In this document: positions 1 through 64,000 of the stretch, piece by piece
Layout of the letters: every line of letters starts with the position of its first letter
How positions within the stretch are numbered: position 1 is the first letter of the stretch
Source: an uncultured Candidatus Woesearchaeota archaeon
GTDB lineage: Archaea; Nanobdellota; Nanobdellia; Woesearchaeales; UBA10107
Length of the DNA: 64,000 nt
Reading direction: 5' to 3'
Assembly (NCBI GenBank): GCA_963835585.1
Contig: CAWIGF010000001.1
Location: 226,281 to 290,280 of the forward strand
The notes under the pieces: model-generated
Seen by the model: only the letters and a program-made list of their open reading frames with translations
What the model was told of the DNA's origin: nothing
The model's database searches: none
Translations under genes and position numbers: made by a program

Positions 1-336
1 AAGGCAAATAGGGAACGCATCAACACCTGCAAATTCCTTGAATAATATCACTTTTCCTTCCATGACAGGCAATGCCGCTTCCGGACCAATGTTTCCAAGG
101 CCAAGCACCGCGCTTCCATCTGTCACTATGGCTACCATATTACCCTTTGAAGTGTAATCGTAAACCAGGTTCTTATCCTTTGCAATAACCATGGACGGCT
201 CTGCGACACCAGGAGTATATGCCAGACTTAAATCTTCCTTAGTTTTTAATTTCGGGAACTTACTAACCACAGCAATCTTTCCTTTGTACTCCTTGTGCAA
301 CGCAAGGGATCTTTTGCCTATTTCATCTGTGCTCAT
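1..336 (-). CDS. malic enzyme (NAD(P)-dependent), N-terminal fragment; gene continues beyond window start
   Basis: Minus-strand translation from an ATG (revcomp of 334-336) reads [47 protein letters not shown]..., the conserved N-terminus of malic enzymes. It is absent from the ORF track because it runs off the window. Confidence 0.6.
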
Positions 337-361
337 TTTTTATCAAATATGATAAGAAATC

Positions 362-586
362 CTACCATTGCTTTTTCTCCATTACAAAATAATCGTCCTT
401 AATTTTCGGAGCGTTCTTGAATATCCGTTTCCTGAATTCAGATGAGCCCTCACATTCCTTTTTAGGAATCCTGACTTGTTTTTCCCGTTTCGCTCCAAAT
501 TTCTCGCTGACCTTGACCTTATCCAAAGCAGAAACGAATTCATCCATTATCTTTTTTGCCTGTCCTATAATTTCAGACTCATTCAT
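362..586 (-). CDS. small protein, possibly GatC-like subunit of Asp/Glu-tRNA amidotransferase
   Basis: 74 aa. The C-terminal FKNAPKIKDDYFVMEK resembles the GatC signature NAPxxxDGYxxVP. It overlaps the translin gene by 4 nt, so it is probably in the same operon. Confidence 0.4.
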   Translation of the reverse strand: MNESEIIGQAKKIMDEFVSALDKVKVSEKFGAKREKQVRIPKKECEGSSEFRKRIFKNAPKIKDDYFVMEKKQW

Positions 587-1155
587 TTTCGCAACTTGAC
601 CTGAGCAACTAATTCTTCTAATTTTTTGAGATCATATTTGATTCCATCATACTTTCTCCGCAAATCCCCATTTCTGAAATCAAACTGAGAAAGTTCCCAA
701 TATAATTCTTCTATGAATTCCTTGACATCCTGCGCGTTTTTGTAATCGCCTTCGATGACGCCATTGACGGCATTCCTCACTAATTCTCCTGACAAATCGC
801 AAAGACCCAATAAAAATGACTCCGCATCGACACCAATTTCTTTATGCGAAGGTATCTTTCCATTTTTGACATACTCATAATAGCAAATCGCCTCAACAAA
901 TTCCTGCAAAGCTATTCTTCTTGAGCCCGAATACTCGAGTTCCGAATCTTCAGAACTTTTGATTATGTTTTTTACCGATTTCTTTATTTCAGCAACAGCA
1001 CTTTCGGCTTCCTTCATATCTTTCCTATGGACAGAATAAATGACTTTTTTCGATAACCGAACGATTTCCCGCGACATTGCTATTATATTTTCGCGGACAG
1101 CGTCAAAAGACTCCATCTCCTTACGCATTTCTTCAAAATCCTTTTTATTTAGCAT
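583..1155 (-). CDS. translin family protein
   Basis: 190 aa. The C-terminal LRRKYDGIKYDLKKLEELV closely matches the eukaryotic translin C-terminal motif LRKRYDGLKYDVKKVEEVV. LLGLCDLSGELVR resembles the translin LxGxADLTGEL segment. Confidence 0.8.
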   Translation of the reverse strand: MLNKKDFEEMRKEMESFDAVRENIIAMSREIVRLSKKVIYSVHRKDMKEAESAVAEIKKSVKNIIKSSEDSELEYSGSRRIALQEFVEAICYYEYVKNGKIPSHKEIGVDAESFLLGLCDLSGELVRNAVNGVIEGDYKNAQDVKEFIEELYWELSQFDFRNGDLRRKYDGIKYDLKKLEELVAQVKLRK

Positions 1156-1228
1156 AGCTTAGATAAAAGCTGAATTTTTTAAAAACTTATGGGTCGAAAT
1201 CACATAACAGAGACGTTTTAAAGGCAAT

Positions 1229-1834
1229 GTGACGAAAGCTTTATATACACAACTTGCCCATTTAAAAACTATGACTGATAGTGTCCTGAGAGGTGTAATA
1301 GACTTCTTTAATAATTTAGGAATCTATGATGTTGTCCTCCCTTTTCTTCTCATATGGACCGTTGTATTTGCAATCCTAGAAAAGACAAAAATATTTGGAA
1401 CTGACAAAATAAATGGCCAGGAATATTCGAAAAAGAGCCTTAATGCAATGATTGCATTTGTCCTTGCACTGATATTTGTTGGTTCATCGCAATTGGTTGC
1501 TATAGCAAATCAAGCGCTTGCGAAAATAGTGCTTCTAATCTTAATCATCATCTGCTTCCTCATTTTGATTGGGACGTTTTTTGGAAAGGAGGAAGTAAAG
1601 TTAGACAAGGGACCATTACGAACTAGCGCAATAGTATTCATTGGAATTGGTGTTTTGCTCATCTTCGCATACCAAGTAGGCTGGTTGACTCCTTCTTGGA
1701 ATTACTTAGTTGACAATTGGAACGGGACGGTAGTCGGTGCGATTGGACTCATCCTTTTCATAATCATATTCATGGCGTTCATAACGAGCGAACCAAAAAA
1801 AAGTGAATCTGAACCAAAAAGAGAGGGAGGCTAA
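1229..1834 (+). CDS. multi-pass membrane protein, paralog family member A (IG-x-D-x-LPF-LI-x-V N-terminal motif)
   Basis: 201 aa with about 4 predicted TM helices. The N-terminal GVIDFFNNLGIYDVVLPFLLIWTVVFAILEKTKIF is shared with the next two genes and with 27549-28295. Confidence 0.55.
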   Translation: MTKALYTQLAHLKTMTDSVLRGVIDFFNNLGIYDVVLPFLLIWTVVFAILEKTKIFGTDKINGQEYSKKSLNAMIAFVLALIFVGSSQLVAIANQALAKIVLLILIIICFLILIGTFFGKEEVKLDKGPLRTSAIVFIGIGVLLIFAYQVGWLTPSWNYLVDNWNGTVVGAIGLILFIIIFMAFITSEPKKSESEPKREGG

Positions 1835-1837
1835 ACA

Positions 1838-2458
1838 ATGGCATTAGAAGATATATTCGTTTCATTGCAGAACATAGGAGTGGCTGATGTGTTTCTCCCA
1901 TTCATTCTCATATTCGCTGTAATCTTTGCGTTATTGCAGAAGATAAATATTTTTTCAGAGAAAGTAACTGTTAGTGGCAGAGAAGAAACAAGAGGAAATA
2001 GAAAAATAAATTCAGTCATTGCATTTGCAATCGCATTGGGAGCAATAATACCTCACGAACTCGGAACTTATCCAGCGGGAGCAGATGTCATCACAATCAT
2101 AAACAGCGCGCTTCCAAATGTTGCACTACTGGTTGTTGCAATAATAGCAATAGTGATATCTGTTGGATTCTTCGGTATAAATTGGGACACAGAAAAAGAA
2201 GGTTTGACTTTTGGCAAGGTTATTTCATATATCTTGGCAATAATAGCAGTAATAATTGTAATTGGTATTTTCTTGAATTCAATCGGCGCATGGAATTTCT
2301 CGGGATACCTTTACTTCATGACTGATCCTAATTTCCAGGCTACAGCACTGATTGTAATAGTTTTCATAGGAATTGTATGGATTATCGTGGGTGGCGGAGA
2401 TAAAGCTGGAACTCCCCCTCCAACGAACGCTGGAAATCCAGGGCAACCACCACACTGA
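1838..2458 (+). CDS. multi-pass membrane protein, paralog family member B
   Basis: 206 aa. LQNIGVADVFLPFILIFAVIFALLQKINIF matches the motif of its tandem neighbours. Gly/Pro-rich C-terminal tail. Confidence 0.55.
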   Translation: MALEDIFVSLQNIGVADVFLPFILIFAVIFALLQKINIFSEKVTVSGREETRGNRKINSVIAFAIALGAIIPHELGTYPAGADVITIINSALPNVALLVVAIIAIVISVGFFGINWDTEKEGLTFGKVISYILAIIAVIIVIGIFLNSIGAWNFSGYLYFMTDPNFQATALIVIVFIGIVWIIVGGGDKAGTPPPTNAGNPGQPPH

Positions 2459-2486
2459 TGAGAAAAACAATTAAATAGGGAGAAAA

Positions 2487-3029
2487 ATGGCAACATTCCT
2501 TGATGCGGGGTTGATAAGTCACTTCAACACACTGTTTGTTTTTATTTTTGTTGTTTTTGTAATGTATGGCATTCTTTCCATGACTCCTTTGTTCAAGAAC
2601 GCTTTCATTAACGCTGTGATTGCGACTATTTTAGGATTATTATCAGCTACATCAGGAACAGTCATCGCGGTATTTTCGTATGCTGCTCCATGGCTTGTGC
2701 TTTTATTCATTATCATAGTAGTGCTACAGCTCATCATGATGTTCCTGGTTCCAGGTGCTCCAACTATATTATCGACAAATCCAAGCGAAGAACCAACTTT
2801 CATTATTATCTTGATTCTTTTAATCTTGATAATATTCATATTCTCCATCGGACAAGTTTCAAACGAGAGTAATCAGACAACGACATCCACAACGGGACAA
2901 ATAGCCCAGCAAGGGACATCATTCGCAGGAAATGTCGGGCAAATAATCAGAGAACCTGCTGTGCTTGGATCACTTTTCGTGCTGTTAATGGCAGTATTTG
3001 CAGTACTTTTGTTGGCTCGTAAAGACTAG
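2487..3029 (+). CDS. multi-pass membrane protein, paralog family member C (diverged)
   Basis: 180 aa, hydrophobic, tandem with members A and B. Weaker N-terminal motif (ISHFNTLFVFIFVVFVMYGIL). Confidence 0.45.
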   Translation: MATFLDAGLISHFNTLFVFIFVVFVMYGILSMTPLFKNAFINAVIATILGLLSATSGTVIAVFSYAAPWLVLLFIIIVVLQLIMMFLVPGAPTILSTNPSEEPTFIIILILLILIIFIFSIGQVSNESNQTTTSTTGQIAQQGTSFAGNVGQIIREPAVLGSLFVLLMAVFAVLLLARKD

Positions 3030-3037
3030 CAAAGAAT

Positions 3038-3622
3038 TCACTTTCTTTTCATCGTTTCAGTAATGCGAGAAAGCTCGTTGACGTTTTCAACAAATCCAGG
3101 CAATATTCTTTTGAAGACTTGCTCCAAAGCCTTAATATCTGTAGACACTTCCCGCATGGTCGTGTCAGAATCGTTGATTCGTCCAAGTATGCTTTTTTGA
3201 AGAACATCAAAATCAGACTTGATTGATTTTATTTGGTCATCCATTGAAGTAAGCTTTGTATCAACTGATGACTTCCATTCAACTATTTTGTTTACATGCT
3301 CTATCAAATCACTCCATTTCTCCTCAATAATTGATTCTGCAATCTCTTCGATTCGGTCGGAAGAGACCGTATTATTTTGCACTTGTTGCGGCGCCATTGT
3401 GGGAGAAGGCATTTGATTGTCGTATGTATAAGACGAGGCTACTCCGTAATCAGCGGCCTGTTGGCCGTCATCAACAGCTGGTGTAATGTCCGCCTGAGAG
3501 ATGGCATCAAAGACCTGCGCGTTGCTATATCCTTGATACAAAAGTCTTTGTGCGATGTCGTCATTGGTTAAGTTCTGAGAACGCAATTGCAAGATTTGAT
3601 TTATGAGTGCTTGGTCAGCCAT
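3038..3622 (-). CDS. coiled-coil protein with N-terminal short helical (SHOCT/UBA-like) motif; possible pilus/archaellum accessory protein
   Basis: 194 aa. The N-terminal LINQILQLRSQNLTNDDIAQRLLYQGYSNAQVFDAI motif is followed by a Gln/Ala/Pro linker and a long heptad-like C-terminal segment. It lies divergent from the FlaI/FlaJ-like genes. Confidence 0.45.
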   Translation of the reverse strand: MADQALINQILQLRSQNLTNDDIAQRLLYQGYSNAQVFDAISQADITPAVDDGQQAADYGVASSYTYDNQMPSPTMAPQQVQNNTVSSDRIEEIAESIIEEKWSDLIEHVNKIVEWKSSVDTKLTSMDDQIKSIKSDFDVLQKSILGRINDSDTTMREVSTDIKALEQVFKRILPGFVENVNELSRITETMKRK

Positions 3623-3663
3623 TGCTTAAGAATAACAAAAAGGACTTTTTAAAGCTTTCTCAT

Positions 3664-4089
3664 TCATGCCTTTCGTTCAGAAAGCATTTTGTTGAGCTCT
3701 TCATGCGTCACAAAGCTAAGCGGCTCCCAATAACTTATGTATTTCTGCAAAACATTAACCTCTTCTTTCGTTGCAGATAATTTCAATTCCTTTACAAACA
3801 TCGTCATCTTCTCCTTAATGTCATTGATGTCTGTTTTCAAATCGAGAATCTCTGAATTGATCAGGCGAATATCGTCAATGATTTTCTTATCATTGGATAT
3901 CATGTTCTGCTCAGAAACTTGGACGGTTTTACGCAGAGTTGTGTAGCGGTCATCCAATGTCTTCAATGATCTGCTCACATTGCTGACTTGCGCGGCAACA
4001 TCAGAAACAATATTGGGGCTTACTTCCTCTTTACCTCCAAAAATATTTTTTTTCTGATCGACTTTTGGAGCTTGCGGTTGATCTGACAT
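3664..4089 (-). CDS. coiled-coil protein (FlaC/D/E-like accessory candidate)
   Basis: 141 aa, predominantly helical/heptad (LKTLDDRYTTLRKTVQVSEQNM...ILDLKTDINDIKEKM). It is co-oriented with 3038-3622 and upstream and divergent from the ATPase gene. Confidence 0.4.
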   Translation of the reverse strand: MSDQPQAPKVDQKKNIFGGKEEVSPNIVSDVAAQVSNVSRSLKTLDDRYTTLRKTVQVSEQNMISNDKKIIDDIRLINSEILDLKTDINDIKEKMTMFVKELKLSATKEEVNVLQKYISYWEPLSFVTHEELNKMLSERKA

Positions 4090-4201
4090 AGTACAATGTA
4101 TTGACCCTAATCTTTATATATGTTGTAATGATTATTTCATTTAAATAGAGGCGACTATATAATAATTTGTTGCTATAAAGTAGTGGTATAAAAAGGGCAG
4201 T

Positions 4202-7200
4202 GTGGCGGACGAAAATCAATACGAAGTTTTACATGAAGGAGAGGAGACTATCCTCCGCATAAATGCGGAAAACTGGCTGACAGTCCCATCGCTGGAAGAT
4301 GATCCCATCACCATGTCTAGGACCATGGATATGCTTCTTGAGATTTCACAGGCAACGAGAATTATATTCACTCAGAAAAGAGATTATGAATATGATTTCC
4401 CCCAGACAAGGATGGTTGCCGAAATTGCATTATTGTACAACAAGCTCATTAAGGAAAAGGACATAATCAATTACGAGCAACTTGACGTAGAGCATGGAGA
4501 AATGTTTCTAGGAGCAAGCTACGTGAAACTAAGAACGTTGCTGTTTACCATGATGAAATCAGATCCTCTTGGATGTTACGTCGAACTAACACGTATGCTA
4601 AGGGAAGAGAGAACGAGTCTTGAAAAAGTCCAGGACATAAGAGCGGCACCGTATCAACAACGCCTAATCAGGGTTCTTGTGTACGCCATTAACCTCTTTG
4701 ACAAAACAAAAATGATAATTCTTGCAAAACCATATCTCCCGGGCTACAAAGTGGGAGACAGGGATGTTTACAAAAAACTATTTTCTCCGTTAATCAAGCC
4801 TGATTTCATGTATACGAAATTGATGGCATCTTATCCTATAGATGGTGAAGAGCTCGACAATTATTCAATGGGAAGCACAGAGGTAACCATATTCAAGACA
4901 CCAGATACGATACAATATCTATACCACATTAGTCCGCCTGAATTCAGGCTAAGCGAAGATAATTATGAATTGTTGGATCTGGCAAGAAGAATCATGGCCG
5001 AGCACCAGCCAGCAAAGGAAGAGTTCGCAGATCCAGAGCATATGAGAGAGGTGTTCTACAATGTTGGAAGGGATCTGCTCGAAGAGCTCGCAAATTATAG
5101 AAACTTACGACTAAGTGATGAAGAGCTTAATGAATTGACAGCTATTCTTGTGCGGTACACCATTGGATTCGGGCTGATAGAGGTGCTATTAAGTGATGAT
5201 AAAATACAAGATGTAACCATCAATAGCCCAATGGGACACGTTCCCATGTTTGTCGTTCATTCCGAATGGGGAGAATGCACCACCAATATAATTCCCACTC
5301 CAGCGGAAGCAGAGAGCTGGGCATCGAAGCTGCGATTAATGTCGGCAAGACCATTGGACGAAGCAAATCCAATCCTTGACACGGAAATTGAGTTCCCGGG
5401 AGCGAGAGCGAGAGTTGGTGTCATCGCACCGCCACTGGATCCATCTGGACTGGGTTATGCATTCAGACGACATAGAGATGAACCATGGACATTGCCCTTG
5501 TTCGTGAAAAACAAAATGATAAATCCGCTTGCCGCAGGACTTCTTAGTTTCATCATCGATGGAAACAGGACAATTCTTGTCGCAGGAACACGAAGTTCGG
5601 GTAAGACATCGTTGCTCGGCGCAATACTCACATCAATATTAAGGAGATTCAGAATAATTACAATAGAGGACAGTGTCACAGGAGATTCTGAGCTACTCAT
5701 TAAAAAAAACAATGAGTTTAGAAGAACAACGATTGGAAAATTGATTGATGAAGCATTCGAAAAATACAAAGGCACAATTGCCACCACAGGCTATGAAGTC
5801 CTGCCAAATATAGAAAATATCGAGGTTCTTGCGATGGATAAGAAAGGAAAGATATGCATTGCGAAGCCAAGCAAACTCATAAGACACAGGGTCTCGAAAC
5901 ATATATACAAAATCAAAACCAGGACTGGAAGAGCTATTAAAGTCACAGGAGATCACTCGCTCTTTTCGATAGGAAAAGATGCTTCAATAGAAGAAGTAAA
6001 AGTGCGTGAACTCGCTATTGGAGATAGAATTGCCATTCCACGAGTGTTACCAATGTTGAACAAAAAAAAGGAGAATATATCGCTGTTTGATAAAGTAGTG
6101 GAAAACAAAGATTCCTTCATTTCTGGAAAAACAACAACAAAAATATTGAACGACGATTTCGACAAGGTTCTTTCTATTGGACTTGCACAAGGCTATTCAA
6201 AGCAAACCGTACGAGGATGGAAAAGAAGAAATGTACTTCCCTCAAGAATAGTCAAAAAAATGATTGTAATGAAACACTCGCTTGATTTTAGGGGTGACTA
6301 TTTCAAATATGGGGAAAATTCCATCAAGAAACTGCCGCTGACGCTTTCATTGAGCCAAGAGCTGTTGACATTTTTCGGACTGTGGATTGCAGACGGTTGC
6401 TATGACAAAAATTCTGTGATCATATCGTGCAATGACCCAGAGGATAGAAGAGTTGTCTCCAATATCGCAAAAAAACTCGGATTGCACATCAAACTGCACT
6501 CAGACGGCATCTCATACATGATAAACTCCAAAACGCTGAAAATTGTGATGCAAGATATTTTGAGATTTACAGGAAATGCCTACACTAAAAGAGTTCCTGA
6601 GTGGATATTCGGGCTGAGCACGGAGCAGATTGCAGCGTTTCTAAAGGGCATATTTAGTGGGGATGGCTGTGCCACAGATAAGGAGATAATGATCAACCTC
6701 GCAGGCGAAGAGCTGCTAAAAGACATGCAAACACTCCTGTTACTATTTAAAATCATGTTGAGAACAGGAAAAAGGATCAAAAGAGATGGAACCATTCGTG
6801 CTGCAATTTCAGCGTTGGACTCATTGCAGAACTTCTCAGAACACATAGGATTTTTGCAACAATATAAAACAAAAAATCTCAGAAAATCTTGCAAGAGAAT
6901 TTCAACTCACGATACTACAGATACTTTCATCTTTAACGAGGATGTCAAAAACAAATTGTCAGAAATGTTCAAAGAACATTTTAGCAGAAGTGATTACATA
7001 ACAAAAGGCAATGCCATAGGAAGAAAAAAACTTTCCGTGCTGTTGCCGAAGAAATCAGGAAGCAGACTACTTGAAAACCTAACTATACTCGTTAATTCGG
7101 ATGTGATTTTCGATGAAATCATCGAAATTAAACGCCTTAAAAAATCGAATGAGTATGTATATGATTTTTCTGTTCCGGGATGCGAGAGTTTCATATGCGA

Positions 7201-8020
7201 AAATATTGTTGCACACAATACGCTCGAACTGCCTGGGAAAGCTATGAGGGACCTTGGCTATAACATACAGCAGATGAAAGTGGCATCTGCATTATCAAAA
7301 GGAAGCTCGGAAGTCTCTGCAGATGAAGGAATCAGAACAACATTGCGTCTTGGAGATTCCGCATTGTTTGTCGGCGAAATCCGTTCCTTAGAGGCAAAGG
7401 CGTTATACGAAGCCATGCGAGTCGGTGCATTGGCAAACGTCGTCGCAGGAACAATCCATGGCGACTCGCCATATGGTGTCTTTGATAGAGTCGTCAACGA
7501 TCTTGAAGTACCGCGGACAAGCTTCAAGGCAACAGACATAATCATCGTCGCAAATCCTATCCGTTCTCCTGATGGATTGCACAAGTGGAGACGGGTAACA
7601 TCAATAACAGAAGTGCGAAAATACTGGACTGATGATCCTGTTGCAGAGCACGGTTTTGCCGAGTTGATGAGATATGATGCCGAAACAGATCAGTTAGTTC
7701 CGACTGATATTTTGATTAATGGTGAGTCTGAAATTATAAAAGCCGTAGCAAGCAATGTGAAGGAGTGGGCAGGGAACTGGGATGCTGTATGGGAAAACAT
7801 TGAGTTGCGGGCTAAAATAAGTGAGGCAATTGTTAAATATGCACGGCAAACTAATGATCCGAACATTCTTGAGGCTGAGTTCTCAATTCTTGCAAACGAT
7901 GAGTTCCACAAGATATCAGAACAGGTGCGTGATGAATTGGGAGAACTTGACACAAAGCAGATATTCTTCAGATGGAATGAATGGATGAAAACAATGATAA
8001 AGAAAAGAGGAAAGGAATGA
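4202..8020 (+). CDS. FlaI/VirB11/GspE-family secretion ATPase (type IV pilus or archaellum assembly ATPase), intein-containing
   Basis: Walker A motif VAGTRSSGKTSLLGAIL. The IITIED / TLELPG split reconstitutes the family-specific IEDTxEL motif once 516 aa are removed. A GTG start is inferred at 4202. The mature extein is about 756 aa and includes a long N-terminal extension. Confidence 0.8.
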   Translation: MADENQYEVLHEGEETILRINAENWLTVPSLEDDPITMSRTMDMLLEISQATRIIFTQKRDYEYDFPQTRMVAEIALLYNKLIKEKDIINYEQLDVEHGEMFLGASYVKLRTLLFTMMKSDPLGCYVELTRMLREERTSLEKVQDIRAAPYQQRLIRVLVYAINLFDKTKMIILAKPYLPGYKVGDRDVYKKLFSPLIKPDFMYTKLMASYPIDGEELDNYSMGSTEVTIFKTPDTIQYLYHISPPEFRLSEDNYELLDLARRIMAEHQPAKEEFADPEHMREVFYNVGRDLLEELANYRNLRLSDEELNELTAILVRYTIGFGLIEVLLSDDKIQDVTINSPMGHVPMFVVHSEWGECTTNIIPTPAEAESWASKLRLMSARPLDEANPILDTEIEFPGARARVGVIAPPLDPSGLGYAFRRHRDEPWTLPLFVKNKMINPLAAGLLSFIIDGNRTILVAGTRSSGKTSLLGAILTSILRRFRIITIEDSVTGDSELLIKKNNEFRRTTIGKLIDEAFEKYKGTIATTGYEVLPNIENIEVLAMDKKGKICIAKPSKLIRHRVSKHIYKIKTRTGRAIKVTGDHSLFSIGKDASIEEVKVRELAIGDRIAIPRVLPMLNKKKENISLFDKVVENKDSFISGKTTTKILNDDFDKVLSIGLAQGYSKQTVRGWKRRNVLPSRIVKKMIVMKHSLDFRGDYFKYGENSIKKLPLTLSLSQELLTFFGLWIADGCYDKNSVIISCNDPEDRRVVSNIAKKLGLHIKLHSDGISYMINSKTLKIVMQDILRFTGNAYTKRVPEWIFGLSTEQIAAFLKGIFSGDGCATDKEIMINLAGEELLKDMQTLLLLFKIMLRTGKRIKRDGTIRAAISALDSLQNFSEHIGFLQQYKTKNLRKSCKRISTHDTTDTFIFNEDVKNKLSEMFKEHFSRSDYITKGNAIGRKKLSVLLPKKSGSRLLENLTILVNSDVIFDEIIEIKRLKKSNEYVYDFSVPGCESFICENIVAHNTLELPGKAMRDLGYNIQQMKVASALSKGSSEVSADEGIRTTLRLGDSALFVGEIRSLEAKALYEAMRVGALANVVAGTIHGDSPYGVFDRVVNDLEVPRTSFKATDIIIVANPIRSPDGLHKWRRVTSITEVRKYWTDDPVAEHGFAELMRYDAETDQLVPTDILINGESEIIKAVASNVKEWAGNWDAVWENIELRAKISEAIVKYARQTNDPNILEAEFSILANDEFHKISEQVRDELGELDTKQIFFRWNEWMKTMIKKRGKE
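5672..7219 (+). mobile_element. intein (516 aa) with LAGLIDADG homing endonuclease domain inserted in the ATPase P-loop/IEDTxEL region
   Basis: It begins SVTGDSELLI (Hint block A, Ser1) and ends IVAHN followed by T+1. Two LAGLIDADG-type motifs are present: LTFFGLWIADGCY and IAAFLKGIFSGDGCA. Confidence 0.8.
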
Positions 8021-10263
8021 CTGAGAACTCTCGAAAAGATGACATAAAGGGTTTAATCGAGAAATATACCAAAAAAGTAGAAGCACAATTGAAGGTTCCT
8101 CTTGGGAGCGTTTCTTCTGGACCAATAACTACCAAGGAATACCAGGAATTCAGAAAGCAATATCTTCCTGGAAACATGAGCTTATATGAGAAATCATGCA
8201 CCTTCTGCGAAAAAATAATCAAGGTAAACCCTGGTCCAAAGGACCTGCCCAAAATCGAGGCTGCACTTAAGATAACTGGGTTGAATATAACACCTGCTGG
8301 GGCGTATAGCTTTGCAATGCTTATTCCCACAGTGATAGCCCTCGTCGGATCATTGCTTAGCTACTCTCTTCCAATCTTAACAAATGCGCTTGGACTTACA
8401 AAGAACGCTGCGCCATCATTCTTCTTTGTATTTTTCTTCATATTCGTGGCTCTTGCATTGTACCTCCCGCTCCAGAAACTTCCAATGACATTTGCAGATT
8501 CTTGGAGACTTAAGGCAAGCAACCAAATGGTGCTCTCTGTTTTCTTCATGGTTACATACATGAGACATACATCGAATCTTGAACGTGCCATTGATTTTGC
8601 GGCGAACCACCTTTCCGCCCCATTATCTCTTGACTTGAAAAAGATTCTTTGGGATGTCCAGACTGATAAGTACGAAAGTGTAAAGGATGCACTTGATGCG
8701 TATCTTGATACATGGAAGGCATACAATCAGGAATTTGTGGAGGCTATGCACCTTATCGAATCATCATTACTCGAAGGTTCTGAAGATAGGCGTATTGAAT
8801 TACTGGAGAAATCATTGGAAGTTATTCTTGAAGAGACATACGAGAAAATGCTTCACTATGCGCAGAACCTCAAGTCGCCAATAGAGACACTTCATATGTT
8901 GGGAATTATTTTACCCATTCTTGGACTAGTCATACTTCCACTTATCGTAAGCTTCATTAGTTTCGTAAAATGGTACCATATTGCCGTTGTCTACAACGTA
9001 GTTCTTCCAATTCTTGTATATTATATGGGCACTAACATACTTTCCAAAAGGCCCACAGGATACGGAAGCGGCGATGCATCGGATACAAATCCCAACCTGA
9101 AAAAATACAAGAAAATAATCCTGAAAATTGCAAACCAGGAGATCTTGATAAGTCCTCTTGCGGTGAGCATTCTTGTTGGTTTTGTTTTTATCATGATTGG
9201 ATTAAGCCCATTGATCATTCATGCAATAAATCCCGGATTTGATGTTATATATGACGGAACGAGCGGTCAAATAGTTACAATCAATACCATAACATCCAAC
9301 TACACTGGAAATATAAAATTCGCGCTTCTAGGTTTCAAGCAAACTGTTGATTCGAACGGCAATCCTATCACACTTGGGCCATATGGACTTGGTGCTACAA
9401 TAATCAGTTTTTTAGTTCCACTAGGTCTTGCCCTAGCGATCGGACTCTATTTCAAATTTAGATCTGAAAATGTCCTGAAAATCAGGGAAAACACAAAAGC
9501 ACTTGAGGAAGAGTTCGCATCCGCTTTATTCCAATTGGGGAACAGGCTGGCGGACGGTCTGCCAGCGGAAATTGCATTTGACAGGGTTGCAAACACCATG
9601 GAAAATACTGTGTCTGGTTCTTTTTTCAAGGCAATATCCGCAAACATACGAAGGCTTGGAATGGGAATCGAGGAAGCAATTTTCAGCCCGAATAAAGGGG
9701 CATTGCTTGCGTTCCCATCAAACATAATCGAGAGTTCTATGAAGGTCATGGTAGAGTCTGCAAAGAAGGGACCAGCAATCGCGTCAAAAGCGGTATTGAG
9801 CGTCTCGAGCTACATCAAGGAAATCCATCGCGTAAATGAAAGGCTGAAGGACCTGATGGAAGACATAATATCCTCTATGAAGATGCAGATATCCGGAATG
9901 ACACCCGCCATCTCAGGAATTGTCATAGGAATCACATCCATGGTAAGCACGATTATAGAGCAATTACGAACGAGACTAAATGGTGCCACATCATCATCGG
10001 TAAGTATCGTTAATCTTTTCGGAGATCCAATCCCGACATTTTATTTCCAGCTTATCGTAGGTATCTATGTCGTCCAAATCATTTACATTATGACTGTGTT
10101 GTCAAATAAGATAGAGAACGGTGAGGATAAATTGAGTGAAGAATATCTGCTTGGAAAAAATCTAATAAAAAGCACAATAATATACATAATAGTTGCCCTA
10201 GCCATTACATTGGTATTCAATACAATCGCTGCTGCAATAATTCCAGCAGTTCCAACATCCTAA
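7981..10263 (+). CDS. FlaJ/TadC-like polytopic membrane protein (type II secretion system F-domain family)
   Basis: 760 aa. It overlaps the ATPase gene by 40 nt. Cytoplasmic helical domains alternate with TM blocks, the typical layout of FlaJ/TadC platform proteins. Immediate synteny with the ATPase gene. Confidence 0.6.
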   Translation: MDENNDKEKRKGMTENSRKDDIKGLIEKYTKKVEAQLKVPLGSVSSGPITTKEYQEFRKQYLPGNMSLYEKSCTFCEKIIKVNPGPKDLPKIEAALKITGLNITPAGAYSFAMLIPTVIALVGSLLSYSLPILTNALGLTKNAAPSFFFVFFFIFVALALYLPLQKLPMTFADSWRLKASNQMVLSVFFMVTYMRHTSNLERAIDFAANHLSAPLSLDLKKILWDVQTDKYESVKDALDAYLDTWKAYNQEFVEAMHLIESSLLEGSEDRRIELLEKSLEVILEETYEKMLHYAQNLKSPIETLHMLGIILPILGLVILPLIVSFISFVKWYHIAVVYNVVLPILVYYMGTNILSKRPTGYGSGDASDTNPNLKKYKKIILKIANQEILISPLAVSILVGFVFIMIGLSPLIIHAINPGFDVIYDGTSGQIVTINTITSNYTGNIKFALLGFKQTVDSNGNPITLGPYGLGATIISFLVPLGLALAIGLYFKFRSENVLKIRENTKALEEEFASALFQLGNRLADGLPAEIAFDRVANTMENTVSGSFFKAISANIRRLGMGIEEAIFSPNKGALLAFPSNIIESSMKVMVESAKKGPAIASKAVLSVSSYIKEIHRVNERLKDLMEDIISSMKMQISGMTPAISGIVIGITSMVSTIIEQLRTRLNGATSSSVSIVNLFGDPIPTFYFQLIVGIYVVQIIYIMTVLSNKIENGEDKLSEEYLLGKNLIKSTIIYIIVALAITLVFNTIAAAIIPAVPTS

Positions 10264-10284
10264 AATTGAAACGACCAAGAAAAA

Positions 10285-10374
10285 TGGGATAGGCCGGATT
10301 TGAACCAGCGACACCACGAGTTCTGCGATTTTATCACTTCAGTCGTGTGCTCTCCCAGGCTGAGCTACTATCCC
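10285..10374 (-). tRNA. tRNA-Phe (GAA) with 16-nt intron at canonical 37/38 position
   Basis: The minus-strand sequence GGGAUAG-UA-GCUC-AGCCUGGGA-GAGC-A-CACGA-CUGAAG-[UGAUAAAAUCGCAGAA]-C-UCGUG-GUGUC-GCUGG-UUCAAAU-CCGGC-CUAUCCC-A folds as a cloverleaf. The T-loop UUCAAAU is canonical. CCA is not encoded. Confidence 0.8.
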
Positions 10375-10434
10375 GTGGGATTTATGCATCAATAAGTTGT
10401 TTAAAAACTTTCGGTTTTATGAAAAAATCAGAAA

Positions 10435-10824
10435 TTAGAAAACGTCTTCTTCTTCAACGTCATCAGAGTCCTCGTCGAGGTCTTCCTCTTCTGCAGGGGG
10501 CGCCGCCTCCTCGAAGTTTTTCATGACGGGTTGCCCTTTTTCAACGACTTCAATCTTTCCGAACTTGCCAGCGGATAATTGCAATTCTCCCTGCCATTCT
10601 CCTACATAGCCCTTCGTGATCTTGATTTTATCACCAACATTGACTGAATCTATCTCATCATTCCACAAAGTAAGCGTGACCGACCCTGTCTCATCTTTTA
10701 TTTTTGCGTTGCAGACCCTTCCTTTCTTGCCGAACTTATCAAATTCCCTTGGCTGTGATTTGTCAATAACTTCTGCAACAACGTCCACATCCCCTTGTCT
10801 TGCGTGTAAATCCTTTATGTTCAT
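10435..10824 (-). CDS. ssb: single-stranded DNA-binding protein (single OB-fold with acidic C-terminal tail)
   Basis: 129 aa. The OB-like core (VDVVAEVIDKS...VCNAKIKDETGSVTLTLWND) plus the acidic tail EEEDLDEDSDDVEEEDVF is typical of cren/DPANN-type SSB. Confidence 0.7.
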   Translation of the reverse strand: MNIKDLHARQGDVDVVAEVIDKSQPREFDKFGKKGRVCNAKIKDETGSVTLTLWNDEIDSVNVGDKIKITKGYVGEWQGELQLSAGKFGKIEVVEKGQPVMKNFEEAAPPAEEEDLDEDSDDVEEEDVF

Positions 10825-10859
10825 AGAAAGACAGGAAAAAACGCCATTTATATAGTTTT

Positions 10860-11690
10860 CTAAGGGCCAGAATTCATGCTTTTAAACGCTTCCTGAATCT
10901 TTTCCTCCGGCCATCCACTGCTGAGCAATGCCTGACGCACTTGCTCCCGCGTAAATCCTTGAGCGACAGATGATTTTATGTATGAAACGATTTCAAGGTT
11001 CTCCTTTATGTCTGGTTTCTTCGAAAATAAGACAATTCCTATGCTAACGACCAAAACCAATGAAACAAGGCCGATGATTATGTAGAATAAGTAAGATGTG
11101 GCTGGAAGAGGTGAACTTGTCTGCGGTTGTGCCGGGTTCAACATCTGGTTGATTTCCTGCTGGGTGAAATATTTATTCAAGATTGTCCCAAACTTGGCCT
11201 TCAATGTTACAGGATCGGCTATCTTCATTCCAGGAAGAATCAACTTGGAAGGGTAGACGTAAAATGCAGTGCCATCCCCTGTATTTTTGAATGTGTCAAA
11301 AGCAGGATTTGAACTAAGCTGTAATTTTAATGCATCGTAGCTTACATAAGATATTATAATGTCTTCATTCTGAGTCCCTTTACACAACAATTGATCCGAT
11401 GAAGTCACGGCAACTGCGCCATTCGTTTTTACAACGTCGAAAGAATATACAGTTATAGGGTCCACATTCACTATGAGGCACATCGAGAAATCGTTCGCAT
11501 CATTGATAAAATCAAGGTTCTGTATTGAAGAATCTATTTCTGAAAGAACGTCATTTTGCGATGGAATGCTCTGTGTCGCGCGCCCTGTGATAGACAAAAG
11601 GCCCGGATTTGTTGACTGGATTATCAACAATGACGAGAAGACAAATATGAAGAGAAGCTCCCATGCAATTATGTGGTCTGTATGCTCCAT
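10860..11690 (-). CDS. membrane protein with N- and C-terminal TM helices and C-terminal cytoplasmic SHOCT-like motif
   Basis: 276 aa. TM segments near residues 10-28 and 215-237. The tail VAQGFTREQVRQALLSSGWPEEKIQEAFKS resembles motifs in 3038-3622 and 53983-55557. Confidence 0.5.
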   Translation of the reverse strand: MEHTDHIIAWELLFIFVFSSLLIIQSTNPGLLSITGRATQSIPSQNDVLSEIDSSIQNLDFINDANDFSMCLIVNVDPITVYSFDVVKTNGAVAVTSSDQLLCKGTQNEDIIISYVSYDALKLQLSSNPAFDTFKNTGDGTAFYVYPSKLILPGMKIADPVTLKAKFGTILNKYFTQQEINQMLNPAQPQTSSPLPATSYLFYIIIGLVSLVLVVSIGIVLFSKKPDIKENLEIVSYIKSSVAQGFTREQVRQALLSSGWPEEKIQEAFKSMNSGP

Positions 11691-11714
11691 GTTCCTCTTT
11701 TTCAGTCTAAATGC

Positions 11715-13202
11715 TTATATGTTTTTAAATTCTATCTCGCCATTAACTAGTTTCCTGATAGTCTCAGGAACATTTTTTATGGGAATCCTTACTTGTTTTG
11801 TCGAATCTCTATCACGGATTGTGACATCTTGTTTTTCCAATGAATCGAAATCTATAGTTATGCAATATGGTGTCCCAATTTCATCCTGTCTTGCATATCT
11901 TCTTCCGATTGAGCCAGACCTGTCGTATTGACAAGTAAATCTTTCTTTCAAATCATAATAAACTTCTTTTGCTTCTTTTTCCAACTTGTTAACCAATGGA
12001 AGAACTGCAATCTTTATTGGGGCCAAATTTGCAGGAATTCTAAACATCTTATTCTCAGGATCCTTCCCGTCGAAAAATATATCCAACAAGGCGAATGTTG
12101 GCCTATCCGTTCCAAATGCAATCTCTAAAATATGCGGAATTTCTCTTTGTTTTGTTTCTTCATTAAATGTTTCTAATTTCTGTTTGCTTTCTTTGCTATG
12201 CTGGCTTAAATCATAATCTGTTCGGTCATGAATTCCACAAACTTCATACCAACCATAACTATTTAAAAGGACTTCAACATCCCAAGCATCATCCGCGTAG
12301 AACGCCTTTTCATTCTCTGCATGCTGCCTCATCCTTATTCTGTTTTTTGGGATGCCCATTGCCAAGAATAACTCATAAGCAAGGTTCAAACACCAGGCAT
12401 ATGCCTGATTTTTCAACTTTCCTTTATTTATTGCATCACCAAGTGTCGTTTCAATCATGGCATCAGCGGCATTAAACCATAGAGGAAGTTTTTTATTTTT
12501 AACTTCTTCAAATTTTGCAAAATTATTCTTTTGATCCTTTAAAATGAACAACTGACCTTCCGCCTGCGTAAACTCCCTGCCCCTCATTACGCTTTGTCTC
12601 GGAGAAATTTCGTTTCTGTATGCTTTTCCTATCTGAAAAACACCGAAAGGATATTTTTTTCTGAAAAATTCATCAAATCTCTTGAATGGAAGGTACGTTG
12701 TTGTCGCTGTTTCCGGTCTGTTGTATGCCTCTAAATCAGTTCCAATTGTTGTTTTCATCATCAAACTGTGTTTTATGATTTCATTCTTCAATTGAGATTT
12801 ACAATTTGTGCAGACAATATTGTTGTCTTTGATGACCTTCAATAACTTTTCATTTGAATAACCGCCGACATTTATATTTGGATTGAATTCTGCAATTAAC
12901 CTATCTACCCTAAACTCCGCATTGCATTTTGAACATTTTATCAGCGGATCAGAAAAACCACCTAGGTGGCCTGATGCTTTCCAAACGATGGCAGGCATAA
13001 TCGTTGGGCACTCGACTTCCCAAAATTCATTTATTTGGAACACTCTTCTTATTGCATTTTCAACATTATTTTTTAATTGCTTGCCCAGAGGGCCATAATC
13101 ATAGAAACCGCCAACCCCTCCGTAAATTTCAGGAGAAGGCCCCCAAATGAACCCATTATCCACAATGAATGCCGCCAACTCCTTTGATTCATTCTCAACC
13201 AT
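11715..13202 (-). CDS. glyS: glycine--tRNA ligase (archaeal/eukaryotic alpha2 type)
   Basis: The N-terminal GFIWGPSPEIYGGVGGFYDYGPLGKQLKNN is the class II GlyRS signature. 495 aa. Confidence 0.85.
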   Translation of the reverse strand: MVENESKELAAFIVDNGFIWGPSPEIYGGVGGFYDYGPLGKQLKNNVENAIRRVFQINEFWEVECPTIMPAIVWKASGHLGGFSDPLIKCSKCNAEFRVDRLIAEFNPNINVGGYSNEKLLKVIKDNNIVCTNCKSQLKNEIIKHSLMMKTTIGTDLEAYNRPETATTTYLPFKRFDEFFRKKYPFGVFQIGKAYRNEISPRQSVMRGREFTQAEGQLFILKDQKNNFAKFEEVKNKKLPLWFNAADAMIETTLGDAINKGKLKNQAYAWCLNLAYELFLAMGIPKNRIRMRQHAENEKAFYADDAWDVEVLLNSYGWYEVCGIHDRTDYDLSQHSKESKQKLETFNEETKQREIPHILEIAFGTDRPTFALLDIFFDGKDPENKMFRIPANLAPIKIAVLPLVNKLEKEAKEVYYDLKERFTCQYDRSGSIGRRYARQDEIGTPYCITIDFDSLEKQDVTIRDRDSTKQVRIPIKNVPETIRKLVNGEIEFKNI

Positions 13203-13327
13203 ACCACGTTATAGTTTAAAGTTTATTTATATACTCTTCGGTGTAAAATGGCTTTAGAAGGCGTATAAACGTCTTGTAGAAGGCTAGTCATCCATTACTA
13301 ATAACTACATAAATAAAGCTTGTTTGG

Positions 13328-14527
13328 CTATTTTTTGAGCCATTCGACTTCTTCTTCATCCAGTCCAAGATCTGAGGAAATCTTCTCTGATTCAATTTTG
13401 TTTTTCCTGAAGATAGTTTGAAGATAAGGAATAGTTGACTTTATTGTTTCTTTTACTGAAGTATGCATCTTTCCATGTATTTTCTCTGCAATTGCTTTTC
13501 GTTTTGCATACTTCTGTTTTGCCATCCATAGTTTGAGGATACGTGTTGTTGGTTTATACTGCACGAAATCTTTGTATTTCTCATCTTTTGAAACTGCGAT
13601 TCCTCCCGACAAGAATGCATTGATATACACCAAAAATCTCCAGTGCTGCCACCGTCTTATTCGCCTGTTGAAAATGTCTGCTTGGGACATATAGTGATAT
13701 GCCATATCTAAATCACTAGCTTTCTTGTATTCATAGGGAAGATTCTCATCAACCCAGAGCAACAATTTGTTCAAGTCTTCGTCAACCGAATCGAATGCCC
13801 TCAATGCAACAGACGTGTCTGTTGTTTTGAAAACCTTGACCAACGCCTGTGGTATGGATTCTTGCCTGTTTCGTGATTCAAGAGAATCCACACCTTCTTT
13901 TGTGATGGAATGCACATTACTAAGAAGCTGCAGATCGGTTATTGCCGCTCTGACATCTCCTCCTTCCTGCCTTGCAAGTTGTTTCAAACTCACCTCATCG
14001 TATTTTATTTTCTCCTTCTCGCAGATCGTACTGAGAACTTCAAACATGGCATCAACAGAAGGGATCTCGAATTCAATCATCAGTGATTTTTTTCGAAGCG
14101 GAGAAAATTTGGAATCAAACACATCAATCGCTGTGCATATAATCTGGAACGGGGATTCATCAATTATTTTTATAAGTTCAGGGATTCCTCCCCTGTCCTG
14201 TGTGCCGCTCAACCCGTCGATTTCGTCAACCAAGATTATCTTTCCCTTTGAGAAAAGGCTTCTCTGCCTTGATGCGTTTCCAATTATGCTTTGCATCCCT
14301 TCCGCATTCCTGAAATCAGACGCATTCATCTCAAGTAGCTCGTAATCAAGCTCATTGGCAACGGCGTAAGCTGCACTTGTCTTTCCGGAACCTGTTGGCC
14401 CGTATAGAATGGCACATTTTTTCTTCTTGTTTTTGATGAAATCCTTTAGAGAAGAAAGCGCCTTGTCCTCTCCCTTTATGTCCGCAAAAGAACGAGGCCG
14501 GTACTTCTTAACGAATAATTCTTGCAT
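13328..14527 (-). CDS. rfc: replication factor C subunit (clamp loader, probably large subunit)
   Basis: KKYRPRSFADIKG RFC box, Walker A LYGPTGSGKTSAAYAVANEL, and ELLEMNASD; 399 aa. Confidence 0.65.
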   Translation of the reverse strand: MQELFVKKYRPRSFADIKGEDKALSSLKDFIKNKKKKCAILYGPTGSGKTSAAYAVANELDYELLEMNASDFRNAEGMQSIIGNASRQRSLFSKGKIILVDEIDGLSGTQDRGGIPELIKIIDESPFQIICTAIDVFDSKFSPLRKKSLMIEFEIPSVDAMFEVLSTICEKEKIKYDEVSLKQLARQEGGDVRAAITDLQLLSNVHSITKEGVDSLESRNRQESIPQALVKVFKTTDTSVALRAFDSVDEDLNKLLLWVDENLPYEYKKASDLDMAYHYMSQADIFNRRIRRWQHWRFLVYINAFLSGGIAVSKDEKYKDFVQYKPTTRILKLWMAKQKYAKRKAIAEKIHGKMHTSVKETIKSTIPYLQTIFRKNKIESEKISSDLGLDEEEVEWLKK

Positions 14528-14551
14528 GAAAATAAGAAAGAAGATATGTAT

Positions 14552-15103
14552 TTAAGGGTTACTCTCTTTTATTCTCATTCTGCATTCGCTCCTTAAATCT
14601 TCGGTCCACATCTGACCGCAAATGTTCGGGTCTTTTCCTGTAAGATTCATATGATCATAGCATGAGCTCCTCATATCGCTTGAGAGTATGCTCGCACATA
14701 AAAGGAATTCCTGCTTTTTTTCAGCAATTGGAAGATAGCACAAATCTCGCTGATTATCATCATGAATGTTTACACAGATGGTTGGATCTTGCAAATCTCT
14801 TGCAATGTCCTGATAACACAAAAAGAAAAGATTGACATCCGGTATTGCAGGGCATAAACTAGCATTTTCTGAATAAAGTGCGTAGTTGTACAGGCAAAGA
14901 TTGTGAGGACCATCGTCAGTAATATTTGCGCAAGGATCGACAGTAGTGTTAACCGTCACATTTTGCTCAGGAAAGTTCATCTGTGATGGGCCAGTGTATT
15001 GTATTTGAATTCCTGGTGTTTGTTTTGGGGAACAACCTACTAAAAGAAGCATTGCACATAAGAAAAAGAGAGTTTTATTCATCATAAAAATGAATATAAT
15101 CAC
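14552..15103 (-). CDS. Cys-rich secreted lipoprotein (hypothetical)
   Basis: Signal peptide with a lipobox-like LLLVGC. About 14 Cys residues in repeated C-x-D...RD-x-CY spacing. Confidence 0.45.
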   Translation of the reverse strand: MIIFIFMMNKTLFFLCAMLLLVGCSPKQTPGIQIQYTGPSQMNFPEQNVTVNTTVDPCANITDDGPHNLCLYNYALYSENASLCPAIPDVNLFFLCYQDIARDLQDPTICVNIHDDNQRDLCYLPIAEKKQEFLLCASILSSDMRSSCYDHMNLTGKDPNICGQMWTEDLRSECRMRIKESNP

Positions 15104-15124
15104 ATATTAAAGCTTTGCCATTAG

Positions 15125-17491
15125 TTAGAAAAATCCATCCAATCCTTTTTGCGTATGCCCCTTCATAAGACTTTCAAAGGTCATTCCATAAAAGCTAAGC
15201 ACAGTGTCTGCCAGCGGTTCGATTTGTTTTTCTATGTAATAATCATAATTAATCTTTTTGCCTTCCATCATCTCAATAGGATATGGCTCGCCATCTTTTG
15301 CATCGCCTTCCTTGACCATGTAGTAATCTATAACGCTACTCGTTATCGCCTTAAGTTTTCGTGCCGCCTTGACATGTGGCGGAGTCGTTTTTGTGTACTC
15401 TATCAAATCCTTCCGTATAGATTTCCTGAGAACTAGCTTGCCATCCATCTTTCCTGCAAGGATATCCTTCACATAGTTCTTTATGAATTTTTTTACTTCA
15501 TCTTCTTTGCCGTGAAAGATCAAGTCAAGGAGTTTGTATTGAAATTCTTTTGCAGCCTCACACCAATCTCCTCTCACGAATTCCATTCCAGTTATATCTA
15601 TTTCTTCCTTTCCATTCTCGATCAGAAGACCGGCATACCTTTTTTTTGATCCGGTTTCGGTGCCCCGTGTTTTTGGCATCATGAATTTCTTGAAGACTTT
15701 GTCGAACTCGAGTTCAAGGTGCGAATCGCGCATATACGTTTCTTTGATGTAATTCTTCAGGAATGTGTTGACCTCATTGACAAGCTCATCTCCTATTTTT
15801 TCCGCCTGCTCAGAAGAGGAAGCATTGGTTTTTATGAACACGGAATCCGTATCACCATAAATGACATCATAGCCTTTCTCCCTTATTTTCTGGGCGCACA
15901 ACTTAATCATGCTCTGACAGGTATGTGTGATTGCATTTCCTATTTCCAACGAGTAATATCGCGATGAACGGTTTGCGATTGCCCCCCACAGCGAATTCAT
16001 CAACGTTTTCAATGCAAAGCTTGCCGTTTCATCTTTTCGGATTTTCGCCAAATCCCTCTGCTTCCATATCCTCTCGATGATTTGCGGCAGGAATCCGAAA
16101 TCATTTGTGAATACTGCACCATTCACGCATACAATATATTTTTTCTTGTCAACTCCTTTCGGGGGACTTTCGACATATGAATAAGGATCTATATTGAACG
16201 TCCTTATGACCGATGGATACAGGCTCTTGAAATCAAGGACAACAATGTTTTCATATATTCCTGGAACAGATTGCATCACAAATCCACCAGTAACCCGTTC
16301 CTCATCATCCTCTGATTTTTTTGCGATATAATTTGCGACAATATTTTTTTTCTTCAGCATTCGTAAATACAAAGAATCCAATGAAGCCACGGATGCAGAA
16401 ACCCTATCCAGGGACATTCCCGTCAGTGCAGAGCGCAGCATTGTCAGAGTTATCAACTGCTTTTTGTCTAAAATCTTGTAAACTAATTCAGAATCGAGAA
16501 GATTGTAATCAACGAGCTTCTGCTGATTGTGCTTGAACGCTTGCTCTATCTCCTCTCCTTTGTTTTCATGCCCGATTAGTTTCCTCTCTCCTAAAATAAC
16601 CTGTGCGGCCGTATCCAGCTTATAATCTGCAAGCCTGATGAACGATGACTTCAGGAGATGAATTCCATCTAAAACCTGCCTGCCCGGAAAATCAGCCTTC
16701 GAATCGATGAAGAACGAGCTTTCTATCCTCAGTTTGCACGGCCATTCCGTCCTTCCAAGGATAAATTGTATCTTGTTCCTTTCAAATGCTCTCTTCAGAT
16801 AATCCAGATCAAAATCGATGACGTTCCAGCCTACGATTATATCAGGGTCAAGTTCAATCACTTTTTTCTTGAACGCCTCGAGCAGCGACTTTTCGTCCGT
16901 AAATGAAACTGCATTCTCTAATTTTTTGTCGCCAATAATGAAGACTTTCTTGTATTTCTCAGAGAACATCGATACCGCATACAACTCTCCTTTCATTCCC
17001 GTTTCAATATCAATCGAGAGTATGCTTATTTTTGGAAGATCCTCTGTATTGATCGTTTCAATTCCTTTTAATCTAGGATTTTCATAAACTCGATTCACAA
17101 AATCTCCTCTTTTGTAATCCCCTTCTATGTCCATCAAGGCAGTTATCTCGTGATCAATAAGGAACCTGTTTATGAAGAGAACATCAGATTCAAATGTCTT
17201 TATGTGCTTGTTTTCCAGAATTTCCCGGTTGTCCTTAAGATTAGAAGGCGTTTTGAATGAAACTTTGGTTAGTTTTTCATTCTTGAAATTAACACAGGAT
17301 GTTTCTTCGAACTCTGCGTTGATAGCATCCGTTGCTCCTTTCTTGTCTGCCGTCTTTATGTAAAAATAAGGCTTGTATTCATTCATTGTGAGGAAGCTCT
17401 CACCGTTTTCCAGCCTGCCGAACAAATAAATCAAGGTACTGTCTTTTTGCTCGTCGATTCTGTACGTGGAATAAACAATGAACCCTTTCAT
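15125..17491 (-). CDS. polB: DNA polymerase, family B
   Basis: Exo I motif LSIDIET. Polymerase motif C DVIYGDTDSVFI. 788 aa with no intein. Confidence 0.9.
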   Translation of the reverse strand: MKGFIVYSTYRIDEQKDSTLIYLFGRLENGESFLTMNEYKPYFYIKTADKKGATDAINAEFEETSCVNFKNEKLTKVSFKTPSNLKDNREILENKHIKTFESDVLFINRFLIDHEITALMDIEGDYKRGDFVNRVYENPRLKGIETINTEDLPKISILSIDIETGMKGELYAVSMFSEKYKKVFIIGDKKLENAVSFTDEKSLLEAFKKKVIELDPDIIVGWNVIDFDLDYLKRAFERNKIQFILGRTEWPCKLRIESSFFIDSKADFPGRQVLDGIHLLKSSFIRLADYKLDTAAQVILGERKLIGHENKGEEIEQAFKHNQQKLVDYNLLDSELVYKILDKKQLITLTMLRSALTGMSLDRVSASVASLDSLYLRMLKKKNIVANYIAKKSEDDEERVTGGFVMQSVPGIYENIVVLDFKSLYPSVIRTFNIDPYSYVESPPKGVDKKKYIVCVNGAVFTNDFGFLPQIIERIWKQRDLAKIRKDETASFALKTLMNSLWGAIANRSSRYYSLEIGNAITHTCQSMIKLCAQKIREKGYDVIYGDTDSVFIKTNASSSEQAEKIGDELVNEVNTFLKNYIKETYMRDSHLELEFDKVFKKFMMPKTRGTETGSKKRYAGLLIENGKEEIDITGMEFVRGDWCEAAKEFQYKLLDLIFHGKEDEVKKFIKNYVKDILAGKMDGKLVLRKSIRKDLIEYTKTTPPHVKAARKLKAITSSVIDYYMVKEGDAKDGEPYPIEMMEGKKINYDYYIEKQIEPLADTVLSFYGMTFESLMKGHTQKGLDGFF

Positions 17492-17612
17492 GAAAATAGA
17501 ATGAATCCGTTCTTTAATAAAACTTACTCTAGATTGTCCTGTGGCCTTTTAAGATAGTTTAAACGCTTTTTAGGGGTAAAGTTTAAATAAGTAGCAAAAC
17601 TGCCAAAACTCA

Positions 17613-20093
17613 ATGGCAGAAACATACAATTTCAAGGAATCCGAGAAGAAATGGAGGGAGTTCTGGGAGAATGAATCTATATTCAAATTTGATAAAAAGA
17701 AAAAGGGAAATTTGTATGTTGTTGACACACCTCCACCCACTGTTTCAGGAAGGATGCACATCGGACACTCGTATTCTTACTCACAACAGGATTTTGTTGT
17801 AAGATTCAGGAGAATGATGGGAGATAATGTATACTATCCCTTCGGCACGGATGACAACGGTCTTCCAACAGAAAGACTTATCGAGAAATTGAAGAACGTA
17901 AAATCAAAAAACATGTCCAGAGATGAATTCGTCAAGCTGTGTCAGAGCACATTGAAGGAAATAACTCCTGAATTCATAAATGACTGGAAGATAATCGGAA
18001 TGAGTTGTGACTTTTCAAACATCTACTCCACAATAGATTCTCACTGTATAAAGACATCCCAGAAATCATTCATTGATTTGATGAAGAAAGGTCTCGTCTA
18101 TCAGCAAACTGCACCCAGCATGTGGTGCGTGAATTGTCAGACAGCAATTGCACAAGCTGAATTGGAGGACAAGGAACTGGATTCGACATTCAATGACGTC
18201 CAGTTCGGAGTTGTTCATGGTGAAAAAGGACGAGACAAAATAACAATAGCCACAACAAGACCTGAATTGATTCCTGCGTGCGTTTTCGTGTACGTCCATC
18301 CCGATGACAAACGGTATAAAAACATTGTTGGAAAGGAAGTTATTGTTCCTTTGTTCAATTACAAGGTCCCTATTTTTGCAGACTCTTCTGCTGATCCTGA
18401 GAAAGGTTCAGGTATTCTTATGGTCTGTTCATATGGTGACAAGTATGATGCGGAAGCAATCGCAAAAAGAAAGGTTGAGCCAAGAATTGTTCTCGCAAAA
18501 GATGGAAGGATGAATCATTTGTCTGGAAAATATGAAAATCTTACCATCAAGGAAGCAAGAAAAGCTATCCTTGATGATTTAGATAAAGAGGGTCTACTGC
18601 TGAATAAAAAACACATAAGACATGCAGTGAACGTTCATGACAAATGCGGAACAGAGATTGAATTTCTTACAACAAAGCAGTGGTTCATAAAAGTACTTGA
18701 AAATAAAAATAAATTCATAGAAGCAGCGGATAAAATAAAATGGTATCCAGAGCATATGAAGTCAAGATACGTGCACTGGGTTGAGGGATTGAATTGGGAT
18801 TGGTGCGTATCAAGGCAAAGGCATTTTGGAGTTCCTTTCCCTATTTGGAGTTGCAAAAAATGCGGAAAGATAGCAATAGCTGATGAAAAATATCTTCCCG
18901 TAGATCCGCTTATATCAAAACCAAAAGTAAAATGCTCCTGTGGTTCAGATGAGTTCCAGGGAGAAATCGATGTCATGGACACATGGGCGACAAGTTCCAT
19001 GAGCCCTCAGATAATCACAAACTGGGTCGGGGACAAAGGATTTGATGATATTGATTTTAAGACCATGTATCCAAATGCGTTAAGGCCACAGGCTCACGAT
19101 ATAATCAGGACATGGGCCTTTTACACAATTGTCAAGGGAATCTACAATAATAATCAGGTTCCATGGAAAGACATAGTCATTTCTGGTTATGTTTTGGATC
19201 CGAAAGGGGAAAAAATGAGCAAATCAAAGGAAAATACTGTTGAGCCTGCGCAAGTCCTTGCAAAATACCCTGCAGATGCCCTCCGATTCGCGGCTGCCGG
19301 AGCAAAACTCGGAGAAGACATCAGATACCAGGAAAAGGATCTACTAACAGGACAGAAAACAATAACTAAATTATGGAACGCATCAAAATTCGCATTCATG
19401 CAGCTAGAAGATTTCAAAGGCAAAAAAGATAACACTTCTGCAATTGATCATTGGATGCTAACCAAGTTGAATAAATTAATAAAGACTGCAACAGAATCAT
19501 TTGATGCCTGCGAATATTCGAAAGTAAGAATGGATGTCGACCAGTTCTTCTGGGGTACCTTGTGCGATAACTATCTCGAGATAATAAAAGACAGGACTTA
19601 TAATCCAGATAAATACAAATCAGGAAAGAATGGAGCACAATATACTCTTCACAAGTCAATCTTGAGCATTCTAAAGATGTTTGCTCCAATTATGCCGTAT
19701 ATAACTGAGGAGATATATCAGATGAAATTTGCGAAAGAAGAGAATAAGAAATCCATACATGTTTCTGACTGGCCTAAATTCGAGCATTCAGAGATTGATG
19801 ACTCGGCGGAACAGGCAGGTGATTTGGCTGTTGTAATAATTTCGGCCGTGAGAAAGTTCAAGTCGGAAAAGGCACTTTCATTGAAAACGGAGATAAAAAA
19901 TCTAACAATTGAATTGCCGAAACTGGACGGAAAAGTGAAGAAGAATTTCGACGAGATGCTTCAGGAAATAAAGGCAACCACTAGATCCCAGAATGTTGAT
20001 TTTGGAATGGGAGAAATTGAAATTTCTAATAAATTGAAAATAAGCATAGAAATGGCTGAAACGAATCAGAACAACAAGCTTTCATCTAATTGA
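17613..20093 (+). CDS. valS: valine--tRNA ligase (class I; IleRS/LeuRS not fully excluded)
   Basis: TPPPTVSGRMHIGH (HIGH motif), KMSKSKENT (KMSKS motif), and the DTWATSS and WCVSRQR motifs. The 826-aa size fits archaeal ValRS. Confidence 0.7.
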   Translation: MAETYNFKESEKKWREFWENESIFKFDKKKKGNLYVVDTPPPTVSGRMHIGHSYSYSQQDFVVRFRRMMGDNVYYPFGTDDNGLPTERLIEKLKNVKSKNMSRDEFVKLCQSTLKEITPEFINDWKIIGMSCDFSNIYSTIDSHCIKTSQKSFIDLMKKGLVYQQTAPSMWCVNCQTAIAQAELEDKELDSTFNDVQFGVVHGEKGRDKITIATTRPELIPACVFVYVHPDDKRYKNIVGKEVIVPLFNYKVPIFADSSADPEKGSGILMVCSYGDKYDAEAIAKRKVEPRIVLAKDGRMNHLSGKYENLTIKEARKAILDDLDKEGLLLNKKHIRHAVNVHDKCGTEIEFLTTKQWFIKVLENKNKFIEAADKIKWYPEHMKSRYVHWVEGLNWDWCVSRQRHFGVPFPIWSCKKCGKIAIADEKYLPVDPLISKPKVKCSCGSDEFQGEIDVMDTWATSSMSPQIITNWVGDKGFDDIDFKTMYPNALRPQAHDIIRTWAFYTIVKGIYNNNQVPWKDIVISGYVLDPKGEKMSKSKENTVEPAQVLAKYPADALRFAAAGAKLGEDIRYQEKDLLTGQKTITKLWNASKFAFMQLEDFKGKKDNTSAIDHWMLTKLNKLIKTATESFDACEYSKVRMDVDQFFWGTLCDNYLEIIKDRTYNPDKYKSGKNGAQYTLHKSILSILKMFAPIMPYITEEIYQMKFAKEENKKSIHVSDWPKFEHSEIDDSAEQAGDLAVVIISAVRKFKSEKALSLKTEIKNLTIELPKLDGKVKKNFDEMLQEIKATTRSQNVDFGMGEIEISNKLKISIEMAETNQNNKLSSN

Positions 20094-21447
20094 CTTTTTT
20101 CCACTTGACTCCATCTTTGGTGTCAAGCAATTCTATTCCTTTTGCTTTCAATTCATCTCTTATTCTATCTGCTGTTTTGAAATCTTTGATTTTCTTCGCT
20201 TCATCTCTCTTTTCAATAAGAGTTTCAATGTCCTTGTTTATGGAACCAGAATCGAACTTCATGAAATCAAATAACTCGTCTAATTCTTTCATGAACGAAA
20301 GCACGTGCTTTCCTGCCTTGCCTTCTTTGTTTATATCCTTTATAAACTTAAATAAAGATGCAATCGCAATCGGCGTATTGATATCATCATTCAACGAGTT
20401 CATCACTGCTTTCCTAGTTTCTGTTATTTTTTTTGTGTTTTGCTTGTCATCATAGGCTTTATCTATGCTGAATATAAAATCATCAATCCTCTGAAGACTT
20501 TGCTTTGCCTGCTCAAGAAGCTCAGAGGCATAATTAAGCGGCATGCGATAATGGTTTGATAGGAAGAAATACCGCAATACACGATAATCATACTGCTTCA
20601 ATGCCTCCCTTACTGTCAAAAAGTTCCCTTTGCTCTTGCTCATTTTTTCAGAGTTTATGTTGAGAAATCCGGTATGCATCCAATACCTGACCAATGGTTT
20701 TTTTCCGGACGCGGACTCCATTTGCGCAATCTCTGCCTCGTGATGCGGAAAGATCAAGTCGACAGAGCCTCCGTGGATGTCATATTGTGGACCGAAGAAC
20801 TCCTCGGTGATTGCAGTATCTTCTATGTGCCAGCCCGGTCTTCCCTTGCCCAATTCGGTATCCCAAAATGGCTCGCCTGGTTTTTCGAATTTCCAAAGGC
20901 AGAAATCTCCCTTGTTTCTTTTTTCCTCGTTTTCATCTATCCTTGAAATTGAGTCCTCTTCCTGCAAAGCGGTTCTTCCAGATAACTTTCCGTACTCACT
21001 GAATTTTCTCAGATCGAAGTAATAGCCGTCGTTTATTTTGTAGGCAAATCCTCTTTCAAGCAGAGTTTTGACTTGCTTCACGATCTGAGGAATATAGTTA
21101 GTAGCCCGCGCATATTTTGAAACAGAGGTATTGTGCAATGCTGCCATGTCTTCTTTGTAGAATGTTTCAAATTCTTTTGCAAGCTCCTTGGGTGTTTTTT
21201 TCTTTTCACTTGCCCTCTTTATTATCTTGTCGTCTATATCTGTTATATTTTGCAGATAAAAGACATCAAACCCAGATTTTCTAAGGAATCTCACGATGAA
21301 ATCAAACTGCGTATAGGTCTTTGCATGGCCCAGGTGAGAATAATCATATACAGTTGGGCCACATACAAAAAGGTTTATTTTCTTATCACTCATAGGCTTG
21401 AATCTTTCTATTTTCCTTCCAAGTGTGTTATAAATTTTCAGTTCCAT
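20086..21447 (-). CDS. cysS: cysteine--tRNA ligase
   Basis: CGPTVYDYSHLGHA (HIGH motif) and KMSKSKGNF; 453 aa. Confidence 0.9.
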   Translation of the reverse strand: MELKIYNTLGRKIERFKPMSDKKINLFVCGPTVYDYSHLGHAKTYTQFDFIVRFLRKSGFDVFYLQNITDIDDKIIKRASEKKKTPKELAKEFETFYKEDMAALHNTSVSKYARATNYIPQIVKQVKTLLERGFAYKINDGYYFDLRKFSEYGKLSGRTALQEEDSISRIDENEEKRNKGDFCLWKFEKPGEPFWDTELGKGRPGWHIEDTAITEEFFGPQYDIHGGSVDLIFPHHEAEIAQMESASGKKPLVRYWMHTGFLNINSEKMSKSKGNFLTVREALKQYDYRVLRYFFLSNHYRMPLNYASELLEQAKQSLQRIDDFIFSIDKAYDDKQNTKKITETRKAVMNSLNDDINTPIAIASLFKFIKDINKEGKAGKHVLSFMKELDELFDFMKFDSGSINKDIETLIEKRDEAKKIKDFKTADRIRDELKAKGIELLDTKDGVKWKKVN

Positions 21448-21450
21448 GAT

Positions 21451-22341
21451 TTACCGTATAAGCTTCACGCTTTTAACCTTTTTTGTTTCGGTATCAATCG
21501 ATATAATGGAACCTTTTCCTTCATACGCGGCCCCGCCATTGACAACGACAGTCCGCCCAATCCTGATAATTCCTTGGTCCTCATGCATATGGCCGCAAAT
21601 CGCAAGAAATGGTTTCCTATCAATTATTATCCTTTTTGCCAGCCAGCTTCCATAGTGTTCTCCGTTCATAGGTCCTTGTTTTATCTTGTCAAGCCTTGTC
21701 ATGTAAGGAGCATTATGTGTTATGAAGACTGTGTTTTTTCCAATCAACTTGCTTAATTTTGAGTAATATCTTTTGTTGTCATTATTCATGCTTTTAACAT
21801 ATCTCCTAGCTTTTCTTCCGTGTTTCTTGATGAGGCTTCTTCTGTATCTTTTTGAAACAAATCCTGGATATGAACTCCTTGGATATCCTGCAAATTCAAC
21901 TCCTTTCTCTTTTTTCGTAGAGAAATCAATTAATATTACGTTTTCGCATGAATTTAGAACACAATAGAATTTTTTGATATAGGCCTTTTCATCCTTATTT
22001 AGTTTGATTTTGCTTCCTATGTCAAACCATTTCGAATAATCCCAATTTCCTGTTGCTATTATGACTGGTTTTCCTAAGCTATCCAGCGTCTTCAACACTT
22101 TACTTCCTGTGTTGAAGCTCCTGTCCTCTATTTTCTTTGCCTTTTTCTTTCCTATGAAATCAGACAATGGCTTGTTTGTCCCATAGACATATTTGAAGTA
22201 CAGTTTGTTAAGCTCATTGTCTCCTGCAAAATCACCAGGACTAACAATCAAATCGATATCCTTTCTTTTCGCTATTTTCAACAATTTATTCGGAAACCTG
22301 CCGTGAAAATCACCTACATCTAGAATCTTTATCTCACTCAT
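21451..22341 (-). CDS. calcineurin-like metallophosphoesterase
   Basis: DVGDFHGR, GDFAGD, GNWD and GHMHEDQG metal-binding motifs. Confidence 0.6.
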   Translation of the reverse strand: MSEIKILDVGDFHGRFPNKLLKIAKRKDIDLIVSPGDFAGDNELNKLYFKYVYGTNKPLSDFIGKKKAKKIEDRSFNTGSKVLKTLDSLGKPVIIATGNWDYSKWFDIGSKIKLNKDEKAYIKKFYCVLNSCENVILIDFSTKKEKGVEFAGYPRSSYPGFVSKRYRRSLIKKHGRKARRYVKSMNNDNKRYYSKLSKLIGKNTVFITHNAPYMTRLDKIKQGPMNGEHYGSWLAKRIIIDRKPFLAICGHMHEDQGIIRIGRTVVVNGGAAYEGKGSIISIDTETKKVKSVKLIR

Positions 22342-23009
22342 CTCTTTTTCACCACGAAAAGAATATGGTCCTTTTCGAATGGATCAAGCTTTTTTTGGTC
22401 AACAATGACCATTTTCTTCTGCAGTTCCGTCTGCACCATCCTGAATATGTCGTCAGGTCTTTTCGTGACATCGACAGATCTTGCTTTTACTGCCAGCAAT
22501 CCAAACCCTCCTTGTTTGAGGAATGTATCGCAGTTCTTAAGGAATATCTCTACCTGGTTTTTCTGCGCGACATCCTGGAAAATCACATCGACATCAGCAA
22601 CAAACTCAGTGTACCTTTCCGGATGATTCGCATCGTCCATTATAGGTAGTATGTTTTCCCTTTTTTCAACGAGGAATATAAAGTCATGCATGACTCTCGG
22701 CGCAAAATCCACTCCATATACAAATCCTTCTTTTTCTACCAAATCCGAAACGTGAGAAACCGTAGTTCCTGAGGCACATCCAAGATAGAGAACTTTCGAA
22801 CCTGGCTTAATCCCTATTTGAGACAGGCCTTTGAATATTCCGGCACCTAATTTTGATTTGAACGGATCCCATACACGATATGTCTCATTTCCTTCAGTAA
22901 TCAGTTCCTCTCCATAAACTGACTCCTTAACGAGCGCCTTTGTTGCAATAAATGGATGTTTCCCGTTTCCAAAATATACTCCTTTAAGTTGTTTATGTGG
23001 CTGAATCAT
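22338..23009 (-). CDS. flpA: fibrillarin-like rRNA/tRNA 2'-O-methyltransferase
   Basis: KVLYLGCASGTTVSHVSDLV SAM-binding motif. 223 aa. A 4-nt overlap with the upstream Nop5 gene. Confidence 0.85.
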   Translation of the reverse strand: MIQPHKQLKGVYFGNGKHPFIATKALVKESVYGEELITEGNETYRVWDPFKSKLGAGIFKGLSQIGIKPGSKVLYLGCASGTTVSHVSDLVEKEGFVYGVDFAPRVMHDFIFLVEKRENILPIMDDANHPERYTEFVADVDVIFQDVAQKNQVEIFLKNCDTFLKQGGFGLLAVKARSVDVTKRPDDIFRMVQTELQKKMVIVDQKKLDPFEKDHILFVVKKR

Positions 23010-23752
23010 TGTTTCAACTCTTTTGCTTTATCTTCTACCTGGGACGATAAAGTATCTCCAAAGAATTTCCCCTTGAAAAAATCTATTTTCGAGGCAATAC
23101 TTATCTTGTCAGCTAACGTTCGTGCCATTTTTCCTTTATTCTTCTGTATAACTTTATTCACAAGCGCGTGCTCATGGAGAATTCCATATTTTGGAGGAAG
23201 ATTTCTTCTGTTTCTCAAGTGTCTGAACAATGCCTTTTCAGCGCCTAATAGTTGTATCGTTGATGCAGGAAATTTGGATAATCTTTCCAATGAACCAGCC
23301 AACGACAATAATTTTGCTCCTATTTGGACTCCTGCAACTGCAGTCACATTCGGACATGTTGCTTTCATCATGTCTTCAAGGTATTTCTCCTGTATGTGCC
23401 TGAAATCAAACAAAGACTTAACTTCATTAGCAAGTCTCATTATTGAATCAATGTCCTTTTGCTTCAAATCAGCTCCCATCGGGTCATTGATCCTGAATTC
23501 TGAAATCAACTCCTTCTTCTGTTTTTGAAGAATTTGATCAGTAAATGTTTCGTGATCCGTGAACAGCTTTGATATTTCCGGATTGTAAAGTTCATAACAT
23601 TCACGCAATCTTTTGGCAAGAAGGTTTACTGCCTTGTCCACTTCATCGATGCTTGAAACAGTCTGGATGATAAGCAAATCGTCCTTTACAGAAACTCTTA
23701 GTTTCGCTTTGACGACCTTTATTGCCTTTTCTCTTAACTTCTGCAGGTCCAT
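23006..23752 (-). CDS. nop5: Nop5/Nop56-family C/D box sRNP protein, compact form (coiled-coil + NOP domain only)
   Basis: NOP domain signature GAEKALFRHLRNRRNLPPKYGILHEH. It is only 248 aa and lacks the usual fibrillarin-binding N-terminal domain of about 120 aa. Confidence 0.75.
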   Translation of the reverse strand: MDLQKLREKAIKVVKAKLRVSVKDDLLIIQTVSSIDEVDKAVNLLAKRLRECYELYNPEISKLFTDHETFTDQILQKQKKELISEFRINDPMGADLKQKDIDSIMRLANEVKSLFDFRHIQEKYLEDMMKATCPNVTAVAGVQIGAKLLSLAGSLERLSKFPASTIQLLGAEKALFRHLRNRRNLPPKYGILHEHALVNKVIQKNKGKMARTLADKISIASKIDFFKGKFFGDTLSSQVEDKAKELKQ

Positions 23753-23783
23753 ATAGAATTAAATAAAAAGGTCATTTATAAAG

Positions 23784-24287
23784 CTAGTGGGATTTGTTTA
23801 AAACCGAATAGTGAAGTTGTATGGTGTTCTTTGACAACTTTGATATGTCGATAAGGTTCAATTTCTTCTCGAAATTTTCTCCTTGAAAGAAAGGTATACC
23901 CTTGCCAAGAATCAAAGGCTCAACATCGATATATAATTCGTCAATAAGTTCTGGTTTTATGAAAGATGAGTTTAATCTGCTGCCTCCCGCGACAAGAACT
24001 GTTTTGAATCCTTTTCTTTTGAGAATAGTAATTGCATCTTTCGGGGATTTAGCTGCAAGAACGTCTCTTATTTTTCGGTGAGTCACGACAATGACAAGAG
24101 GATTCCCAAAATTCTTGAATCCGTCTTCCTTCATAAGTTCATATGTTCTTCTCCCAATTACCAAATTTCCTGTTTTTTTCACAAAACTTGAGAAACTTTT
24201 CCATTCTTCCTTTGACCAAGGAGTTTCATCATTTCTTTTTGCAATGTATCCATTAACACTCATTGCCATATAAAGAATTACTTTCAT
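23784..24287 (-). CDS. dihydrofolate reductase-like / RibD C-terminal domain protein
   Basis: The N-terminal VILYMAMSVNGYIAKRNDETPW and VAGGSRLNSSF motifs are characteristic of the RibD_C/DHFR-like fold. Confidence 0.55.
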   Translation of the reverse strand: MKVILYMAMSVNGYIAKRNDETPWSKEEWKSFSSFVKKTGNLVIGRRTYELMKEDGFKNFGNPLVIVVTHRKIRDVLAAKSPKDAITILKRKGFKTVLVAGGSRLNSSFIKPELIDELYIDVEPLILGKGIPFFQGENFEKKLNLIDISKLSKNTIQLHYSVLNKSH

Positions 24288-24967
24288 TCTATTACCGTTC
24301 CACTGAATTTATTTCCCAGAACTACGTTTTCAAGATTTTTGAGCCCTTTAACGATGATTGTCTTAATTTTTGCCCTCCTGATTATTTTTGCACCAGACTG
24401 GTCAAGAACAAAGTGCTGGCCAGCCTTGAATTTGATCCTTGATACAATTTTCCAGAAGTCATCAAAGGATATTCTCGGGATGAATTTTGCGTTATCATAC
24501 TTATTTGGGTCTTTGTTGAACAATCCAGGAACATCAGTCAAATTGATAAACATTTCCGCATCAAGGTATTCAGCAATCTGCGCTGCTGTGGCATCACTAG
24601 TCATGTCCGGCTGGAATCCCAATGCACCAACTACAACGACATTCTTCCTTTCCAGGTCTTTTTTTATTTCTAGTAATGAATCCGGCATGTCGATGTTGCC
24701 ATGAATCACTAATGATACAAGAGTCGCATTTAATTTTGTGGTCCTTATTCCAACCAAGCATGCCATCGCATCTGAAGTGCTCAAATCTTCCGCAGCTTTG
24801 ATGTAATCCCTTGCTATTTTTCCACCGCCACAAACAAGAACCAACCTGTTGTTTTTCTTTAGTTTGTCGACTGTTTTCCTCAGATTTCTCAGAAAATCAG
24901 TATCAATCTTGCCAGGAACAATCGCACTGCCACCGACCGAGATGACGTAGGTCTTCATAGTAAACAT
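24284..24967 (-). CDS. pyrH: uridylate (UMP) kinase, archaeal type
   Basis: Amino-acid-kinase-family motifs VISVGGSAI, VCGGGKIARDYI, IRTTKLNATLV and VVVGALGFQPDMTSDATAAQ match the pattern of crenarchaeal PyrH. Confidence 0.8.
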   Translation of the reverse strand: MFTMKTYVISVGGSAIVPGKIDTDFLRNLRKTVDKLKKNNRLVLVCGGGKIARDYIKAAEDLSTSDAMACLVGIRTTKLNATLVSLVIHGNIDMPDSLLEIKKDLERKNVVVVGALGFQPDMTSDATAAQIAEYLDAEMFINLTDVPGLFNKDPNKYDNAKFIPRISFDDFWKIVSRIKFKAGQHFVLDQSGAKIIRRAKIKTIIVKGLKNLENVVLGNKFSGTVIE

Positions 24968-25001
24968 AAAAGATGTACTGTTTATAAATTTTACAGAGTG
25001 A

Positions 25002-26561
25002 TCATTCGTCTTTCAACAATTGTTCAACAACAGCGGCAAATGCAGGCCTGGTGATGAAGACACCTATCGTGATTCCAAGCATTGATGTCAATGCGAATCC
25101 CTTTAACAAGCCGGCTCCTGCAAACAAGAGCGGGAACATTGATGCAAGTCCTGTGAAGTATGATGCAAGGATTATGAAGAAGGCATTCTTGATTCGCTTC
25201 AGCCAATTGACTTCTTTGTTTCTATGAGCAGTCGACTCATCAACTATGACAATCTGGGAATCAACACCAGTTCCGACTGCGACAAGAATACCTGCTATTG
25301 CAGGGATATCGATGTTCCACCCTATCAAAGCAGCAACACCCAGAATGATTACTACCTCTGAGATTCCAGTAATCATGATAGGCACTACGACTTGCGCTTT
25401 CCTGTATCTTATGTAAATAATCAGAGTAACAGCAATTATCGCCAAAAACATCATGACAATAGAATCATGAATAAACGTTTTTCCAAGGATAGGAGAAACT
25501 GTATCGACCTCATCTATGTTTAACTTTACTGGAAGGCTTCCCGTAATCAATATGGTTTGTAATTTTTTCATATTATCAAGCGCATTTAGTTCTGATTCCT
25601 GTTCCGTAGTTCCTGTTCCTGGACCAGAGATAGCTATATCAGTTACAGCCTGCCCCCTCAATGACGATGATATCTGAAGCTGATCAACAGGTTGGTCGTC
25701 TAAGAACAGAGAAATTGGCTCCGACAAATACTGACCAGTGACAGTCAAGTCCTTCGTGACATTTGCCATTCTTTGCGCTGCCGCATTGCTCAATGATATC
25801 GAAAACCGGAACTGAGAATCCCATTCGGTTGCAGACGCCTGCGTTGGTGCCTGGTATGGCGACAAACCGGAGCAATCAGCTGACCTGCACACATAAGTTA
25901 TGTCGTTGCCGCCCTTGAAAACAGAGATATTTCCAATTTTGGCTTCAAATTTTCCCTGCTTTGCGATCAAATCTTTTACTTCCTGGTCGTTGCCGCCCGC
26001 AACATCGACCTCAATGAAAGTTTTTCCCTCCAAATCACTTACTTGCTGGATTGTGACATCAGTAAGACCAAACACATTCAATCGCTCGCTTAAGCTAGCT
26101 ATCAAAGATCCCATATCTTGAGTAGAAAGTTTTTCCGCCGGCTCAAGAAGCATCCGAGTCCCGCCCTGCAAATCGAGCCCTTCACGTATATTTGAAGTCG
26201 GTGCATTTACGACGACCAAACCCAGATTTGTTTGGTTAAGTTGAGGTGTTACTTGATAGAGACCTTTGCTTGTTTTTATCTGGACCGGAACACCAGGAGT
26301 CATGTTTGCAACAACTGCATAGAAATCATCGGTATTCTTTATTGGTTCATTATCAATCGCTGTAATTATCTCCTTACTCAATGGAGTTCCCGTCGGCTTT
26401 GGTGTTGGGATCCCAGCAAGATATGCTGAGCTGTTCAATCCAATGGATTGAATGGAAACACCTTTGTTGAAAGGTCGTGGATTTATTGCAAGGAGCGAAA
26501 GGAGAAGGAAAATAATAAGAAGTATTACCCTTCCTTTTGTAAGTATCCTCTTAAGCTCCAT
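25002..26561 (-). CDS. secD: protein-export membrane protein SecD
   Basis: 519 aa. N-terminal TM, a large periplasmic domain, and six C-terminal TM helices. It follows secF with a 10-nt overlap. Confidence 0.75.
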   Translation of the reverse strand: MELKRILTKGRVILLIIFLLLSLLAINPRPFNKGVSIQSIGLNSSAYLAGIPTPKPTGTPLSKEIITAIDNEPIKNTDDFYAVVANMTPGVPVQIKTSKGLYQVTPQLNQTNLGLVVVNAPTSNIREGLDLQGGTRMLLEPAEKLSTQDMGSLIASLSERLNVFGLTDVTIQQVSDLEGKTFIEVDVAGGNDQEVKDLIAKQGKFEAKIGNISVFKGGNDITYVCRSADCSGLSPYQAPTQASATEWDSQFRFSISLSNAAAQRMANVTKDLTVTGQYLSEPISLFLDDQPVDQLQISSSLRGQAVTDIAISGPGTGTTEQESELNALDNMKKLQTILITGSLPVKLNIDEVDTVSPILGKTFIHDSIVMMFLAIIAVTLIIYIRYRKAQVVVPIMITGISEVVIILGVAALIGWNIDIPAIAGILVAVGTGVDSQIVIVDESTAHRNKEVNWLKRIKNAFFIILASYFTGLASMFPLLFAGAGLLKGFALTSMLGITIGVFITRPAFAAVVEQLLKDE

Positions 26562-27453
26562 TGGTTATAGCCTTCTTTTCCTTTCTCTCTACGTACATCC
26601 TCAAAAGCGCCGCGTTGAACAGCCACGTATATATCATGTCACCAACAAGACCCCATCCGAGAATGAACATAATTTGTCTGAGGGATTCTGCGCTTGTTGA
26701 ATAGTATGCGACAATAACAGCTGCCAATGCTGCCAATGACATCGTCAATCCAGTGGGAACTGCCGTCGCCATTCTCTCTGAAACAGTCCCTTCCTTCCTC
26801 TTGAGAACCCTTGTCGTCAATAATATATCGGTATCAACCGAATAACCAATCAACATCAAGAACGCCGCAACGCCCGCAGTCGTCAATCGCATGTTAAACA
26901 AATTGAATACTGTCAACGAGAATAGCGCATCCCCAAATACACAGAATACTGCGTAAAAGCTTGGAAGCGGCTCCCTGAAATAAATGTAAATGACAATTGC
27001 CATAAGAACAAAAGCCACAATTATCGAATAAATTGCTTGCTTGAAAAACGAAGCGCCGAGCGAGGGTCCGGTCGTATCAACAGTATATTCTGTTTCCTGG
27101 AGAGGACCTGTTATGGTCTCAACCCCTGCTACAAGATCATCTGCGGATACTCCAGATGCCTCAACAATGACCCCTCCAGATTGACCTTGACCGAAACTTC
27201 TCACGTTGATATCTGCGTTAGGATACTTTATAGCAAAATAATTACTCAGGTCCTTTACGTTGGCTTGTTTTGATACAGAAAGCGTAGTACCGCCCTTAAG
27301 AGAGACGCCTTTTGACACAAAATCACCGTGCTGTACATAATAGACAGCTAGCAGTGTTAAACACAATATGAGAATAGTGATAGGTATCAAGAAAAGCTTC
27401 TTGTATTGCTTATCATAGACATTAGCGGTCTTCTCAAATAGCCTTTTAAACAT
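26551..27453 (-). CDS. secF: protein-export membrane protein SecF
   Basis: 300 aa. N-terminal TM, a small periplasmic domain, and a C-terminal six-TM bundle with GYSVDTDILL. Paired with secD. Confidence 0.75.
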   Translation of the reverse strand: MFKRLFEKTANVYDKQYKKLFLIPITILILCLTLLAVYYVQHGDFVSKGVSLKGGTTLSVSKQANVKDLSNYFAIKYPNADINVRSFGQGQSGGVIVEASGVSADDLVAGVETITGPLQETEYTVDTTGPSLGASFFKQAIYSIIVAFVLMAIVIYIYFREPLPSFYAVFCVFGDALFSLTVFNLFNMRLTTAGVAAFLMLIGYSVDTDILLTTRVLKRKEGTVSERMATAVPTGLTMSLAALAAVIVAYYSTSAESLRQIMFILGWGLVGDMIYTWLFNAALLRMYVERKEKKAITNGA

Positions 27454-27548
27454 GGATAAAATAAGACTACGATGTTTTTATATATCTTTCGTGGCATCGA
27501 GAATTGCCAAATCGATGACTTTCTAATCAATAAATATCAAGAAATGCA

Positions 27549-28295
27549 TCAAGAAACATCAGGGGGCATTACATCAGGGGGAGAACTTCTCATTTGGCGA
27601 TTAAATTGATTAAATAAGTCATTCCTCTCCTCAGGAGACATTCCCCTAATCGAATTAACAAAGTCATTCCTCCTCTCAGGAGGTATTCTGTTAATCATTT
27701 CATTCATCATATCATCCTGAGTCATTCTCTGCTGCGGCTGGGCGGAACGATTCGATATATTTTGAGAAGGAGAAGGAGTACGTGGCATTGGTCGCGATGT
27801 CTCAGTAACACTTATGGCAACCTCTTTTGAATCAGTAATGTACCAAATTACAAGCCCAAAGAAAACAATACCAATGATTGAATAGAACAACCCAGGATAT
27901 GAGGAAATAAATGAATTCAACAAATCAACACTTATGAATCCTGTGATAATTATGAAAAGTAACACACAAATCAAAAAAAGAACCACATTGTTCTTCTTTT
28001 CGACTTTGAATCCAAATATCCCAGCGACAACGTTAATGGCAAGTATACCTACTATGACAATTATGAATCTAGAGATAAAAAGTGAATAATCAACACCTGC
28101 GACAAACGGAAGCATCATCAACGAAACAATTACGGAAAAAACGGGATTAAGTTTTTTGTTTTTCTCTCCAAGAAGCATCGTCTTCTGTAGAATTCCATAC
28201 AGAACTGCAAAAATAAGTATGAACGGAATCAGATAATCGAAAATACCAATATTGGAGAGTGCCACAAACGAACCCGTGAGGAGATTTGTCGCCAT
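27549..28295 (-). CDS. multi-pass membrane protein, paralog family member D (same family as 1229-3029), with repeat-containing cytoplasmic tail
   Basis: The N-terminal LSNIGIFDYLIPFILIFAVLYGILQKT matches the family motif. The tail has two PPERRNDFVNSIRGM / SPEERNDLFNQFNRQM repeats and a C-terminal PPDVMPPDVS. Confidence 0.55.
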   Translation of the reverse strand: MATNLLTGSFVALSNIGIFDYLIPFILIFAVLYGILQKTMLLGEKNKKLNPVFSVIVSLMMLPFVAGVDYSLFISRFIIVIVGILAINVVAGIFGFKVEKKNNVVLFLICVLLFIIITGFISVDLLNSFISSYPGLFYSIIGIVFFGLVIWYITDSKEVAISVTETSRPMPRTPSPSQNISNRSAQPQQRMTQDDMMNEMINRIPPERRNDFVNSIRGMSPEERNDLFNQFNRQMRSSPPDVMPPDVS

Positions 28296-28477
28296 ACAGT
28301 CAAAATAAATTCCGAGGTATATAAAATAATCTTATGCAAAATTTATTTACTGGTATGTTTTTTTTAGCGCACGAATCATTTAATTATCTTCTATATAGAT
28401 AATAAATAGTCTAAACATAACTAAAACATGGCAACATCCTCAACACATTAAATTCATGGTTTTCCGACCCAGGGATA

Positions 28478-29449
28478 TTATTGAACATCAGGGGGATTGA
28501 TGTCAGGAGGGCCTTTTCTCGTGTAGAAGATCAAGAAGACATTAGCAATTATGATTACCGCTACTGCAATAATCAATAGCAAAAGGGGCGAGCCAAATCC
28601 TTGATTTGTCCCTGTAATCGCATTGCCATTTGTGTTTCCTTTTATAACGGAAAGCGTGTCGGGATTCAGCTGTACTGAGAATGTATTATTCGATGCCTTT
28701 CCATTGTAGTTCAGTGTCGTAATCAAATTATAAACGCCTGGCTGAAGATTTGTAGTATCCCAATATCCTGTCAGCGTCGTAGATGATAGTGAAGGAACAT
28801 CAACTGGCAAAGTCTGGAAATTTCCATATACATTGCTTGCGGAATTCTCCACGATAATGCTGGTGGATACGTTATCAATCTGATCTTGCCAGTGATTGTA
28901 GACATTGATATTCACCCTGTTAATTTTTCCCAATATAAACTGAGGGGAACTGATTGATTCAATCTCAATGAATTTACCCCCTACTGTGAAAGATGATTGA
29001 AGGTTTATTGTTTTATTTCCATACGCAATTGTCGCAAGTGCTACATACTCCCCAGGAGGAACATCCAGAGATATTGAGTTTGTCTCATTTTGCTCTGCAC
29101 CCGGATCCAAGGAATTGTAATTATTTTGGTATGTCAATATCGTGTCTCCACTTGCATTGACAATCTGAACATCCGCGGAAGGCGTTACCGTCTCCAATCC
29201 TTCATTCGAGAACGTGTATATCATCTCAAGTTCATTCGCCTCGGAATCATTTGTGATGAATGTCGCAGTCATGTACTGTTCGGGAACAGAGACATTGGTG
29301 ACTGGCTGATGAACGGTGGTGAATTCTCCTGGGACTGTCATCCCTTGCGCCTGTAAACATGATAGAAGAACAACAATAGAAATCAAGAAAAGATTCTTGC
29401 ATTGCTTGCTATAGATATTAACGATTCTCTCCAGCAGTCTTTCAAACAT
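28478..29449 (-). CDS. cell-surface protein (paralog of 30709-31965) with SecF-derived N-terminal signal anchor and C-terminal TM anchor
   Basis: The N-terminal MFERLLERIVNIYSKQCKNLFLISIVVLLSCL mimics the SecF N-terminus MFKRLFEKTANVYDKQYKKLFLIPITILILCL. The C-terminal 290 aa are about 70 percent identical to 30709-31965 and end with QGFGS, a TM helix, RKGPPDINPPDVQ. Confidence 0.65.
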   Translation of the reverse strand: MFERLLERIVNIYSKQCKNLFLISIVVLLSCLQAQGMTVPGEFTTVHQPVTNVSVPEQYMTATFITNDSEANELEMIYTFSNEGLETVTPSADVQIVNASGDTILTYQNNYNSLDPGAEQNETNSISLDVPPGEYVALATIAYGNKTINLQSSFTVGGKFIEIESISSPQFILGKINRVNINVYNHWQDQIDNVSTSIIVENSASNVYGNFQTLPVDVPSLSSTTLTGYWDTTNLQPGVYNLITTLNYNGKASNNTFSVQLNPDTLSVIKGNTNGNAITGTNQGFGSPLLLLIIAVAVIIIANVFLIFYTRKGPPDINPPDVQ

Positions 29450-29505
29450 AGGTAAAATGGAACTGTAATGCTTTTATATATCTTTCTCGATTTTTGGCGT
29501 GAGAT
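29342..29505. repeat. duplicated secF promoter plus 5' coding segment (partner 27334-27510), about 75 percent identical, fused to the surface protein gene
   Basis: The DNA around both start codons is alignable (…atcaagaaaag[a/c]ttcttg[c/t]attgctt…ttatatatctttc…). Both encode MF(E/K)RL(L/F)E… and a TM helix ending in LLxCL. Confidence 0.65.
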
Positions 29506-29532
29506 ATAATCAAATAGTCTGTTCAGAAAAGT

Positions 29533-30159
29533 TCAAAATAGCAATGAAAACAATCCGGAATAAACCTTAAACCCATCGAATCCGGGAATAGGAAGCATGT
29601 TGAATATGAACAGAACCATATTGATTTTGCTTGTCAGCATCAAGAATATGTAGTACTTCTGGGATAACTTCTTGTTCTTGATAATCCACGCTGAGCCGAG
29701 CCACAGAACAAGATTGACGAAAGGACCTGCAAACGCTATAAGTGTTTGCTGCAGCGCCGTCGCGGTTGCTCCAAAATCTACATAAGCAGGCACAAAAAAC
29801 AGGAACGAGCTGCCAAAGTAAGTCATGATAATTGCTATGATCATAAGAATTGATGCGAAATCGAAGAAAGGCATCCCATGGATAATCTTATTTATTGAAA
29901 TTGCCGAATAAAATGTCGCATTGAAACCGAACGCCATGGCCACGAACTTGTGCCCAAGTTCGTGAAGCAGGATTGCCGGTCCAATCAAACATATCGAGAA
30001 ATAAAAATCATGCCAAGAGAATCTATTTTTATGAATTATGCCGTATTGATCTGGTTTCTTGAATTTGTTGAACTTAGAAAAATAGCCTGAAAAGATATAC
30101 CCTATGCATGCGGACATAATTATGACATCCAGGAATTCAGGGATTGTAAAAATAGCCAT
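29533..30159 (-). CDS. M50/site-2-protease-like intramembrane zinc metalloprotease (minimal form)
   Basis: HELGH within a TM helix plus a downstream NMLPIPGFDG (the LDG motif of S2P); about 6 TM segments; 208 aa. Confidence 0.65.
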   Translation of the reverse strand: MAIFTIPEFLDVIIMSACIGYIFSGYFSKFNKFKKPDQYGIIHKNRFSWHDFYFSICLIGPAILLHELGHKFVAMAFGFNATFYSAISINKIIHGMPFFDFASILMIIAIIMTYFGSSFLFFVPAYVDFGATATALQQTLIAFAGPFVNLVLWLGSAWIIKNKKLSQKYYIFLMLTSKINMVLFIFNMLPIPGFDGFKVYSGLFSLLF

Positions 30160-30266
30160 ATATTATGTTCTCCCATTGTTGTTTAAAAAAGTTGCTAAGA
30201 AATAACTTGCACAAGCAGAAAAATCAAAAGCAAATATTTTTAAACTAATGCTATTCAGCCTTCGGT

Positions 30267-30701
30267 ATGGCAAATAAGACAGCAAAGAAAGGCGATACTG
30301 TTCGCGTGGACTATACAGGCAAGCTCGAGACCGGGGAGGTCTTCGACTCTTCTAAAGGAAAAGAACCCCTTGAATTTGAACTTGGTTCTGGAAAAGTTAT
30401 ACCTGGATTCGATGATGGAATCATAGGAATGAAAGAAGACCAGGAAAAAGACATTACAATCAGCCCTGAAAAAGGGTATGGAAACAGGAGCGATAATTAC
30501 ATCAAAGAAATTCCTAAAAACAGCGTTCCAGAAAAAATAAAGTTGGAAAAAGGAATGATTTTATTATTCAAGCGACAGGATGGGATGACTATGCCATGCA
30601 CAGTAAATGAAATAGGGAAGGATACAATAAAAGTTGACTTTAACCATCCACTCGCAGGAAAGACACTCAAATTCAACGTGAAATTAATTCACATCAAATA
30701 A
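30267..30701 (+). CDS. FKBP-type peptidyl-prolyl cis-trans isomerase
   Basis: GDTVRVDYTGKLETGEVFDSS...LEFELGSGKVIPGFDDGIIGM is the FKBP domain signature; 144 aa. Confidence 0.85.
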   Translation: MANKTAKKGDTVRVDYTGKLETGEVFDSSKGKEPLEFELGSGKVIPGFDDGIIGMKEDQEKDITISPEKGYGNRSDNYIKEIPKNSVPEKIKLEKGMILLFKRQDGMTMPCTVNEIGKDTIKVDFNHPLAGKTLKFNVKLIHIK

Positions 30702-30708
30702 TTCTCTC

Positions 30709-31965
30709 TCAACTTACGTTGCTTGGCTGGTATTCTGGTTGCTGTGGAGGCATAGATGGAGATTTTGGAGGACCCCTTCTCAAATAGAAAATCAGGAATA
30801 TATTTACAATTACAAGAACTGCTACAGCAATTATCAACAAAGAGAGAGATGATCCAAATCCTTGATTTGTCCCAGTTACCGCATTACCATTTATGTTTCC
30901 TTTCGTGACGGAAAGCGTGTCAGGATTTACCTGCATTGAGAATGTATTCTCTGAAGCCTTTCCATTGTAGTTCAATGTCGCAAACAAATTATATGCGCCC
31001 GGTTGTAGATTTGTCGTATCCCAATATCCTGTCAGCGTCGCAGATGATAGTGAAGGAACATCAACTGGTAAAGTTTGGAAATTTCCATATACATTGCTTG
31101 CAGTATCCTTTACGACAATAGTTGCAGATACACTATCAATTTGATCTGACCAATGATTGTAGACATTGACGTCCATCCTGTTAATTCTGCCAAGTATAAA
31201 CTGCGGAGAGCTGATAGACTCGATTTCAATGAATTTACCTCCCACAGTAAAAGATGAATGAAGATCTATTGTTTTGTCCCCGTATATGATTGTCGTAAGG
31301 GCGACATACTCTCCTGGAGGAACTGACAAGAGTATCGATTTTGTTTCCTTTCTCTCTATGCCCGGACCTAAAGGATCATAATCAGTATGATAAGTTGCTA
31401 TTGTATCTCCGTTTTGATTGATAATCTGAACATCCGCGGAAGGCGTTACCGTCTCCGATCCTTCATTCGTGAAAGCGTACGTGAGCTCAAGGTCATTCGT
31501 TTCCGGATCATTTGTAGTAAATGTAGCAGTCATGTACTGTCCAGGGATAGGCACATTGATTACTAATTGATGAACAATGGCCACCTCCCCAAATATAGTA
31601 GTCCCTTGAGGCTGAACAGAGGAAGAAGATTGCGCCGTGACTATTTCAACAGTATTTGCGCCAGGCTGCAACACAGCAAAGGGAATGTCAACTGAATACG
31701 AAATCGTTGCCTGGTCGTCAGTTGGACTAAGATGGATTGAACTGTTCGACAGATTTACATAACTTTGCCATTCCCCTCTTACATATATCGTCAAGTCAAG
31801 ATCTTGGTGTTCCGTGTTCATTATTGTAAAACTATAATCGTGTTTGAAGTCAGCAGTAGTATCTGCGACTATTTTTGCCGGCGTAACACCGAATGCATGC
31901 GCTGAGACAAGCGAACTAAGTAAAAATAACACCCACACAAAAATAAATCCAGTTCGCTTCATCAT
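30709..31965 (-). CDS. cell-surface protein with signal peptide and C-terminal TM anchor; paralog of 28478-29449
   Basis: Signal peptide MMKRTGFIFVWVLFLLSSLVSAHA. The C-terminal GFGSSLSLLIIAVAVLVIVNIFLIFYLRRGPP is followed by a Pro/Gln tail. The start overlaps the stop of the upstream giant-gene segment by 4 nt. Confidence 0.65.
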   Translation of the reverse strand: MMKRTGFIFVWVLFLLSSLVSAHAFGVTPAKIVADTTADFKHDYSFTIMNTEHQDLDLTIYVRGEWQSYVNLSNSSIHLSPTDDQATISYSVDIPFAVLQPGANTVEIVTAQSSSSVQPQGTTIFGEVAIVHQLVINVPIPGQYMTATFTTNDPETNDLELTYAFTNEGSETVTPSADVQIINQNGDTIATYHTDYDPLGPGIERKETKSILLSVPPGEYVALTTIIYGDKTIDLHSSFTVGGKFIEIESISSPQFILGRINRMDVNVYNHWSDQIDSVSATIVVKDTASNVYGNFQTLPVDVPSLSSATLTGYWDTTNLQPGAYNLFATLNYNGKASENTFSMQVNPDTLSVTKGNINGNAVTGTNQGFGSSLSLLIIAVAVLVIVNIFLIFYLRRGPPKSPSMPPQQPEYQPSNVS

Positions 31966-34900
31966 GATTCGACTCCATACACAGTTATTGTTGATACCTT
32001 CAGGCCAGGAGGTTCACCATTTGGAACAGTCACATTGAGATCAATTGCTGCAGTATTGTTGTAAGGAGGGAAATTAAGATAAGCAATGACAGACTTTGGA
32101 GTTGATGTCATAGGCGTCCAAGTCATATTTGAATACGTTGTATTAAATGCGTTAAACGTATTACTTGAATTAGTTGTATTGGCTTTGAACATGAATGTTG
32201 TGTTCCCTAATCCTGAAAGGTTAAACAATGTTGTCGCATTGATTGATACATTCACGAGCACGTTCGAAAGGCTTTGAACTATGAACGGAGGTGGATTGTT
32301 GTTTACTGTTGTGTTGGTTTGTCCAGGAATCATGTTTCCGAAATTAGAGAAGTTCTGCGTCAGGTTTATGTTGACATTTACTTGTATTGAGAAGTTGAAT
32401 GTTGATGAGAATGAGCTGTTCAATGTTCCATCGTTTGCCTCAACGTTCCAGAAATATACTCCACACTTATCATTCGTTGACAGAACAGGAGTTGTGTAAT
32501 TTGTCGCGCTCACTCCTGTGAAGAACTGATTTGCACAGAACTGGCTAGTTAGATTGATGTTGTAAGTCAACGTATCACCGTCAGCGTCAGATGATGCATT
32601 CCACAATAATAAAGGCTGAATTGCAGTTAGCGAACTATTGCCATTGCTTGGAAGGACCAACACTGGAGCAGTAGGTGCTGAGTTAAGAACAACCAAATTA
32701 TTAGAGCAAACAGTTGATCCGTCCTGTGTTCCGTCGTTCGGTGTTATGCATGCAGTCCAATTTTGACCTTTTTTCAACATAGACGAGTCCATGATGTATG
32801 ATTGGTTGTTGTAGATGTTCAGGATTTCCTGTGCAGACAATGTACGATTGAAAATCATTACGTTGTCTATTGAGCCGTTGAAATACGTTGGAAGCTGTGA
32901 AGCTATTCCGATTGTGAAATCTCCTGCATATCCTTGCGTGTTTCCCGCCGACATAGAACTCGAGGTTCTTTGTGATCCATCAACCCATATTTGCGCAGTC
33001 CCGTTTGTATTCCAAGTTCCGACTAAAAAGTGCCACTTACTGTCGTTGTAAGCATCTGTTGAGTCAGTTATTCCTCCTTGCGGGTAAAGATACATAGTTA
33101 TATGTCCGGCTTGTATATACAATTCCTTGTCGTGCGTTCCTCCAGTTGGGAGACCATTGGTAAATCCTAATATACTTCCTGAGTTACTTGTTTTAAACCA
33201 CGCCACGAGTGAAAGATTGTATACTACCTCACTCGCAGTTGTGTTTGACCATATGTAACTATTATTTCCATTAAACTGATAATCTCCGAATCCGTTGTAT
33301 CCACCTGTTGAATTCCATGTTGCATTGATTACAGTTCCATTATTTCCATAAGTTGAGTAATCCCTTGTCCATGTCGAGTTGGAGCCACCTTCGAATGGCA
33401 TGTTCAAGACAGCTATTGAAGTTCCATTCAATTTCCAGTCAGTGATGTTGATGACCGTATAACCACCTGGGCTTGTTGAGTTCCAAGATAGAGTTAGATT
33501 TTCAGAGGAGGTATTTGTTCCAAACGTCGAGTTCAAAAGGACATTTCCAACAATGAAGGGAAGCTGACGCGTCGCGTTCACGAAGAATGTGAAAGTCTTG
33601 TTGTTTGCAGGATTGGATCCATTTACAACGACCGAGACTGTGTATTGGCTACCTGTGCTGAATAATTGGCTGAACATGCTTGTGAATCCTGATGTCAACG
33701 TCTGTACAAATGTCAGGATATTGTTGATGAACCAGTTGAACGTGAGCGCTTCTGGATATAATTCAGTTGCGGTTATGTTGAATGTCAAATTGGTTGACGC
33801 TGAAATATTCGTACTTATCGAAACATTGATCTGATTCGTGATGTTCTGCAATCCTCCTGTCGCGTTAGGATAGAATGACGTCAGACTGATGTTGTTCAGG
33901 ACAAGCAAGGAATTGGAGCAGACAGTACTTCCATCTTGCGTTCCATCATTTGGAGTTATGCAGGATGTCCAGTTCTGGTTTGGTTGAAGCATGGATGAGT
34001 CCATAATATATGATTGGTTTTGATATATGTCTTTAATTTCTTGAGGAGATAATGTGCGATTGAAAATCAGAACATTGTCTATTGAGCCGTTGAAGTATAC
34101 ACCATCACCTCTCTTTCCTATATATGCAATTGACATAGAACTCGTTGAAGTCGCATTAGCAACTAAAACACCATTGACATATAGCAGCTGGGTTGTGGCA
34201 TTCTGCACAGCAGCAAGATAAGTCCAAACTCCCGGCGTTGCTGCATACGCACCATTAGCAGCAGAATCAAATTGCCAAGCCCCACTACCACCCTCCTGAA
34301 GCCAAGAGTTTGTTGCGGTTCCATTATTTATTATAGCTGCACCCACTACTATGCTTGTCGGTTTCGCCCATACACTAAGGGTATACACGCTAATAGCGGA
34401 AGGCAAGCTTGCATTCACAAAGCTGCTGATGCCGTTGAATTGATAATCTCCGAATCCGTTATACCCGTCAGTCGAATTCCACGTCGCATTCATAACAGTC
34501 CCATTATTGCCGTATGTGGAATAGTCTCTTGTCCATGTGGAGTTAGAGCCGCCTTCGAAGGGCATGTTCAAGACAGCAATCGAGGTTCCACTTATTCTCC
34601 AGTCAGTTATGTTGATTAAATTAGATGTATATGATGTTGAGTTCCAAGATACAGTAAGATTGTCAGTAGTGAGGTTATTTCCCGATGTAGAATTCAACAA
34701 CACTACGCTGTTCACAATAAATGGAGGTTGTGATGTCAGATTCAAATAGAAACTGAATGTCTGGTTGTTCGCTGAATTGCTTCCATTGACTGTCACCGAG
34801 ACATTATATAATCCAGATGTGCTGAAAAGCTGGCTGAACATGGATGTGAACCCAGATGTCAGTGTCTGCACAAATTTCAGGACATTATTTATGAACCAGC

Positions 34901-35291
34901 TGAATGTGAGTGCTTCTGGATAAGACTCTGTTGCTGTTATGTTGAATGTCAAATTGGTTGTTGCTGAAGTATTCGTATTTATCGAAACATTGATCTGATT
35001 CGTGATGTTCTGCAATCCTCCTGTCGCGTTAGGATAGAATGACGTCAGACTGATGTTGTTCAGGACAAGCAAGGAATTGGAGCAGACAGTACTTCCATCT
35101 TGCGTTCCATCATTTGGAGTTATGCAGGATGTCCAGTTCTGGCCTGGCATGAGTTCCTGCGAAGCCATGACGTAACTTTGATTATGATAAATATTAAGGA
35201 TTTCTTGAGGGGATAATGCTCGGTTGTATATTTGAACATTATCAATGATTCCCTGTATAATTTGACCAACCAGGACTATGATCCATTCCAA
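31962..35291 (-). CDS. C-terminal segment (1109 aa) of the giant LamG-repeat surface protein locus; out of frame with the upstream segments, so a continuation or pseudogene fragment
   Basis: It starts mid-domain (…IDNVQIYNRALSPQEILNIY) with no signal peptide. It carries LamG_3-like repeats and shares identical blocks of 150-400 nt with 36937-37330. Confidence 0.5.
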   Translation of the reverse strand: MEWIIVLVGQIIQGIIDNVQIYNRALSPQEILNIYHNQSYVMASQELMPGQNWTSCITPNDGTQDGSTVCSNSLLVLNNISLTSFYPNATGGLQNITNQINVSINTNTSATTNLTFNITATESYPEALTFSWFINNVLKFVQTLTSGFTSMFSQLFSTSGLYNVSVTVNGSNSANNQTFSFYLNLTSQPPFIVNSVVLLNSTSGNNLTTDNLTVSWNSTSYTSNLINITDWRISGTSIAVLNMPFEGGSNSTWTRDYSTYGNNGTVMNATWNSTDGYNGFGDYQFNGISSFVNASLPSAISVYTLSVWAKPTSIVVGAAIINNGTATNSWLQEGGSGAWQFDSAANGAYAATPGVWTYLAAVQNATTQLLYVNGVLVANATSTSSMSIAYIGKRGDGVYFNGSIDNVLIFNRTLSPQEIKDIYQNQSYIMDSSMLQPNQNWTSCITPNDGTQDGSTVCSNSLLVLNNISLTSFYPNATGGLQNITNQINVSISTNISASTNLTFNITATELYPEALTFNWFINNILTFVQTLTSGFTSMFSQLFSTGSQYTVSVVVNGSNPANNKTFTFFVNATRQLPFIVGNVLLNSTFGTNTSSENLTLSWNSTSPGGYTVINITDWKLNGTSIAVLNMPFEGGSNSTWTRDYSTYGNNGTVINATWNSTGGYNGFGDYQFNGNNSYIWSNTTASEVVYNLSLVAWFKTSNSGSILGFTNGLPTGGTHDKELYIQAGHITMYLYPQGGITDSTDAYNDSKWHFLVGTWNTNGTAQIWVDGSQRTSSSMSAGNTQGYAGDFTIGIASQLPTYFNGSIDNVMIFNRTLSAQEILNIYNNQSYIMDSSMLKKGQNWTACITPNDGTQDGSTVCSNNLVVLNSAPTAPVLVLPSNGNSSLTAIQPLLLWNASSDADGDTLTYNINLTSQFCANQFFTGVSATNYTTPVLSTNDKCGVYFWNVEANDGTLNSSFSSTFNFSIQVNVNINLTQNFSNFGNMIPGQTNTTVNNNPPPFIVQSLSNVLVNVSINATTLFNLSGLGNTTFMFKANTTNSSNTFNAFNTTYSNMTWTPMTSTPKSVIAYLNFPPYNNTAAIDLNVTVPNGEPPGLKVSTITVYGVES

Positions 35292-35734
35292 GATAAAAAG
35301 GATCTATAAGTTATGGAGATTGGTCCATGTCGCTGCAATACTATTGTGCATCGAGCGCTCCGTTGACAAAATGGATATATTTATGTTGTTGTCATGTGAA
35401 GGCAACATGGTACCATATGTCCTGTGTTCAGGTTCGTGCTCCCTGTGAGTTGGGCTCCTGCCGTTTATTCTCACCATAAGAGTATTTGAGGAGCCAGTAT
35501 AGAACCCGAATGAAATCTCTCCCTGCGAACCTGTTAGAGGTCCTATTGAAAAATAGCCCAGACATTGAAATTACTAACTGGCAGAGTATACCCAAGCCAT
35601 GAAAGTAATATTAAGGTTGAGTTAAGTTGAGACTCTGGCTGAATGGTATTGTAATGTATGATGAATTTACATTATGTGAAATAATATGCGCCGTGACCAT
35701 CATATCCTCACTGTCATATTCCATGTCGCATTGA
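35292..35734 (-). pseudogene. decayed copy of one adhesin repeat unit (homologous to 37590-38160) with multiple indels; no open frame
   Basis: DNA is alignable to 37590-38160 at over 90 percent identity, but several 1-3 nt indels interrupt every frame. Confidence 0.55.
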
Positions 35735-37021
35735 CTACAGTTCCATTATTGCCATATGTAGAATAGTCCTCTGTCCAAGTAGAAGTAGAGCCCCTTCAAA
35801 TGGCATGTTTAGAACTGCAATTGAAGTTCCGTTCAATCTCCAGTCTGTTATATTGATTAAATTAGATGTATACGATGTTGAGTTCCAAGATACTGTTAGA
35901 TTTTCATATGTAAAGTTTGTTCCATAAGTTGAATTTAAGATGACATTATTAACAAAAGGTGGTTGTGATGTCAGATTCAAATAAAATGTGAATGTCTTGT
36001 TGTTCGCTGGATTAGAGCCATTTACAATTACCGAAACATTATATGATCCGGATGTGCTGAACAGCTGGCTGAACATGGATGTGAATCCAGATGTTAGTGT
36101 CTGCACAAATTTCAGGATATTGTTGATGAACCAGTTGAACGTGAGCGATTCCGGATAAGATTCAGTTGCAGTTATGTTGAATGTCAAATTTGTTGCTGCT
36201 GATGTGTTTGTATTTATTGAGACATTGATTTGATTCGTGATGTTCTGCAATCCTCCTGTAGCATTAGGATAGAATGATGTCAGGTTGATTTTGTTAAGGA
36301 CGAATAATGAGTTGGAGCAGGCAGTACTTCCATCTTGGGTTCCATCATTTGGAGTTATGCATGCTGTCCAGTTCTGGCCTGGCTGCAGCATTGATGAGTC
36401 CATGATGTATGATTGGTTTTGGTATATGTTGAGGATTTCTTGCGGCGTTAATGCTACATTGTAGATCTGGACACTGTCAATCGAGCCATTGAAGAATTGA
36501 TTTATTCCAGGATCACCAGAACCAATCCATGTATTCGGACCTACGTAAGTTATAGGACCGGATGCAGCAATCGTTCCATTCTGGCGCCCGTTGAGATATA
36601 CAGTCAGTGCTGAACCGTTATATGTCATTGCGATGTAAGACCATGTTTTAATTGGAATAGCTGTATTTCCACTGAGTGATATCCATGCTGAACCATTGTA
36701 GATGGCGGCGCCGATATTCTGCGCCAGTGTATTAAACTCATCACCGAACGCCAAATAAAATGGTGCATTTTTGGAAATGACCGTCCCTATTTGTGTTGTA
36801 GTTGGATATATCCATGCAGAAAGAGTTACGGCATTTGCTAATGTAGGAACTCCCAATATAGGAATTATATAACTATTATACCCATTGAACATATATGCCC
36901 CATGTCCGTCATATCCTCCAGTCGAATTCCACGTCGCATTCATAACAGTCCCATTATTGCCGTATGTGGAATAGTCTCTTGTCCATGTGGAGTTAGAGCC
37001 GCCTTCGAAGGGCATGTTCAA
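35735..37021 (-). CDS. internal segment (428 aa) of the giant surface protein locus, LamG_3-like repeats; separated from the upstream ORF by a short frameshifted stretch
   Basis: The ORF opens on TTG inside a repeat, and homology continues seamlessly from the 3835-aa ORF. Ends in IDSVQIYNVALTPQEILNIY-type motifs. Confidence 0.5.
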   Translation of the reverse strand: MNMPFEGGSNSTWTRDYSTYGNNGTVMNATWNSTGGYDGHGAYMFNGYNSYIIPILGVPTLANAVTLSAWIYPTTTQIGTVISKNAPFYLAFGDEFNTLAQNIGAAIYNGSAWISLSGNTAIPIKTWSYIAMTYNGSALTVYLNGRQNGTIAASGPITYVGPNTWIGSGDPGINQFFNGSIDSVQIYNVALTPQEILNIYQNQSYIMDSSMLQPGQNWTACITPNDGTQDGSTACSNSLFVLNKINLTSFYPNATGGLQNITNQINVSINTNTSAATNLTFNITATESYPESLTFNWFINNILKFVQTLTSGFTSMFSQLFSTSGSYNVSVIVNGSNPANNKTFTFYLNLTSQPPFVNNVILNSTYGTNFTYENLTVSWNSTSYTSNLINITDWRLNGTSIAVLNMPFEGALLLLGQRTILHMAIMEL

Positions 37022-37330
37022 GACAGCAATCGAGGTTCCACTTCATTCTCCAGTCAGTTATGTTGATTAAATTAGATGTATATGATGTTGAGTTCCAAGA
37101 TACAGTAAGATTTTCAGTATGTGAGGTTATGTTCCCGATGTAGAATTCAACAACACTACGCTGTTCACAATAAATGGAGGTTGTGATGTCAGATTCAAAT
37201 AGAAACTGAATGTCTGGTTGTTCGCTGAATTGCTTCCATTGACTGTCACCGAGACATTATATAATCCAGATGTGCTGAAAAGCTGGCTGAACATGGATGT
37301 GAACCCAGATGTCAGTGTCTGCACAAATTT
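36937..37330. repeat. about 390-bp near-identical intragenic repeat (partner 34477-34867) spanning the frame-disrupted junction of the giant gene
   Basis: Direct comparison shows over 95 percent identity. The 37021-37127 stretch carries three 1-nt insertions relative to the 34570-34680 copy. Confidence 0.7.
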
Positions 37331-40300
37331 CGATACTTGATTCACGAACCAAGTGAATGTCAATGGCTCGCTGCTTGACTCTGATGCAGTAACATTGAAT
37401 GTTAGATTTGTGGTTGAGGAGGTGTTTAAGTTGAGCGAAACATTAATTGCACCATTCGTTGATTGAACTAGTCCTGATTGATTTGGATAGAAAGAAGTGT
37501 AATTGAGCATATTTAATGTGAAAACAGAATTTGAACAGACAGTCGATCCGTCTTGGGACATATCATTCGGTGTTATGCATGCTGTCCAGTTCTGGCCTGG
37601 CATGAGTTCCTGCGAAGCCATGACGTAACTTTGATTATGATAAATATTAAGGATTTCTTGAGGGGATAATGCTCGGTTGTATATTTGCGCATTATCTATC
37701 ATTCCTGTAAATGACCAACCAGGACTATGATATATTCCAAGATAAAAAGGATTATTAGTTATGGAGATTGGTCCATTCGCTGCAATACTATTGTCAAGCG
37801 CTCCGTTGACAAATATGGATATATTTATGTTGTTGTATGTGAAGGCAACATGGTACCATTGTCCTGTGTTCAGGTTCGCGCTCCCTGTGAGTTGGGCTCC
37901 TCCGTTTATTCTCACCATAAGAGTATTTGAGGAGCCAGTATAGAACCCGAATGAAATCTCTCCCTGCGAACCTGTTAGAGGTCCTTTGAAAAATAGCCCA
38001 GCATTGAAATTACTAACTGGCAGGTATACCCAAGCCATGCAAGTAATATTAGGTTGAGTTAAGTTGAGACTCTGGCTGAATGGTATTGTAATGTATGATG
38101 AATTTACATTATTGAAATAATATGCGCCGTGACCATCATATCCTCCTGTCATATTCCATGTCGCATTGACTACAGTTCCATTATTGCCGTATGTAGAATA
38201 GTCCTCTGTCCAAGTAGAAGTAGAGCCCCCTTCAAATGGCATGTTTAGAACTGCAATTGAAGTTCCGTTCAATCTCCAGTCTGTTATGTTGACAATGGAA
38301 ACATTATTTGAGTCGGTTGAGTTCCAATAGACAGTCAAGTTCTCAGCAGTCGTATTCGTCCCATATGTTGAATTGAGTAGTATTGATGTTGCATTCGGCG
38401 GTAAGAAGGAAGTTGCATTCAGAAGGAATGTAAATGTTGCATTATATGGCATGGAACCATTCACAACGACAGTCACATTATACAAGCCACTTTTACTGAA
38501 TAAATTGGAGAACATATCTGTAGATCCTGATGCCAATGTCTGGACGAATGTCGATACTTGGTTCACGAACCATGTGAATGTCAATGAAGGCTGACCGCTT
38601 ATTGCCGTAATATTAAAGACTAGATTAGTAAATGGAGAACTGCTTTCTATAATGCTTACATTTACCTGACCAGAAGTAAGACTCTGCAGCTGTCCCGTTG
38701 CATTTGGATAGAAATTGGTTATCTGAACGTTGTTAATATACAGATTGTTTGAACATACAGTTGTTCCGTCACTTGTTCCATCGTTTGGAGTTATGCAGGA
38801 TGTCCAGTTCTGGCCTGGAGAAAGCATTGATGAGTCTATGACATAGGATTGGTTGTTGTATATGTTCAGGATTTCTTGTGGAGACAATGCCTGATTTAAG
38901 ACAAGAACATTATCAATTGTTCCATTGAACCTATTTCCTGTGTTGTTAGCACCTATGTAGAAACTTGCGTTTGCAACTGCAGGCATCGTCGAAAGATTTA
39001 CAGATAATACTGATTTGCCCATGAAGTACGCAGTATAGTTCCAGACGCTTGTTGCTGTTCTTAACCTGGTGACGGCGACAAAATTCCACCTTTTTGCCGA
39101 AGTCACGTTGATGTTCATGAGAGTATAGGTTGTCGCATTCATGTATCCTGCAATTATCCCACACGTGCTGTTCATGAATATACTTAATTCAGGATGATAC
39201 AAAACTCTTGGATAATTCGAAACAGTATTATTGCAGTTATTTGCATAGAACCAAGCCATAATTGTGTAATTAATCGTTTCGTTGAGATTCATCGTCAATG
39301 TTGTGTTGATAAATCCAGTTCCATTAAACATGTAAGCGCCGAATCCGTTGTATCCACCTGTTGAATTCCATGTTGCATTGATTACAGTTCCATTATTTCC
39401 ATAAGTTGAGTAATCCCTTGTCCATGTCGAGTTGGAGCCACCTTCGAATGGCATGTTCAAGACAGCTATTGAAGTTCCATTCAATTTCCAGTCAGTGATG
39501 TTGATGACTTTTGCGTTAGTTCCAGGCGTGACGCTCCAATAAGTGGTTAAATTTTCAAATGATGTATTATATCCATATGTTGAATTGAGCAGTACGAAGC
39601 TTATGGAAGGAGGCAGATATGTTGCATTGACAAAGAATTTGAAAGTGACATTGTTCGCTGAATTGCTTCCATTGACTGTCACCGAGACATTATATAATCC
39701 AGATTTGCTGAAAAGCTGGCTGAACATGGATGTGAACCCAGATGCTAATGTTTGTACAAATGTTAATACTTGATTGATGAACCATCTGAATGTCAACGGC
39801 TCGTTGCTTGATTCTGAAACAGTAACATTGAATGTTAAATTATTTACTGTTGATGAGGCTCCAGTAATGCTTACATTGATTTGACCAGAGGAAATATTCT
39901 GAACCTGTCCCGTTGCATTCGGGTAGAATGATATGTATTTGATTCTGTTGAGCGTGAAGACTGTGTTGGAACACACCGTACTTCCATCTGTTGTTCCGTC
40001 ATTTGGAGTTATGCAGGCTGTCCAATTCTGGTTTGGCTGAAGTTCTTGCGAAGCCATAATATATGATTGATTATTATAAAGATTGAGGATTTCTTGGGAA
40101 CTCAATGATTTATTGAACACCAATAAGTTGTCGATTGATCCATTAAAGTAACCTCCGTTGCCTCCTCCTAATGCTGCGTAAGGTACTTGACCACCAGTCA
40201 ACGTGTTGCCAGAGTCATACCTGGAAGTATTGTATACTCCATTCACGTACCAGGATATGTTAAGATTATTGTACACAAAAGTAAGCATTACCCAGTTGGT

Positions 40301-43300
40301 TGATATTGGGCTTGTTGTAGCGAGTGGACCCGAAGGATTGTATCCACCATTCTCCAGCGTAGAGGCGTCACATATTCCTGGAGCCTCGATATTGCATCGG
40401 AACAGAACATCATCGTCCTCAAACACAACTTCGTTAGTAATTGCTGCCACCTGATTCTCTTTTATCCATGTACTTATAGTAAATCCGTTCACTATGCCAA
40501 CAACACTCGGTATCAACATATATGCATTAATTCCGTTGAACATATATGCTCCATACCCATTATATCCTCCAGTCGCATTCCAGATAGTATTATAGCCTGT
40601 TCCATTATTACCCCATGTTGAATAATCCCTTGTCCAAGTTGAGTTAGAACCTCCTTCGAATGGCATGTTCAATAAGGCAATTGAATTTCCATTCATACGC
40701 CAGTCTGTTATATTTGTTATATTACGGTTAAGAGGGCTTGAGGAATTATAATAAACAGTAAGATTTTCGTCTGTGTAGTTTGTTCCGAATGTTGAATTCA
40801 AGGTTATATTATTTGCCACTGGCAAACCACTTTTAATTACTACATTATTGCTACATACGGTTGCTCCATCTCGAATTTCGTCAGTTGGAGTTATGCAGGC
40901 TGTCCAATTCTGACCCACTTGCAGCATTGATGAGTCTATGACATAGGATTGGTTGTTGTATATGTTCAGGATTTCTTGCGGAGACAACGCTTGTCTGTAG
41001 ATTTGGACATTATCAATTTGCCCATTTAAATAATCATAGAAATCGTATCTTGTCCCTATTAGAAGAGGATAAGTGTTTGGAACTGGAGCTCCACCCTGTT
41101 GCGCAAAACTTCCTGCCGGAAGACCATTAAGATAGAATGAAACAAGACCACTACCTATTGTAACTACCGCATAATTCCATGAATTTGAAGTCATCGATGT
41201 CGGTGAACTATAGATTGAATAATCGGCACTATTAGTACCATTTTGATAGTAGAGTTGCAATGCTCCTGTTGATGGATTTGGGAAGAACTCAAAGTTTCCT
41301 GCTGAGCTCCCAGGAGAATCTTTAGCCATTATGAAATAATAAGTATTCAAATCATTCAGATAAATCCATGCGGATAGCGTGAAGTTGTCCGTCAGGTTGA
41401 GACTCTGGCTGTTTGAAACATTGATATAACCCCCGCTGAAAGAATAACCTCCGTAACCATCATATCCGCCAGTCGCACTCCATACTAAGTTGTTCAAAGT
41501 TCCGTTATTACCCCATGTTGAATAATCCCTTGTCCAAGTTGAGTTAGAACCTCCTTCGAATGGCATATTTAACGCCATTGTTGAATTGCCGCTGATTCTC
41601 CAGTCTATTATATTGGCAAGAGAATATCCAATAGGGCTTGTTGAATTCCATGAGAAAAGCAAATTCTCAAGAGTGGTGTTAAATCCATATGTTGAATTCA
41701 ACAGTGTTGAGTTTGCGTAAGGAGGTTGATAATTCGTTGCATTTACAAAGAATCTGAACGTCTGGTTTGTTGCCGGATTCGAGGCATTTACCACAACAGT
41801 TACATTATACAATCCAGGCGTACTGAACAAGTTAAAGAATGTGCTTATGAAGCTGGATGTCAATGTCTGCACAAATGTAAGGACTTGGTTCACGAACCAG
41901 CTGAATGTCAATGCCGGCTGATTTGTATTCGCAGTCATGACAAATGTAGCATTTGCTGAAGTAGCGGGCTCTACGCTGCTTGAATTGGTTTGCATATATG
42001 AAATATTCTGGGTTTGACCTGTCTTATTCGGATAGAAACTAATGAGTTGTATGTTGTTGATGTAAATATTATTGGAACAGACAGTATTTCCTTCAAGAGT
42101 GCCGTCATCGGGAGTTACACATGCAGTCCAGTTATCCCCTGGACTGAGCTCCGTGTTCGCCAAAATATATGGCTTATTATTGTACAGATTGTAGATTTCC
42201 TGCGGAGACAATGCTCGGTTGTAGATTTGGACATCGGAAATTGAACCGTTGAAACCATATCCATATCCAGGACCTCCATATCTGCCTATGTCCAACATAC
42301 CTGGAGTTCCTGATGTTATCATACCACTAGAATCATAATTTCCATTCACATATATAGTTAAAATATTATTACTATTTGTAGTGACTGCGACAAAATACCA
42401 CTGAGTTTTATTAATCGGAGTTTGCCCATATATATAAGTAATAGATCCTGCACCTCCAACGACATTTAATTGAGTGTCCCCAGTATTGCCACCATAAAGG
42501 CTTACCCAATAATTATTTCCACCAAAATCGAGCATATATTGATCCGAAGTGGGATCGGTACTTTGTGGGTAAAACCAGAATGTTCTGGTATTAACACTGC
42601 CCATCACCAAATTACTAACGTTGATGTATTCGTCAACATCAGCAGCGTTCCCTGAACCATCAAAATAATATGCTCCGAATCCATTGTATCCTCCAGTTGA
42701 ATTCCATATGGCATTATTGACGGTTCCATTGTTGCCGTATGTAGAATAGTCCTCTGTCCATGTTGAGTTAGAGCCTACTTCGAATGGCATGTTGAGGATT
42801 GCAATGCTTGTTCCGTTGTTTCTCCAGTCTGTGATGTTCTGGACAGGAAGTTTAGCCAGATCAGTCTCATTGTAGTAAGCAGTGATGTTCTCGAAAGTTG
42901 TATTTGTTCTCTTACTGGAGTTGATGAAAACAGAATTCACAATAGGATTTACGTCAGTCACGTTAAGATTGAATGTGAATGAATTGTTCGTATATGAATT
43001 ATTAACTACAACGGTAATGTTGTACTGGCCAGTCGCAGCGAATAACTGAGAAAACATGCTCGTCAATCCTGATGTCAAGGTCTGGACTAATGCAAGTACT
43101 TGGTTCACGAACCAGCTGAACGTGAGAGGGCCGCTTATGGAATAGTCTATGTAATTTCCTGTAGCGTTGAATGTCAGATTTGCTACAGATACATTCTCCG
43201 CTATCGAAATGCTAGTCGTCGTATAGGGAATATTCTGAGTCTGCATAGAACTATTCGGATATATGGCAGAAATGTAAGGTGCATCTAGTATCAATATTTT

Positions 43301-46300
43301 ATTCGAACAAAGCGTAGGACCATCGACCTTGTCATCGTTTGGAGTCACACATGCAGTCCAGTTGTCACTTGCATTAAGCTCCTTGTTTGACATTATATAA
43401 CTTTGACTATCGTTGATGTTCAAAATTTCTTGAGGAGATAATGCTCTGTTGTAGATTTGGACATTGTCGATTGTACCATTAAAGTAATTACCCAGTCCGA
43501 TGCTACCGATATATAGATTATCAGTACCACTCGGCAATGATCCACTAGCTCCTATGGTTTCCGTATTATTGATTCCATCAATATATAATGTTGCGTCTCC
43601 ATTATTATATACTGCTACAAAATAATGCCAGGTGTTATATGAAGGAGCATATGTACTAAGTGTGTCATAAGAGACTGCATTTGTCCATCTGAAGAACACG
43701 AATCCTTCCTCTGCACCATAAGTTGGTCCAAGCAACTGCGCATAGTAAGATGTAGGATATTTGTCTATGAACACAGGATAATCCGTATTTGGTGCAGGAT
43801 ATTTAGCCCACCAAGAAACGGACATTCGTGAAGCGCCATCAAAAACACCTTTGTTAGACATGTTGATATAACTAATTGCCCCGTCAAATTGGTATGCTCC
43901 CTGCCCATTATACCCGCAACTAGAACACCATGTTGCGTTCACAACCGTTCCATTATTGCCGTATGTGGAGTAATCCCTCGTCCAATTGGAAGTAGAACCA
44001 CCTTCAAATGGCATATTCAGGACAGCTATTGAGATATTGTTTAATCTCCAGTCTGTGATGTTGACAATAGGGTCCATATCAGGATCTGATAAATTATAAT
44101 ACACTGTAAGATTCTCTGTTGTGAGATTCGTGCCGAACGTGGAATTTATGAAAACGGATGTTATGTTAGGAGGGGTGTTGTTTGTGATAAAGTATGTGGA
44201 CCAGTGCGTTACCTTGAAAGTTACGAAGATATTATTAGGATTTCCAGAGCATGCGGGATTGAAGCATGAAGTTCCTTCGCAAGTCGTATAATTTTGAAGC
44301 CTTGCCAATGTCACGTTTTTTGTGAAGTTGTTGAGCATCTTTATTGAATAATTCTGGCAACTGAAATCCTTGCTGTTCAGGGTCAGAAAGTTTGTTGAAG
44401 TTATATTCAAAGGATTCTCCGCGCTTGAGTTTAATGAAGCTATTGAATCGTTCAGATAGATGTTTTGTATGCTTGTAAAGTTAATAGGGCCGTGGAAAGA
44501 AAGAGTATTGTTCCTTTCGGAAAGGTTCAGATAGTCATTATTTCCCCCGTTTATTTTAACGTATGAATCTAACGTGTTGTTTGACCAGAAATTATTGAAG
44601 ATGACATTACCAGTTGTCCCAGCAAGAAAAATAATTCCATACGTGTTATTAAATAAACTATTGTTCCCTATAGAGGAGCCAGTGGCCCCACCATCTAAAG
44701 CAATTCCTCCAGTTTGGTTGTACATTATATTGTTAAAAATAATCGCAGTAGTGCCGCCAACTAGCTCAATTCCATAAGGGCTATTACTTGCAATCGTATT
44801 GAATGTTGCATTAACGACAGCTCCAGCAGATGTATAAATGCCATCTTGCATATTAGACACTATAGTATTGTTGAACAGTGGAATTTCACCGCTGCCACCT
44901 GAAAAGTATACCCCATATTCCGAGCCATTCGCGATTGTATTTTGTGTGATTATATTACCAGGATAACCTCCTAGTCCTGCTTCAAGATCAAATCCTTCAA
45001 CAGAAACATTGTTTATTACATTGTTTGAAATAATTGTATAAACTGCAGGAGGGTGTATGTCTATCCCTATACCTTGAGAGAAAGAATTGGTTATTTTGTT
45101 ACTTGTGATTGTTGTCTGGTTAGCTGCCACGTAAATGCTCGTGTTGCATGAAAAGAACGTATTGTTTGCGACTGTAAGGTTAATTGTTGGATAGACTATA
45201 TTCAGACAATCAACTGAGTTGCTGGAAAATGTATTGTTGAGAATATTATCATTGAAGCTTGGATTGGCAGTTCCACCACCACCGAAATATATTCCAGTTG
45301 AATCGTTGATAAAATTATTTTGAAGGATATACGAGCTGTTTACCGAATAGAACTGCATGGCCGTGCTTGCATTTTCTATAGTGCAGCCAATTATGGTTAT
45401 ATTGTTGCTGTTGGAAGAAGACAGATAAGTAAATCCTGCTCCGTTGATTATTGTGTTGTAACAGTTGATATTTACATTGCTTGTGTTATATATCATTGAT
45501 GTGTTCAGGTAATATGTTCCAGGGCATAATGTGATGTTTCCTGTTAGATTAAGTCCGTTCGTTGGTACAGTACATGTTAATACTTGGAATGTGAATGTCT
45601 GGTTGTTTGCCGGATTCGAACCATTTACTACAGCAGTAACGTTGCTCAGACCTATAAGGCTTGATATTGCCTCTGTAAATGAGCTTGTAAATGCCGATGT
45701 CAAAGTCTGGACAAATGTCGATATTTGGTTCACGAACCATGTGAATGTCAACGGCTCGTAGCTTGATTCTGTAGCGGTTACATTGAACGTCATGCTTCCG
45801 GAACTGTTGTAGCTCGCGTTAATGAACACAGTATTTACTCCTGGTGTCGTATTCTGCGTCTGACCCGTAGTGGCATTCGGAGCATAAGATATTATCTGTA
45901 TGTGGTTGAGCATTAAGACTTGGTTGGATATGTTAGTCACTCCGTTAACACCATTTTCTGGAGTTACCGCGACAGTCCAGTTTTCTCCCGGTCTTGTGTT
46001 GTTTGCAATAATGACATTCCTGTTGGATGCGTTGAACATCAAAATTTGCTGAGGGGTGAATGTACGGTTATATATTCCTACGAAGTCCATCTGTCCTATG
46101 AATCCCATTCCAATCAATATAGGATTTCCACTTGAGATATTTACCCAAGATATTGTAGAAGTATTGACTAACACTCCGTTGACATAAAGCTCCATTCTAT
46201 TTCCATCAAATATGTTTACAAATACATCTGACCAATTATTCAAGGATATTGCAGTGCTTGAATTAGCTTTATACAAAAATGTTGATGCAACTGATGATGC

Positions 46301-48634
46301 ATTCATTGTGAAATAAGGCCTTAAACTTCCATCAAAAGCAATTATCCAACCAAGAGTACCTGCCGAAGTAGCTTTTTGCATAATTGTTGTAGCTACAGAA
46401 GCAGTAGGAGCAACCACAACTTCAATAGATACATTTCCTGTAAGATTTAAATAATTCTTATCCGGAACTGATATTGTTCCAGCGCTGGTGAAATTGTAAA
46501 CACAAGGCTGACCTCCCAATCCTGATTTGAGAGATACAGCTCCAGAGACTGATGCAGTATCATTGAAGGTGGAATAATCAGTCGCGTTACTGCCTGAAGT
46601 TGGGAGATATGTCATTGCCAAATTAAGGAAATCCATGGATTGATTATTTATACGCCAATCAGTAACATTATCAATTGTCGAGCCGCCTACGTTGAAGTAA
46701 ACAGTAAGATTCTCGTCAGTATAATTAGTCCCAAGTGTTGAGTTCAAGAATATACTAAGAACAGAAATTGGTGTTGGTAATGTCGTGAAATTATAGATTC
46801 CAGACGTGTTGCATGCTCCTGCAGGAGTACATGATGTCACATTATAGAAATAAATAGTGTTGTTCACCAGTCCTGACACAGAAACATTGTGCACAAGTCC
46901 ATTGTCATTCACGGATATGTTAAATCTCAGCAGATTTGAGCTTTGGTTTCCGTATAACAACGTTGTGTTTGAATTGAGTGAGGTTGTCCAGTTTATCATG
47001 ACGCTCTGGTTTGTTATGCTGTAATTCACAACTCCGGAAATTCCAGGAACCATTGCAGTTCCTGATATGTTGACGTTATCAAGATAGCATCCCCTTCCTA
47101 CGGTAGTGCTAGGAGTGCAATTGAAAGCCAAACGGAAACTTGGATTGTTGCTTGAGTTGCCTGCAGTAAGGAGATAATTATAATTAGTGTAATTAGGAAT
47201 ATTTGTCGTGTTCATCAACAATCCCCAGGCAGTTCCATTCCACCAATTTGCTCCGAAAAATGAGACCACTCCTGTCGTGTTGGCATAGAACGAAATGTTA
47301 ATGTTCTGATAGTAAGCAGTGCTCATATTCAGGTAGAGATATGCTATAGTAGTTCCTGATGAATTGTCCCTTGCCTCATATGTTCCTGCGTAAGGATCTG
47401 TTTTGTTTACTTCCCAACCACTTGATATTGTCCAGGCATTTGACGAGAATAATCCTGTCTCGAAACCATCGAAGAAAGTTCCATTGTTCGCTGTCAGATT
47501 ATTTGGGGCATCATGGATGTAGTCGAATTGTATGAATGGATTCGCATCCGATTCGTTAGGGTCTTGGATCTTGAAGTCAAAAGTATCTTCTGGTTGGTCA
47601 AGGCCGCTAATGCTTACATATTGCTGAGATCCTGAAACAATATCGCTCGTTCCGACCTTCTGATCAGTTCCTGCAACGTATACGTCGAAGTATGCTGAAG
47701 TGTTCGAGCGGGCAACGAAATCAATTACATTGTCATTTGTAAGATTCATCTCATATGTGACCCTGACAAACTCATTTTGGTAGATTGGATCGCTCCAATT
47801 GTTGTCGATTGCCTCTATCTCTGGATATATATCAGAAATGAACGTGTAATTCTCATCCAAATGCTGTGCGTCTATAGCTGCAATAATCTCAGCAAAAGCA
47901 GGGTCATCTTGGGTAAGGGTGAAATTATATTCCTGCCCGGGAATTATCTTCTCGAAAAATTCCCATGTCCCATTGCAAATTCTATTGTCAAAATCCCATT
48001 CCCTGCATTTGTACAATTGGTTGCCAACTGCTATTGCTGTTAATGTTGCATTTGTAAAGTTGACCTGTGTAGGATCAACCGCATATACTTGCTTCCAATC
48101 GGTGTCTTTGTTTAGTCTGGCAATTGAATTGGGAGTGTCATCAACCCTGAGCTTAGAAAGCGTACCTTTATCGACACCATGGAACTCTATACCATGGATT
48201 GGTGTTTTTTTAAGTGTTACAAAAGCAGTTACTTCTGTGTTGTTTCCTATTGTCTCGTTCGAGAAACTAACATTCGCTGAAATCGTGTTGTTATTTGCAT
48301 CAACGACAAAAAATCCTGTTTGAGCTGGCTCCTTTACAAACATGAAAAACCCAAATAAAATAATAATCGCAACCAGACTGACTTTTGCAAAATTAAGATG
48401 AGTTTCCATCTCTATTCTCTTTTTCAGGGAAACTGCCTTTTCCAGATAGCTATTTATTTCATCTTTGAATTCGTGCTCGGATTTACTCTTCAGGATATTT
48501 TGTTTCAGCAGACTATGCTCGAGCTTGCTTATTTTTTTGTTGCTAAGAAGGGAATCTATATAGTCAAGTTTCTTTTCCATGTCCAAGCAAGCTCTTATGC
48601 GTGCATTTATTTCAGCGATATATTCCTTATCCAC
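37127..48634 (-). CDS. giant cell-surface adhesin-like protein (3835 aa): N-terminal cytoplasmic coiled-coil, single TM, parallel beta-helix region, then about 12 or more LamG_3 (concanavalin-A-like) plus Ig-like repeat modules
   Basis: TM helix LVAIIILFGFFMFV at about residue 85. PbH1-like repeats (NNFINDSTGIYFGGGG..., NNTFSSN...). The recurring module ITDWRLNGTSIAVLNMPFEGGSNSTWTRDYSTYGNNGTV...IDNVQIYNRALSPQEILNIY matches the Laminin_G_3 C-terminal signature. Extreme N-x-S/T sequon density. Confidence 0.8.
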   Translation of the reverse strand: MDKEYIAEINARIRACLDMEKKLDYIDSLLSNKKISKLEHSLLKQNILKSKSEHEFKDEINSYLEKAVSLKKRIEMETHLNFAKVSLVAIIILFGFFMFVKEPAQTGFFVVDANNNTISANVSFSNETIGNNTEVTAFVTLKKTPIHGIEFHGVDKGTLSKLRVDDTPNSIARLNKDTDWKQVYAVDPTQVNFTNATLTAIAVGNQLYKCREWDFDNRICNGTWEFFEKIIPGQEYNFTLTQDDPAFAEIIAAIDAQHLDENYTFISDIYPEIEAIDNNWSDPIYQNEFVRVTYEMNLTNDNVIDFVARSNTSAYFDVYVAGTDQKVGTSDIVSGSQQYVSISGLDQPEDTFDFKIQDPNESDANPFIQFDYIHDAPNNLTANNGTFFDGFETGLFSSNAWTISSGWEVNKTDPYAGTYEARDNSSGTTIAYLYLNMSTAYYQNINISFYANTTGVVSFFGANWWNGTAWGLLMNTTNIPNYTNYNYLLTAGNSSNNPSFRLAFNCTPSTTVGRGCYLDNVNISGTAMVPGISGVVNYSITNQSVMINWTTSLNSNTTLLYGNQSSNLLRFNISVNDNGLVHNVSVSGLVNNTIYFYNVTSCTPAGACNTSGIYNFTTLPTPISVLSIFLNSTLGTNYTDENLTVYFNVGGSTIDNVTDWRINNQSMDFLNLAMTYLPTSGSNATDYSTFNDTASVSGAVSLKSGLGGQPCVYNFTSAGTISVPDKNYLNLTGNVSIEVVVAPTASVATTIMQKATSAGTLGWIIAFDGSLRPYFTMNASSVASTFLYKANSSTAISLNNWSDVFVNIFDGNRMELYVNGVLVNTSTISWVNISSGNPILIGMGFIGQMDFVGIYNRTFTPQQILMFNASNRNVIIANNTRPGENWTVAVTPENGVNGVTNISNQVLMLNHIQIISYAPNATTGQTQNTTPGVNTVFINASYNSSGSMTFNVTATESSYEPLTFTWFVNQISTFVQTLTSAFTSSFTEAISSLIGLSNVTAVVNGSNPANNQTFTFQVLTCTVPTNGLNLTGNITLCPGTYYLNTSMIYNTSNVNINCYNTIINGAGFTYLSSSNSNNITIIGCTIENASTAMQFYSVNSSYILQNNFINDSTGIYFGGGGTANPSFNDNILNNTFSSNSVDCLNIVYPTINLTVANNTFFSCNTSIYVAANQTTITSNKITNSFSQGIGIDIHPPAVYTIISNNVINNVSVEGFDLEAGLGGYPGNIITQNTIANGSEYGVYFSGGSGEIPLFNNTIVSNMQDGIYTSAGAVVNATFNTIASNSPYGIELVGGTTAIIFNNIMYNQTGGIALDGGATGSSIGNNSLFNNTYGIIFLAGTTGNVIFNNFWSNNTLDSYVKINGGNNDYLNLSERNNTLSFHGPINFTSIQNIYLNDSIASLNSSAENPLNITSTNFLTLNSKDFSCQNYSIKMLNNFTKNVTLARLQNYTTCEGTSCFNPACSGNPNNIFVTFKVTHWSTYFITNNTPPNITSVFINSTFGTNLTTENLTVYYNLSDPDMDPIVNITDWRLNNISIAVLNMPFEGGSTSNWTRDYSTYGNNGTVVNATWCSSCGYNGQGAYQFDGAISYINMSNKGVFDGASRMSVSWWAKYPAPNTDYPVFIDKYPTSYYAQLLGPTYGAEEGFVFFRWTNAVSYDTLSTYAPSYNTWHYFVAVYNNGDATLYIDGINNTETIGASGSLPSGTDNLYIGSIGLGNYFNGTIDNVQIYNRALSPQEILNINDSQSYIMSNKELNASDNWTACVTPNDDKVDGPTLCSNKILILDAPYISAIYPNSSMQTQNIPYTTTSISIAENVSVANLTFNATGNYIDYSISGPLTFSWFVNQVLALVQTLTSGLTSMFSQLFAATGQYNITVVVNNSYTNNSFTFNLNVTDVNPIVNSVFINSSKRTNTTFENITAYYNETDLAKLPVQNITDWRNNGTSIAILNMPFEVGSNSTWTEDYSTYGNNGTVNNAIWNSTGGYNGFGAYYFDGSGNAADVDEYINVSNLVMGSVNTRTFWFYPQSTDPTSDQYMLDFGGNNYWVSLYGGNTGDTQLNVVGGAGSITYIYGQTPINKTQWYFVAVTTNSNNILTIYVNGNYDSSGMITSGTPGMLDIGRYGGPGYGYGFNGSISDVQIYNRALSPQEIYNLYNNKPYILANTELSPGDNWTACVTPDDGTLEGNTVCSNNIYINNIQLISFYPNKTGQTQNISYMQTNSSSVEPATSANATFVMTANTNQPALTFSWFVNQVLTFVQTLTSSFISTFFNLFSTPGLYNVTVVVNASNPATNQTFRFFVNATNYQPPYANSTLLNSTYGFNTTLENLLFSWNSTSPIGYSLANIIDWRISGNSTMALNMPFEGGSNSTWTRDYSTWGNNGTLNNLVWSATGGYDGYGGYSFSGGYINVSNSQSLNLTDNFTLSAWIYLNDLNTYYFIMAKDSPGSSAGNFEFFPNPSTGALQLYYQNGTNSADYSIYSSPTSMTSNSWNYAVVTIGSGLVSFYLNGLPAGSFAQQGGAPVPNTYPLLIGTRYDFYDYLNGQIDNVQIYRQALSPQEILNIYNNQSYVIDSSMLQVGQNWTACITPTDEIRDGATVCSNNVVIKSGLPVANNITLNSTFGTNYTDENLTVYYNSSSPLNRNITNITDWRMNGNSIALLNMPFEGGSNSTWTRDYSTWGNNGTGYNTIWNATGGYNGYGAYMFNGINAYMLIPSVVGIVNGFTISTWIKENQVAAITNEVVFEDDDVLFRCNIEAPGICDASTLENGGYNPSGPLATTSPISTNWVMLTFVYNNLNISWYVNGVYNTSRYDSGNTLTGGQVPYAALGGGNGGYFNGSIDNLLVFNKSLSSQEILNLYNNQSYIMASQELQPNQNWTACITPNDGTTDGSTVCSNTVFTLNRIKYISFYPNATGQVQNISSGQINVSITGASSTVNNLTFNVTVSESSNEPLTFRWFINQVLTFVQTLASGFTSMFSQLFSKSGLYNVSVTVNGSNSANNVTFKFFVNATYLPPSISFVLLNSTYGYNTSFENLTTYWSVTPGTNAKVINITDWKLNGTSIAVLNMPFEGGSNSTWTRDYSTYGNNGTVINATWNSTGGYNGFGAYMFNGTGFINTTLTMNLNETINYTIMAWFYANNCNNTVSNYPRVLYHPELSIFMNSTCGIIAGYMNATTYTLMNINVTSAKRWNFVAVTRLRTATSVWNYTAYFMGKSVLSVNLSTMPAVANASFYIGANNTGNRFNGTIDNVLVLNQALSPQEILNIYNNQSYVIDSSMLSPGQNWTSCITPNDGTSDGTTVCSNNLYINNVQITNFYPNATGQLQSLTSGQVNVSIIESSSPFTNLVFNITAISGQPSLTFTWFVNQVSTFVQTLASGSTDMFSNLFSKSGLYNVTVVVNGSMPYNATFTFLLNATSFLPPNATSILLNSTYGTNTTAENLTVYWNSTDSNNVSIVNITDWRLNGTSIAVLNMPFEGGSTSTWTEDYSTYGNNGTVVNATWNMTGGYDGHGAYYFNNVNSSYITIPFSQSLNLTQPNITCMAWVYLPVSNFNAGLFFKGPLTGSQGEISFGFYTGSSNTLMVRINGGAQLTGSANLNTGQWYHVAFTYNNINISIFVNGALDNSIAANGPISITNNPFYLGIYHSPGWSFTGMIDNAQIYNRALSPQEILNIYHNQSYVMASQELMPGQNWTACITPNDMSQDGSTVCSNSVFTLNMLNYTSFYPNQSGLVQSTNGAINVSLNLNTSSTTNLTFNVTASESSSEPLTFTWFVNQVSKFVQTLTSGFTSMFSQLFSTSGLYNVSVTVNGSNSANNQTFSFYLNLTSQPPFIVNSVVLLNSTSGT

Positions 48635-48902
48635 CTGCTATTGCCTCTCTTTTTTTCTTTGCCCTGTGATAGCACGTCCATATAGTCCTGTCATCCCTGT
48701 GCAGCAATTCCGCTATTTCATGATACGATAATCCGTAATTTTCTTTCAGAAATTCGACAATTGCTTCCAGGGAAGCAAGAGTCCTGTCTGCGAACACAGA
48801 AATGGGAACAGTGTATTTTTCACTTAATTTTTGAGACAGAACAAAAGCGGTATCAGATGTATTAGTCCTCGATTTAGAATGTTTCTCCACGTCTAACACC
48901 AA
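48627..48902 (-). CDS. small helix-turn-helix DNA-binding regulator (sigma-70 region-4-like HTH)
   Basis: 91 aa; the C-terminal GLSYHEIAELLHRDDRTIWTCYHRAKKK is a classic HTH. Its stop overlaps the giant gene start by 8 nt. Confidence 0.6.
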   Translation of the reverse strand: MVLDVEKHSKSRTNTSDTAFVLSQKLSEKYTVPISVFADRTLASLEAIVEFLKENYGLSYHEIAELLHRDDRTIWTCYHRAKKKREAIAGG

Positions 48903-48906
48903 TTAC

Positions 48907-48990
48907 ACTTACAATGTAAGTTTTTCATATATAAATCTTTTTAAAATAACTTACAATGTAAGTAAGATTTTAAATACTTACAATGTAGGT
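48907..48990. promoter_or_regulatory. three copies of the palindrome ACTTACAaTGTAAGT flanking an A/T-rich TATA-like element upstream of the HTH gene (putative operator array)
   Basis: Copies at 48907-48921, 48949-48963 and 48976-48990 (the third has one mismatch). A TATATAAA sequence at about 48926-48934 lies about 25-30 nt upstream of the ATG at 48902. Confidence 0.55.
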
Positions 48991-49033
48991 ATAAAAGAAT
49001 GTAAACAAAAATGAGAATTTAGTTGGAATAATT

Positions 49034-50491
49034 TTAAGGTTTTCCTTGTCTGTTATAGACGAGAATATAAGGAGTAGTTCCCTCGTTTGCTGCGACGAAT
49101 GCTCTATCTCCATCGTCGATAGCAACATCCGCATATGTGTATGTTGAAGTGGATCCGAACGTAGAGACTGGCGGCAAAAGACTATTCACCAACTGACTTA
49201 GGTCGAATTCTGTGACATCTGTTGTTGTAGCTCCATCAAGTCTGTTGTTAGTAGGATCGTATGACATACCAACAAAAGTGTAAGGACAAGAAATAGTAAC
49301 AGGATTCGTCAAATCAGGATTCGTAACGATAAGGGTATTGTTTGTCAATTTTATAAAATTTTTTAATGATGATGTTGCGATAGTCTCTATGTTTGAACCC
49401 AAATCCGAATTATATGGTTGAGTGTTGCTTGAAGTGAATACTCTAACTACCGAACCATCGCCAGTTACTATATTGCTGTTTCCATCAACGGCAAGTCCTG
49501 TCGGACCTCCATTTGTAAATGTGCCGATATTCGAGGGAGTTGCTTGACTATTATTGACGAAAGAATAAATTGTACCATTATCAGCAACATATTCGTAATT
49601 ACCACCAGAATTTACTGCTATTTTCATTGCAGAAAAAAACGGCGGATTTCTGAGAGCGGTATAGTTGAATGTAGAAGGAGGTGTAAATAACGCAACTTCA
49701 TATTTCCCTTTGTCCAATCCAAATACACTACTACTTCCGGATGCAACCGAGACTATAGGTGAAGAAAATAGTTGTGTTGAAAACCCATTTGTCGTTCCCT
49801 CAGGGCCTACACGAGGTACTGGTGTAAATGTTGGCGTAAATGTAGATGTTGGCGAATTTGTATTGGTCGGAGTGTTTGTTTCCGTAGGTGTTGGCGAATT
49901 TGTTGATGTGTTTGTTGGTGTTGATGTGTTCGTGGAAGTTGGCGTGTAAGTGAAAGTCAGTGAATTGGTAGGCGTTTCTGTGTTAGTTGATGTACTCGTT
50001 GGGGTGGACGTATTTGTACCAGTGAATGTTAGTGTGTTCGTTGGCGTATTTACTGGTGTTAGTGTGTTTGTACCAGTGGATGTGCTTGACGGCGTTGGAG
50101 TGTAAGGAACTGTAGTTAATGTGCTGGTCGGAGTGAAAGATGAGGTGTTCGTTGGAGTGTTTACAGGTGTTAGTGTGTCAGTATCAGTGAATGTTCCGGT
50201 ATTTGATGGTGTTGGAGTGTAAGGAACCGTAGTCAATGTGCTGGTCGGAGTGAAAGATGAGGTGTTTGTTGGAGTGTAAGGAACTGCTGACGTATTCGTT
50301 GGAGTGGCTGTATCCGTGTCAGTAAGCGTTATTGTACTTGTGTATACAGGTGTTGAAGTTTTTCCAATTGATGGTGGTGGCAAGGGCCCTGTAATAAACT
50401 GCCTTGAGCAGCCGCCAATAATGGCTTCCAGGCCAAGTCCGAGAATAATTCCACCTATTTGTATTTTCTTCCTAATGTTCATTTTCATCAC
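49034..50491 (-). CDS. secreted Thr/Pro-rich low-complexity surface protein (likely glycosylated) with C-terminal beta-rich domain
   Basis: Signal peptide, then about 200 aa of TPTNTS/TPS repeats that include a duplicated block of about 40 aa (NTSSFTPTSTLTTVPYTPTPS). The C-terminal 250 aa are not repetitive. Confidence 0.6.
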   Translation of the reverse strand: MMKMNIRKKIQIGGIILGLGLEAIIGGCSRQFITGPLPPPSIGKTSTPVYTSTITLTDTDTATPTNTSAVPYTPTNTSSFTPTSTLTTVPYTPTPSNTGTFTDTDTLTPVNTPTNTSSFTPTSTLTTVPYTPTPSSTSTGTNTLTPVNTPTNTLTFTGTNTSTPTSTSTNTETPTNSLTFTYTPTSTNTSTPTNTSTNSPTPTETNTPTNTNSPTSTFTPTFTPVPRVGPEGTTNGFSTQLFSSPIVSVASGSSSVFGLDKGKYEVALFTPPSTFNYTALRNPPFFSAMKIAVNSGGNYEYVADNGTIYSFVNNSQATPSNIGTFTNGGPTGLAVDGNSNIVTGDGSVVRVFTSSNTQPYNSDLGSNIETIATSSLKNFIKLTNNTLIVTNPDLTNPVTISCPYTFVGMSYDPTNNRLDGATTTDVTEFDLSQLVNSLLPPVSTFGSTSTYTYADVAIDDGDRAFVAANEGTTPYILVYNRQGKP

Positions 50492-50684
50492 TTATTAGTA
50501 ATAACATAGTATATAAATCTTTCTTTTTTAGTCGAATCGGGGTTTGCATATATATTAGTATTTAGTAAAGGAATATTTTAAAATTATTATATAAAAGGGA
50601 ATTGTTGAAAAAAAAACATAAAACAAATGTTTAAATATAAACAAAAATAAGAAAAAAACAATAAAAGGAGTTAAAAAGGCGTTT

Positions 50685-50918
50685 ATGACACAACAGAAAT
50701 CAAACACAGCGTTTCTTGTGTTTCTCGTCATTGCATTGGTCCTGAGCATACTTTTCACGTGGAAGGCACTTGAGGCTAAAAACCCAGTTGAGCAAAGCGC
50801 TCAGGGAAACAGCCAGGCATCGACAAACAATCTTCAGTATCAGCAAACGCCTCTGCAAACCATCGGTCAGGTTGGAATCAACCTAGTGAAACCGGCGCAA
50901 ACAAAAGGGGCACAATAA
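50685..50918 (+). CDS. small secreted/membrane protein, candidate class III (pilin-like) signal peptide
   Basis: MTQQKSNTA followed by a hydrophobic helix FLVFLVIALVLSILF. It is first in a co-directional cluster of secreted proteins. Confidence 0.4.
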   Translation: MTQQKSNTAFLVFLVIALVLSILFTWKALEAKNPVEQSAQGNSQASTNNLQYQQTPLQTIGQVGINLVKPAQTKGAQ

Positions 50919-51556
50919 TGGCGGACATTTCTAACAAGATGCTTGGCATCATAGTAGGTATTGCTCTTGTGATATCGATAATAGGATTATACACTGTATC
51001 GAGTAATTTCGGCTCGATAACCGGGTTCGGAACCACGGGAACTGCACAGATCAACATCACGCAGTCAGCGCAATTGAATGTTACTCAATCTCTAATGGAT
51101 TTCGGGAACGGAACCGTCGCTCAGGGATTTTCCGGCAGCGTAGGTGGTTGCCCTGGTTGTTGCGTGATGTCATCACTTGATGGGTCAAGAGATCCAAATA
51201 GTTGTTTCACTGCGACATGGGGTTTGAAAGATGCTAGTGACAGTTTCCACATACAGAATGTTGGGAATGTACAATTGAATGTAACTGTAAACAGTACTTA
51301 CAACAGTGCGGCTGCTTTCTGGGGCGTAAGCGGTGGAAACTACACATTCAAATGCTTAGGCAATGTGACGAACTATAATGCTATGGCTTATGTAGGTAAC
51401 TGGACAACGCCAAACGGTGTAGCGCAAAATTGCTCGTTCTACTTGAACGCAACAACGTATCAGAATGAGTTCCTGTTGGCCATAAACATCTCGATTCCAC
51501 AGGCAGCATCTGGTTTCAAGAACGATACTTGGACATTCACAGGCACTAAGGCTTAG
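50918..51556 (+). CDS. secreted protein with N-terminal hydrophobic anchor, pilin-like candidate
   Basis: MADISNKMLG followed by IIVGIALVISIIGL, then a sequon-rich beta-type domain. Its start overlaps the previous stop. Confidence 0.45.
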   Translation: MADISNKMLGIIVGIALVISIIGLYTVSSNFGSITGFGTTGTAQINITQSAQLNVTQSLMDFGNGTVAQGFSGSVGGCPGCCVMSSLDGSRDPNSCFTATWGLKDASDSFHIQNVGNVQLNVTVNSTYNSAAAFWGVSGGNYTFKCLGNVTNYNAMAYVGNWTTPNGVAQNCSFYLNATTYQNEFLLAINISIPQAASGFKNDTWTFTGTKA

Positions 51557-51635
51557 AGCCTTTCTTTTTTATTTTTAATTTAGAATAAAAAATAGCGTGT
51601 AGCCCAAAATCTGGCTTTTCAAAAGATTTATTAAA

Positions 51636-52838
51636 GTGCTGAGGGAAATGAATATCATGAAAAAGAGCTGGATAGCACTCATTGTTTTTCAAATTATTCT
51701 TATTCAAGGAATTCATGCCATAGGGTTACGAAGCGACAGTTTATTGGTTGATATCAACTATGTCCCTGGTTTTGAGGGGACATACGGGTATGATGTCATA
51801 CCATTGAACTCGAACCCGACCGATGTTCAGGTTTATGTGAGGGATGATCCAAATGACGGCTACAAAACTCTCCTTGCCAAATATTTCACACTTAGTGATA
51901 CTTATTTCAAACAAATAAAACCTGGAGACATGCCATATTTCACCGTAACTGTAAAACTACCCCCTGGAATAATTGAACCAGGAGGCCACAGGGTAATGGT
52001 GGGAGTTAGAGAATTGGCACCGCCAGGTAGCGGAGGATTTTCAACAGTCACATCCATAGAAGCTATATTTACCATACACGTTCCTTATCAAGGACAGTAC
52101 TTGAAATATTACTTGAGCGCAGATAATGTAAATGAAAATGAATCAATACCCATCAAACTCATCCTTAACAATTTAGGGACAGACAACATAAACAGCTTGT
52201 ATGCGGACATCGACGTTCTTGACCAAAATAATGCAACAGTCGCTTCGACGACAACAGAATCCATTACCTTGGCAACACAGGAAAGCACAACATTGCTCGC
52301 CCAAATTCCCCCGTTTAAAGTCCATCCAGGAAACTATGTCATAAGAGGAACTATCCATTATGATGGGAAAGAGGAAATAGCGTACAACACATTCAAAGTA
52401 GGAAATCTAAATTTTGACATAATCAACGAAACTAATGAGATATATACAGGGAGCATTGATCCTATTTTTGTTACAGTAGCAAGCCAGTGGGCAAATATAA
52501 TAAATAATGTGTACGCAGATATAAAAATAGGAAACGACACACCTGTGCAAACACTTTCAGAAACCGTAAACGGATTTGATACCCAGACACTTACTGCTTA
52601 TTTCGATGCCACAAACGAGACAAAGGGCATAAAACCTATGTCAATCACACTGCATTACCAAGACAAAACAACTACCAAGGATACGCAGATAATGGTCCTT
52701 GAACAAGGCATCACAGAATTTGCCAAGAATATGTCCACGACGAGCATCATATTCATCTTTGTAATACTCACCGTAATAATAATAAACATAACATTATTCA
52801 TATTGTTGATAAAGAAAAAGGATGAAAAAGAAATCTAA
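51636..52838 (+). CDS. secreted protein with signal peptide, Ig/CARDB-like beta domains and C-terminal TM anchor (S-layer/sheath candidate)
   Basis: Signal peptide KKSWIALIVFQIILIQGIHA. C-terminal IIFIFVILTVIIINITLFILLIKKKDEKEI. Confidence 0.5.
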   Translation: MLREMNIMKKSWIALIVFQIILIQGIHAIGLRSDSLLVDINYVPGFEGTYGYDVIPLNSNPTDVQVYVRDDPNDGYKTLLAKYFTLSDTYFKQIKPGDMPYFTVTVKLPPGIIEPGGHRVMVGVRELAPPGSGGFSTVTSIEAIFTIHVPYQGQYLKYYLSADNVNENESIPIKLILNNLGTDNINSLYADIDVLDQNNATVASTTTESITLATQESTTLLAQIPPFKVHPGNYVIRGTIHYDGKEEIAYNTFKVGNLNFDIINETNEIYTGSIDPIFVTVASQWANIINNVYADIKIGNDTPVQTLSETVNGFDTQTLTAYFDATNETKGIKPMSITLHYQDKTTTKDTQIMVLEQGITEFAKNMSTTSIIFIFVILTVIIINITLFILLIKKKDEKEI

Positions 52839-53259
52839 AGCTGGAAAGATTCTGAAATACGCCGCATTCGTGATTGCGGTCATCGTAATAATCATAGTGC
52901 TCGCTCGCGTAGGATATATCACATACCAGGAGTCAAAAATCTATGCCGGCAGAGATATCAATGCTACATTCAGCATAGGCAATAAAGTTGGTTTGTCAGC
53001 TGATGGAGACCGCCTTAATTTCGGAATGGTTTATCCAGGGGGAGACTCAACAAAAGAGATTGTTCTCACCAATGAGTATAAAGAACCGTTGAAGGTAGAG
53101 ATTGAGTATTTCGGAAGCATTACACAAGTCCTCAAACCAGTGGCGCCGTTCTACATCGATCCAAATACAGAGAAAAAAATTGATTTGACAGCGTATGCCA
53201 TCAGCAACAAATATTCCACGTATAACGGAACAGTGCGAATACTTTACATCAAGCAATGA
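52822..53259 (+). CDS. membrane-anchored small extracellular protein
   Basis: N-terminal TM helix AAFVIAVIVIIIVLARV; 145 aa; overlaps neighbours at both ends. Confidence 0.45.
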   Translation: MKKKSKAGKILKYAAFVIAVIVIIIVLARVGYITYQESKIYAGRDINATFSIGNKVGLSADGDRLNFGMVYPGGDSTKEIVLTNEYKEPLKVEIEYFGSITQVLKPVAPFYIDPNTEKKIDLTAYAISNKYSTYNGTVRILYIKQ

Positions 53260-53945
53260 GAATAAAAGAACCAAAAAAAATAATTGCACTTTTCTTCATC
53301 GTTTACATCGTGTTTGCGACAACGACCGTTGTCAAGGATATAATGGAAAGAACGAGCGAGCCACAAAAGGAAATAACTGGTCTGGCGTCAAATGGAGTGG
53401 TTTCAATCAATCTTATCCAGGTTTGCAACATACAACTTCAGGAAGGATATAATTTCATATCGCTGTGCGCAAATACTAGCAACATGTCAATCTTGAAAAT
53501 TCTCGAACCATTGCAAGGGCAGTATGAATTCGTATTGCGATGGAACGCCGCCTCACAGGACTTTGATGCGTTTAGCCCACAGGCAGCATCAAATAGTTTC
53601 ACAGAATTTGAATCGAACCAAAGCTATTTTATCTACATGGATCAGTCAGATACTCTTGATGTATCAGGAACGGAATTTGGAGATATGAACATAAGTCTTA
53701 TTCAGCAATTCAATTCTCCATCATATCCTTATCAGTTCACCGCAAACGTAAGCAAATACATCACGCCAATACAAAATTATGTCTCGTTCGTGCTTGCATG
53801 GAATGTGAGCGGACAGAACTTCATAACATACAGCCCGCAGGCCGCACAACAGGAGTTCGATACGATAGACAAAGGAGAAGGGCAAATGATATACATAACA
53901 TCACCAAGCGCAGTGCTTTCATATCAAAAGAGTGCATTGCAATGA
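53256..53945 (+). CDS. secreted protein with internal tandem duplication
   Basis: N-terminal signal anchor. Two repeats of the YEFVLRWNAASQDFDAFSPQAASNSFTEF / VSFVLAWNVSGQNFITYSPQAAQQEFDTI type. Confidence 0.45.
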   Translation: MRIKEPKKIIALFFIVYIVFATTTVVKDIMERTSEPQKEITGLASNGVVSINLIQVCNIQLQEGYNFISLCANTSNMSILKILEPLQGQYEFVLRWNAASQDFDAFSPQAASNSFTEFESNQSYFIYMDQSDTLDVSGTEFGDMNISLIQQFNSPSYPYQFTANVSKYITPIQNYVSFVLAWNVSGQNFITYSPQAAQQEFDTIDKGEGQMIYITSPSAVLSYQKSALQ

Positions 53946-53982
53946 TAAGGTATATAATAAACAAAAAAGGATGTAAATAAAA

Positions 53983-55557
53983 ATGGAGAAAAAGACAATC
54001 TGTGCAATTTCGATATTATTCATCATAATTCTTATAGGCACGCACGCACTGAATCTTGGAACTGTTAAGGGATATGCACTTAACATTAGTGGAGGAATAT
54101 TGCCTGGCTCGAGCGTCTCGCTTTCTGTCGTCGGATGCACAGGAACAGGATGCACCGCATCGGGAACAACTGATGCGAACGGGTTTTACATAAGGTCCAA
54201 TCTGAATTTAATCCCAGGAAATACAATATTAGGAACAGCTACCAATGGTAATGCGTTTGGGTCTGCTTCAACGACAGCTACGGGAACGGGTAGCACTGGT
54301 GTTGGAACGCTCAACATAACTCTTTGCGCTCCGCCCCAGCAACCTGCACTAAATAATGTCTCGGATACTCATAATAATTCATTAATCACGATGTCATGGA
54401 CCACATACAAGGCAGGATCGCAATACGATGAGTTCGTGTTTGACAGCCAAACATCAAATACAACAGCATTGTCACCTCAAACCCAGAAAAACGTTTCCTA
54501 CCAATACCATACTTGGCAAGTGAGAACATGCAACACGCTCTGCTGCTCAAGTTATTCAACTGACACTTTCAATGTCTATAACAATCCACCTCCGCCACCT
54601 ACTTTGACAATCCAGGGAAGTACAACAGATACTACCATTTCATTCTCATGGGCGAACTACTCAGACCCGCAAAATGAAGCAACAAATAATGACTTTGATT
54701 CTGCTACTGATGACAGCTTCGGAACTACCGTCTTCACAGATTTAAACGCGAATGCTCCTGAAACAGTCAGCAATCTCACTACATTCACGCTATATTATTG
54801 GAGAGTGCGAACATGCGATGACAAGGGATCTTGCAGCAGCTATGCAAACAGCTCTTTCTTCGTATACGAGAGTATATGTACGGGAAATAATACGATTTTC
54901 GTAAATAATACCGTATACAATAACACAATCATATATAATAATACGGTCATAGAGAATAATACAGTAGTGAATAATACGATTTTCGTAAATAATACCATAA
55001 CCACCATAATAGGAGGGAGGGGAAGAACAGAATACGTAACTATCAACAACACACAAATATGCTTGCCGAACTGGCAATGCACCATATGGAACTCCTGCAT
55101 GAATGGTTTAAGCACACGAACATGCACTGATGCCAACAACTGTGCATCACCATATCCACAAACATTCGAATCATGTTCAAACGGAATTTCTCCACCACCT
55201 AGTCAGTCAGCTAGCCCACAAGAAATTTCTCAATCCCAAGTAAATGAAACTCCCTCAGGCCCTGGTCTGATTACTACGACAAGAAGCATATTTGAGAGAA
55301 TAACAATAATACCTTGGATATTGTTAGCGATTATATTGCTTTTGCTTGGATACATCTATTACCAGAACAGCACATATGTTTCACGTGAGAAGAAAGTCGA
55401 CAAATCACTTAGTGATTATATCAGGGTGGCGCAGGATAATGGTTTCTCTGATGAACAAATACAGACAAAACTAACGAATGCAGGATTTGCAAGAGAAGAA
55501 ATCGACTTCGTATTCAAAAAAAGAAAATCAAAGAATTCCGTACCAAATAAACAATAA
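53983..55557 (+). CDS. large secreted protein with FN3-like domains, NNT sequon array, C-terminal TM and cytoplasmic SHOCT-like tail
   Basis: Signal peptide. A repeated 'sw/yW...VRTC' domain pair. NNTxx pentapeptide repeats. C-terminal TM (IIPWILLAIILLLLGYIYY) followed by DYIRVAQDNGFSDEQIQTKLTNAGFAREEIDFVFKK. Confidence 0.5.
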   Translation: MEKKTICAISILFIIILIGTHALNLGTVKGYALNISGGILPGSSVSLSVVGCTGTGCTASGTTDANGFYIRSNLNLIPGNTILGTATNGNAFGSASTTATGTGSTGVGTLNITLCAPPQQPALNNVSDTHNNSLITMSWTTYKAGSQYDEFVFDSQTSNTTALSPQTQKNVSYQYHTWQVRTCNTLCCSSYSTDTFNVYNNPPPPPTLTIQGSTTDTTISFSWANYSDPQNEATNNDFDSATDDSFGTTVFTDLNANAPETVSNLTTFTLYYWRVRTCDDKGSCSSYANSSFFVYESICTGNNTIFVNNTVYNNTIIYNNTVIENNTVVNNTIFVNNTITTIIGGRGRTEYVTINNTQICLPNWQCTIWNSCMNGLSTRTCTDANNCASPYPQTFESCSNGISPPPSQSASPQEISQSQVNETPSGPGLITTTRSIFERITIIPWILLAIILLLLGYIYYQNSTYVSREKKVDKSLSDYIRVAQDNGFSDEQIQTKLTNAGFAREEIDFVFKKRKSKNSVPNKQ

Positions 55558-56181
55558 GCGATCATATGCCTTGACAAGGTCGTTTCCTTCTCCGGAGATA
55601 GTAAGGCAGTTCGCGTCCATCGTAACCATTGGATAAGATGATTCTTCTACTTCAATGACAATTGCCTTGTCTTTTTGATTTTCGCACGTGACGATAGGCC
55701 GTGTGCTGCAAGCATCGGTACTATTTTCCATGCATCCGGCGACAAGGGTTATGCCATTGAACGAGTTTAGGTAGTGTGATACATCGGCGGCTGTGAGTTC
55801 TTCGGCGACCAATGTCGCATTCTGCACATGTTCGCTAAAATTGAACGTTATGTACGCCGCTGTAAGATTGTTAAGCTCGAACAACTTGAAGAACATCCTT
55901 GGGTCGCCATTTACAATCACATCCTTGACCTGGCTTGGAGAATACCTGAACTCAGCCGCTTGTATCGAGCGCGTGTAGCTGTTCTCGATGGACGTGTCCC
56001 AGAAATTTCCGTTTTTCGTGAATACAAACCCGTTTGAAGTCTCGGTAACTGTCTTTGGTTTCATTTCGCTTAAGACAATCAATCCTACAATTACAAAAAA
56101 TAACGCCATGAAGAATATAACCAAGAAAAACCACATGAGGTTGCTCGATTCTTCCTTTTTTTTAGATTTCTCCTCGCTCAT
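55528..56181 (-). CDS. N-terminally anchored extracellular protein, paralog of 56178-56885
   Basis: 217 aa. N-terminal TM helix FLVIFFMALFFVIVGLIVL. 4-nt overlap with the upstream paralog. Confidence 0.45.
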   Translation of the reverse strand: MSEEKSKKKEESSNLMWFFLVIFFMALFFVIVGLIVLSEMKPKTVTETSNGFVFTKNGNFWDTSIENSYTRSIQAAEFRYSPSQVKDVIVNGDPRMFFKLFELNNLTAAYITFNFSEHVQNATLVAEELTAADVSHYLNSFNGITLVAGCMENSTDACSTRPIVTCENQKDKAIVIEVEESSYPMVTMDANCLTISGEGNDLVKAYDRLLFIWYGIL

Positions 56182-56885
56182 ATCACACCATACAAAACAT
56201 ATCTAAGATAATCATCGATCGTGACCATGTCATATTCGCTAGTTGCTGAAATAATTATACAATTATTGTTAAAAGTTATAGATGTTTCATTTGAATAATC
56301 CATTAAAATTACAGGGACCGCGGCAGACGAATTTTCGCACGTGATAACCGAGAGATTGTATAAGGGAGTATTTTGTGTTACTGCCATGTAAACCGGCTTA
56401 GTGTTTTTGTATGTATCAACTACCGCATTGGTAAAGTCAAATCTCAGTAAATCCATTACCTGCAACTGCTCCGTAATATTTTGATTAGGATTGAATGAAA
56501 GAATGAATCCTTGTGCATTCCTGATGGCATCAATCACTTCAGGTGAGGCATTTATTGACTGGACCTGCTGCGGCAGATAGTTGAATGTTATTGTCTTGCC
56601 ATTAATTGATGTCGTAAATTGTCCATTTGATGGCTTGAATGTGTATTTTCCAAACGAATAAGTCTGTGATGTGCCTGGGTTGTCCAAAAGTATGCCCGCA
56701 ACACCACCTACCATGACTACTGTAAGAAAGATGGCAAGATACAGGCCTATTTTGCTCTTTGGTTCTTTCTTGGATTTTTCCTCGACTTGCTTGAACGACC
56801 TGAATTTCTTCATGATAAGAAAGACAATTGAGTCATTTATAAACTTTATTGGAAATTGACTATAAGCCCTCGGTGGGAGTTGCAC
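56178..56885 (-). CDS. N-terminally anchored extracellular protein, paralog of 55528-56181
   Basis: 235 aa; N-terminal TM LYLAIFLTVVMVGGVAGILL. Similar domain layout and a conserved C-terminal Y..YGI(L/I) end. Confidence 0.45.
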   Translation of the reverse strand: MQLPPRAYSQFPIKFINDSIVFLIMKKFRSFKQVEEKSKKEPKSKIGLYLAIFLTVVMVGGVAGILLDNPGTSQTYSFGKYTFKPSNGQFTTSINGKTITFNYLPQQVQSINASPEVIDAIRNAQGFILSFNPNQNITEQLQVMDLLRFDFTNAVVDTYKNTKPVYMAVTQNTPLYNLSVITCENSSAAVPVILMDYSNETSITFNNNCIIISATSEYDMVTIDDYLRYVLYGVI

Positions 56886-56949
56886 CCACGACCTGCTGCT
56901 TTTTCAAGAGATACGAAGCAGCCGCTATAACTAACTAAGCCACGAGGGC
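56865..56949 (-). tRNA. tRNA-Thr (CGU) candidate with 11-nt intron at 37/38; atypical T-loop (G55)
   Basis: The minus-strand sequence GCCCUCG-UG-GCUU...AGC-G-GCUGC-UUCGUA-[UCUCUUGAAAA]-A-GCAGC-AGGUC-GUGGG-UGCAACU-CCCAC-CGAGGGC-U has acceptor, anticodon and T stems that all pair. The T-loop UGCAACU deviates from UUCRAAU, so a pseudo-tRNA is possible. Confidence 0.5.
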
Positions 56950-56982
56950 GATTGCTTAAAGAACTAACGAATGGCCTGTTAT

Positions 56983-57138
56983 TTAAAGCTTTTCCAACAA
57001 TTCTTTCTTGGTCCTGAATTTCTTTTGACATTCAAAACAGACATAGTACTTTTTGCCTTTTTTGTCCTTGACGACTGTTCCGACTAATTTCTTGAGAAAA
57101 GTTTCCTGTATTTGCTTCCCGCATATCCCACATTTCAT
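56983..57138 (-). CDS. small zinc-ribbon protein (51 aa), missed by the ORF track size cut-off
   Basis: Translates as MKCGICGKQIQETFLKKLVGTVVKDKKGKKYYVCFECQKKFRTKKELLEKL. It has a CxxC...CxxC pair, is highly basic, and sits between tRNA-Thr and the ABCE1 gene. Confidence 0.4.
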   Translation of the reverse strand: MKCGICGKQIQETFLKKLVGTVVKDKKGKKYYVCFECQKKFRTKKELLEKL

Positions 57139-57212
57139 GAACAAATAGCCGTATCTTTTCTTATTTAAGTGTTGCCATAATCTTTATTAATGAATCAGGA
57201 GTAATAAGCACT

Positions 57213-58955
57213 ATGAAGAGAATAGCAATCGTGAACAACAACAAACTCAAGGACATGGACAAAAAGATCCATATCCAGAGCATCTGTCCAGTCAACAGAA
57301 GCGGAACAGAATGCATATATTTCGATGGGGCAAATCTCCATATAGATGAGGCATCATGCATTGGATGTGGTATTTGCTCAAACGCAGCCCCGGAAGCAAT
57401 ACAAATCATAAATCTTCCTGAACAGCTAACAACCTCACCAATCCATCGCTATGGCATTAACAAATTCGTGCTCTATTCCTTGCCAACGCCGATATTCGGA
57501 AAAGTCGTTGGCATAGTCGGACGAAACGGTATTGGCAAAAGTACGGCATTGAAAATACTTGCAGGCATATTGAAACCGAATTTCGGTGAAACGAATGAAG
57601 TGAATTACGATGAATTGATCATACGCTTCAAAGGGAGCGAAACCCAGAATTTCTTTGAAAAAATAAAAAAAGGAGAGATAAAAATATCATACAAGCCACA
57701 ATCGATAGATCAGATACCTTCCCAATACAAGGGAACGGTCCAGGAACTCCTGAAAAAAGTCGATGAAACAAACCAATTCGATGAAATAATAAGGAAGTTT
57801 GATCTTGATAAAATACTTGACAGAGAGATACATAATCTTTCAGGAGGGGAGCTACAAAGAACCGCAATTGCAGCAACATTCCTGAAAAAGGCGAACTTCT
57901 ATGTATTTGACGAGCCGACATCATACCTCGACATAAAACAACGATTGTTAGTTGCTGACGCGATCAAAGATCTTGCAAAACCCGATGTCGCCGTCATGGT
58001 CATCGAACATGATCTCATCATTCTTGACCATATGACCGATCTCATTCAAATCATGTACGGCAAGCAGGCAGCATGGGGGACGGTAAGCCAGCCTCGCTCG
58101 ACACGAATAGGCATCAACGTTTATCTTTCAGGATATCTTAAGGAGGAAAACATACGATTCAGGGAAAAAGAAATCAAATTCAACAGCAAACCTCCTTTAG
58201 ACACTTCAAAAAAGATAAAAATAACCACATGGAAGGAGATGCAAAAAAAACTTGACACATTCAAGCTGGACATCACACCAGGTTCAGTTAATCTCAAAGA
58301 GATAGTCGGCATTGTCGGGGAAAACGGCATAGGTAAAACAACGTTTGCCAGAATTATTGCTGGAGAATTAACCCCTGATTCAGGAGAAAGCATAAGCAAG
58401 ACAAAAATAGCGTACAAGGCTCAATATCTCATACCGACAGAAGATATCGTGATGGTATTTCTTGATGAAGCGATAAAAAAACACAGCGCGGAGATTATTG
58501 CACCCCTCAGCCTAGAGCCACTGTTCATGAGCAGACTCGATGAACTATCTGGAGGAGAGCTGCAGCGAGTGATGATAGCAAAGGCATTGGGAGAAAATTC
58601 CGAATTGGTATTGCTTGATGAGCCATCCGCGCATCTTGATGTGGAACAACGCCTGATAGTTTCAAAGGTCATAAAGGATATTGTCGAAAAATACGACAAG
58701 TGCTGCCTAGTTGTTGATCATGACTTGCTGTTCATCGATTATCTTTCAGACAGGTTAATCGTTTGCGACGGAATGCCTGCAATCCATGGCATTGTCGAAG
58801 GACCATTCAGCATGCTTGATGGCATGAATAAATTCCTCGCAAAATTGAAGATAACAATGAGACGTGATTTGGAGTCTCAGAGACCGAGAATAAACAAAAA
58901 AGACTCGCAGCTTGAACGGCAACAAATAAGCGAAGGAAAACTTTACTATACTTAG
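57213..58955 (+). CDS. abcE1: ABCE1 / RNase L inhibitor-like ribosome recycling ATPase
   Basis: N-terminal 4Fe-4S ferredoxin motifs (CPVNRSGTEC, CIGCGICSNAAP). Two ABC domains (GRNGIGKST and GENGIGKTT Walker A; LSGGELQR signatures). Confidence 0.9.
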   Translation: MKRIAIVNNNKLKDMDKKIHIQSICPVNRSGTECIYFDGANLHIDEASCIGCGICSNAAPEAIQIINLPEQLTTSPIHRYGINKFVLYSLPTPIFGKVVGIVGRNGIGKSTALKILAGILKPNFGETNEVNYDELIIRFKGSETQNFFEKIKKGEIKISYKPQSIDQIPSQYKGTVQELLKKVDETNQFDEIIRKFDLDKILDREIHNLSGGELQRTAIAATFLKKANFYVFDEPTSYLDIKQRLLVADAIKDLAKPDVAVMVIEHDLIILDHMTDLIQIMYGKQAAWGTVSQPRSTRIGINVYLSGYLKEENIRFREKEIKFNSKPPLDTSKKIKITTWKEMQKKLDTFKLDITPGSVNLKEIVGIVGENGIGKTTFARIIAGELTPDSGESISKTKIAYKAQYLIPTEDIVMVFLDEAIKKHSAEIIAPLSLEPLFMSRLDELSGGELQRVMIAKALGENSELVLLDEPSAHLDVEQRLIVSKVIKDIVEKYDKCCLVVDHDLLFIDYLSDRLIVCDGMPAIHGIVEGPFSMLDGMNKFLAKLKITMRRDLESQRPRINKKDSQLERQQISEGKLYYT

Positions 58956-59692
58956 TTCTTGATTTTGCGCGCAATGGTAAGAAACCCTGAGTGTAGTCTC
59001 TCCGATATCGGCTTGATCTTCTTTCCAAAAACATCCCACTGTTGCTCTATGATTTCCATGGTCTTGATTATGGAAAAACGTTTTTCCTTGTCAAGAACGT
59101 TCACAAAATCACTGACGGATGTCAAATTTGGAGAATATGATACCAAGAAACCTCCCATTTTGAGAGATTTAAACACTGAAGCAATGGCGTTCCATGGTTC
59201 TGGAACATCCAGAAAGAACGTATCAATGTCTTTTATCTCAAGCGGCTCGTAAAGACTTTGCTTTTTTATCTCGACATTCGAAAGGCCAAGATCAGAGACA
59301 TTCTCCTTTACAATCTTTATGTGCTCGTCTTCCACATCGAAAGAATAAATCTTCTTGACGATATTGGCAAGGAAGCAGCAGACTCCTCCAGAACCAGAAC
59401 CTCCTTCCGCGACAACAGAATCTTTTCCAAGACCACATTCAGTTATAAGAAAACCTATGTCTTTTAGGAGAGGAATCTGTGCTAATCTCTTTATTTTCCG
59501 GTATTCGTCAATAAATGAAGGGGAATAAACTGCGCATTCTTCATGATGATCTGAGAAGATTATATCGCCGTCCTTTGCATTTTTTATCAGGTCAGCTTTT
59601 ATAACGCCATATTTTGTGTGAAAGTCCTTGGACACGTCTTTGACGAAATATAATTCACCTTGCCTCGTTTCGAGAATCTTCTTGATTTTCAT
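58952..59692 (-). CDS. trmI: tRNA (adenine57/58-N1)-methyltransferase TrmI/Gcd14 family
   Basis: DFHTKYGVIKADLI, EGGSGSGGVCCFLANIV (SAM motif) and the C-terminal GFLTIARKI match the archaeal TrmI pattern. The start was moved to the ATG at 59692 (MKIKKILETRQGELYF); the ORF track's longer 59788 start is probably spurious. Confidence 0.8.
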   Translation of the reverse strand: MKIKKILETRQGELYFVKDVSKDFHTKYGVIKADLIKNAKDGDIIFSDHHEECAVYSPSFIDEYRKIKRLAQIPLLKDIGFLITECGLGKDSVVAEGGSGSGGVCCFLANIVKKIYSFDVEDEHIKIVKENVSDLGLSNVEIKKQSLYEPLEIKDIDTFFLDVPEPWNAIASVFKSLKMGGFLVSYSPNLTSVSDFVNVLDKEKRFSIIKTMEIIEQQWDVFGKKIKPISERLHSGFLTIARKIKN

Positions 59693-59774
59693 ACGCAAAT
59701 AAAAATGAGAAATAGTTATATACCTTTCTATCGGCGGCAATAGGTTTATAATAGCATATATCTTTGATTTTTTC

Positions 59775-60221
59775 ATGAAAACTATCATTGTAACCGGAAC
59801 TCCGGGAACGGGAAAAACAGTTGTCGCAAAAAAACTCGCAAAGAAAAATGATTACAAATACATTGATGTGAAGAGACTTGTGAAAAATTTCAAGCTGGGC
59901 ACACGATATGACAGGAAAAGAAAAAGCGTTGTTGTTGATATCAATAAATTAAACAAAGTTCTGATAGGCATAATAAAACTGGCCAAAAGACAGAAAATAA
60001 AAGGAATCGTAATAGATTCTCATCTTGCGCATTACTTGCCAAAAGAATATGTCGATGTGTGCATTGTCACAAGAACTGATCCAAAGAAGCTATACGTGCG
60101 CCTCAAGAAACGAGATTATTCAAAAGCAAAAATTGATGAGAACATGGAAGCCGAAATAATGCAGGTAATTCTCGAGGAAGCACGGCAAAAAAAGCACAAA
60201 ATAAAGATAGTAAACACCTGA
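59775..60221 (+). CDS. Fap7/adenylate kinase isoenzyme 6-like P-loop NTPase
   Basis: IIVTGTPGTGKTVVAKKLA P-loop, and VIDSHLAHYLP...RDYSKAKIDENMEAEIMQVILEEA, matching archaeal AK6/Fap7. Confidence 0.75.
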   Translation: MKTIIVTGTPGTGKTVVAKKLAKKNDYKYIDVKRLVKNFKLGTRYDRKRKSVVVDINKLNKVLIGIIKLAKRQKIKGIVIDSHLAHYLPKEYVDVCIVTRTDPKKLYVRLKKRDYSKAKIDENMEAEIMQVILEEARQKKHKIKIVNT

Positions 60222-60259
60222 ATCATGAGTAAGATTTATATACCGTTAAGTAAATAATA

Positions 60260-60478
60260 ATGGTAGAGCCATTTGGCTTCAAGGAGGATACTATGAAAGG
60301 ACATTGTGGAAAAGGTAAGGGAGTAAAAGCACTCATCTTGGGTCTGTTGGTACTGGCTAACGTCCAATGGAGCATTGTGTCATGGGGAGCATTCGTTGGT
60401 ATAATCTTAATACTTGCAGGATTGGTAAAATTAATGAGTTCATCCTGTGAATGCGAAGCATGCATGAAGAAGAAGTAA
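60260..60478 (+). CDS. small membrane protein, DUF378-like
   Basis: KALILGLLVLANVQWSIVSWGAFVGIILILAGLVKL fits the DUF378 two-helix pattern (xALxxIALILLIIGGLNWGLVG). C-terminal CECEAC. Confidence 0.45.
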   Translation: MVEPFGFKEDTMKGHCGKGKGVKALILGLLVLANVQWSIVSWGAFVGIILILAGLVKLMSSSCECEACMKKK

Positions 60479-60584
60479 ACTTCTTCATTTTCTTTTTTTT
60501 ATTAATTTCTCAGAAAGAGTTTACGAGGTTGCCAAGAAGGTTCCGAAGGGAAAGATTTCTACGTACAAGGAAATAGGGAGGATA

Positions 60585-60812
60585 TTGAATACAAAAGCAT
60601 ACAGAGCGATTGGAACTGCACTGTCCAAAAATTATCATGCTTCTGTTCCATGCCATCGTATTGTAAAATCAAATGGTGAAATTGGTGGTTTCTTTGGGAA
60701 GACAAAAGGAAAAGAAGTTAAAAGAAAAATAAATCTGTTGAAAAAAGAAGGAATCAAGATACGAAAGAATAAGGTTGTCGACTTCAATAATAGATTATTT
60801 AGAAGTCTTTAG
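60585..60812 (+). CDS. ogt: methylated-DNA--protein-cysteine methyltransferase (Ogt/MGMT) C-terminal catalytic domain; homology extends in frame upstream to about 60510 without a canonical start
   Basis: PCHRIV active-site motif and an HTH-like VYEVAKKVPKGKISTYKEIG upstream in the same frame. The frame is open back to a stop at 60465-60467 but contains no ATG, GTG or TTG before 60585. Confidence 0.6.
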   Translation: MNTKAYRAIGTALSKNYHASVPCHRIVKSNGEIGGFFGKTKGKEVKRKINLLKKEGIKIRKNKVVDFNNRLFRSL

Positions 60813-61677
60813 TCGGAACATTCTGCAGGAATCCAGCTAAGTATGTTGTGTTTAACATTGCCATAACTGTTGTCAATGAACCTATTTTGCTTTTTGGGCC
60901 TATCAGATAGTCAACTTTATGCTTCATCTTTTCAGGATCATAATTTCCTTCATATGAACAATCAATGAGCGCTTTTTTAGATTCAATCATTGAGGGAGTG
61001 ATTATTTCCAATTTACTTGGAACTGCAGTAACAATGATATCTGCATCCCTTGCCAAATTAGAAATCTGCGATTTGCGCGAGTATTTATGGCAGATAGTTG
61101 TGGTTTGATTAAGATTTTGCAGCATGTGATGCAAAGGCCCTCCGACCCTGTGGGAATTGTTGATGATGACGAAATTATCCCCGAAATCTTCGTCATTAGA
61201 CGGTATGTGAAGAAGTTTATAGAAATCAAGAAGCTTTACCACGGCTTTTGCCGTGCATGGAACAACCGCCTTGTATTCTCCTTCTTTGTCAAAAAATTTC
61301 TCATAATAGACCAATCTTTTTACATTTGGTCCAGAAACTCCTTCGATATCCTTATGTTCATTGATCAAAGACATGAAATATTCATCAGGAACATTAAAGT
61401 GAGTAGGAAATAATGTGAAAATGCCCATTATTTCCTTTGCATCGTTTGCTGATTTAATCTTCTTCTCTAACTGCTCAGGTGATGAGGTATCTTCTGATTT
61501 TGCATTAATTCCTAAACTCATAAACTTATTCAATAGTATATATTTATATTGCTCATTTGCATCTGATTTTTCTCCGGAGAGAATTAAAACAGAAACAGAA
61601 GACAATTTCTTGAGATTATCCTTAACCTTATTAAGATGGTATTCGGCTACTCTTTTGCAATCAAAAAATTCTCCCAT
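60799..61677 (-). CDS. folD: bifunctional methylenetetrahydrofolate dehydrogenase/cyclohydrolase FolD
   Basis: VVPCTAKAVVKLL, VIINNSHRVGGPLHHML, TICHKYSRKSQ and ADIIVTAVPS follow the FolD motif order (PCTP…G.S.IVG.P…T.cHs.T…ADI.v.A.G). Confidence 0.7.
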   Translation of the reverse strand: MGEFFDCKRVAEYHLNKVKDNLKKLSSVSVLILSGEKSDANEQYKYILLNKFMSLGINAKSEDTSSPEQLEKKIKSANDAKEIMGIFTLFPTHFNVPDEYFMSLINEHKDIEGVSGPNVKRLVYYEKFFDKEGEYKAVVPCTAKAVVKLLDFYKLLHIPSNDEDFGDNFVIINNSHRVGGPLHHMLQNLNQTTTICHKYSRKSQISNLARDADIIVTAVPSKLEIITPSMIESKKALIDCSYEGNYDPEKMKHKVDYLIGPKSKIGSLTTVMAMLNTTYLAGFLQNVPTKDF

Positions 61678-61750
61678 TTCAGCTCTTAAAACAATGACTT
61701 CAAACTGAACTAATTAATAAAGATTTGGTAGAATAAAAAAAGAAAAGACC

Positions 61751-63016
61751 TTAAACAAGGTCCTTTTCTGTCAAAATAGTAACATGTGCATTGACTGGTC
61801 TGACTTTTGAGTCCATTGCGATGAGATATTTCACATGAGCCTTTTCGGCCGCTTCTGCTACATCCCTATCAACAACTCCGTCAAATACGATTGCGTGGAT
61901 TCCTGAGTTCAAGCTTTTGATTGTTGAAACAAGCTCAGTTACAGGAATTTTCCCAAGCACATTCATCTCGGCGTCCAATATTGAAGCGCCTCGCGTTCCG
62001 ACTTGAGCACTCAACAATGCCTTGAATGTCTCTTTTTCATCGTCAGAGATTCTTGGCTTTGGAGCTGGTCTTCCTCGCGGTGCCATTTCCTCGCTTCGTT
62101 CCTCTCGTTGAGGTCGCTCTTCTCTCATTGGCTTTCTTTCCGCTGAAAGATTGCTCAAATGAGTCTTTGGCAATGGTTTTGAATGAGTTAATTCTTCCTT
62201 TGCCTGCTCAGCGGATATCTTCGAGCGCAATGCCTTGTGGATCTCCTTCATTTGGAGCTCTTCGACTTCCTTTCCGTCGGGTGCTTTTGTCACGAAATCT
62301 ATTTCAGCGACAGCGAGCAATTCCTTAAGGATCAAATCTCCTCCTCTGTCCCCATCAACAAATGCAATCGCTTCTTTGCCCTTGCATAAATCGATGATTC
62401 CCTGAGGGACTGAAGTTCCATTCATTGCAACCGAATTTTTTATTCCGTGCTTCAATAAATTGATGACATCTGCTCTTCCCTCGACGATTATGATTTCATC
62501 AGAATCTGTAACGCCAGGTCCTGCTGGAAGTCTGTCCGAAGTAAGTTCAGTAATTTCCATTACTCTTACCGAGTCCGCGACTTCCTGTGCCAATTCAGCC
62601 GAATCGGGCATTGAATTGTCCATAAGTTGTCTTAGCAATTCTTTTGCTCGAGTGATTACTTGGTTTCTTTTTGAAACTCGTACATCTTCTATCTTTGTCA
62701 CCTTGATTTTCGCATTACAAGGGCCTATTCTCTGGATGACTTCAAGAGCCGCTCCAACGATGGCTGTCTCTGCTTTGTCAAGGCTCGAAGGGATTGTGAT
62801 TTCACCGAATGTCTTTCCGCCCTTTATTTCGTGCGTGACCTCGATTCTTCCTATCCTTCCGCTTCTCTGTAGCTCTCTAAGTTCCAATTCGGAACCCAAG
62901 AGTCCTTCTGTCTGACCGAATATTGCTCCGATCATATCTGGCTTGTCAACCGTTCCATCAATTTCTATCGATGCGTTGACAAGGTATTTTGCTGCAACTT
63001 GTGCAATTTTTGCCAT
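61751..63016 (-). CDS. dnaG: archaeal DnaG-type primase (Toprim domain)
   Basis: The N-terminal IEIDGTVDKPDMIGAIFGQTEGLLGSELELRELQRSGRIGRI matches archaeal DnaG. Toprim IIIVEGRADVINLL...FVDGDRGG. Confidence 0.85.
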   Translation of the reverse strand: MAKIAQVAAKYLVNASIEIDGTVDKPDMIGAIFGQTEGLLGSELELRELQRSGRIGRIEVTHEIKGGKTFGEITIPSSLDKAETAIVGAALEVIQRIGPCNAKIKVTKIEDVRVSKRNQVITRAKELLRQLMDNSMPDSAELAQEVADSVRVMEITELTSDRLPAGPGVTDSDEIIIVEGRADVINLLKHGIKNSVAMNGTSVPQGIIDLCKGKEAIAFVDGDRGGDLILKELLAVAEIDFVTKAPDGKEVEELQMKEIHKALRSKISAEQAKEELTHSKPLPKTHLSNLSAERKPMREERPQREERSEEMAPRGRPAPKPRISDDEKETFKALLSAQVGTRGASILDAEMNVLGKIPVTELVSTIKSLNSGIHAIVFDGVVDRDVAEAAEKAHVKYLIAMDSKVRPVNAHVTILTEKDLV

Positions 63017-63437
63017 AATTTCCTCCTATGGTTACTTTAGAATAATCTTACATGCATGATATGCGAATGTGATAATTCCTAAAGTTCGTTTGTTTTATTT
63101 ATTTCTGTAGAACCAAATTCACTTTCTCAGATATCCTATTAATAACGTAAAATACTTTGTGTTTACTTAATCAGGATTATTATGAAATCGTGAATTCAGT
63201 TCCTTTGAACATGTATGAACATGTTGCCCACACACTAACCCCCAAGTTCAACGCCTGGTTTTACCGTAGCTCAATTGGGTACTCTCGTGATGGGCTGAAT
63301 TGCGTAAGAGTGTCTTTGTTTCATCGGTCGTCAACAAGACGAGCCTCGAAAAGGACCCATTTACACAATTGAATATTATTGTTTTGTCTTCTTTTATAAA
63401 TATTGTGTATTATAATATTTATAATTATTATATTTTT

Positions 63438-63506
63438 TATTAAGAAACTAGGTTTCTTAATAAGAGGTTTGATTCAACCTCATCACAGGACGTTTGCACG
63501 TCCTGC
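63438..63506. promoter_or_regulatory. cluster of three consecutive perfect inverted repeats following a ~100-bp >85 percent A/T tract in a 670-bp gene-free region
   Basis: ATTAAGAAAC-tag-GTTTCTTAAT (63438-63460), GAGGTT-tgattc-AACCTC (63463-63480) and CAGGACG-tttgca-CGTCCTG (63487-63506). The upstream 63361-63437 is almost pure A/T. Confidence 0.4.
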
Positions 63507-63684
63507 GCTGAGGAAAAGAGGTGTTTAGACAATGAATGTATGATGTGATATCGTTATTGATTGTAAATCCCTTTTACCTATATCCTACAGTATATATGTT
63601 CTACTATATAAATATTTCGTTTCATATCTACTCAATAGTAGTGATATAAGCAAAATTTAAATATAGATTGAATTTGAAGCGAGT

Positions 63685-64000
63685 ATGCCAAAATTCATTG
63701 AACCAAAAATCAGCAAGAAAAATTATATGAAATTAAGTGGTCCTGAATTCGATGATTTATGCAACGATGCTTTGCAATGCAACAAAGAATGGTTCAGAGA
63801 AACGACTGGAAAGAATCCACATGCAGTGTGGATTCTTGTTCTCGGAAACAAGGCCATTGAGGTCGGTTACAAGAATATTGTTCCATCGGTAACCACCGTC
63901 AGAGAGCACAGTCAAGGGAACAAAAAAGCGTATCTTCTCGTGAGACCACAACGACAATACCAGGATCTTATGCTTTTTTTCAGAGAAAAAACTGAAGGTC
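63685..64000 (+). CDS. hypothetical protein, N-terminal fragment (runs off window end)
   Basis: ATG at 63685 followed by 105 stop-free codons (MPKFIEPKISKKNYMKLSGPEFDDLCNDALQCNKEWF...). TATA-like elements at about 63610-63640. It is not in the ORF track because no stop falls in the window. Confidence 0.45.
   Translation, partial: MPKFIEPKISKKNYMKLSGPEFDDLCNDALQCNKEWFRETTGKNPHAVWILVLGNKAIEVGYKNIVPSVTTVREHSQGNKKAYLLVRPQRQYQDLMLFFREKTEG

What the first reader, a model, noticed from the sequence alone, without database searches (positions are those of the whole stretch)
4202..8020. LAGLIDADG intein splitting the conserved IEDT/PEL motif of the pilus/archaellum ATPase
The FlaI/VirB11-family ATPase ORF is 1272 aa. 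Residues encoded at 5672-7219 form a 516-aa intein. It has an N-terminal SVTGDSELLI, two LAGLIDADG motifs and a C-terminal VAHN followed by Thr+1. Excising it rejoins IITIED to TLELPG, giving the family's catalytic IEDTxEL box. Inteins are known in archaeal replication proteins but less commonly reported in secretion ATPases. The insertion into the most conserved motif is typical of homing endonuclease targeting. The mature ATPase, at about 756 aa, also has an unusually long N-terminal extension.
Basis: partly seen in the sequence, partly recalled or inferred. Interest (0 to 1): 0.5.

Follow-up and report, generated by a model that had tools for sequence, protein, structure and literature searches.

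The report
Homing-endonuclease intein in pilus-type ATPase
A pilus-motor ATPase gene of a Woesearchaeota-type (DPANN) archaeon carries a textbook self-splicing, mobile protein insert (an intein with a homing endonuclease) in its magnesium-binding motif; it is real and well preserved, but it is an ordinary member of a known kind of element.

Summary
ORF 4202-8020 (+) encodes a 1272-aa precursor. Nucleotides 5672-7219 encode a 516-aa insert with Ser1, block B TxxH, two LAGLIDADG motifs, block F Asp, a C-terminal His-Asn and Thr+1. Fifteen intein-free orthologs of 754-757 aa, one of them in a fully syntenic locus, lack exactly this segment. The spliced DNA aligns without gaps to them. The AlphaFold model of the insert (pLDDT 95.6) matches PI-PkoII, PI-PfuI and PI-SceI. 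The spliced extein matches A. fulgidus GspE and FlaI. The insertion lies between D490 and T491 of the Asp box (IIT-IED|TLEL). All 105 inteins at this site among the top 120 homologs keep the splicing residues, and 101-105 keep the endonuclease Asp/Asp/Lys. Presence is patchy among close relatives, and intein and extein similarities disagree, which indicates mobility.

It is not new as a kind. Archaeal VirB11/FlaI-type ATPases are published intein hosts (21 inteins in Novikova 2016, plus the classic KlbA inteins). The same Asp-box site is occupied in Aenigmarchaeota and Nanohaloarchaea ATPases. JGI already annotates such proteins as ATPase/intein/homing endonuclease. The intein is not allelic with KlbA, which differs in site, in Ala1 and in Cys+1. 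Verdict: genuine, canonical, low novelty.

The parts
4202..8020 (+). Precursor gene: T4P/FlaI-GspE2-type ATPase interrupted by one intein (1272 aa, GTG start, TGA stop at 8018-8020)
   Evidence: identical protein P0001 is in public data on a 339,840-nt contig
4202..5671 (+). N-extein, aa 1-490. It holds a family-specific N-terminal extension of about 190 aa, the GspE/FlaI-like N-domain, and the start of the RecA-like ATPase core.
5582..5611 (+). Walker A (AGTRSSGKTS). The GK|T bond (nt 5605/5606) is a second intein site that is empty here but occupied in homolog P0119.
5651..5671 (+). N-terminal half of the Asp box (RIITIED), at the end of the predicted core beta-strand 484-489
   Evidence: E489 and D490 are invariant in the family
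5672..7219 (+). Intein, 516 aa (precursor aa 491-1006): HINT splicing domain split by a LAGLIDADG homing endonuclease plus accessory helical regions
   Evidence: absent from 15 orthologs
5672..5710 (+). Intein block A (SVTGDSELLIKKN). Ser1 is the nucleophile and is present in 105/105 homologs.
5927..5965 (+). Intein block B (GRAIKVTGDHSLF). T92 and H95 of the TxxH motif are invariant in 105/105.
6362..6406 (+). LAGLIDADG motif 1 (block C; LLTFFGLWIADGCYD). Catalytic Asp241 is kept in 101/105.
6578..6598 (+). Endonuclease block D (AYTKRVP). Lys306 is invariant in 105/105.
6629..6673 (+). LAGLIDADG motif 2 (block E; IAAFLKGIFSGDGCA). Catalytic Asp331 is kept in 104/105.
7154..7192 (+). Intein block F (YVYDFSVPGCESF). 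Asp498 is invariant.
7199..7219 (+). Intein block G (ENIVAHN). His515-Asn516 are invariant in 105/105.
7220..8017 (+). C-extein, aa 1007-1272, starting with Thr+1. It holds the rest of the ATPase core and a helical C-terminal extension.
7220..7237 (+). C-terminal half of the Asp box (TLELPG). Thr+1 is invariant in the family with or without the intein.
7358..7396 (+). Atypical Walker B plus catalytic Glu (SALFVGEIRSLEA). The S|L bond (nt 7387/7388) is a third intein site that is empty here but occupied in 10 homologs, where the +1 residue is Thr instead of Leu/Val.
7445..7468 (+). His box (AGTIHGDS). The KlbA-type intein site of the homologous Methanocaldococcus ATPases maps just upstream of it and is empty here.
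8017..10263 (+). Downstream polytopic membrane protein, a putative platform partner. The longest ORF starts at 7981, but the ATG at 8017 overlaps the ATPase stop codon as ATGA. The gene is syntenic in all relatives examined.
   Evidence: no Pfam or NCBIfam hit

Best explanation
Nucleotides 5672-7219 encode a standard (class 1) intein that carries a double-motif LAGLIDADG homing endonuclease. It is inserted in frame between Asp490 and Thr491 of the Asp box of a FlaI/GspE2-clade type-IV-pilus-like assembly ATPase. The organism is probably a Woesearchaeota-type (DPANN) archaeon. That placement is inferred only from the names carried by homologous proteins; the exact public copy of this protein is unnamed and no taxonomic marker was examined.

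Shown: (1) the insert has all intein blocks and the fold of known intein endonucleases; (2) orthologs in the same genomic context lack exactly this segment; (3) the joined exteins form a complete ATPase.

Inferred mechanism: the gene is translated as a 1272-aa precursor in which the Mg2+-binding Asp box is split, so the precursor is presumably inactive. Ser1 undergoes an N-O acyl shift, assisted by block B Thr92/His95. Thr+1 attacks the resulting ester. Asn516, helped by His515, cyclises to release the 516-aa intein. An O-N shift then seals IITIED-TLELPG to give the 756-aa ATPase.

The freed intein (or the precursor) acts as a site-specific endonuclease on intein-less alleles at the IED|T coding sequence. 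Repair of the break copies the intein in (homing). This explains its position in an invariant motif and its patchy, incongruent distribution.
For: - Anatomy: Ser1, TGDH, two LAGLIDADG motifs, block F Asp, His-Asn and Thr+1 are all present. Pfam gives Intein_splicing 7.8e-25 and LAGLIDADG_3 3e-15. Sequence hits include the PI-PkoII, TFIIB, CDC21, VMA and DnaB inteins.
- Fold: the AF2 model has pLDDT 95.6. The top Foldseek hits are PI-PkoII (E 2e-30, TM 0.73/0.70), the TliVMA intein, PI-PfuI, PI-SceI and I-DmoI.
- Exact boundaries: 15 intein-free orthologs lack S491-N1006 precisely. Locus L014 is gene-for-gene syntenic with an empty site. The spliced extein DNA aligns without gaps over about 2270 nt at 74% identity to the two intein-free genes.
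- Host: the spliced protein aligns across the junction with afGspE, CpaF and FlaI. Its model matches 2oap (TMt 0.80) and FlaI.
- Selection: in 105 allelic inteins that are 36-62% identical to this one, S1, T92, H95, D498, H515, N516 and T+1 are kept in 105/105, D241 in 101, D331 in 104 and K306 in 105. No mini-inteins occur (501-524 aa among the 77 measured).
- Mobility: within the roughly 80%-identity extein clade only 2 of 17 sequence clusters carry the intein, and those two are not sisters. P0002 (with intein) and P0079 (without) have exteins 95.8% identical in syntenic loci. Intein and extein identities are incongruent; for P0051/P0062 the exteins are 57.5% identical and the inteins 81.5%.
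- The Asp-box Glu coordinates Mg2+ (PMC5424180).
Against: - No experiment shows splicing or DNA cleavage. Both are inferred from conserved residues.
- The nearest intein found is only 62% identical to this copy, so there is no sign of a very recent transfer of this particular element.
- The patchy pattern could also arise from precise losses.
- The homolog sample was ranked by full-length score, so it over-represents intein-containing alleles outside the closest clade.
- The trees were simple NJ and identity comparisons, not reconciliations.
- Intein GC (0.379) is close to the window mean (0.396), so composition gives no independent signal of foreign origin.
Confidence: 0.9

Rival explanations
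1. The intein splices, but its endonuclease is no longer active. The element would be a vertically inherited passenger, kept only because imprecise deletion would destroy the Asp box, and the patchy pattern would reflect rare precise losses.
For: The nearest relative of this copy is only 62% identical, against 81% for the exteins. No target-site or cleavage data exist. The intein-positive members of the close clade could be relics.
Against: Both catalytic Asp residues and the block D Lys are kept in 101-105 of 105 alleles, and no mini-inteins were seen. Decaying endonucleases normally lose these residues and shrink. Intein and extein identities are incongruent, for example 81.5% against 57.5%. 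The two intein-positive members of the close clade are not sisters.
Confidence: 0.15
2. The intein has been co-opted as a conditional switch. Splicing would respond to redox, temperature, metal or ATP/Mg2+ and so gate assembly of the pilus-type motor after translation.
For: The insertion splits the Mg2+-binding motif, so the precursor should be inactive. Regulatory splicing has been proposed for other inteins (abstracts of PMC11409957 and PMC6195587). Cys residues lie next to functional motifs: Cys243, Cys333, and Cys504 in block F, which is Cys in 40/105.
Against: There is no specific evidence. The nucleophiles are Ser and Thr, which are not redox-sensitive. Cys504 is poorly conserved. Most close relatives function without the intein, so it is dispensable.
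Confidence: 0.07
3. The 516-aa insert is a conserved, non-intein accessory domain of the ATPase (the refutation case proposed by the first reader), or an assembly or fusion artefact.
For: None was found. Only the fact that 105 of the top 120 hits contain it could suggest a fixed domain.
Against: Intein-free orthologs exist in syntenic loci. All Hint blocks and the intein fold are present. The same protein is found in three independent sources (NCBI, Logan, ENA), and its close homolog P0002 is carried on at least 24 contigs.
Confidence: 0.01

Closest known systems
Allelic Asp-box inteins of other DPANN FlaI/GspE-type ATPases (Woesearchaeota, Aenigmarchaeota, Nanohaloarchaea). They are annotated by JGI as 'type IV secretory pathway ATPase VirB11/archaellum biosynthesis ATPase/intein/homing endonuclease'. 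They may also be among the 21 archaeal 'VirB11/COG0630' inteins of Novikova et al. 2016, but that could not be checked because the paper's supplementary tables are not held.
   Same: They share the insertion point (I/V)ED|S...HN|T(x)E(L/I), Ser1/Thr+1, a length of about 500-520 aa and two LAGLIDADG motifs. Identity to this intein is 30-62% (PMC4760082).
   Different: This is a distinct sequence: its nearest relative is 62% identical. It sits in a sub-clade of the 756-aa Woesearchaeal ATPase family that is otherwise mostly intein-free.
KlbA inteins (Methanocaldococcus jannaschii MJ0781, PDB 2jmz/2jnq, and orthologs): the class 2 inteins
   Same: The host is a homologous PilT/VirB11-superfamily ATPase, 26% identical to this extein. 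The insertion lies in a nucleotide-binding-site motif. The organisms are archaeal.
   Different: The site differs: TGH(D/R)G|C-SGTLHA just before the His box, about 75 residues downstream, while the KlbA host keeps an intact RIITIEDTPEL. KlbA inteins have Ala1 and Cys+1 (class 2 mechanism), against Ser1/Thr+1 here. Mja KlbA is a 168-aa mini-intein. Intein identity is about 28% over the splicing domain only.
PI-PkoII (Thermococcus kodakarensis Pol-2 intein, PDB 2cw7), PI-PfuI (1dq3) and the TliVMA/PhoVMA inteins (7qss, 7qst)
   Same: These are the best structural and sequence matches. They share the architecture of a HINT domain, a double-LAGLIDADG endonuclease and extra helical regions (E 2e-30, TM 0.73).
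   Different: The host proteins differ (DNA polymerase, RNR, V-ATPase). Identity is only 15-20%, so these are homologs of the element, not alleles.
Archaeal secretion/assembly ATPases afGspE (2oap) and FlaI (4ii7/4ihq); bacterial CpaF/TadA
   Same: The spliced extein shares the Walker A, Asp box, atypical Walker B with Glu, His box and overall fold.
   Different: The family here has about 190 extra N-terminal residues and a longer helical C-terminus. It scores far below the FlaI equivalog cutoff (109 against 550 bits), and no archaellum genes lie nearby.

Membership tests
Class 1 (standard) intein / HINT domain | [quoted passage not shown] | tested here: met
   Ser491 of the precursor is intein Ser1; Ser is present in 105/105 allelic inteins
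Class 1 (standard) intein / HINT domain | Block B TxxH motif | tested here: met
   T92-G-D-H95, with T and H invariant in 105/105
Class 1 (standard) intein / HINT domain | Blocks F and G: conserved Asp in F, C-terminal His-Asn, and Ser/Thr/Cys at +1 | tested here: met
   D498, H515, N516 and Thr+1 are each present in 105/105
Class 1 (standard) intein / HINT domain | In-frame insertion that is absent from orthologs, with exteins forming a contiguous host protein | tested here: met
   15 intein-free orthologs; syntenic empty site in L014; gapless alignment of the spliced DNA
Class 1 (standard) intein / HINT domain | HINT fold | tested here: met
   AF2 model with pLDDT 95.6; Foldseek hits to full-length inteins and mini-inteins (5o9i, 4e2u, 6rpp)
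Class 1 (standard) intein / HINT domain | Autocatalytic protein splicing | not testable with these tools
   Needs expression and SDS-PAGE or mass spectrometry
Intein-borne LAGLIDADG homing endonuclease (PI-SceI / PI-PfuI / PI-PkoII type) | Two LAGLIDADG motifs, each ending in a catalytic acidic residue | tested here: met
   GLWIAD241G and GIFSGD331G; D241 kept in 101/105 and D331 in 104/105; Pfam LAGLIDADG_3 with 2 stretches
Intein-borne LAGLIDADG homing endonuclease (PI-SceI / PI-PfuI / PI-PkoII type) | Pseudo-dimeric alpha-beta-beta-alpha-beta-beta-alpha endonuclease fold | tested here: met
   The model's secondary structure over residues 229-380 and Foldseek hits to I-DmoI, I-Tsp061I, PI-PfuI and PI-SceI
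Intein-borne LAGLIDADG homing endonuclease (PI-SceI / PI-PfuI / PI-PkoII type) | Cleaves the intein-less allele and homes | not testable with these tools
   Only indirect support: patchy distribution and intein/extein incongruence
KlbA (class 2) inteins | Ala1 with Cys+1 (direct attack on the N-terminal amide) | tested here: not met
   Ser1/Thr+1 here, against Ala1/Cys+1 in the Methanocaldococcus, Methanothermococcus and Micrarchaeota loci
KlbA (class 2) inteins | Insertion at TGHxG|C(S)GTLHA, before the His box | tested here: not met
   That site is uninterrupted here (VGALANVVAGTIHG), and the KlbA host has an intact IEDTPEL
PilT/VirB11-like secretion ATPase (FlaI/GspE2 clade) - the host protein | Walker A, Asp box, atypical Walker B followed by a catalytic Glu, and His box | tested here: met
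   GTRSSGKT, IIT-IED|TLEL, FVGEIRSLE and GTIHG are present, and the key residues are invariant in the family; motif roles from PMC5424180
PilT/VirB11-like secretion ATPase (FlaI/GspE2 clade) - the host protein | Two-domain fold of archaeal GspE/FlaI | tested here: met
   The spliced model matches 2oap (TMt 0.80) and 4ihq (TMt 0.75)
PilT/VirB11-like secretion ATPase (FlaI/GspE2 clade) - the host protein | Adjacent polytopic platform protein (FlaJ/TadC/PilC type) | tested here: inconclusive
   A translationally coupled polytopic membrane protein of 748-760 aa is adjacent and syntenic, but it has no Pfam or NCBIfam match
Archaellum motor ATPase FlaI (equivalog) | Score above the NCBIfam NF058587 cutoff, with fla-operon context (FlaH, FlaJ, archaellins) | tested here: not met
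   109 bits against a cutoff of 550; the neighbours are small membrane and coiled-coil proteins with no FlaH or archaellin hits

The most novel reading that the evidence does not exclude
The DPANN pilus-type ATPase family would be an intein hotspot, with independent endonuclease-bearing inteins in each nucleotide-binding motif: Walker A, Asp box and Walker B here, and the His-box region in KlbA relatives. The intact endonucleases, together with intein-plus and intein-minus alleles at 96% extein identity and strong intein/extein incongruence, would then record ongoing homing. That would imply frequent DNA exchange between Woesearchaeota lineages, possibly through the very pilus apparatus the intein sits in, or use of splicing as a post-translational gate on pilus assembly.
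Probability: 0.12. Interest if true: 0.55.

Novelty: new member of a known kind. Interest (0 to 1): 0.2.

Why it matters
For annotation, the gene should be described as a 756-aa T4P-type ATPase plus a 516-aa intein. The labels '1272-aa TadA' and, in one homolog record, 'DNA polymerase' are misleading.

Biologically it adds one well-preserved example to the known bias of inteins toward ATP-binding motifs. The family offers natural intein-plus and intein-minus pairs in syntenic loci, and up to two inteins per protein among the homologs sampled here. That makes it usable for studying homing dynamics in uncultivated DPANN archaea.

The intein uses Ser1/Thr+1, is mesophile-derived judging by its GC content and metagenomic sources, and has a high-confidence model. 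It could be a candidate for protein-engineering toolkits. None of this changes current understanding of inteins or of pilus ATPases.

Tried and rejected
- **KlbA allele hypothesis.** I tested whether this is an allele of the classic KlbA intein. The recalled Mja KlbA sequence matched PDB 2jmz at 100%. A genome scan did not return M. jannaschii itself, but it returned congeners and Micrarchaeota. These show the KlbA site before the His box with Ala1/Cys+1. Rejected.
- **Papers not held.** The Johnson 2007 KlbA NMR paper could not be read by DOI or by a guessed PMC id. The supplementary tables of Novikova 2016, which might list the VirB11 insertion sites, are not held.
- **Literature searches.** Searches combining intein with FlaI, PilB, TadA, GspE, archaellum, Woesearchaeota or DPANN found no paper that specifically describes this site.
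- **Junction calling.** A regular expression missed 28 of the 105 inteins, so I replaced it with pairwise alignment to an intein-free reference. The first MAFFT --auto run timed out.
- **Composition.** The intein (GC 0.379) is near the window mean (0.396) and the exteins are GC-richer, so base composition does not mark the intein as foreign.
- **Co-conversion.** No co-conversion tract was seen around the junction between P0002 and P0079.
- **Other features.** tblastn with inteins from all four sites found no second intein in the window. The minus-strand ORFs inside the intein region (5455-5787, 5693-5956, 6580-6894) were not examined, because the plus-strand reading accounts for the region. 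Rfam found nothing relevant.

Full report
**Observation**

The window has a single long ORF at 4202..8020 on the + strand. It starts with GTG and encodes 1272 aa. SVTGDSELLI begins at residue 491 (nt 5672). VAHN ends at residue 1006 (nt 7219) and is followed by Thr.

Pfam finds three families on the precursor, all above their gathering scores:
- Intein_splicing, 7.8e-25
- LAGLIDADG_3, 3e-15, in two stretches
- T2SSE, 2e-10, in two stretches that flank the insert

NCBIfam adds intein_Nterm. It also matches the whole insert to the intein portions of intein-containing RpoA'', DnaB, Tes, RFC and PolII models.

**What the insert is**

By sequence, the insert matches solved inteins: PI-PkoII, the TFIIB mini-inteins, and the CDC21, VMA, DnaB and RadA inteins.

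An AlphaFold2 model built on 93 aligned sequences (this intein plus 92 homologs) has mean pLDDT 95.6. Foldseek against the PDB returns, in order:
- PI-PkoII (E 2e-30, TM 0.73/0.70)
- the endonuclease-bearing TliVMA and PhoVMA inteins
- PI-PfuI
- PI-SceI
- mini-inteins, matching the splicing domain
- I-DmoI and I-Tsp061I, matching the endonuclease core

The canonical residues are all present:
- Ser1 (block A)
- Thr92-x-x-His95 (block B)
- GLWIAD241G and GIFSGD331G (the two LAGLIDADG motifs)
- Lys306 (block D)
- Asp498 (block F)
- His515-Asn516 (block G)
- Thr+1

**Exact boundaries and host**

The protein search returned relatives named as Woesearchaeota or Nanoarchaeota ATPases. Pairwise alignment of the top 120 to an intein-free member gave the following:

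| Class | Count |
|---|---|
| Insert of at least 100 aa exactly after reference residue 490 | 105 |
| No insert (754-757 aa, 79-83% identical to the window's exteins) | 15 |
| Second intein in Walker B (GEVRS\|TEA), among the 105 | 10 |
| Second intein in Walker A (GK\|T), among the 105 | 1 |

The intein-free proteins read (I/V)ITIEDTLELP across the site.

P0061 lies in a locus (L014) that matches the window gene for gene. The shared order is Translin, three small membrane proteins, two coiled-coil proteins, the ATPase, a large membrane protein, an OB-fold protein and a class II aaRS. The ATPase site there is empty. At the DNA level the window's spliced exteins align end to end, without a gap, to both intein-free genes at about 74% identity.

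The spliced protein aligns through the junction to A. fulgidus GspE, CpaF and FlaI. Its model (pLDDT 82.4) matches 2oap (TMt 0.80) and FlaI. The junction D490|T491 lies at the end of core strand 484-489, inside the Asp box. The conserved Glu of that box coordinates Mg2+ in this ATPase superfamily (PMC5424180).

**Mechanism**

The following steps are inferred from established intein chemistry. The precursor has a split Asp box and should be inactive. Ser1 makes the N-O shift. Thr+1 transesterifies. Asn516 cyclises. The product is the 756-aa ATPase plus a free 516-aa endonuclease.

Purifying selection supports the view that both activities are maintained. Across 105 allelic inteins that are only 36-62% identical to this one, every splicing residue is invariant. 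The endonuclease Asp/Asp/Lys are kept in 101, 104 and 105 of them. None has shrunk to a mini-intein.

**Mobility**

In the roughly 80%-identity extein clade that contains the window's protein, only two of 17 sequence clusters carry the intein. These are this protein and P0002. On an NJ tree each is nested among intein-free relatives.

P0002 and the intein-free P0079 have exteins 95.8% identical (86% at the nucleotide level) in syntenic loci.

Intein and extein similarities correlate only weakly (r = 0.53), and some pairs are striking. P0051 and P0062 have exteins 57.5% identical and inteins 81.5% identical. This is the pattern expected of homing, though precise losses could contribute. This copy's nearest relative is only 62% identical, so there is no evidence of a very recent transfer of this particular element.

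**Comparison with what is known**

Inteins in archaeal ATPases of this superfamily are established. Novikova et al. 2016 count 21 in VirB11/COG0630 and 5 in CpaF/COG4962 (PMC4760082). The KlbA inteins define splicing class 2 (PMC2807308).

I tested whether this intein is a KlbA allele. In Methanocaldococcus, Methanothermococcus and Micrarchaeota loci the KlbA intein sits at TGH(D/R)G|C-SGTLHA with Ala1/Cys+1. The host's own RIITIEDTPEL is intact, and the intein lies about 75 residues downstream of it. The two are therefore different sites and different mechanistic classes.

A profile-free search of 1.8 billion representatives with the intein alone shows that the same IED|S…HN|T(x)E site is occupied in many other archaeal FlaI/GspE-like ATPases (exteins …SIED|…|TRELQLPHENW…). 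Members of Aenigmarchaeota and Nanohaloarchaea are among them, and JGI already names several 'ATPase VirB11/archaellum…/intein/homing endonuclease'.

The inteins at the three sites within the Woesearchaeal family share only 25-28% identity, so they are independent lineages.

The host is not an archaellum FlaI. It scores 109 bits against a cutoff of 550, and there is no fla-gene context.

**Verdict**

It is a canonical class 1 intein with a LAGLIDADG homing endonuclease, at a recurrent insertion site, in a protein family that is a published intein host. It is a new member of a known kind and of low general interest.

The mildly interesting aspects are:
- inteins cluster in the nucleotide-binding motifs of this ATPase superfamily: three sites in the Woesearchaeal family, plus the KlbA site in homologous ATPases of other archaea;
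- natural intein-plus and intein-minus syntenic pairs are available in DPANN archaea;
- the ATPase has conserved extensions of unknown function at both ends.

Noticed in passing
window 5605/5606 and 7387/7388 (empty sites); homologs P0119, P0012, P0028, P0034, P0045, P0053, P0065, P0066, P0107, P0108, P0115: The same ATPase family has two further intein insertion sites. One is in Walker A (GK|T; Cys1/Thr+1; 535 aa in P0119). The other is in Walker B (GEVRS|TEA; Ser1/Thr+1; 500-510 aa in 10 homologs). These give proteins of about 1780-1820 aa with two inteins. At the Walker B site the +1 residue is Thr when the site is occupied and Leu or Val when it is empty, as in the window. The inteins of the three sites are only 25-28% identical to one another.
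   Followed up: partly
window 4202-4770 (aa 1 to about 190) and 7778-8017 (about the last 80 aa): The mature ATPase has about 190 extra N-terminal residues and a longer helical C-terminus than afGspE or FlaI. Both are conserved across the family (invariant Y64, Q68, D121, P122, R187, Y190) and are modelled with pLDDT of about 80-95. No Pfam family matches them and their function is unknown.
   Followed up: partly
window 7981-10263 (+): The downstream polytopic membrane protein has no Pfam or NCBIfam match. An ATG at 8017 overlaps the ATPase stop codon (ATGA) and follows a purine-rich run, which suggests translational coupling and a 748-aa product rather than the 760-aa longest ORF. It is probably a very divergent FlaJ/TadC-type platform protein.
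   Followed up: partly
window 1229-4089; L014, L017, L019: A conserved cassette lies upstream of the ATPase: three small polytopic membrane proteins (201, 206 and 180 aa, + strand) and two coiled-coil proteins (194 and 141 aa, - strand). None has a significant family hit. The cassette is syntenic in all relatives examined, so these may be unrecognised components of the pilus-like system.
   Followed up: no
window 15125-17491 (-): The family B DNA polymerase gene (788 aa), a classic archaeal intein host, carries no intein here. tblastn with inteins from four sites found no other intein in the 64 kb.
   Followed up: partly
window 37127-48634 (-) and 31962-35291 (-): A giant 3835-aa ORF has at least seven Laminin_G_3 (ConA-like lectin) repeats plus a weak (below-cutoff) PKD-domain hit. 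A second Laminin_G_3 protein of 1109 aa lies nearby. Both look like large surface or adhesion proteins of the kind reported in DPANN genomes.
   Followed up: no
window 56865-56949 (-) and 10285-10374 (-): Rfam finds a tRNA at 56865-56949 (52.5 bits) that ARAGORN does not report. ARAGORN calls the tRNA at 10285-10374 'Ser' with an unusual ACT anticodon at position 32. Either gene may have an atypical structure or an intron.
   Followed up: no
L007-L010 (Micrarchaeota) and L005 (Methanothermococcus sp. Ax23): Inteins at the KlbA site that begin with Ala also occur as long, LAGLIDADG-containing versions (ORFs of 956-1148 aa). They are found in Micrarchaeota and in one Methanothermococcus, so they are not limited to the 168-aa mini form of M. 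jannaschii.
   Followed up: no
homolog P0021: One intein-containing homolog of this ATPase is named 'DNA polymerase [uncultured archaeon]' in NCBI. This is probably a misannotation carried over from similarity between inteins.
   Followed up: no

Follow-up and report, generated by a model that had tools for sequence, protein, structure and literature searches.

Gene A of a Woesearchaeota archaeon, a probable chimera of a secF 5' end and the body of a neighbouring surface-protein gene

Genes and features of the locus

The DNA examined here originates from a small, symbiotic-type Woesearchaeota archaeon, a host-dependent member of the DPANN, and the term window refers to the whole stretch of 64,000 nucleotides that was analysed. 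On the minus strand, transcription follows the order B (30709-31965), A (28478-29449) and SecF (26551-27453). The features of this region are the following:

30709-31965, minus strand: gene B, 418 aa, donor of the body (alignment, structure, family scan)
30766-31614, minus strand: donor segment of B, codons 118-400, starting inside a low-confidence linker between domains 1 and 2
29533-30159, minus strand: M50 peptidase gene (Pfam Peptidase_M50; synteny)
29506-29520, minus strand: left copy of a 14/15-nt direct repeat, AGACTATTT(G)ATTAT, flanking A, with the right copy at 28399-28412 (shuffle test, marginal)
29354-29486, minus strand: captured copy, with the promoter at 29450-29486 and A codons 1-32 at 29354-29449 (blastn, edge alignment)
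29351-29356, minus strand: in-frame junction TTA/CAG (three-way codon alignment)
28505-29353, minus strand: B-derived body of A, codons 33-315 (ungapped against B codons 118-400)
28478-29449, minus strand: gene A, 323 aa, probable chimera (AF2 model and alignments)
28381-28408, no strand assigned: palindromic element TTATCTATATAGAAGATAA (nhmmer E 0.025; palindrome scan, I7)
27549-28295, minus strand: gene X, 248 aa, multi-TM, no family, between A and SecF (synteny)
27358-27490, minus strand: donor block, with the SecF core promoter at 27454-27490 and codons 1-32 at 27358-27453 (repeat search, blastn)
26551-27453, minus strand: secF, 300 aa, donor of the head, overlapping secD at 25002-26561 (Pfam SecD_SecF_C, 1.8e-29; NCBIfam archaeal SecF models, 3e-60; 4699 homologs)

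Comparison of orthologous loci revealed that the order LamG, B, FKBP, M50, (X), SecF, SecD is kept in four related loci (L002, L004, L005/L006 and L088), all of them without gene A between M50 and X/SecF, and A hence appears to be specific to the present lineage. In the relatives, M50 is located directly upstream of SecF or X, while in the present locus 46 nt separate it from the promoter block of A downstream. An ortholog of X (203 aa; 37.6% identity over 154 aa) is found between M50 and SecF in L005. The C-terminal tails of X and A are similar, a likeness which the tandem-duplication model discussed below leaves unexplained; a scenario of two duplications and three deletions, which would also cover the A-like tail of X, was set aside as unparsimonious. 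Upstream of B, the giant LamG gene appears frameshifted, and its stop overlaps the ATG of B by 4 nt (31962-31965), an overlap which is also present in L002, L005 and L006. The element TTATCTATATAGAAGATAA, 65 nt downstream of A's stop, is the sole significant match in the window to an element that directly precedes the SecF TATA box in five relatives. The direct repeat flanking A, in turn, was equalled in 18 of 2000 shuffles and in 22 of 3000 random genomic windows (p ~0.01) and is thus marginal. No inverted repeat of at least 16 nt brackets A, no convincing invertible switch was seen, no recombinase gene is found near A, and an Rfam search over 24000-33000 gave no match. Gene A itself is found in one genome alone among 5.8 billion proteins, with no ortholog in the protein database, and the exact junction 42-mer returned 0 matches in GTDB species genomes, the source genome being absent from those representatives.

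Composition of gene A

In a blastn search against the whole window, positions 27358-27490 recur at 29354-29486 as an ungapped block of 133 nt with 74.4% identity (E 5.6e-20). A third copy was not found within the window, leaving two copies in total. The block comprises a core promoter of 37 nt and secF codons 1-32 (96 nt), the latter spanning the cytoplasmic N-terminus and reaching 13 residues into SecF TM1. Inside the block, secF and A match at 28 of 37 positions upstream of the start (-37 to -1) and at 71 of the 96 positions of codons 1-32, while beyond it only 6/30 (-38 to -67) and 21/84 (codons 33-60) agree; 74-76% identity within the block thus gives way to 20-25% on either side. At the protein level, 18 of the 32 head residues are identical between A and SecF, colinear and in frame, and identity is equal across all three codon positions (75, 78 and 69%). 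An earlier, sequence-only reading of this DNA had proposed that about 60 nt upstream and 110 nt of the secF coding sequence recur at about 75% identity. The repeat and its identity are real, and the N-terminal peptides quoted for SecF and the surface protein were correct, but its extent had been overstated (37 nt upstream and 96 nt, i.e. 32 codons, of coding sequence). Pairwise alignment further gave a colinear, in-frame homologous block with sharp edges and not a similarity confined to low-complexity A/T sequence.

Judging from the orthologs, SecF is the donor and gene A the recipient of this head, since the N-terminal motif MFK..L.K...YD.KYK.LL.IP is kept in an alignment of the 36 nearest Woesearchaeota SecF orthologs and derived states (R4, N11, F21, L22, C31) are common to A and the resident SecF. 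Additionally, A has lost the SecF-conserved residues K3, D14, Y17 and P24 and retained the ancestral L6, I9 and V26, which have since changed in the resident SecF. Beyond codon 32 the homology to SecF stops, and Pfam and NCBIfam gave no SecD_SecF_C match in A. An assignment of A as a SecF was rejected, as the SecD_SecF_C membrane domain (TM2-6) and the periplasmic P1 loop are missing.

The body of A is related to B. A codons 33-315 align without gaps to B codons 118-400 (77.4% identity in nucleotides, 74% in amino acids), and in the protein alignment A residues 30-316 correspond to B residues 115-401 with 74% aa identity, bearing out that A is a paralog of B. In gene B, a Sec signal peptide is followed by domain 1 (30-113), a linker (115-127), domains 2 and 3, a TM helix and a tail. 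Residues 1-117 of B, including the family signal peptide with its AxA/xG[VI]xP mature N-terminus and domain 1, are missing from A; B's own signal peptide and extra N-terminal domain had been recognised before, though at a length of about 150 aa instead of 117. At the junction, the match to SecF ends with codon 32 and that to B begins with codon 33, filler bases are absent, and the position falls into B's disordered inter-domain linker 115-127. Clear microhomology was not found at TTA/CAG, where it would be unrecognisable after ~25% divergence. The parts of A are thus a SecF head (1-32), a B-type linker starting with QAQG, two beta-sandwich domains, a stalk, a C-terminal TM helix (288-311) and the tail GPPDINPPDVQ, with both domains and the TM helix predicted to be complete in the AF2 model.

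With homology spanning domains 2 and 3, the stalk and the C-terminal TM anchor, A qualifies as a member of the B family, which comprises 2050 members in a full HMMER scan (word-indexed searches with A and B gave 4-5 proteins). According to 149 representatives, these proteins usually have ~375-430 aa and a signal peptide, and a SecF-like head or motif is present at the N-terminus of 0/149; a full-length, B-like architecture is supported as the ancestral state by these comparisons. Pfam and NCBIfam gave nothing above threshold for A, B or X. The closest named relatives of the A/B family are the WxL-interacting proteins of Enterococcus (WxLIP, DUF916/DUF3324), from which it differs in being archaeal and linked to a giant LamG protein. 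Matches to Pfam WxLIP_HBD (PF11797) reach 16.6 and 16.5 bits, below the gathering cut-off of 28.9, and generic Ig-like folds score equally. With only such matches, the adhesin label given to the family is at best putative.

Regarding export, the head of A was assessed by inspection and shows an n-region (1-19, net +2), an h-region (20-32, LFLISIVVLLSCL) and a c-region QAQG with A at -3 and G at -1. This fits the criteria for a cleavable Sec signal peptide, namely a positively charged n-region, an h-region of ~7-15 hydrophobic residues and small residues at -3 and -1. The uncharged run comprises 13 residues in A, 21 in SecF TM1 and 12-21 in signal peptides of the B family, and the head of A has kept its hydrophobicity and a net positive charge. 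As only 13 TM1 residues precede QAQG, a stretch that stems from B and obeys the -3/-1 rule, the geometry of the head is that of a cleavable signal peptide whose n-region is long, and not that of a signal anchor.

Hence, the sequence-only reading was right in regarding A as a chimera, in which the SecF core promoter and N-terminus sit on the body of a surface-protein paralog. Its statement that TM1 was captured holds for the cytoplasmic N-terminus and the start of TM1 (the first 13 of 21 uncharged residues), while the proposed signal anchor disagrees with the signal-peptide geometry of a 13-residue run followed by QAQG. Likewise, the idea that N-terminal domain and signal peptide had been replaced was abandoned: both parent genes, secF and B, are still intact beside A, which is an extra gene missing in the four related loci.

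Promoter, age and selection

The captured upstream part corresponds exactly to the BRE/TATA element plus the leaderless initiation region (37 nt). The BRE/TATA 15-mer GAAAGATATATAAAA occupies -37 to -23 in both genes (27476-27490 for secF, 29472-29486 for A) and is identical in 15/15 positions. With a purine-rich BRE and a TATA box ~26-27 nt upstream of a predicted start that coincides with the ATG, this arrangement agrees with archaeal leaderless promoters. In secF, the centre of the TATA box lies at about -27 relative to the ATG. Most promoters of the window share this position; leaderless promoters are general there, and the same geometry occurs at most intergenic promoters. B, on the other hand, is without its own promoter, as its ATG overlaps the LamG stop. 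Given this and the complete conservation of BRE/TATA, a regulatory rewiring of A to a SecF-type promoter is plausible, and the captured leaderless promoter plausibly uncouples the predicted expression of A from the LamG-B operon.

Synonymous divergence amounts to a dS of 0.71 for the head (A versus SecF) and 0.88 for the body (A versus B). Since the former lies within the interval obtained by resampling 31 codons of the body (0.35-2.06), head and body are taken to be of the same age, and with dS of about 0.7-0.9 for both pieces the chimera-forming event is, on this measure, old. It can be dated only loosely and without a tight bracket, because a close relative is missing: the nearest SecF relative is 70% identical and located on a 2.6-kb contig with different synteny. 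The body of A displays a dN of 0.15 and a dN/dS of 0.17, indicating purifying selection, while the dN/dS of 0.36 for the head is measured jointly with SecF and is by itself no proof of constraint on the head of A. At the same time, the 323-codon ORF is intact at dS ~0.9, and the 15/15 identity of BRE/TATA compares with ~50% expected at neutral sites (p ~3e-5 under neutrality). Based on ORF integrity, body dN/dS and BRE/TATA identity, A seems to have retained a function.

Proposed origin, alternatives and significance

Taken together, gene A is probably a lineage-specific chimera of two local donors, a secF head and a B body, for which an origin by tandem duplication, and expression and export by means of the SecF head, are proposed. 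A tandem duplication reaching from mid-B to secF codon 32 would necessarily yield a gene of the type 'secF head::B body' flanked by complete copies of B and secF in the same orientation, A marking the join point; the surplus FKBP and M50 genes and one of the two X copies would have been lost afterwards. This is supported by the order and strand B > A > SecF, by the 46-nt spacing from M50 to A's promoter, which resembles that from M50 to the SecF promoter in relatives, by the SecF-upstream palindromic element downstream of A, where a second copy would remain after deletion, and, marginally, by the possible direct repeat flanking A. A second FKBP/M50 copy or remnants thereof were not found downstream of A (Smith-Waterman versus shuffles, z < 0), so that this route, still a proposal, would need two clean deletions.

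B, without promoter or independent start, would be translationally coupled to the giant LamG gene, and a truncated copy would therefore have lacked promoter, start codon and export signal, all of which the SecF head could provide within 133 nt in a leaderless archaeon. SecF TM1, cut to 13 hydrophobic residues and joined to B's QAQG linker, would give an n-h-c signal peptide, cleaved behind A34 or G36. Sec would then export A, whose two beta-sandwich domains would be displayed on the C-terminal TM helix, and its transcription would start at a SecF-type promoter and not depend on the LamG-B operon. The furthest-reaching version of this proposal, in which TM1 of a housekeeping translocon subunit and its leaderless promoter were taken over together as a complete 133-nt 'express-and-export' cassette, with TM1 turning into a cleavable signal peptide and a truncated stand-alone B becoming tied to SecDF-type expression, is offered tentatively and is itself rather unlikely. 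Were such minimal cassettes generally portable in leaderless archaeal genomes, they would constitute a recurrent route to surface proteins in reduced genomes.

Several other explanations can be weighed against these results. A similarity between SecF and A due to chance, A/T-rich low complexity or convergence of strong promoters and hydrophobic N-termini could draw on the GAAAG/TTTATA consensus common to promoters of this genome and on the segment -22 to -1, which by itself (13/22) barely exceeds other promoter pairs. In a comparison of 351 promoter-region pairs from the window, however, SecF/A is an outlier with 28/37 matches against a mean of 15.7 (sd 2.4) and a next best of 22; together with the E value of the ungapped 133-nt block, its sharp edges, the equal identity across codon positions and derived residues common to A and the resident SecF only, this reduces the explanation to practically nil. 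Moreover, when the SecF head was searched within +/-8 kb of SecF in 76 other SecF loci, weak hydrophobic matches only (E 0.005-0.05) and in 0/76 a comparable second head copy were obtained; the best of those checked, in L040, falls opposite the coding strand of other genes and was rejected. That A is a non-functional relic, i.e. a dead, unexpressed product of duplication, would agree with its presence in a single genome and with the apparently frameshifted LamG gene, which indicates decay nearby, but is very unlikely in view of the intact ORF, the low body dN/dS, the perfectly conserved BRE/TATA 15-mer and the preserved hydrophobicity and positive charge of the head. An uncleaved signal anchor, tethering the protein at both ends, has somewhat more in its favour, as the head stems from a true membrane helix, SecF TM1, preceded by positive charges on the cytoplasmic side, and its 19-aa n-region is unusually long for a signal peptide (B-family median 6). 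Still, 13 uncharged residues versus 21 in SecF TM1 are short for a stable membrane span, QAQG with its small residues at -3 and -1 comes next, and the helix-kinking P24, invariant in SecF, is lost, making an anchor improbable.

Another possibility is that the same chimera arose by a different route, either in a composite copy-and-paste event such as replication template switching among three nearby sites or in two steps, with a copy of B inserted between M50 and X and its 5' third later replaced by a SecF patch, instead of by a single tandem duplication and deletions. The lack of FKBP or M50 remnants downstream of A, a SecF patch of just 133 nt with sharp borders on both sides, and the 14/15-nt direct repeat around a ~1.1-kb insert, reminiscent of a target duplication, all fit such a route. 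In contrast, the order and orientation B > A > SecF is what a join point predicts and would be a coincidence under free insertion, the equal dS of both pieces demands that two steps be close in time, and the duplication model predicts a copy of the SecF-upstream element where one is seen, downstream of A; the alternative route is thus less probable than not.

Gene A introduces no new principle, as bacteria and eukaryotes offer familiar examples of duplications that capture a promoter and 5' end. In vsa/vlp-type loci of Mycoplasma, one promoter and signal-peptide 5' end serves different surface-protein bodies; switching among silent copies is reversible there and relies on site-specific recombinases and near-identical cassettes. 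Gene A differs from these in its single copy of 74% identity, the lack of flanking inverted repeats and of a nearby recombinase gene, and its housekeeping donor; an invertible or cassette expression-site system was thus discarded (no inverted repeats, copies 26% diverged, two copies in the window). Closer is the capture of promoters and fusion of genes at tandem-duplication join points in bacteria, where a promoterless coding segment is placed behind the promoter of a gene from the opposite end of the duplicated unit and the parents stay intact (PMC11111574). Gene A additionally takes 5' codons of the promoter donor. In contrast to those cases, A is natural, ancient (dS ~0.8), archaeal and leaderless, with an export signal captured besides the promoter; its duplicated intervening genes are now undetectable and its mechanism is a proposed one. 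A survey in Drosophila likewise describes the formation of chimeric genes by tandem duplication, combining the 5' end and regulatory sequence of one gene with the 3' part of its neighbour in a new expression context (PMC4069613); those cases, however, are eukaryotic, with introns and UTRs, and mostly young polymorphisms, whereas A is an old, fixed gene of a prokaryote for which a cassette of 133 nt is enough. An archaeal precedent for such a capture was not found in literature searches.

Gene A hence represents a base-pair-level case of the birth of a secreted or surface protein in a reduced archaeal genome, in which the promoterless, start-less two-thirds of an operon-internal gene appear to have been made independent by 133 nt of a housekeeping neighbour. 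It illustrates how compact the needs may be in leaderless archaea (BRE/TATA, ATG and ~30 codons) and that TM1 of a polytopic protein can be trimmed into a predicted signal peptide. B in the LamG operon and A behind a SecF-type promoter further provide a concrete pair for studying the regulatory divergence of surface proteins in DPANN symbionts.

Extent of the block shared by secF and A

The surface-protein gene A lies between secF and its own paralog B in the following arrangement.

Genes of the secF locus (coordinates, strand, description)
25002-26561, minus, secD
26551-27453, minus, secF (Pfam SecD_SecF_C 1.8e-29; archaeal SecF NCBIfam models 3e-60)
27549-28295, minus, X, a 248-aa multi-TM ORF
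28478-29449, minus, A, chimeric surface protein of 323 aa
29533-30159, minus, M50 peptidase gene
30267-30701, plus, FKBP gene, between the M50 gene and B
30709-31965, minus, B, surface protein of 418 aa
start at 31962, minus, giant LamG-rich surface-protein gene

A repeat search recovered a gapless direct repeat of 133 nt (27358-27490 versus 29354-29486, 74% identity), which blastn against the whole window scored at 74.4% (E 5.6e-20) with no third copy found there. The secF 5'-end repeat recognized in the sequence-only reading is thus real, its coordinates being refined, while the proposed length of about 60 nt upstream plus 110 nt of coding sequence was too wide: the block comprises 37 nt 5' of each ATG and codons 1-32, the latter forming the head of A and the B-derived remainder its body. 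Upstream, secF and A are identical at 28/37 positions from -37 to -1 and at only 6/30 from -38 to -67; in the coding sequence, 71 of 96 nt agree in codons 1-32 compared with 21 of 84 in codons 33-60. Since neutral homologous sequence at the observed synonymous divergence is expected to retain about 50% identity, the 6/30 beyond -37 (p = 7e-4) marks a real breakpoint at the BRE's 5' edge. Convergence on a hydrophobic peptide was rejected, as selection for one would not yield the near-equal identities at codon positions 1, 2 and 3 of the block (75, 78 and 69%), which are expected from descent of one sequence. Promoter convergence was likewise rejected, because SecF/A (28/37) is a clear outlier among 351 promoter pairs compared in the window (mean 15.7, sd 2.4, next best 22).

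Most intergenic promoters of the window combine a GAAAG-type BRE with a TATA box centred about 27 nt 5' of the ATG (GAAAG-like examples lie upstream of 1271, 3622, 10824, 23752 and 56813), from which the genome appears largely leaderless; Shine-Dalgarno spacing is absent at most intergenic genes. The captured promoter of A is a minimal, leaderless core of 37 nt, and its BRE/TATA 15-mer is conserved at 15/15 positions relative to SecF (p about 3e-5 if neutral). B is without a promoter of its own, because its ATG overlaps the LamG stop codon by 4 nt (ATGA, 31962-31965). The same overlap of a B-family gene with a preceding giant LamG gene occurs in the related loci L002 (1976-1979), L005 (4560-4563) and L006, and in all genomes examined, which suggests a conserved LamG/B pair with translational coupling.

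The giant LamG gene itself (31962-48634, minus) is interrupted, leaving three ORFs of 3835 aa (37127-48634), 428 aa (35735-37021) and 1109 aa (31962-35291). Translation of the gaps gives repeat-unit sequence that is out of frame and contains stops; the breaks are frameshifts, reflecting either pseudogenisation or indel errors inside the tandem repeats of ~1.16-1.24 kb. A distant third B-family paralog (24% identity) is located at 51648-52838 (+).

Donor, junction and protein architecture

The motif MFK..L.K...YD.KYK.LL.IP also starts the nearest SecF orthologs (Woesearchaeota/Nanoarchaeota), so the head is native to SecF. Polarisation of the 14 amino-acid differences between the head and resident SecF with 36 outgroup SecFs revealed that A has lost SecF-conserved residues (K3E, D14S, Y17C and P24S), keeps ancestral L6, I9 and V26, since altered in resident SecF, and shares with it the derived R4, N11, F21, L22 and C31. 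The copy thus derives from this lineage's own secF and later evolved without SecF constraints.

From residue 33, A is ungapped and colinear with B 118-400 (74% aa and 77.4% nt identity). In the codon alignment, TTA at A codon 32 matches codon 32 of SecF and CAG at A codon 33 matches B codon 118; the join is in frame, with filler bases absent. In the AlphaFold model of B (pLDDT 68, about 80 within the domains), a signal-peptide helix is followed by beta-sandwich domain 1 (30-113), a disordered linker (115-127), domains 2 and 3, a stalk and, at the C-terminus, a TM helix (373-396). It is the linker that contains the junction, and the model of A shows two whole beta-sandwiches plus the TM helix. 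A full HMMER scan returned 2050 B relatives, the best 149 of which (representatives) are nearly all 375-430 aa long, aligned end to end and equipped with ordinary signal peptides. A SecF-like head occurs in 0/149, A being the sole N-terminally truncated member near the top of the scan. B is 38% identical to its best non-self match, versus 74% to A.

SecF TM1 contains an uncharged run of 21 residues, 13 of which were captured in A (LFLISIVVLLSCL), followed by B-derived QAQG with small residues at -3 and -1. Owing to these two features, the head is better read as a cleavable Sec signal peptide than as a signal anchor. Uncharged runs in B-family signal peptides span 12-21 residues, and the n-region of the head is unusually long (19 aa).

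Lineage specificity and age of A

Four related loci (L002 in GCA_964572885, L004, L005/L006 in GCA_965231065, and L088) share the order LamG giant, B-like gene, (ion channel), FKBP on the opposite strand, M50, (X in L005), SecF, SecD, AA-kinase, Nop and fibrillarin, and none has an A-like gene between M50 and X/SecF. As neither an ortholog of A among 5.8 billion proteins nor a comparable second SecF head in 76 other SecF loci was found, A is a lineage-specific extra gene. The chimera proposed in the sequence-only reading holds in its structural part, with details corrected: A is a new gene beside intact B and secF instead of a replacement of an N-terminal domain, TM1 was captured in truncated, signal-peptide-like form, and the promoter amounts to just the 37-nt core.

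By the Nei-Gojobori method, the head differs from SecF with dS 0.71 and dN 0.26, and the body from B with dS 0.88, dN 0.15 and dN/dS 0.17. The head value lies within the dS range of 31-codon resamples of the body (0.35-2.06), so both ages are indistinguishable and compatible with a single event, which is old. The intact ORF, the low body dN/dS and the conserved BRE/TATA suggest that A is kept by selection and that its predicted promoter is functional.

The nearest SecF relative (locus L087, 1-230, 70% identity) follows a divergently oriented phosphoesterase-like gene, M50 not being there, so synteny 5' of secF is variable even in near relatives; its SecF leader (..GCCATTTAAT..) is closer to A's copy than to that of resident SecF. 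X, absent from L002, L004 and L088, lies between two GAAAATAA(T/A)-type elements in L005 (7277-7320 and 7920-8005); it is itself a possible mobile or inserted unit of the M50-SecF spacer. Two tandem X-family paralogs (31-34% identity) are found at 1271-1834 and 1838-2458 (+). X and the adjacent A share a C-terminal PPD[VI]xPPDV[SQ]* (27555-27581 and 28484-28510, 21/27 nt identical), a motif seen nowhere else in the window in any of the six frames. Since the A tail resembles B-type tails of relatives (QPPPISPPAIQ in L005) and the L005 X ortholog is without such a tail, that of X looks acquired.

Proposed origin and function

If a tandem duplication had run from B codon 118 to secF codon 32, its join point would hold a secF-head::B-body gene, between intact B and intact secF on one strand; the redundant X copy 5' of A and the FKBP-M50 copy 3' of it would subsequently have been lost. 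Join-point duplication is described as a classical promoter-capture mechanism in the part of PMC11111574 that cites Anderson and Roth 1978 and Blount et al. 2012, and the arrangement of A is what this bacterial-type mechanism gives at the join point. Consistent with duplication are the 46 nt between the M50 stop and the A promoter, similar to the M50-to-SecF-promoter spacing in relatives, a direct repeat flanking A (14/15 nt, p about 0.01), and the palindromic element TTATCTATATAGAAGATAA at 28381-28408, between A and X and 65 nt 3' of A. In five related genomes, elements of this type, which could act as operator or terminator, are conserved just 5' of the TATA box of SecF; the displaced copy is the only significant match in the window. 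Counting against duplication, FKBP or M50 remnants were not detectable. A composite template-switch insertion is a serious alternative.

A truncated B copy would be without promoter, start codon and export signal, all three of which the SecF block would provide. Regarding regulation and function, we infer that a SecF-type leaderless promoter would drive expression of A, uncoupled from the LamG-B operon, and that the head of A would act as a cleavable Sec signal peptide, leaving a mature ectodomain of two beta-sandwich domains on a C-terminal TM helix. A represents a well-resolved example of an already known form of gene birth, in which duplication captures a promoter and a 5' end.

What the first reader, a model, noticed from the sequence alone, without database searches (positions are those of the whole stretch)
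31962..48634. Giant adhesin-like surface protein locus (11.5 kb intact ORF; about 16.7 kb if downstream segments are bridged)
The window's largest feature is a 3835-aa minus-strand ORF. Homology continues through two further ORFs (428 and 1109 aa) to 31962. The product has four parts in order. First, an N-terminal cytoplasmic coiled-coil of about 80 aa. Second, one TM helix. Third, a right-handed parallel beta-helix region (repeated NN(T/F)xxxN, GIYFGGGG-type turns). Fourth, at least 12 tandem modules ending in IDNVQIYNRALSPQEILNIY, the hallmark C-terminal strand of Laminin_G_3/concanavalin-A-like lectin domains. Each module is followed by an Ig-like spacer domain (LTFxWFINxV...TSGFTSMFSQLF). 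N-x-S/T sequons occur every few residues, so the protein is probably heavily N-glycosylated. Giant LamG and beta-helix surface proteins are a hallmark of host-attached or episymbiotic archaea and of cell-cell adhesion. This one dominates a co-oriented operon with an HTH regulator upstream and a smaller anchored paralog downstream.
Basis: partly seen in the sequence, partly recalled or inferred. Interest (0 to 1): 0.75.

Follow-up and report, generated by a model that had tools for sequence, protein, structure and literature searches.

The report
Giant lectin-repeat surface protein, DPANN archaeon
This is one very large gene (about 16.7 kb, about 5,550 amino acids) of a tiny, probably host-dependent archaeon; it encodes a membrane-anchored, sugar-coated surface fibre built from eleven lectin-like domains, a type of protein already known from such archaea, and the breaks that split it into three reading frames look like sequencing errors.

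Summary
A 3,835-aa minus-strand ORF (37127-48634) is followed by homologous ORFs of 428 and 1,109 aa. Pfam confirms 11 Laminin_G_3 domains (7+1+2 as called, 7+4 after repair) and a right-handed beta-helix.

The three ORFs are almost certainly one gene. Deleting 22 single-base insertions and restoring 2 deletions gives an uninterrupted 5,550-aa ORF. All these indels lie in two patches inside a near-identical 1.4-kb intragenic duplicate. A 1,013-aa homologue matches both the start of the first ORF and the end of the last. Insertions outnumber deletions 22:2, with few substitutions, which fits uncorrected read errors better than decay.

The host is a Woesearchaeota-type DPANN archaeon. The protein has a single N-terminal TM anchor. 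Sequons number 0 per 100 aa inside and 6-7 per 100 aa outside. The LamG frameworks are conserved but their cores are hypervariable.

- There are 11 LamG domains, not at least 12.
- Nine spacers follow them, so not every module has one.
- The 418-aa downstream gene is a conserved partner, not a paralogue.

Adhesion to a host is inferred, not shown. Giant and multi-LamG surface proteins are already described in DPANN, so this is a new member of a known kind.

The parts
31962..48634 (-). One giant gene (16,673 nt as assembled; 16,653 nt, 5,550 aa, 604.6 kDa, pI 4.34 after removal of indels), now split into ORFs of 3,835, 428 and 1,109 aa
   Evidence: ORFs. The repair gives one ORF with no internal stop. 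The N-terminus of the first ORF and the C-terminus of the last ORF both match one 1,013-aa homologue, P0004.
48335..48634 (-). N-terminal charged segment (aa 1-79, sequon-free, presumed cytoplasmic) and the single TM helix (aa 80-100, 48335-48397)
   Evidence: Hydropathy scan: this is the only segment with a Kyte-Doolittle score above 1.9. There are 0 sequons in aa 1-100. The GTG start overlaps the stop of the HTH gene by 8 nt. The coiled coil was not tested.
47480..48262 (-). Conserved membrane-proximal N-terminal domain (aa 125-385), all-beta, with no Pfam, NCBIfam or PDB sequence match. Its second half has a galactose-binding-domain-like (CBM32/discoidin-type) jelly roll
46781..47014 (-). 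FN3-like domain (aa 541-618)
   Evidence: Pur_ac_phosph_N scores 29.6 bits (cut-off 30) and fn3 is weak. The assignment is borderline.
46025..46567 (-). First LamG domain (aa ~690-870), upstream of the beta-helix, followed by the first LTFxWF spacer (aa ~960)
   Evidence: Motif MDFVGIYNRTFTPQQIL at aa 849. It is one of the 7 Laminin_G_3 stretches.
44528..45181 (-). Right-handed parallel beta-helix (Pfam-matched core aa ~1152-1369; the region spans aa ~1030-1470)
   Evidence: Beta_helix PF13229 at 53.9 bits and NosD PF05048 at 50.9 bits, 3 stretches each.
32691..44203 (-). Ten tandem modules of about 300-409 aa. Each holds a short conserved N-flank, a LamG_3 domain, a conserved post-LamG segment and, in 8 of the 10, a PKD-like spacer. 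The repeat period is 1,164-1,235 nt
   Evidence: Repeat families. Module boundaries. Alignment A2. LamG_3 hits. PDB relatives include 4qvs_A, an S-layer domain protein (E 9e-14), plus arabinanase, sialidase and pentraxin lectin domains. Between modules the LamG cores are 21% identical and the flanks 52-81%.
37044..37131 (-). Indel patch A: three single-base insertions (37131 C, 37120 A, 37044 G) in a block otherwise identical to 34541-34718. The inserted C creates the TAA that ends the 3,835-aa ORF
   Evidence: Alignment; event list.
35253..35794 (-). Indel patch B: 19 single-base insertions, 2 deletions and about 6 substitutions relative to the clean copy at 37700-38250. It produces the gap between the 428-aa and 1,109-aa ORFs
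   Evidence: Alignment; event list; frame map.
34469..35900 (-). Lower copy of a near-identical 1.4-kb intragenic duplicate. The upper copy is 36919-38335, at an offset of 2,435-2,453 nt. Both indel patches lie inside this pair
   Evidence: Exact shared blocks of up to 200 nt; alignments.
31965..32744 (-). Conserved C-terminal tail (about 260-280 aa, two beta-rich domains), the predicted distal tip
   Evidence: 31% identity, E 2e-26, to aa 735-1005 of P0004. A weaker match to P0001. No Pfam or NCBIfam hit.
30709..31965 (-). Partner gene, 418 aa: an N-terminal signal-like segment, beta-rich body, C-terminal TM helix (aa ~368-395) and a short Pro-rich tail. Its start overlaps the giant's stop (ATGA)
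   Evidence: ATGA overlap. A homologous gene lies directly after the giant's homologue in L001 (E 5e-39) and in L009. No similarity to the giant. Only sub-threshold WxLIP_HBD and FixG_C hits.
48627..48902 (-). 91-aa helix-turn-helix protein directly upstream, overlapping the giant's start codon
   Evidence: Sigma70_r4_2 at 26.8 bits (cut-off 25.7), plus HTH_23 and HTH_11. It was not found in the homologous loci.
48908..48988 (-). Three copies of the palindrome CTTACA-T-TGTAAG around a TATA-like TTTATATAT. This is a candidate promoter and operator for the HTH-giant-partner unit
   Evidence: Sequence. Five strand-matches against 0.43 expected, and none elsewhere in the window. The function is inferred.

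Best explanation
The interval 31962-48634 is a single gene of a Woesearchaeota-type DPANN archaeon. It encodes a surface protein of about 5,550 aa and 0.6 MDa.

Architecture and topology. The protein is held in the membrane by one N-terminal TM helix, with a short N-terminus inside and everything else outside. In order it carries:
- a conserved membrane-proximal domain with a CBM32-like jelly roll;
- an FN3-like domain;
- a LamG domain plus spacer;
- a right-handed beta-helix;
- ten tandem LamG-plus-spacer modules;
- a conserved C-terminal tail at the distal end.

Glycosylation and binding surface. The ectodomain is densely N-glycosylated. The LamG frameworks are conserved, but each LamG core differs, so the fibre displays about ten distinct lectin-like surfaces.

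Proposed function (inferred). It is a long, multivalent glycan- or surface-binding adhesin. It would mediate contact between the small archaeon and a host cell or substrate. It is co-expressed with a conserved, C-terminally anchored 418-aa partner protein and possibly controlled by the adjacent HTH protein.

The breaks. The two interruptions that split the gene into three ORFs are most likely uncorrected sequencing or polishing errors. They sit in a near-identical 1.4-kb internal duplicate, so real mutations are the less likely cause.
For: SHOWN.
- ORFs and homology across all three.
- 11 Laminin_G_3 domains and a beta-helix, all above the Pfam cut-offs.
- LamG relatives among solved lectin and CBM-type domains.
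- One TM segment.
- Sequons: 0 per 100 aa in aa 1-100 and 6.3-7.3 per 100 aa outside, against 0.3-0.7 in cytoplasmic proteins of the window. This is 2.2 times the shuffle expectation, z about 19.
- Removing 22 insertions and restoring 2 deletions gives one stop-free 5,550-aa ORF.
- All indels lie in two patches inside a near-identical duplicate whose sister copies are clean.
- The downstream 428-aa and 1,109-aa frames are otherwise intact. The last 280 aa match the C-terminus of P0004, whose N-terminus matches the giant's N-terminus.
- Other genes in the window are intact: PolB, ValRS, SecD/F and ABCE1.
- An independent Logan contig is 100% identical to the window over 1,608 nt next to the gene.
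- Most modules are well diverged at the DNA level, with mean nucleotide identity of 37-76% by region, so most of the array is not prone to collapse.
- The partner gene is conserved directly after homologues in two other genomes.
- Homologous proteins carrying the N-terminal domain are often giant (median 1,995 aa, maximum 7,172 aa), and 22 of 143 carry the same LamG module.
- DPANN origin.

INFERRED.
- The adhesion function. It rests on LamG and CBM folds and on literature proposing such proteins as DPANN host-attachment factors (PMC5498576, PMC7443923, PMC10266531).
- The artefact reading of the indels. Insertions outnumber deletions 22:2 and indels outnumber substitutions about 3.5:1. This is the opposite of the deletion-biased, substitution-rich decay expected of prokaryotic pseudogenes (established knowledge, for example Mira, Ochman and Moran 2001). 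It is typical of insertion-prone long-read consensus left unpolished where short reads multi-map.
Against: - No ligand, localisation or expression data exist.
- No reads were available, so neither the artefact reading nor the module copy number can be verified.
- The duplicated module could be a real gene conversion or an assembly error.
- The AF2 model of one module was poor (pLDDT 46.6). The split-domain and PKD-like spacer architecture is therefore unconfirmed.
- PKD_4 and FN3 hits are below or at threshold.
- The closest relative, P0001 (73% identity at the N-terminus), is only 992 aa and shows no LamG Pfam annotation, so the LamG array is not conserved in this lineage.
- The partner gene is absent after the homologues in L008 and L019.
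- The HTH gene is not conserved next to any homologue.
- The beta-helix could be catalytic, not structural.
Confidence: 0.6

Rival explanations
1. The frameshifts are real. The gene is a recently inactivated or truncated (possibly phase-varied) locus that yields a 3,835-aa anchored protein with 7 LamG domains, and the downstream 5 kb is a decaying remnant.
For: The sequence as given contains the stop at 37127 and the frame changes. The public gene call on the 339,840-bp source contig is also 3,835 aa (P0155). Surface proteins of symbionts are often variable, and the closest relative has only 992 aa.
Against: There are 22 insertions against 2 deletions, with about 7 substitutions, in patches otherwise identical to sister copies. 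That pattern is unlike natural decay. The insertions are not in homopolymers or simple repeats, as slipped-strand phase variation would require. Outside the two patches, 4.6 kb of downstream frame is stop-free and ends in a conserved tail. The indels are confined to the one stretch where reads cannot be placed uniquely.
Confidence: 0.15
2. The protein is a structural envelope component (an S-layer-associated or glycocalyx fibre) that protects or shapes the cell. It is not a host-recognition adhesin.
For: The best solved relative of the LamG module is an 'S-layer domain-containing protein' (4qvs_A, E 9e-14). Archaeal S-layer proteins contain beta-helix and PKD domains (Jing et al. 2002, cited in PMC5498576). 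The protein is heavily sequon-enriched, like archaeal S-layer glycoproteins. It sits in a cluster of other predicted surface proteins: the 485-aa lipoprotein-like gene and the 418-aa partner.
Against: Ten different LamG cores on conserved frameworks, together with lineage-specific expansion, suggest diversified recognition more than a uniform lattice. S-layer lattice proteins are usually far smaller and highly abundant. No S-layer family model matched.
Confidence: 0.15
3. The protein is a cell-surface enzyme. The beta-helix would be a polysaccharide lyase, hydrolase or depolymerase, and the LamG and CBM32-like domains would be carbohydrate-binding modules that target it to host or environmental polymers.
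For: Right-handed beta-helices are the catalytic fold of pectate lyases and of phage depolymerases (established knowledge). The LamG module resembles accessory domains of arabinanase and sialidases. The N-terminal domain resembles CBM32 and CBM6 modules of glycoside hydrolases and alginate lyases.
Against: Only the generic Beta_helix and NosD models hit. No catalytic family (pectate lyase, GH28, GH or PL) matched at E<=0.01, and the region has no PDB sequence relative. About 85% of the mass is non-catalytic repeat.
Confidence: 0.1

Closest known systems
Multi-LamG / concanavalin-A-like surface proteins of DPANN archaea (Ca. Mancarchaeum Mia14; nanohaloarchaea such as Ca. Nanohalobium, Ca. Nanohalococcus SVXNc)
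   Same: Both are membrane-bound or secreted proteins of DPANN hosts with several LamG/ConA-like domains, often alongside PKD/Ig domains, and many N-glycosylation sites. They are strain-specific and are proposed to mediate host recognition (PMC5498576, PMC7443923, PMC10266531).
   Different: This protein has 11 LamG domains in one polypeptide, whereas 'up to five' are reported for SVXNc. It comes from a Woesearchaeota-type lineage. It combines a beta-helix with a conserved, unannotated N-terminal domain and C-terminal tail. Sequence relatedness to those published proteins was not tested here.
Giant 'SPEARE'-type surface proteins of nanohaloarchaea (8,880-9,409 aa)
   Same: Both are giant, membrane-associated, mostly extracellular beta-rich proteins of DPANN archaea that occupy a sizeable share of a small genome and are thought to act at the host interface.
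   Different: SPEARE-type proteins carry a VirB4/TraG-like ATPase domain and are followed by another VirB4-like ATPase gene. No ATPase, protease or secretion domain was detected here, and the neighbour is a 418-aa anchored beta-rich protein. This protein is not a member of that family.
Bacterial giant repeat adhesins (for example RTX adhesins such as MpIBP, LapA, FrhA and SiiE)
   Same: The design logic is shared: a cell-anchored base, a long extender of tandem beta-sandwich modules, and ligand-binding (lectin-like) domains (established knowledge).
   Different: No RTX repeats, T1SS signal or BIg extender repeats were found. This protein is anchored by an N-terminal TM helix, and its LamG domains are the repeating unit instead of sitting in a distal ligand-binding region. 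The similarity is analogy only.
Archaeal S-layer/surface proteins with beta-helix and PKD domains (Methanosarcina type, Jing et al. 2002)
   Same: Both combine right-handed beta-helix, PKD-like and other beta-sandwich domains in an N-glycosylated archaeal surface protein (cited in PMC5498576).
   Different: This protein is far larger, is dominated by LamG modules, has a single N-terminal anchor, and gives no match to S-layer family models.

Membership tests
Laminin_G_3 / concanavalin A-like lectin-glucanase superfamily (Pfam PF13385) | Profile match above the curated gathering score (27.6 bits) | tested here: met
   419 bits with 7 stretches in the 3,835-aa ORF; 83.5 bits in the 428-aa ORF; 122.5 bits with 2 stretches in the 1,109-aa ORF. 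266.7 bits with 4 stretches in the repaired C-terminal 1,850 aa.
Laminin_G_3 / concanavalin A-like lectin-glucanase superfamily (Pfam PF13385) | Sequence relatives with solved jelly-roll lectin/CBM structures | tested here: met
   The module profile hits 4qvs_A (E 9.1e-14), arabinanase 5hon/5ho0, the sialidase lectin domain 4c1w and pentraxins.
Laminin_G_3 / concanavalin A-like lectin-glucanase superfamily (Pfam PF13385) | Carbohydrate or other ligand binding by the domain | not testable with these tools
   This needs glycan arrays or binding assays. The AF2 model of a module was too poor (pLDDT 46.6) to inspect a binding site.
Right-handed parallel beta-helix (Pfam PF13229 Beta_helix / PF05048 NosD) | Profile match above the gathering score, with several PbH1-type coils | tested here: met
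   53.9 bits (cut-off 25.9) and 50.9 bits (cut-off 23.6), 3 stretches each, on aa 950-1500.
PKD / Ig-like domain (Pfam PF18911 PKD_4) for the LTFxWF spacer | Profile match above the gathering score (27 bits) | tested here: inconclusive
   24 bits, E 4e-5, at aa 3737-3808. The AF2 model of this part has low confidence.
SPEARE-type giant proteins of nanohaloarchaea | VirB4/TraG-like AAA+ ATPase domain in the protein and a VirB4-like ATPase gene downstream (PMC10266531) | tested here: not met
   No ATPase family matched in any segment at E<=0.01. The downstream gene is a 418-aa anchored protein without ATPase hits.
Galactose-binding-domain-like fold (CBM32 / F5/8 type C) for the conserved N-terminal domain | Beta-jelly-roll fold superposable on CBM32/discoidin domains | tested here: met
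Galactose-binding-domain-like fold (CBM32 / F5/8 type C) for the conserved N-terminal domain | Sequence-level membership (Pfam F5_F8_type_C or a CBM family model) | tested here: not met
   No Pfam, NCBIfam or PDB sequence hit for aa 1-700 apart from the FN3-like segment. Identity to the structural matches is 6-15%. It resembles the fold but is not filed as a member.
WxL-interacting protein (WxLIP) family, for the 418-aa partner | Match to WxLIP_HBD (PF11797) above 28.9 bits | tested here: not met
   16.5 bits, E 0.0084. No PDB sequence relative.

The most novel reading that the evidence does not exclude
The array of conserved LamG frameworks with about ten unrelated cores may be a combinatorial host-recognition device. 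Cores would be exchanged or duplicated by intragenic gene conversion; module 8 is a near-exact copy of module 6. Separately, the unannotated N-terminal domain, sometimes with the 418-aa partner, would define a previously undescribed envelope-anchoring system. The domain is shared by more than 2,000 mostly very large protein clusters, and the homologues identified by name are from DPANN genomes.
Probability: 0.15. Interest if true: 0.65.

Novelty: new member of a known kind. Interest (0 to 1): 0.4.

Why it matters
DPANN archaea depend on contact with host cells, and the molecules that make and specify that contact are largely unknown. This locus offers three things.

- It is a clear candidate: at about 5,550 aa it is large even by DPANN standards, with eleven lectin-like domains whose binding cores all differ.
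- It points to a widespread, unannotated N-terminal domain. The family has 2,266 cluster representatives, many of them giant proteins, and sometimes a conserved partner gene. These could be used to find such proteins systematically.
- It is a practical warning. The public gene call (3,835 aa) is probably truncated by insertion errors left in a near-identical repeat, so giant repeat genes in long-read or hybrid MAGs may be under-called.

None of this changes current concepts. It extends a known class.

Tried and rejected
- Tandem Repeats Finder found nothing, because the repeat period of about 1.2 kb exceeds its 500-nt limit. The repeat finder and my own alignments were used instead.
- Exact-product look-ups for the 418-aa partner, P0001, P0028 and the 3,835-aa ORF returned nothing. 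The 339,840-bp source contig and the 681-kb relative could therefore not be read.
- The first genome-contig scan, with the N-terminal 800 aa, found no relative. A metagenome-contig scan with the unique LamG core of module 7 also found none. No independent assembly of the break points was obtained.
- The AF2 model of one module from a 9-paralogue alignment was too poor to use (pLDDT 46.6).
- I first concluded from the word-indexed search (27 hits) that the N-terminal domain family is rare. The exhaustive HMM search then found 2,266 representatives, so I withdrew that conclusion.
- The afdb50 library was not available.
- NCBIfam gave only a far-sub-threshold TafC hit (46 bits against a cut-off of 410), which I did not use.
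- I considered a diversity-generating retroelement as the source of LamG core variation but did not pursue it. The cores differ throughout (21% identity) and not at adenine-templated sites, and no reverse transcriptase was seen among the ORFs scanned. Not every ORF in the window was scanned.
Full report
OBSERVATION. The three minus-strand ORFs are exactly as described: 37127..48634 (3,835 aa, GTG start), 35735..37021 (428 aa) and 31962..35291 (1,109 aa). The translations show the same repeated module running through all three. Pfam finds Laminin_G_3 in the large ORF at E 9.8e-127 (419 bits, 7 stretches), once in the 428-aa ORF and twice in the 1,109-aa ORF. When aa 950-1500 are scanned alone, Beta_helix (53.9 bits) and NosD (50.9 bits) pass their cut-offs.

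ONE GENE, NOT THREE. A three-frame map shows that the coding frame hops between 37130 and 37042, and several times between 35795 and 35303. I aligned these stretches with their sister copies inside the same gene.
- Patch A (37044-37131) differs from the copy at 34541-34718 by three single-base insertions and one substitution. One inserted C creates the TAA that ends the 3,835-aa ORF.
- Patch B (35253-35794) differs from the copy at 37700-38250 by 19 single-base insertions, 2 deletions and about 6 substitutions.
- Removing the 22 insertions and restoring the 2 deletions yields a 16,653-nt ORF of 5,550 codons with no internal stop.

An independent argument points the same way. The N-terminal region of the 3,835-aa ORF and the last ~280 residues of the 1,109-aa ORF both match a single 1,013-aa Pacearchaeota protein, P0004. 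The C-terminal match is 31% identity, E 2e-26, to its residues 735-1005.

ARTEFACT OR MUTATION? Both patches lie inside a near-identical 1.4-kb internal duplicate (34469-35900 against 36919-38335, with exact blocks of up to 200 nt). In each patch the sister copy is clean. Insertions outnumber deletions 22:2, and indels outnumber substitutions about 3.5:1. The insertions are not in homopolymers.

Natural decay of prokaryotic genes is deletion-biased and rich in substitutions (established knowledge). Insertion-dominated errors confined to the place where short reads cannot be placed uniquely are what an unpolished long-read consensus or gap fill looks like.

The rest of the window supports good base quality. 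It has intact long genes: PolB, ValRS, SecD/F and ABCE1. An independent Logan contig from run ERR10755942 is 100% identical to the window over 1,608 nt beside the gene. Outside the duplicate the modules are well diverged at the DNA level, at 37-76% mean nucleotide identity by region, and only about half of identical residues use identical codons. A wholesale chimera of collapsed repeats is therefore unlikely.

I rate the artefact reading at about 0.75. The copy number of the duplicated module cannot be verified without reads. The public gene call on the 339,840-bp source contig is the truncated 3,835-aa product (P0155).

ANATOMY OF THE REPAIRED PROTEIN (5,550 aa, 604.6 kDa, pI 4.34).
- aa 1-79: charged and sequon-free.
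- aa 80-100: the only hydrophobic helix.
- aa 541-618: a borderline FN3-like segment.
- aa ~690-870: one LamG domain, followed by a spacer.
- aa ~1030-1470: the beta-helix.
- aa ~1470-5290: ten tandem modules.
- Last ~260 aa: a conserved tail.

There are 9 LTFxWF spacers, and their PKD-like nature is only weakly supported (24 bits against a cut-off of 27). Because the anchor is N-terminal, the conserved N-terminal domain is membrane-proximal and the C-terminal tail is the distal tip.

GLYCOSYLATION SIGNAL. There are 355 sequons against 158 +/- 10 in shuffles. None lies in the first 100 residues, and the density is 6.3-7.3 per 100 aa in every extracellular region. Cytoplasmic proteins of the same window have 0.3-0.7 per 100 aa. 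This supports both the topology and heavy N-glycosylation, but glycosylation itself is not shown.

MODULE VARIATION. Across nine modules, the LamG N-edge is 81% identical. The C-edge, post-LamG segment and spacer are 60-65% identical. The ~150-column LamG core is only 21% identical. Each module still scores as LamG_3. The fibre therefore carries about ten different LamG cores on a common framework. One core is duplicated almost exactly (modules 6 and 8), which would show that intragenic gene conversion occurs, provided the duplicate is real.

ORGANISM AND RELATIVES.
- The window encodes archaeal PolB, a DnaG-type Toprim protein, ABCE1, and an intein-containing secretion/pilus ATPase.
- ValRS is 100% identical to a protein on a 339,840-bp public contig. 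Its best named relative, at 83% identity, is 'Candidatus Woesearchaeota archaeon'.
- Homologues of the N-terminal domain come from Woese-, Pace- and Nanoarchaeota genomes.
- An exhaustive profile search found 2,266 cluster representatives at E<=1e-3 and 335 at E<=1e-30. Among the top 143, the median length is 1,995 aa, 37 are at least 3,000 aa and the longest is 7,172 aa. Twenty-two carry the same LamG module type.
- In genome loci the domain heads ORFs of at least 3,992, at least 3,894, 3,354 and 2,131 aa. In four loci it is followed directly by LamG modules.
- The closest relative, P0001 (73% identity at the N-terminus), is only 992 aa, so the LamG array is a lineage-specific expansion.

NEIGHBOURS.
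- The 418-aa gene starts in an ATGA overlap with the giant's stop. It has a signal-like N-terminus and a C-terminal TM helix. It shows no similarity to the giant (best E 0.82), so it is not a paralogue.
- A homologue of this gene follows the giant's homologue directly in the Pacearchaeota contig L001 (E 5e-39) and in L009. It does not do so in L008 or L019. It is therefore a partner in some lineages.
- The 91-aa HTH gene (Sigma70_r4_2, 26.8 bits) overlaps the giant's start by 8 nt, but it is not found next to homologues.
- Its upstream region carries three copies of the palindrome CTTACA-T-TGTAAG around a TATA-like box. The palindrome occurs nowhere else in the window. This plausibly marks an autoregulated promoter, which is an inference.

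FUNCTION. The following are shown: the gene is an anchored, extracellular, sequon-rich, beta-rich giant protein with lectin-type domains. The following is inferred: it is a multivalent adhesin that contacts host or substrate glycans.

The inference rests on the known ligand-binding roles of LamG and CBM folds. It also rests on published proposals for DPANN LamG and giant surface proteins (PMC5498576, PMC7443923, PMC10266531). The rivals are a real pseudogene or truncation, a structural envelope fibre, and a beta-helix enzyme with binding modules. They are listed with the tests that would separate them.

COMPARISON AND NOVELTY. Multi-LamG surface proteins (up to five domains) and giant surface proteins (up to 9,409 aa) are already described in DPANN. 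This protein is not a SPEARE-type member, because it has no VirB4-like ATPase. It is a new, unusually LamG-rich member of the known class of DPANN giant lectin-like surface proteins. Three modestly new points stand out:
- the unannotated but widespread N-terminal domain;
- the conserved-framework, variable-core module design;
- the partner gene.

I score interest at 0.4: solid and useful, but not surprising to a specialist.

Noticed in passing
window 48908-48988 (minus strand, upstream of the HTH gene 48627-48902): There are three copies of the 13-nt palindrome CTTACA-T-TGTAAG (48908-48920, 48950-48962, and 48977-48988 with one mismatch) flanking a TATA-like TTTATATAT. The palindrome is absent from the rest of the window (5 strand-matches against 0.43 expected). 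This is a candidate operator and promoter.
   Followed up: partly
window 28478-29449 (-): A 323-aa ORF is 74% identical (E 6e-150) to residues 115-400 of the 418-aa partner gene but lacks its signal peptide and first ~115 residues. It is a truncated paralogue, separated from the partner by an M50 peptidase gene (29533-30159) and an FKBP gene (30267-30701).
   Followed up: partly
window 49034-50491 (-): A 485-aa ORF has a lipoprotein-like N-terminus (…IIGGCS), about 200 aa of Thr/Pro/Ser/Asn-rich low-complexity linker and a beta-rich C-terminal part. It has no Pfam or NCBIfam family. It is probably another surface protein just upstream of the HTH-giant unit.
   Followed up: no
window 4202-8020 (+) and 7981-10263 (+): A type II/IV secretion-family ATPase (T2SSE) is interrupted by an intein with a LAGLIDADG endonuclease domain (Intein_splicing 87.9 bits). 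It is followed by an overlapping 760-aa ORF with no family. This may be a pilus or archaellum-type locus about 22 kb from the giant gene.
   Followed up: no
window 56865-56949 (-) and 10285-10374 (-): Rfam finds two tRNAs, but ARAGORN reports only the one at 10285-10374 (tRNA-Ser, 90 nt). The 85-nt one at 56865-56949 may be atypical or intron-containing, as is common in archaea.
   Followed up: no
window 53983-55557 (+): A 524-aa ORF with no Pfam family has 3.6 sequons per 100 aa and 10.5% Asn, well above the cytoplasmic proteins of the window. It is possibly another glycosylated surface protein.
   Followed up: no
L008:3-8642, L019:1-6423, L011:333-6938: In related DPANN genomes the gene with the conserved N-terminal domain sits next to further very large ORFs (at least 2,880, at least 2,141 and 2,202 aa), so giant surface-protein genes cluster. 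L003, L005, L006, L011 and L012 contain extra partial copies of the first half of the domain.
   Followed up: no
L002, L005, L014 (records CAZNFC010000023.1, CAZGYR/CAYGYR010000010.1, CAYOKQ010000089.1): Three third-party MAG records are labelled 'uncultured Methanosarcinales archaeon'. They carry this domain, which is otherwise found in DPANN-type genomes, at 43-53% identity. This could be mislabelling, bin contamination by an episymbiont, or real transfer.
   Followed up: no

Follow-up and report, generated by a model that had tools for sequence, protein, structure and literature searches.

The stretch of DNA analyzed here (the window, 64,000 nt) carries on its minus strand a gene for a giant LamG-repeat surface protein. 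The deposited sequence divides this gene into three ORFs of 3835, 428, and 1109 aa (fragments 1 to 3; Table 1), each of which matches the Laminin_G_3 profile (PF13385) above its gathering score: fragment 1 with 419 bits over 7 stretches, fragment 2 with 83.5 bits, and fragment 3 with 122.5 bits over 2 stretches. Fragment 3 corresponds to the 1068-aa protein P0010 of the deposited record; it is open throughout and contains no lesions. At its N terminus, the giant protein has ~85 cytoplasmic residues followed by a single hydrophobic transmembrane (TM) helix, VSLVAIIILFGFFMFV. Hence, the protein would be anchored at its N terminus, with the repeats outside the cell.

Fibrillarin, Nop5, a family-B DNA polymerase, and SecD/F are encoded among the neighboring genes, and the ValRS of the host is closest to those of Woesearchaeota MAGs, the best of which is 83% identical. 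These neighbors and the ValRS place the host among the DPANN archaea (Woesearchaeota). Lying among the Woesearchaeota matches to the window's ValRS, at 50 to 72% identity, were also those of L035 (OZ246410.1, a 774-kb chromosome) and of several CAZ/CAY loci; these records bear the title "uncultured Methanosarcinales archaeon," a taxonomic label that looks doubtful. Immediately downstream of the giant gene, two paralogous minus-strand genes (28478-29449 and 30709-31965; 79% nucleotide identity over ~690 nt) flank M50-peptidase-like and FKBP genes. Neither paralogue has a Pfam match, and the 418-aa paralogue product has a signal-like segment at its N terminus and a TM segment at its C terminus. 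Further away, at 10285-10374 on the minus strand, ARAGORN called a tRNA-Ser with anticodon ACT. Rfam returned a standard tRNA with an insertion of ~19 nt after the anticodon loop, and that loop reads CUGAAG; given this reading, the locus most likely encodes an archaeal tRNA-Phe(GAA) with an intron.

Table 1. Features of the giant gene, its repeated patches and error zones, and one homopolymer run elsewhere in the window
Feature	Position	Strand	Remarks
Giant LamG-repeat surface-protein gene	31962..48634	minus	about 11 Laminin_G_3 units with PKD-like spacers
ORF fragment 1	37127..48634	minus	3835 aa; 7 Laminin_G_3 matches; ends ...LLNSTSGT-stop
ORF fragment 2	35735..37021	minus	428 aa; 1 Laminin_G_3 match; same frame as fragment 1
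ORF fragment 3	31962..35291	minus	1109 aa; 2 Laminin_G_3 matches; frame differs from fragment 1
Patch Q, error-bearing copy	36919..37331	minus	413 nt; same as 34469-34878 except for changes at 37044-37131
Patch Q, clean twin	34469..34878	minus	in frame within fragment 3
Error zone 1	37044..37131	minus	3 single-base insertions and 1 substitution
Patch P, error-bearing copy ("decayed" LamG unit)	35130..35851	minus	722 nt
Patch P, clean twin	37583..38287	minus	in frame within fragment 1
Error zone 2	35235..35794	minus	16 insertion events (19 nt), 2 single-base deletions, and about 11 substitutions
T-run in DNA_binding_1 (MGMT/Ogt-type) gene	60493..60500 (gene 60451-60812)	plus	T8 in the window vs T9 in Logan

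Both interruptions of the gene fall within repeated sequence. Two related 1.4-kb blocks lie at 38292-36905 and 35856-34455, and their similarity is a mosaic: a near-identical patch of about 720 nt (P), then ~255 nt at ~65% identity, and then a second near-identical patch of about 410 nt (Q). We catalogued exact matches of at least 25 nt over the whole window, and P and Q were the sole exact repeats longer than 200 nt. One copy in each pair is dirty, the downstream copy in P and the upstream copy in Q, and the other is clean; in both P and Q, the lesions are restricted to the interior of the patch. Two shorter exact patches are present, 33286-33455/39339-39508 (170 nt) and 33815-33978/34979-35142 (164 nt). 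They are embedded between LamG units that are otherwise 70 to 80% identical, and both copies of each are clean. These shorter patches point to a continuing gene conversion that homogenizes parts of the LamG array, and P and Q themselves look like recent gene-conversion tracts between neighboring LamG units 2.44 kb apart.

At the first junction, two claims of the initial annotation were borne out. The ORF layout places the end of the 3835-aa frame, LNSTSGT-stop, at 37127 as it had stated, and comparison with the clean twin (34878-34469) revealed the three single-nucleotide insertions that it had described as jointly restoring the frame: C at 37131, A at 37120, and G at 37044. A single substitution (A/C at 37113) accompanies them. 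The inserted C at 37131 creates the TAA stop codon that ends fragment 1. The three insertions sum to +3, and hence the 428-aa ORF returns to the original frame; the stretch out of frame spans 29 codons and contains several stops in every frame. This zone sits 200 nt and 125 nt inside the edges of patch Q. The junction pattern was found only twice within the window, against 0 expected, and the junction similarities are not due to chance.

The second junction is far more heavily altered. Here, 35855-35128 is a copy of 38291-37581 that differs from it by 19 inserted nt, 2 deleted nt, and 12 mismatches, and the altered zone sits 61 nt and 105 nt inside the edges of patch P. The net gain of 17 nt accounts for the change of frame into the 1109-aa ORF. 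The initial annotation had recognized a decayed LamG unit surviving as an indel-laden DNA copy, which agrees with our alignment; the span that it gave for the source, 37590-38160, is slightly too narrow.

When the indels alone were reversed (22 inserted nt taken out and 2 nt put in, with all substitutions kept), the three fragments became one ORF running from 48634 to 31962. This repaired ORF is 16,653 nt long and encodes 5550 aa with no internal stop. The repaired "decayed" LamG unit scored 107.4 bits against Laminin_G_3, covering profile positions 3-150 of 151, and its twin scored 104 bits. Judged from the sequence, the giant gene is probably one intact 5,550-codon frame that is neither truncated nor recoded.

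What kind of change produced the interruptions? All of the frame-breaking changes are indels, with 22 nt inserted versus 2 nt deleted. Across both zones there are 21 indel events and about 13 substitutions. The indel events all fall within 648 nt, with none in the remaining ~16 kb of the giant gene, and the 4.6 kb of ORF downstream of the first stop has no further lesion. Under an assumption of neutral decay across the 5.17 kb that follow the first stop, the chance that all 18 zone 2 events would fall within the 560 nt of that zone is ~4e-18. The two zones have an equal overall divergence of about 4.5%, which suggests that a single process generated both. Among the 17 single-base insertions, only 2 extend a homopolymer, and 9 split an identical doublet (27% expected; p = 0.02). 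The inserted base can be read as a synonymous variant in 4 of the 17, versus 32% expected at random; hence, the insertions disregard codon structure. In natural decay, substitutions predominate and indels occur mainly in runs. The giant gene displays neither the spread of lesions nor the excess of substitutions over indels by which a natural frameshift pseudogene is recognized, and it contains no nonsense substitutions and no deletions longer than 1 nt.

The accuracy of the deposited contig outside the giant gene could be gauged from Logan k-mer contigs of run ERR10755942 (L001-L004). These contigs come from the same organism as the window; they span 1715-29191, 29845-31452, and 51513-64000, and none enters the giant gene. 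Since Logan and the deposit may rest on one set of reads, their independence is one of method only. Over 1715-29191 and 29845-31452 they are 100% identical to the window, and over 51513-64000 they differ from it by only one dinucleotide swap and one T8/T9 indel. In all, 41,573 nt of unique sequence were compared, and this swap and this indel are the only differences. Indels are ~1300 times as dense in the two zones as in this Logan-checked unique sequence.

The one indel lies in the DNA_binding_1 gene, a small DNA-repair gene. With the T9 run of Logan, the gene is intact and encodes 120 aa; with the T8 run of the window, it falls into pieces of 41 aa and 75 aa. Hence, the deposited contig holds at least one frame-breaking indel that is missing from the k-mer assembly, and at the T8 run (60493-60500) the deposited contig probably gives the wrong homopolymer length. 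The dinucleotide swap, TC at window positions 54700-54701 versus CT in L002, is located within a 524-aa ORF (53983..55557; P0006 versus P0007) and may be either a strain variant or a consensus error. Elsewhere in the window, a 1272-aa plus-strand gene (4202-8020) has T2SSE (faint), Intein_splicing, and LAGLIDADG_3 matches, which indicate an ATPase with an intein. Its last 40 nt are shared with the next ORF (7981..10263). We considered the two as a split gene and rejected this: both products are identical in Logan, and these are genuinely separate calls with no frameshift.

Because the Logan contigs end wherever a 31-mer is repeated, the giant gene is in pieces there. L001 and L003, for example, terminate exactly 29 nt into a common 34-mer (29162-29195 and 31423-31456), the site at which the contigs break. 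Of ten predicted unitig products, representing both hypotheses, none was found in Logan, where cut gene products are not indexed; the positive control among the ten, a known cut product of L003, was absent as well. Logan look-ups of P0001, P0010, and two other ORFs of the window gave no match.

The same locus in related genomes, which had been put forward as a point of comparison, did not offer one: no comparable gene was found among relatives. A scan of genome contigs with the 418-aa downstream neighbor found no relative. A contig scan with ValRS found relatives that are at most 83% identical, with flanks that do not reach a comparable gene. When the repaired middle region (1400 aa) was used as the query of a protein search, only the window's own fragment and matches of at most 45% identity were returned. 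With no relative above 45% identity, no orthologue was available in which to compare the locus. A DNA pattern tolerating both versions of the junctions had no match in the JGI metagenomes.

We consider it likely that both disruptions are artefacts of building the deposited 339,840-bp contig and are not features of the organism's DNA. In P and in Q alike, the errors occupy a single instance of an exact repeat and the other instance is clean, and the same contig combines accurate unique sequence with errors of a sequencing type (indels). A real lesion at the two zones is, by our estimate, unlikely. Perhaps the gene has been truncated or pseudogenized very recently, so that translation ends at 37127 and the protein now lacks its distal 1715 aa, which hold four LamG units and the C-terminal tail? 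The deposited sequence itself shows indels, giant repeat-rich surface genes are often inactivated or recombined intragenically, and P and Q testify to active recombination between the units of this gene. However, a true truncation would have to confine ~21 indels, with few substitutions, to 648 nt while 4.6 kb of untranslated sequence stayed perfectly open. Its lesions would have to coincide exactly with the interiors of two exact repeats of >400 nt, in one copy each, and the restoration of the frame by the three junction 1 insertions would be coincidental. It would also require a 22:2 insertion bias outside homopolymers, which to our knowledge fits no known spontaneous spectrum. We therefore regard a real truncation as improbable. 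Real indels could also have come from a localized, insertion-biased mutagenesis acting on freshly gene-converted tracts, with error-prone synthesis during templated repair between the LamG units of a DPANN archaeon as a possible source. If true, such mutagenesis would rapidly truncate or remodel the giant surface protein; we give it only a very faint chance.

A fault of the consensus could take another form, in which mixed templates were merged into a chimera and a site with XX in one allele and XY in the other was written XYX, giving pseudo-insertions. Real substitutions would then separate the affected copies from their twins, or coexisting strains would differ. The excess of split doublets is in keeping with such merging, insertions would be expected to dominate if both alleles were kept, and the sample is a metagenome in which the swap at 54700 hints at strain variation. 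However, the implied substitutions lack the synonymous enrichment that real divergence of paralogues or strains under selection should show, and a simple merge is at odds with the multi-base insertions (CGA and AA) and with the two deletions, which leaves the chimera a slim prospect. A programmed feature at the junctions, whether a phase-variable contingency switch or translational recoding (frameshifting or bypass), is barely credible. The one point in its favor is that the junction 1 insertions sum to +3, with the frame resuming after 29 codons. Against it, there is no homopolymer or simple-sequence tract at 37131, 37120, or 37044 (TRF on 34300-38400 gave just three trivial 2-copy rows) and no invertible or repeat-flanked switch. 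The stops in all frames at junction 1 leave no open path for a ribosome, and three shifts would be needed at junction 1 and about 18 more in 560 nt at junction 2. Absent tracts, stops in all frames, and the need for ~20 shifts effectively exclude phase variation and recoding.

Three scenarios had been left standing in the initial annotation. Assembly error is the one clearly favored by the indel-only lesions, their position in repeat interiors, and the restored ORF, while phase variation or recoding finds no support. Pseudogenization of the C-terminal part is made improbable by lesions that are indel-only and lie in repeat interiors and by the undamaged 4.6 kb downstream. The idea that the assembly had "collapsed" does not quite fit the locus, since both copies are present and one was merely left uncorrected. 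Under the favored reading of an assembly error, the suggested expression of a protein lacking the final 1500 aa (1715 aa in our recount) is probably wrong: removing the indels restores the 5550-aa ORF.

As to how an assembly could produce these errors, we infer the following specific route of assembly and polishing. One copy in each patch pair would carry the correct sequence, and the interior of the other would keep a noisy, insertion-rich sequence with roughly 4 to 6% error, as expected of a long-read draft left raw or given only light correction, or of a gap filled with long reads. This noise would have been left uncorrected because accurate reads, whichever copy they came from, would map preferentially to the clean one. 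Correction would have reached just the outer ~60 to 200 nt of the patch, through reads anchored in the unique flanks. Alternatively, long reads may have been used to fill a gap at the second occurrence of a collapsed short-read repeat. Typical nanopore error matches such an insertion-dominated profile less well than does PacBio CLR-type noise or an artefact of the consensus, which makes the exact technical route uncertain. The excess of split doublets and the strong insertion bias are not fully accounted for. The true gene would encode a single 5550-aa LamG-repeat surface protein, anchored in the membrane at its N terminus. The deposited record would thus split one Woesearchaeota surface protein of 5550 aa into three genes, in a manner that can be mistaken for pseudogenization, phase variation, or recoding. 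Its correction bears on how giant DPANN surface proteins are catalogued and on the number of pseudogenes counted in long-read MAGs.

The locus can be compared with three known systems. Like frameshift-decay pseudogenes, it has a long ORF with frameshift interruptions and recognizable homology further downstream; unlike them, its lesions are indel-only, insertion-biased, and hyper-clustered in repeat interiors, with none elsewhere. The closer likeness is to errors in polished assemblies. In repeats, reads prefer the error-free instance, so that the errors of the other instance are left uncovered and unpolished (Wick and Holt, 2022; PMC8812927). In the bacterial assemblies described with Polypolish, as in the giant gene, one copy of the repeat is error free and the other carries frameshifting indels; the errors lie beyond the reach of flank-anchored reads, and the unique sequence is essentially perfect (PMC8812927). 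The published repeats are usually dispersed (IS elements and rRNA operons), and their errors are sparse and of the homopolymer type (PMC8812927), whereas the giant gene has intragenic patches of 0.4 to 0.7 kb with a dense (about 4 to 6%), insertion-biased residual error. That density and bias suggest nearly raw long-read or gap-fill sequence.

Once repaired, the product resembles the LamG giants that are common among DPANN archaea. Like those of Woesearchaeota, Nanoarchaeota, and Micrarchaeota, it has many Laminin_G_3 units, PKD-like spacers, an extreme length, and a sequence rich in N-glycosylation sequons. Database searches matched it best to LamG proteins from Nanoarchaeota, Woesearchaeota, Micrarchaeota, and other archaeal MAGs. 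With its 5550 aa, the repaired product exceeds all of the matches listed, which reach at most 2431 aa and many of which are partial.
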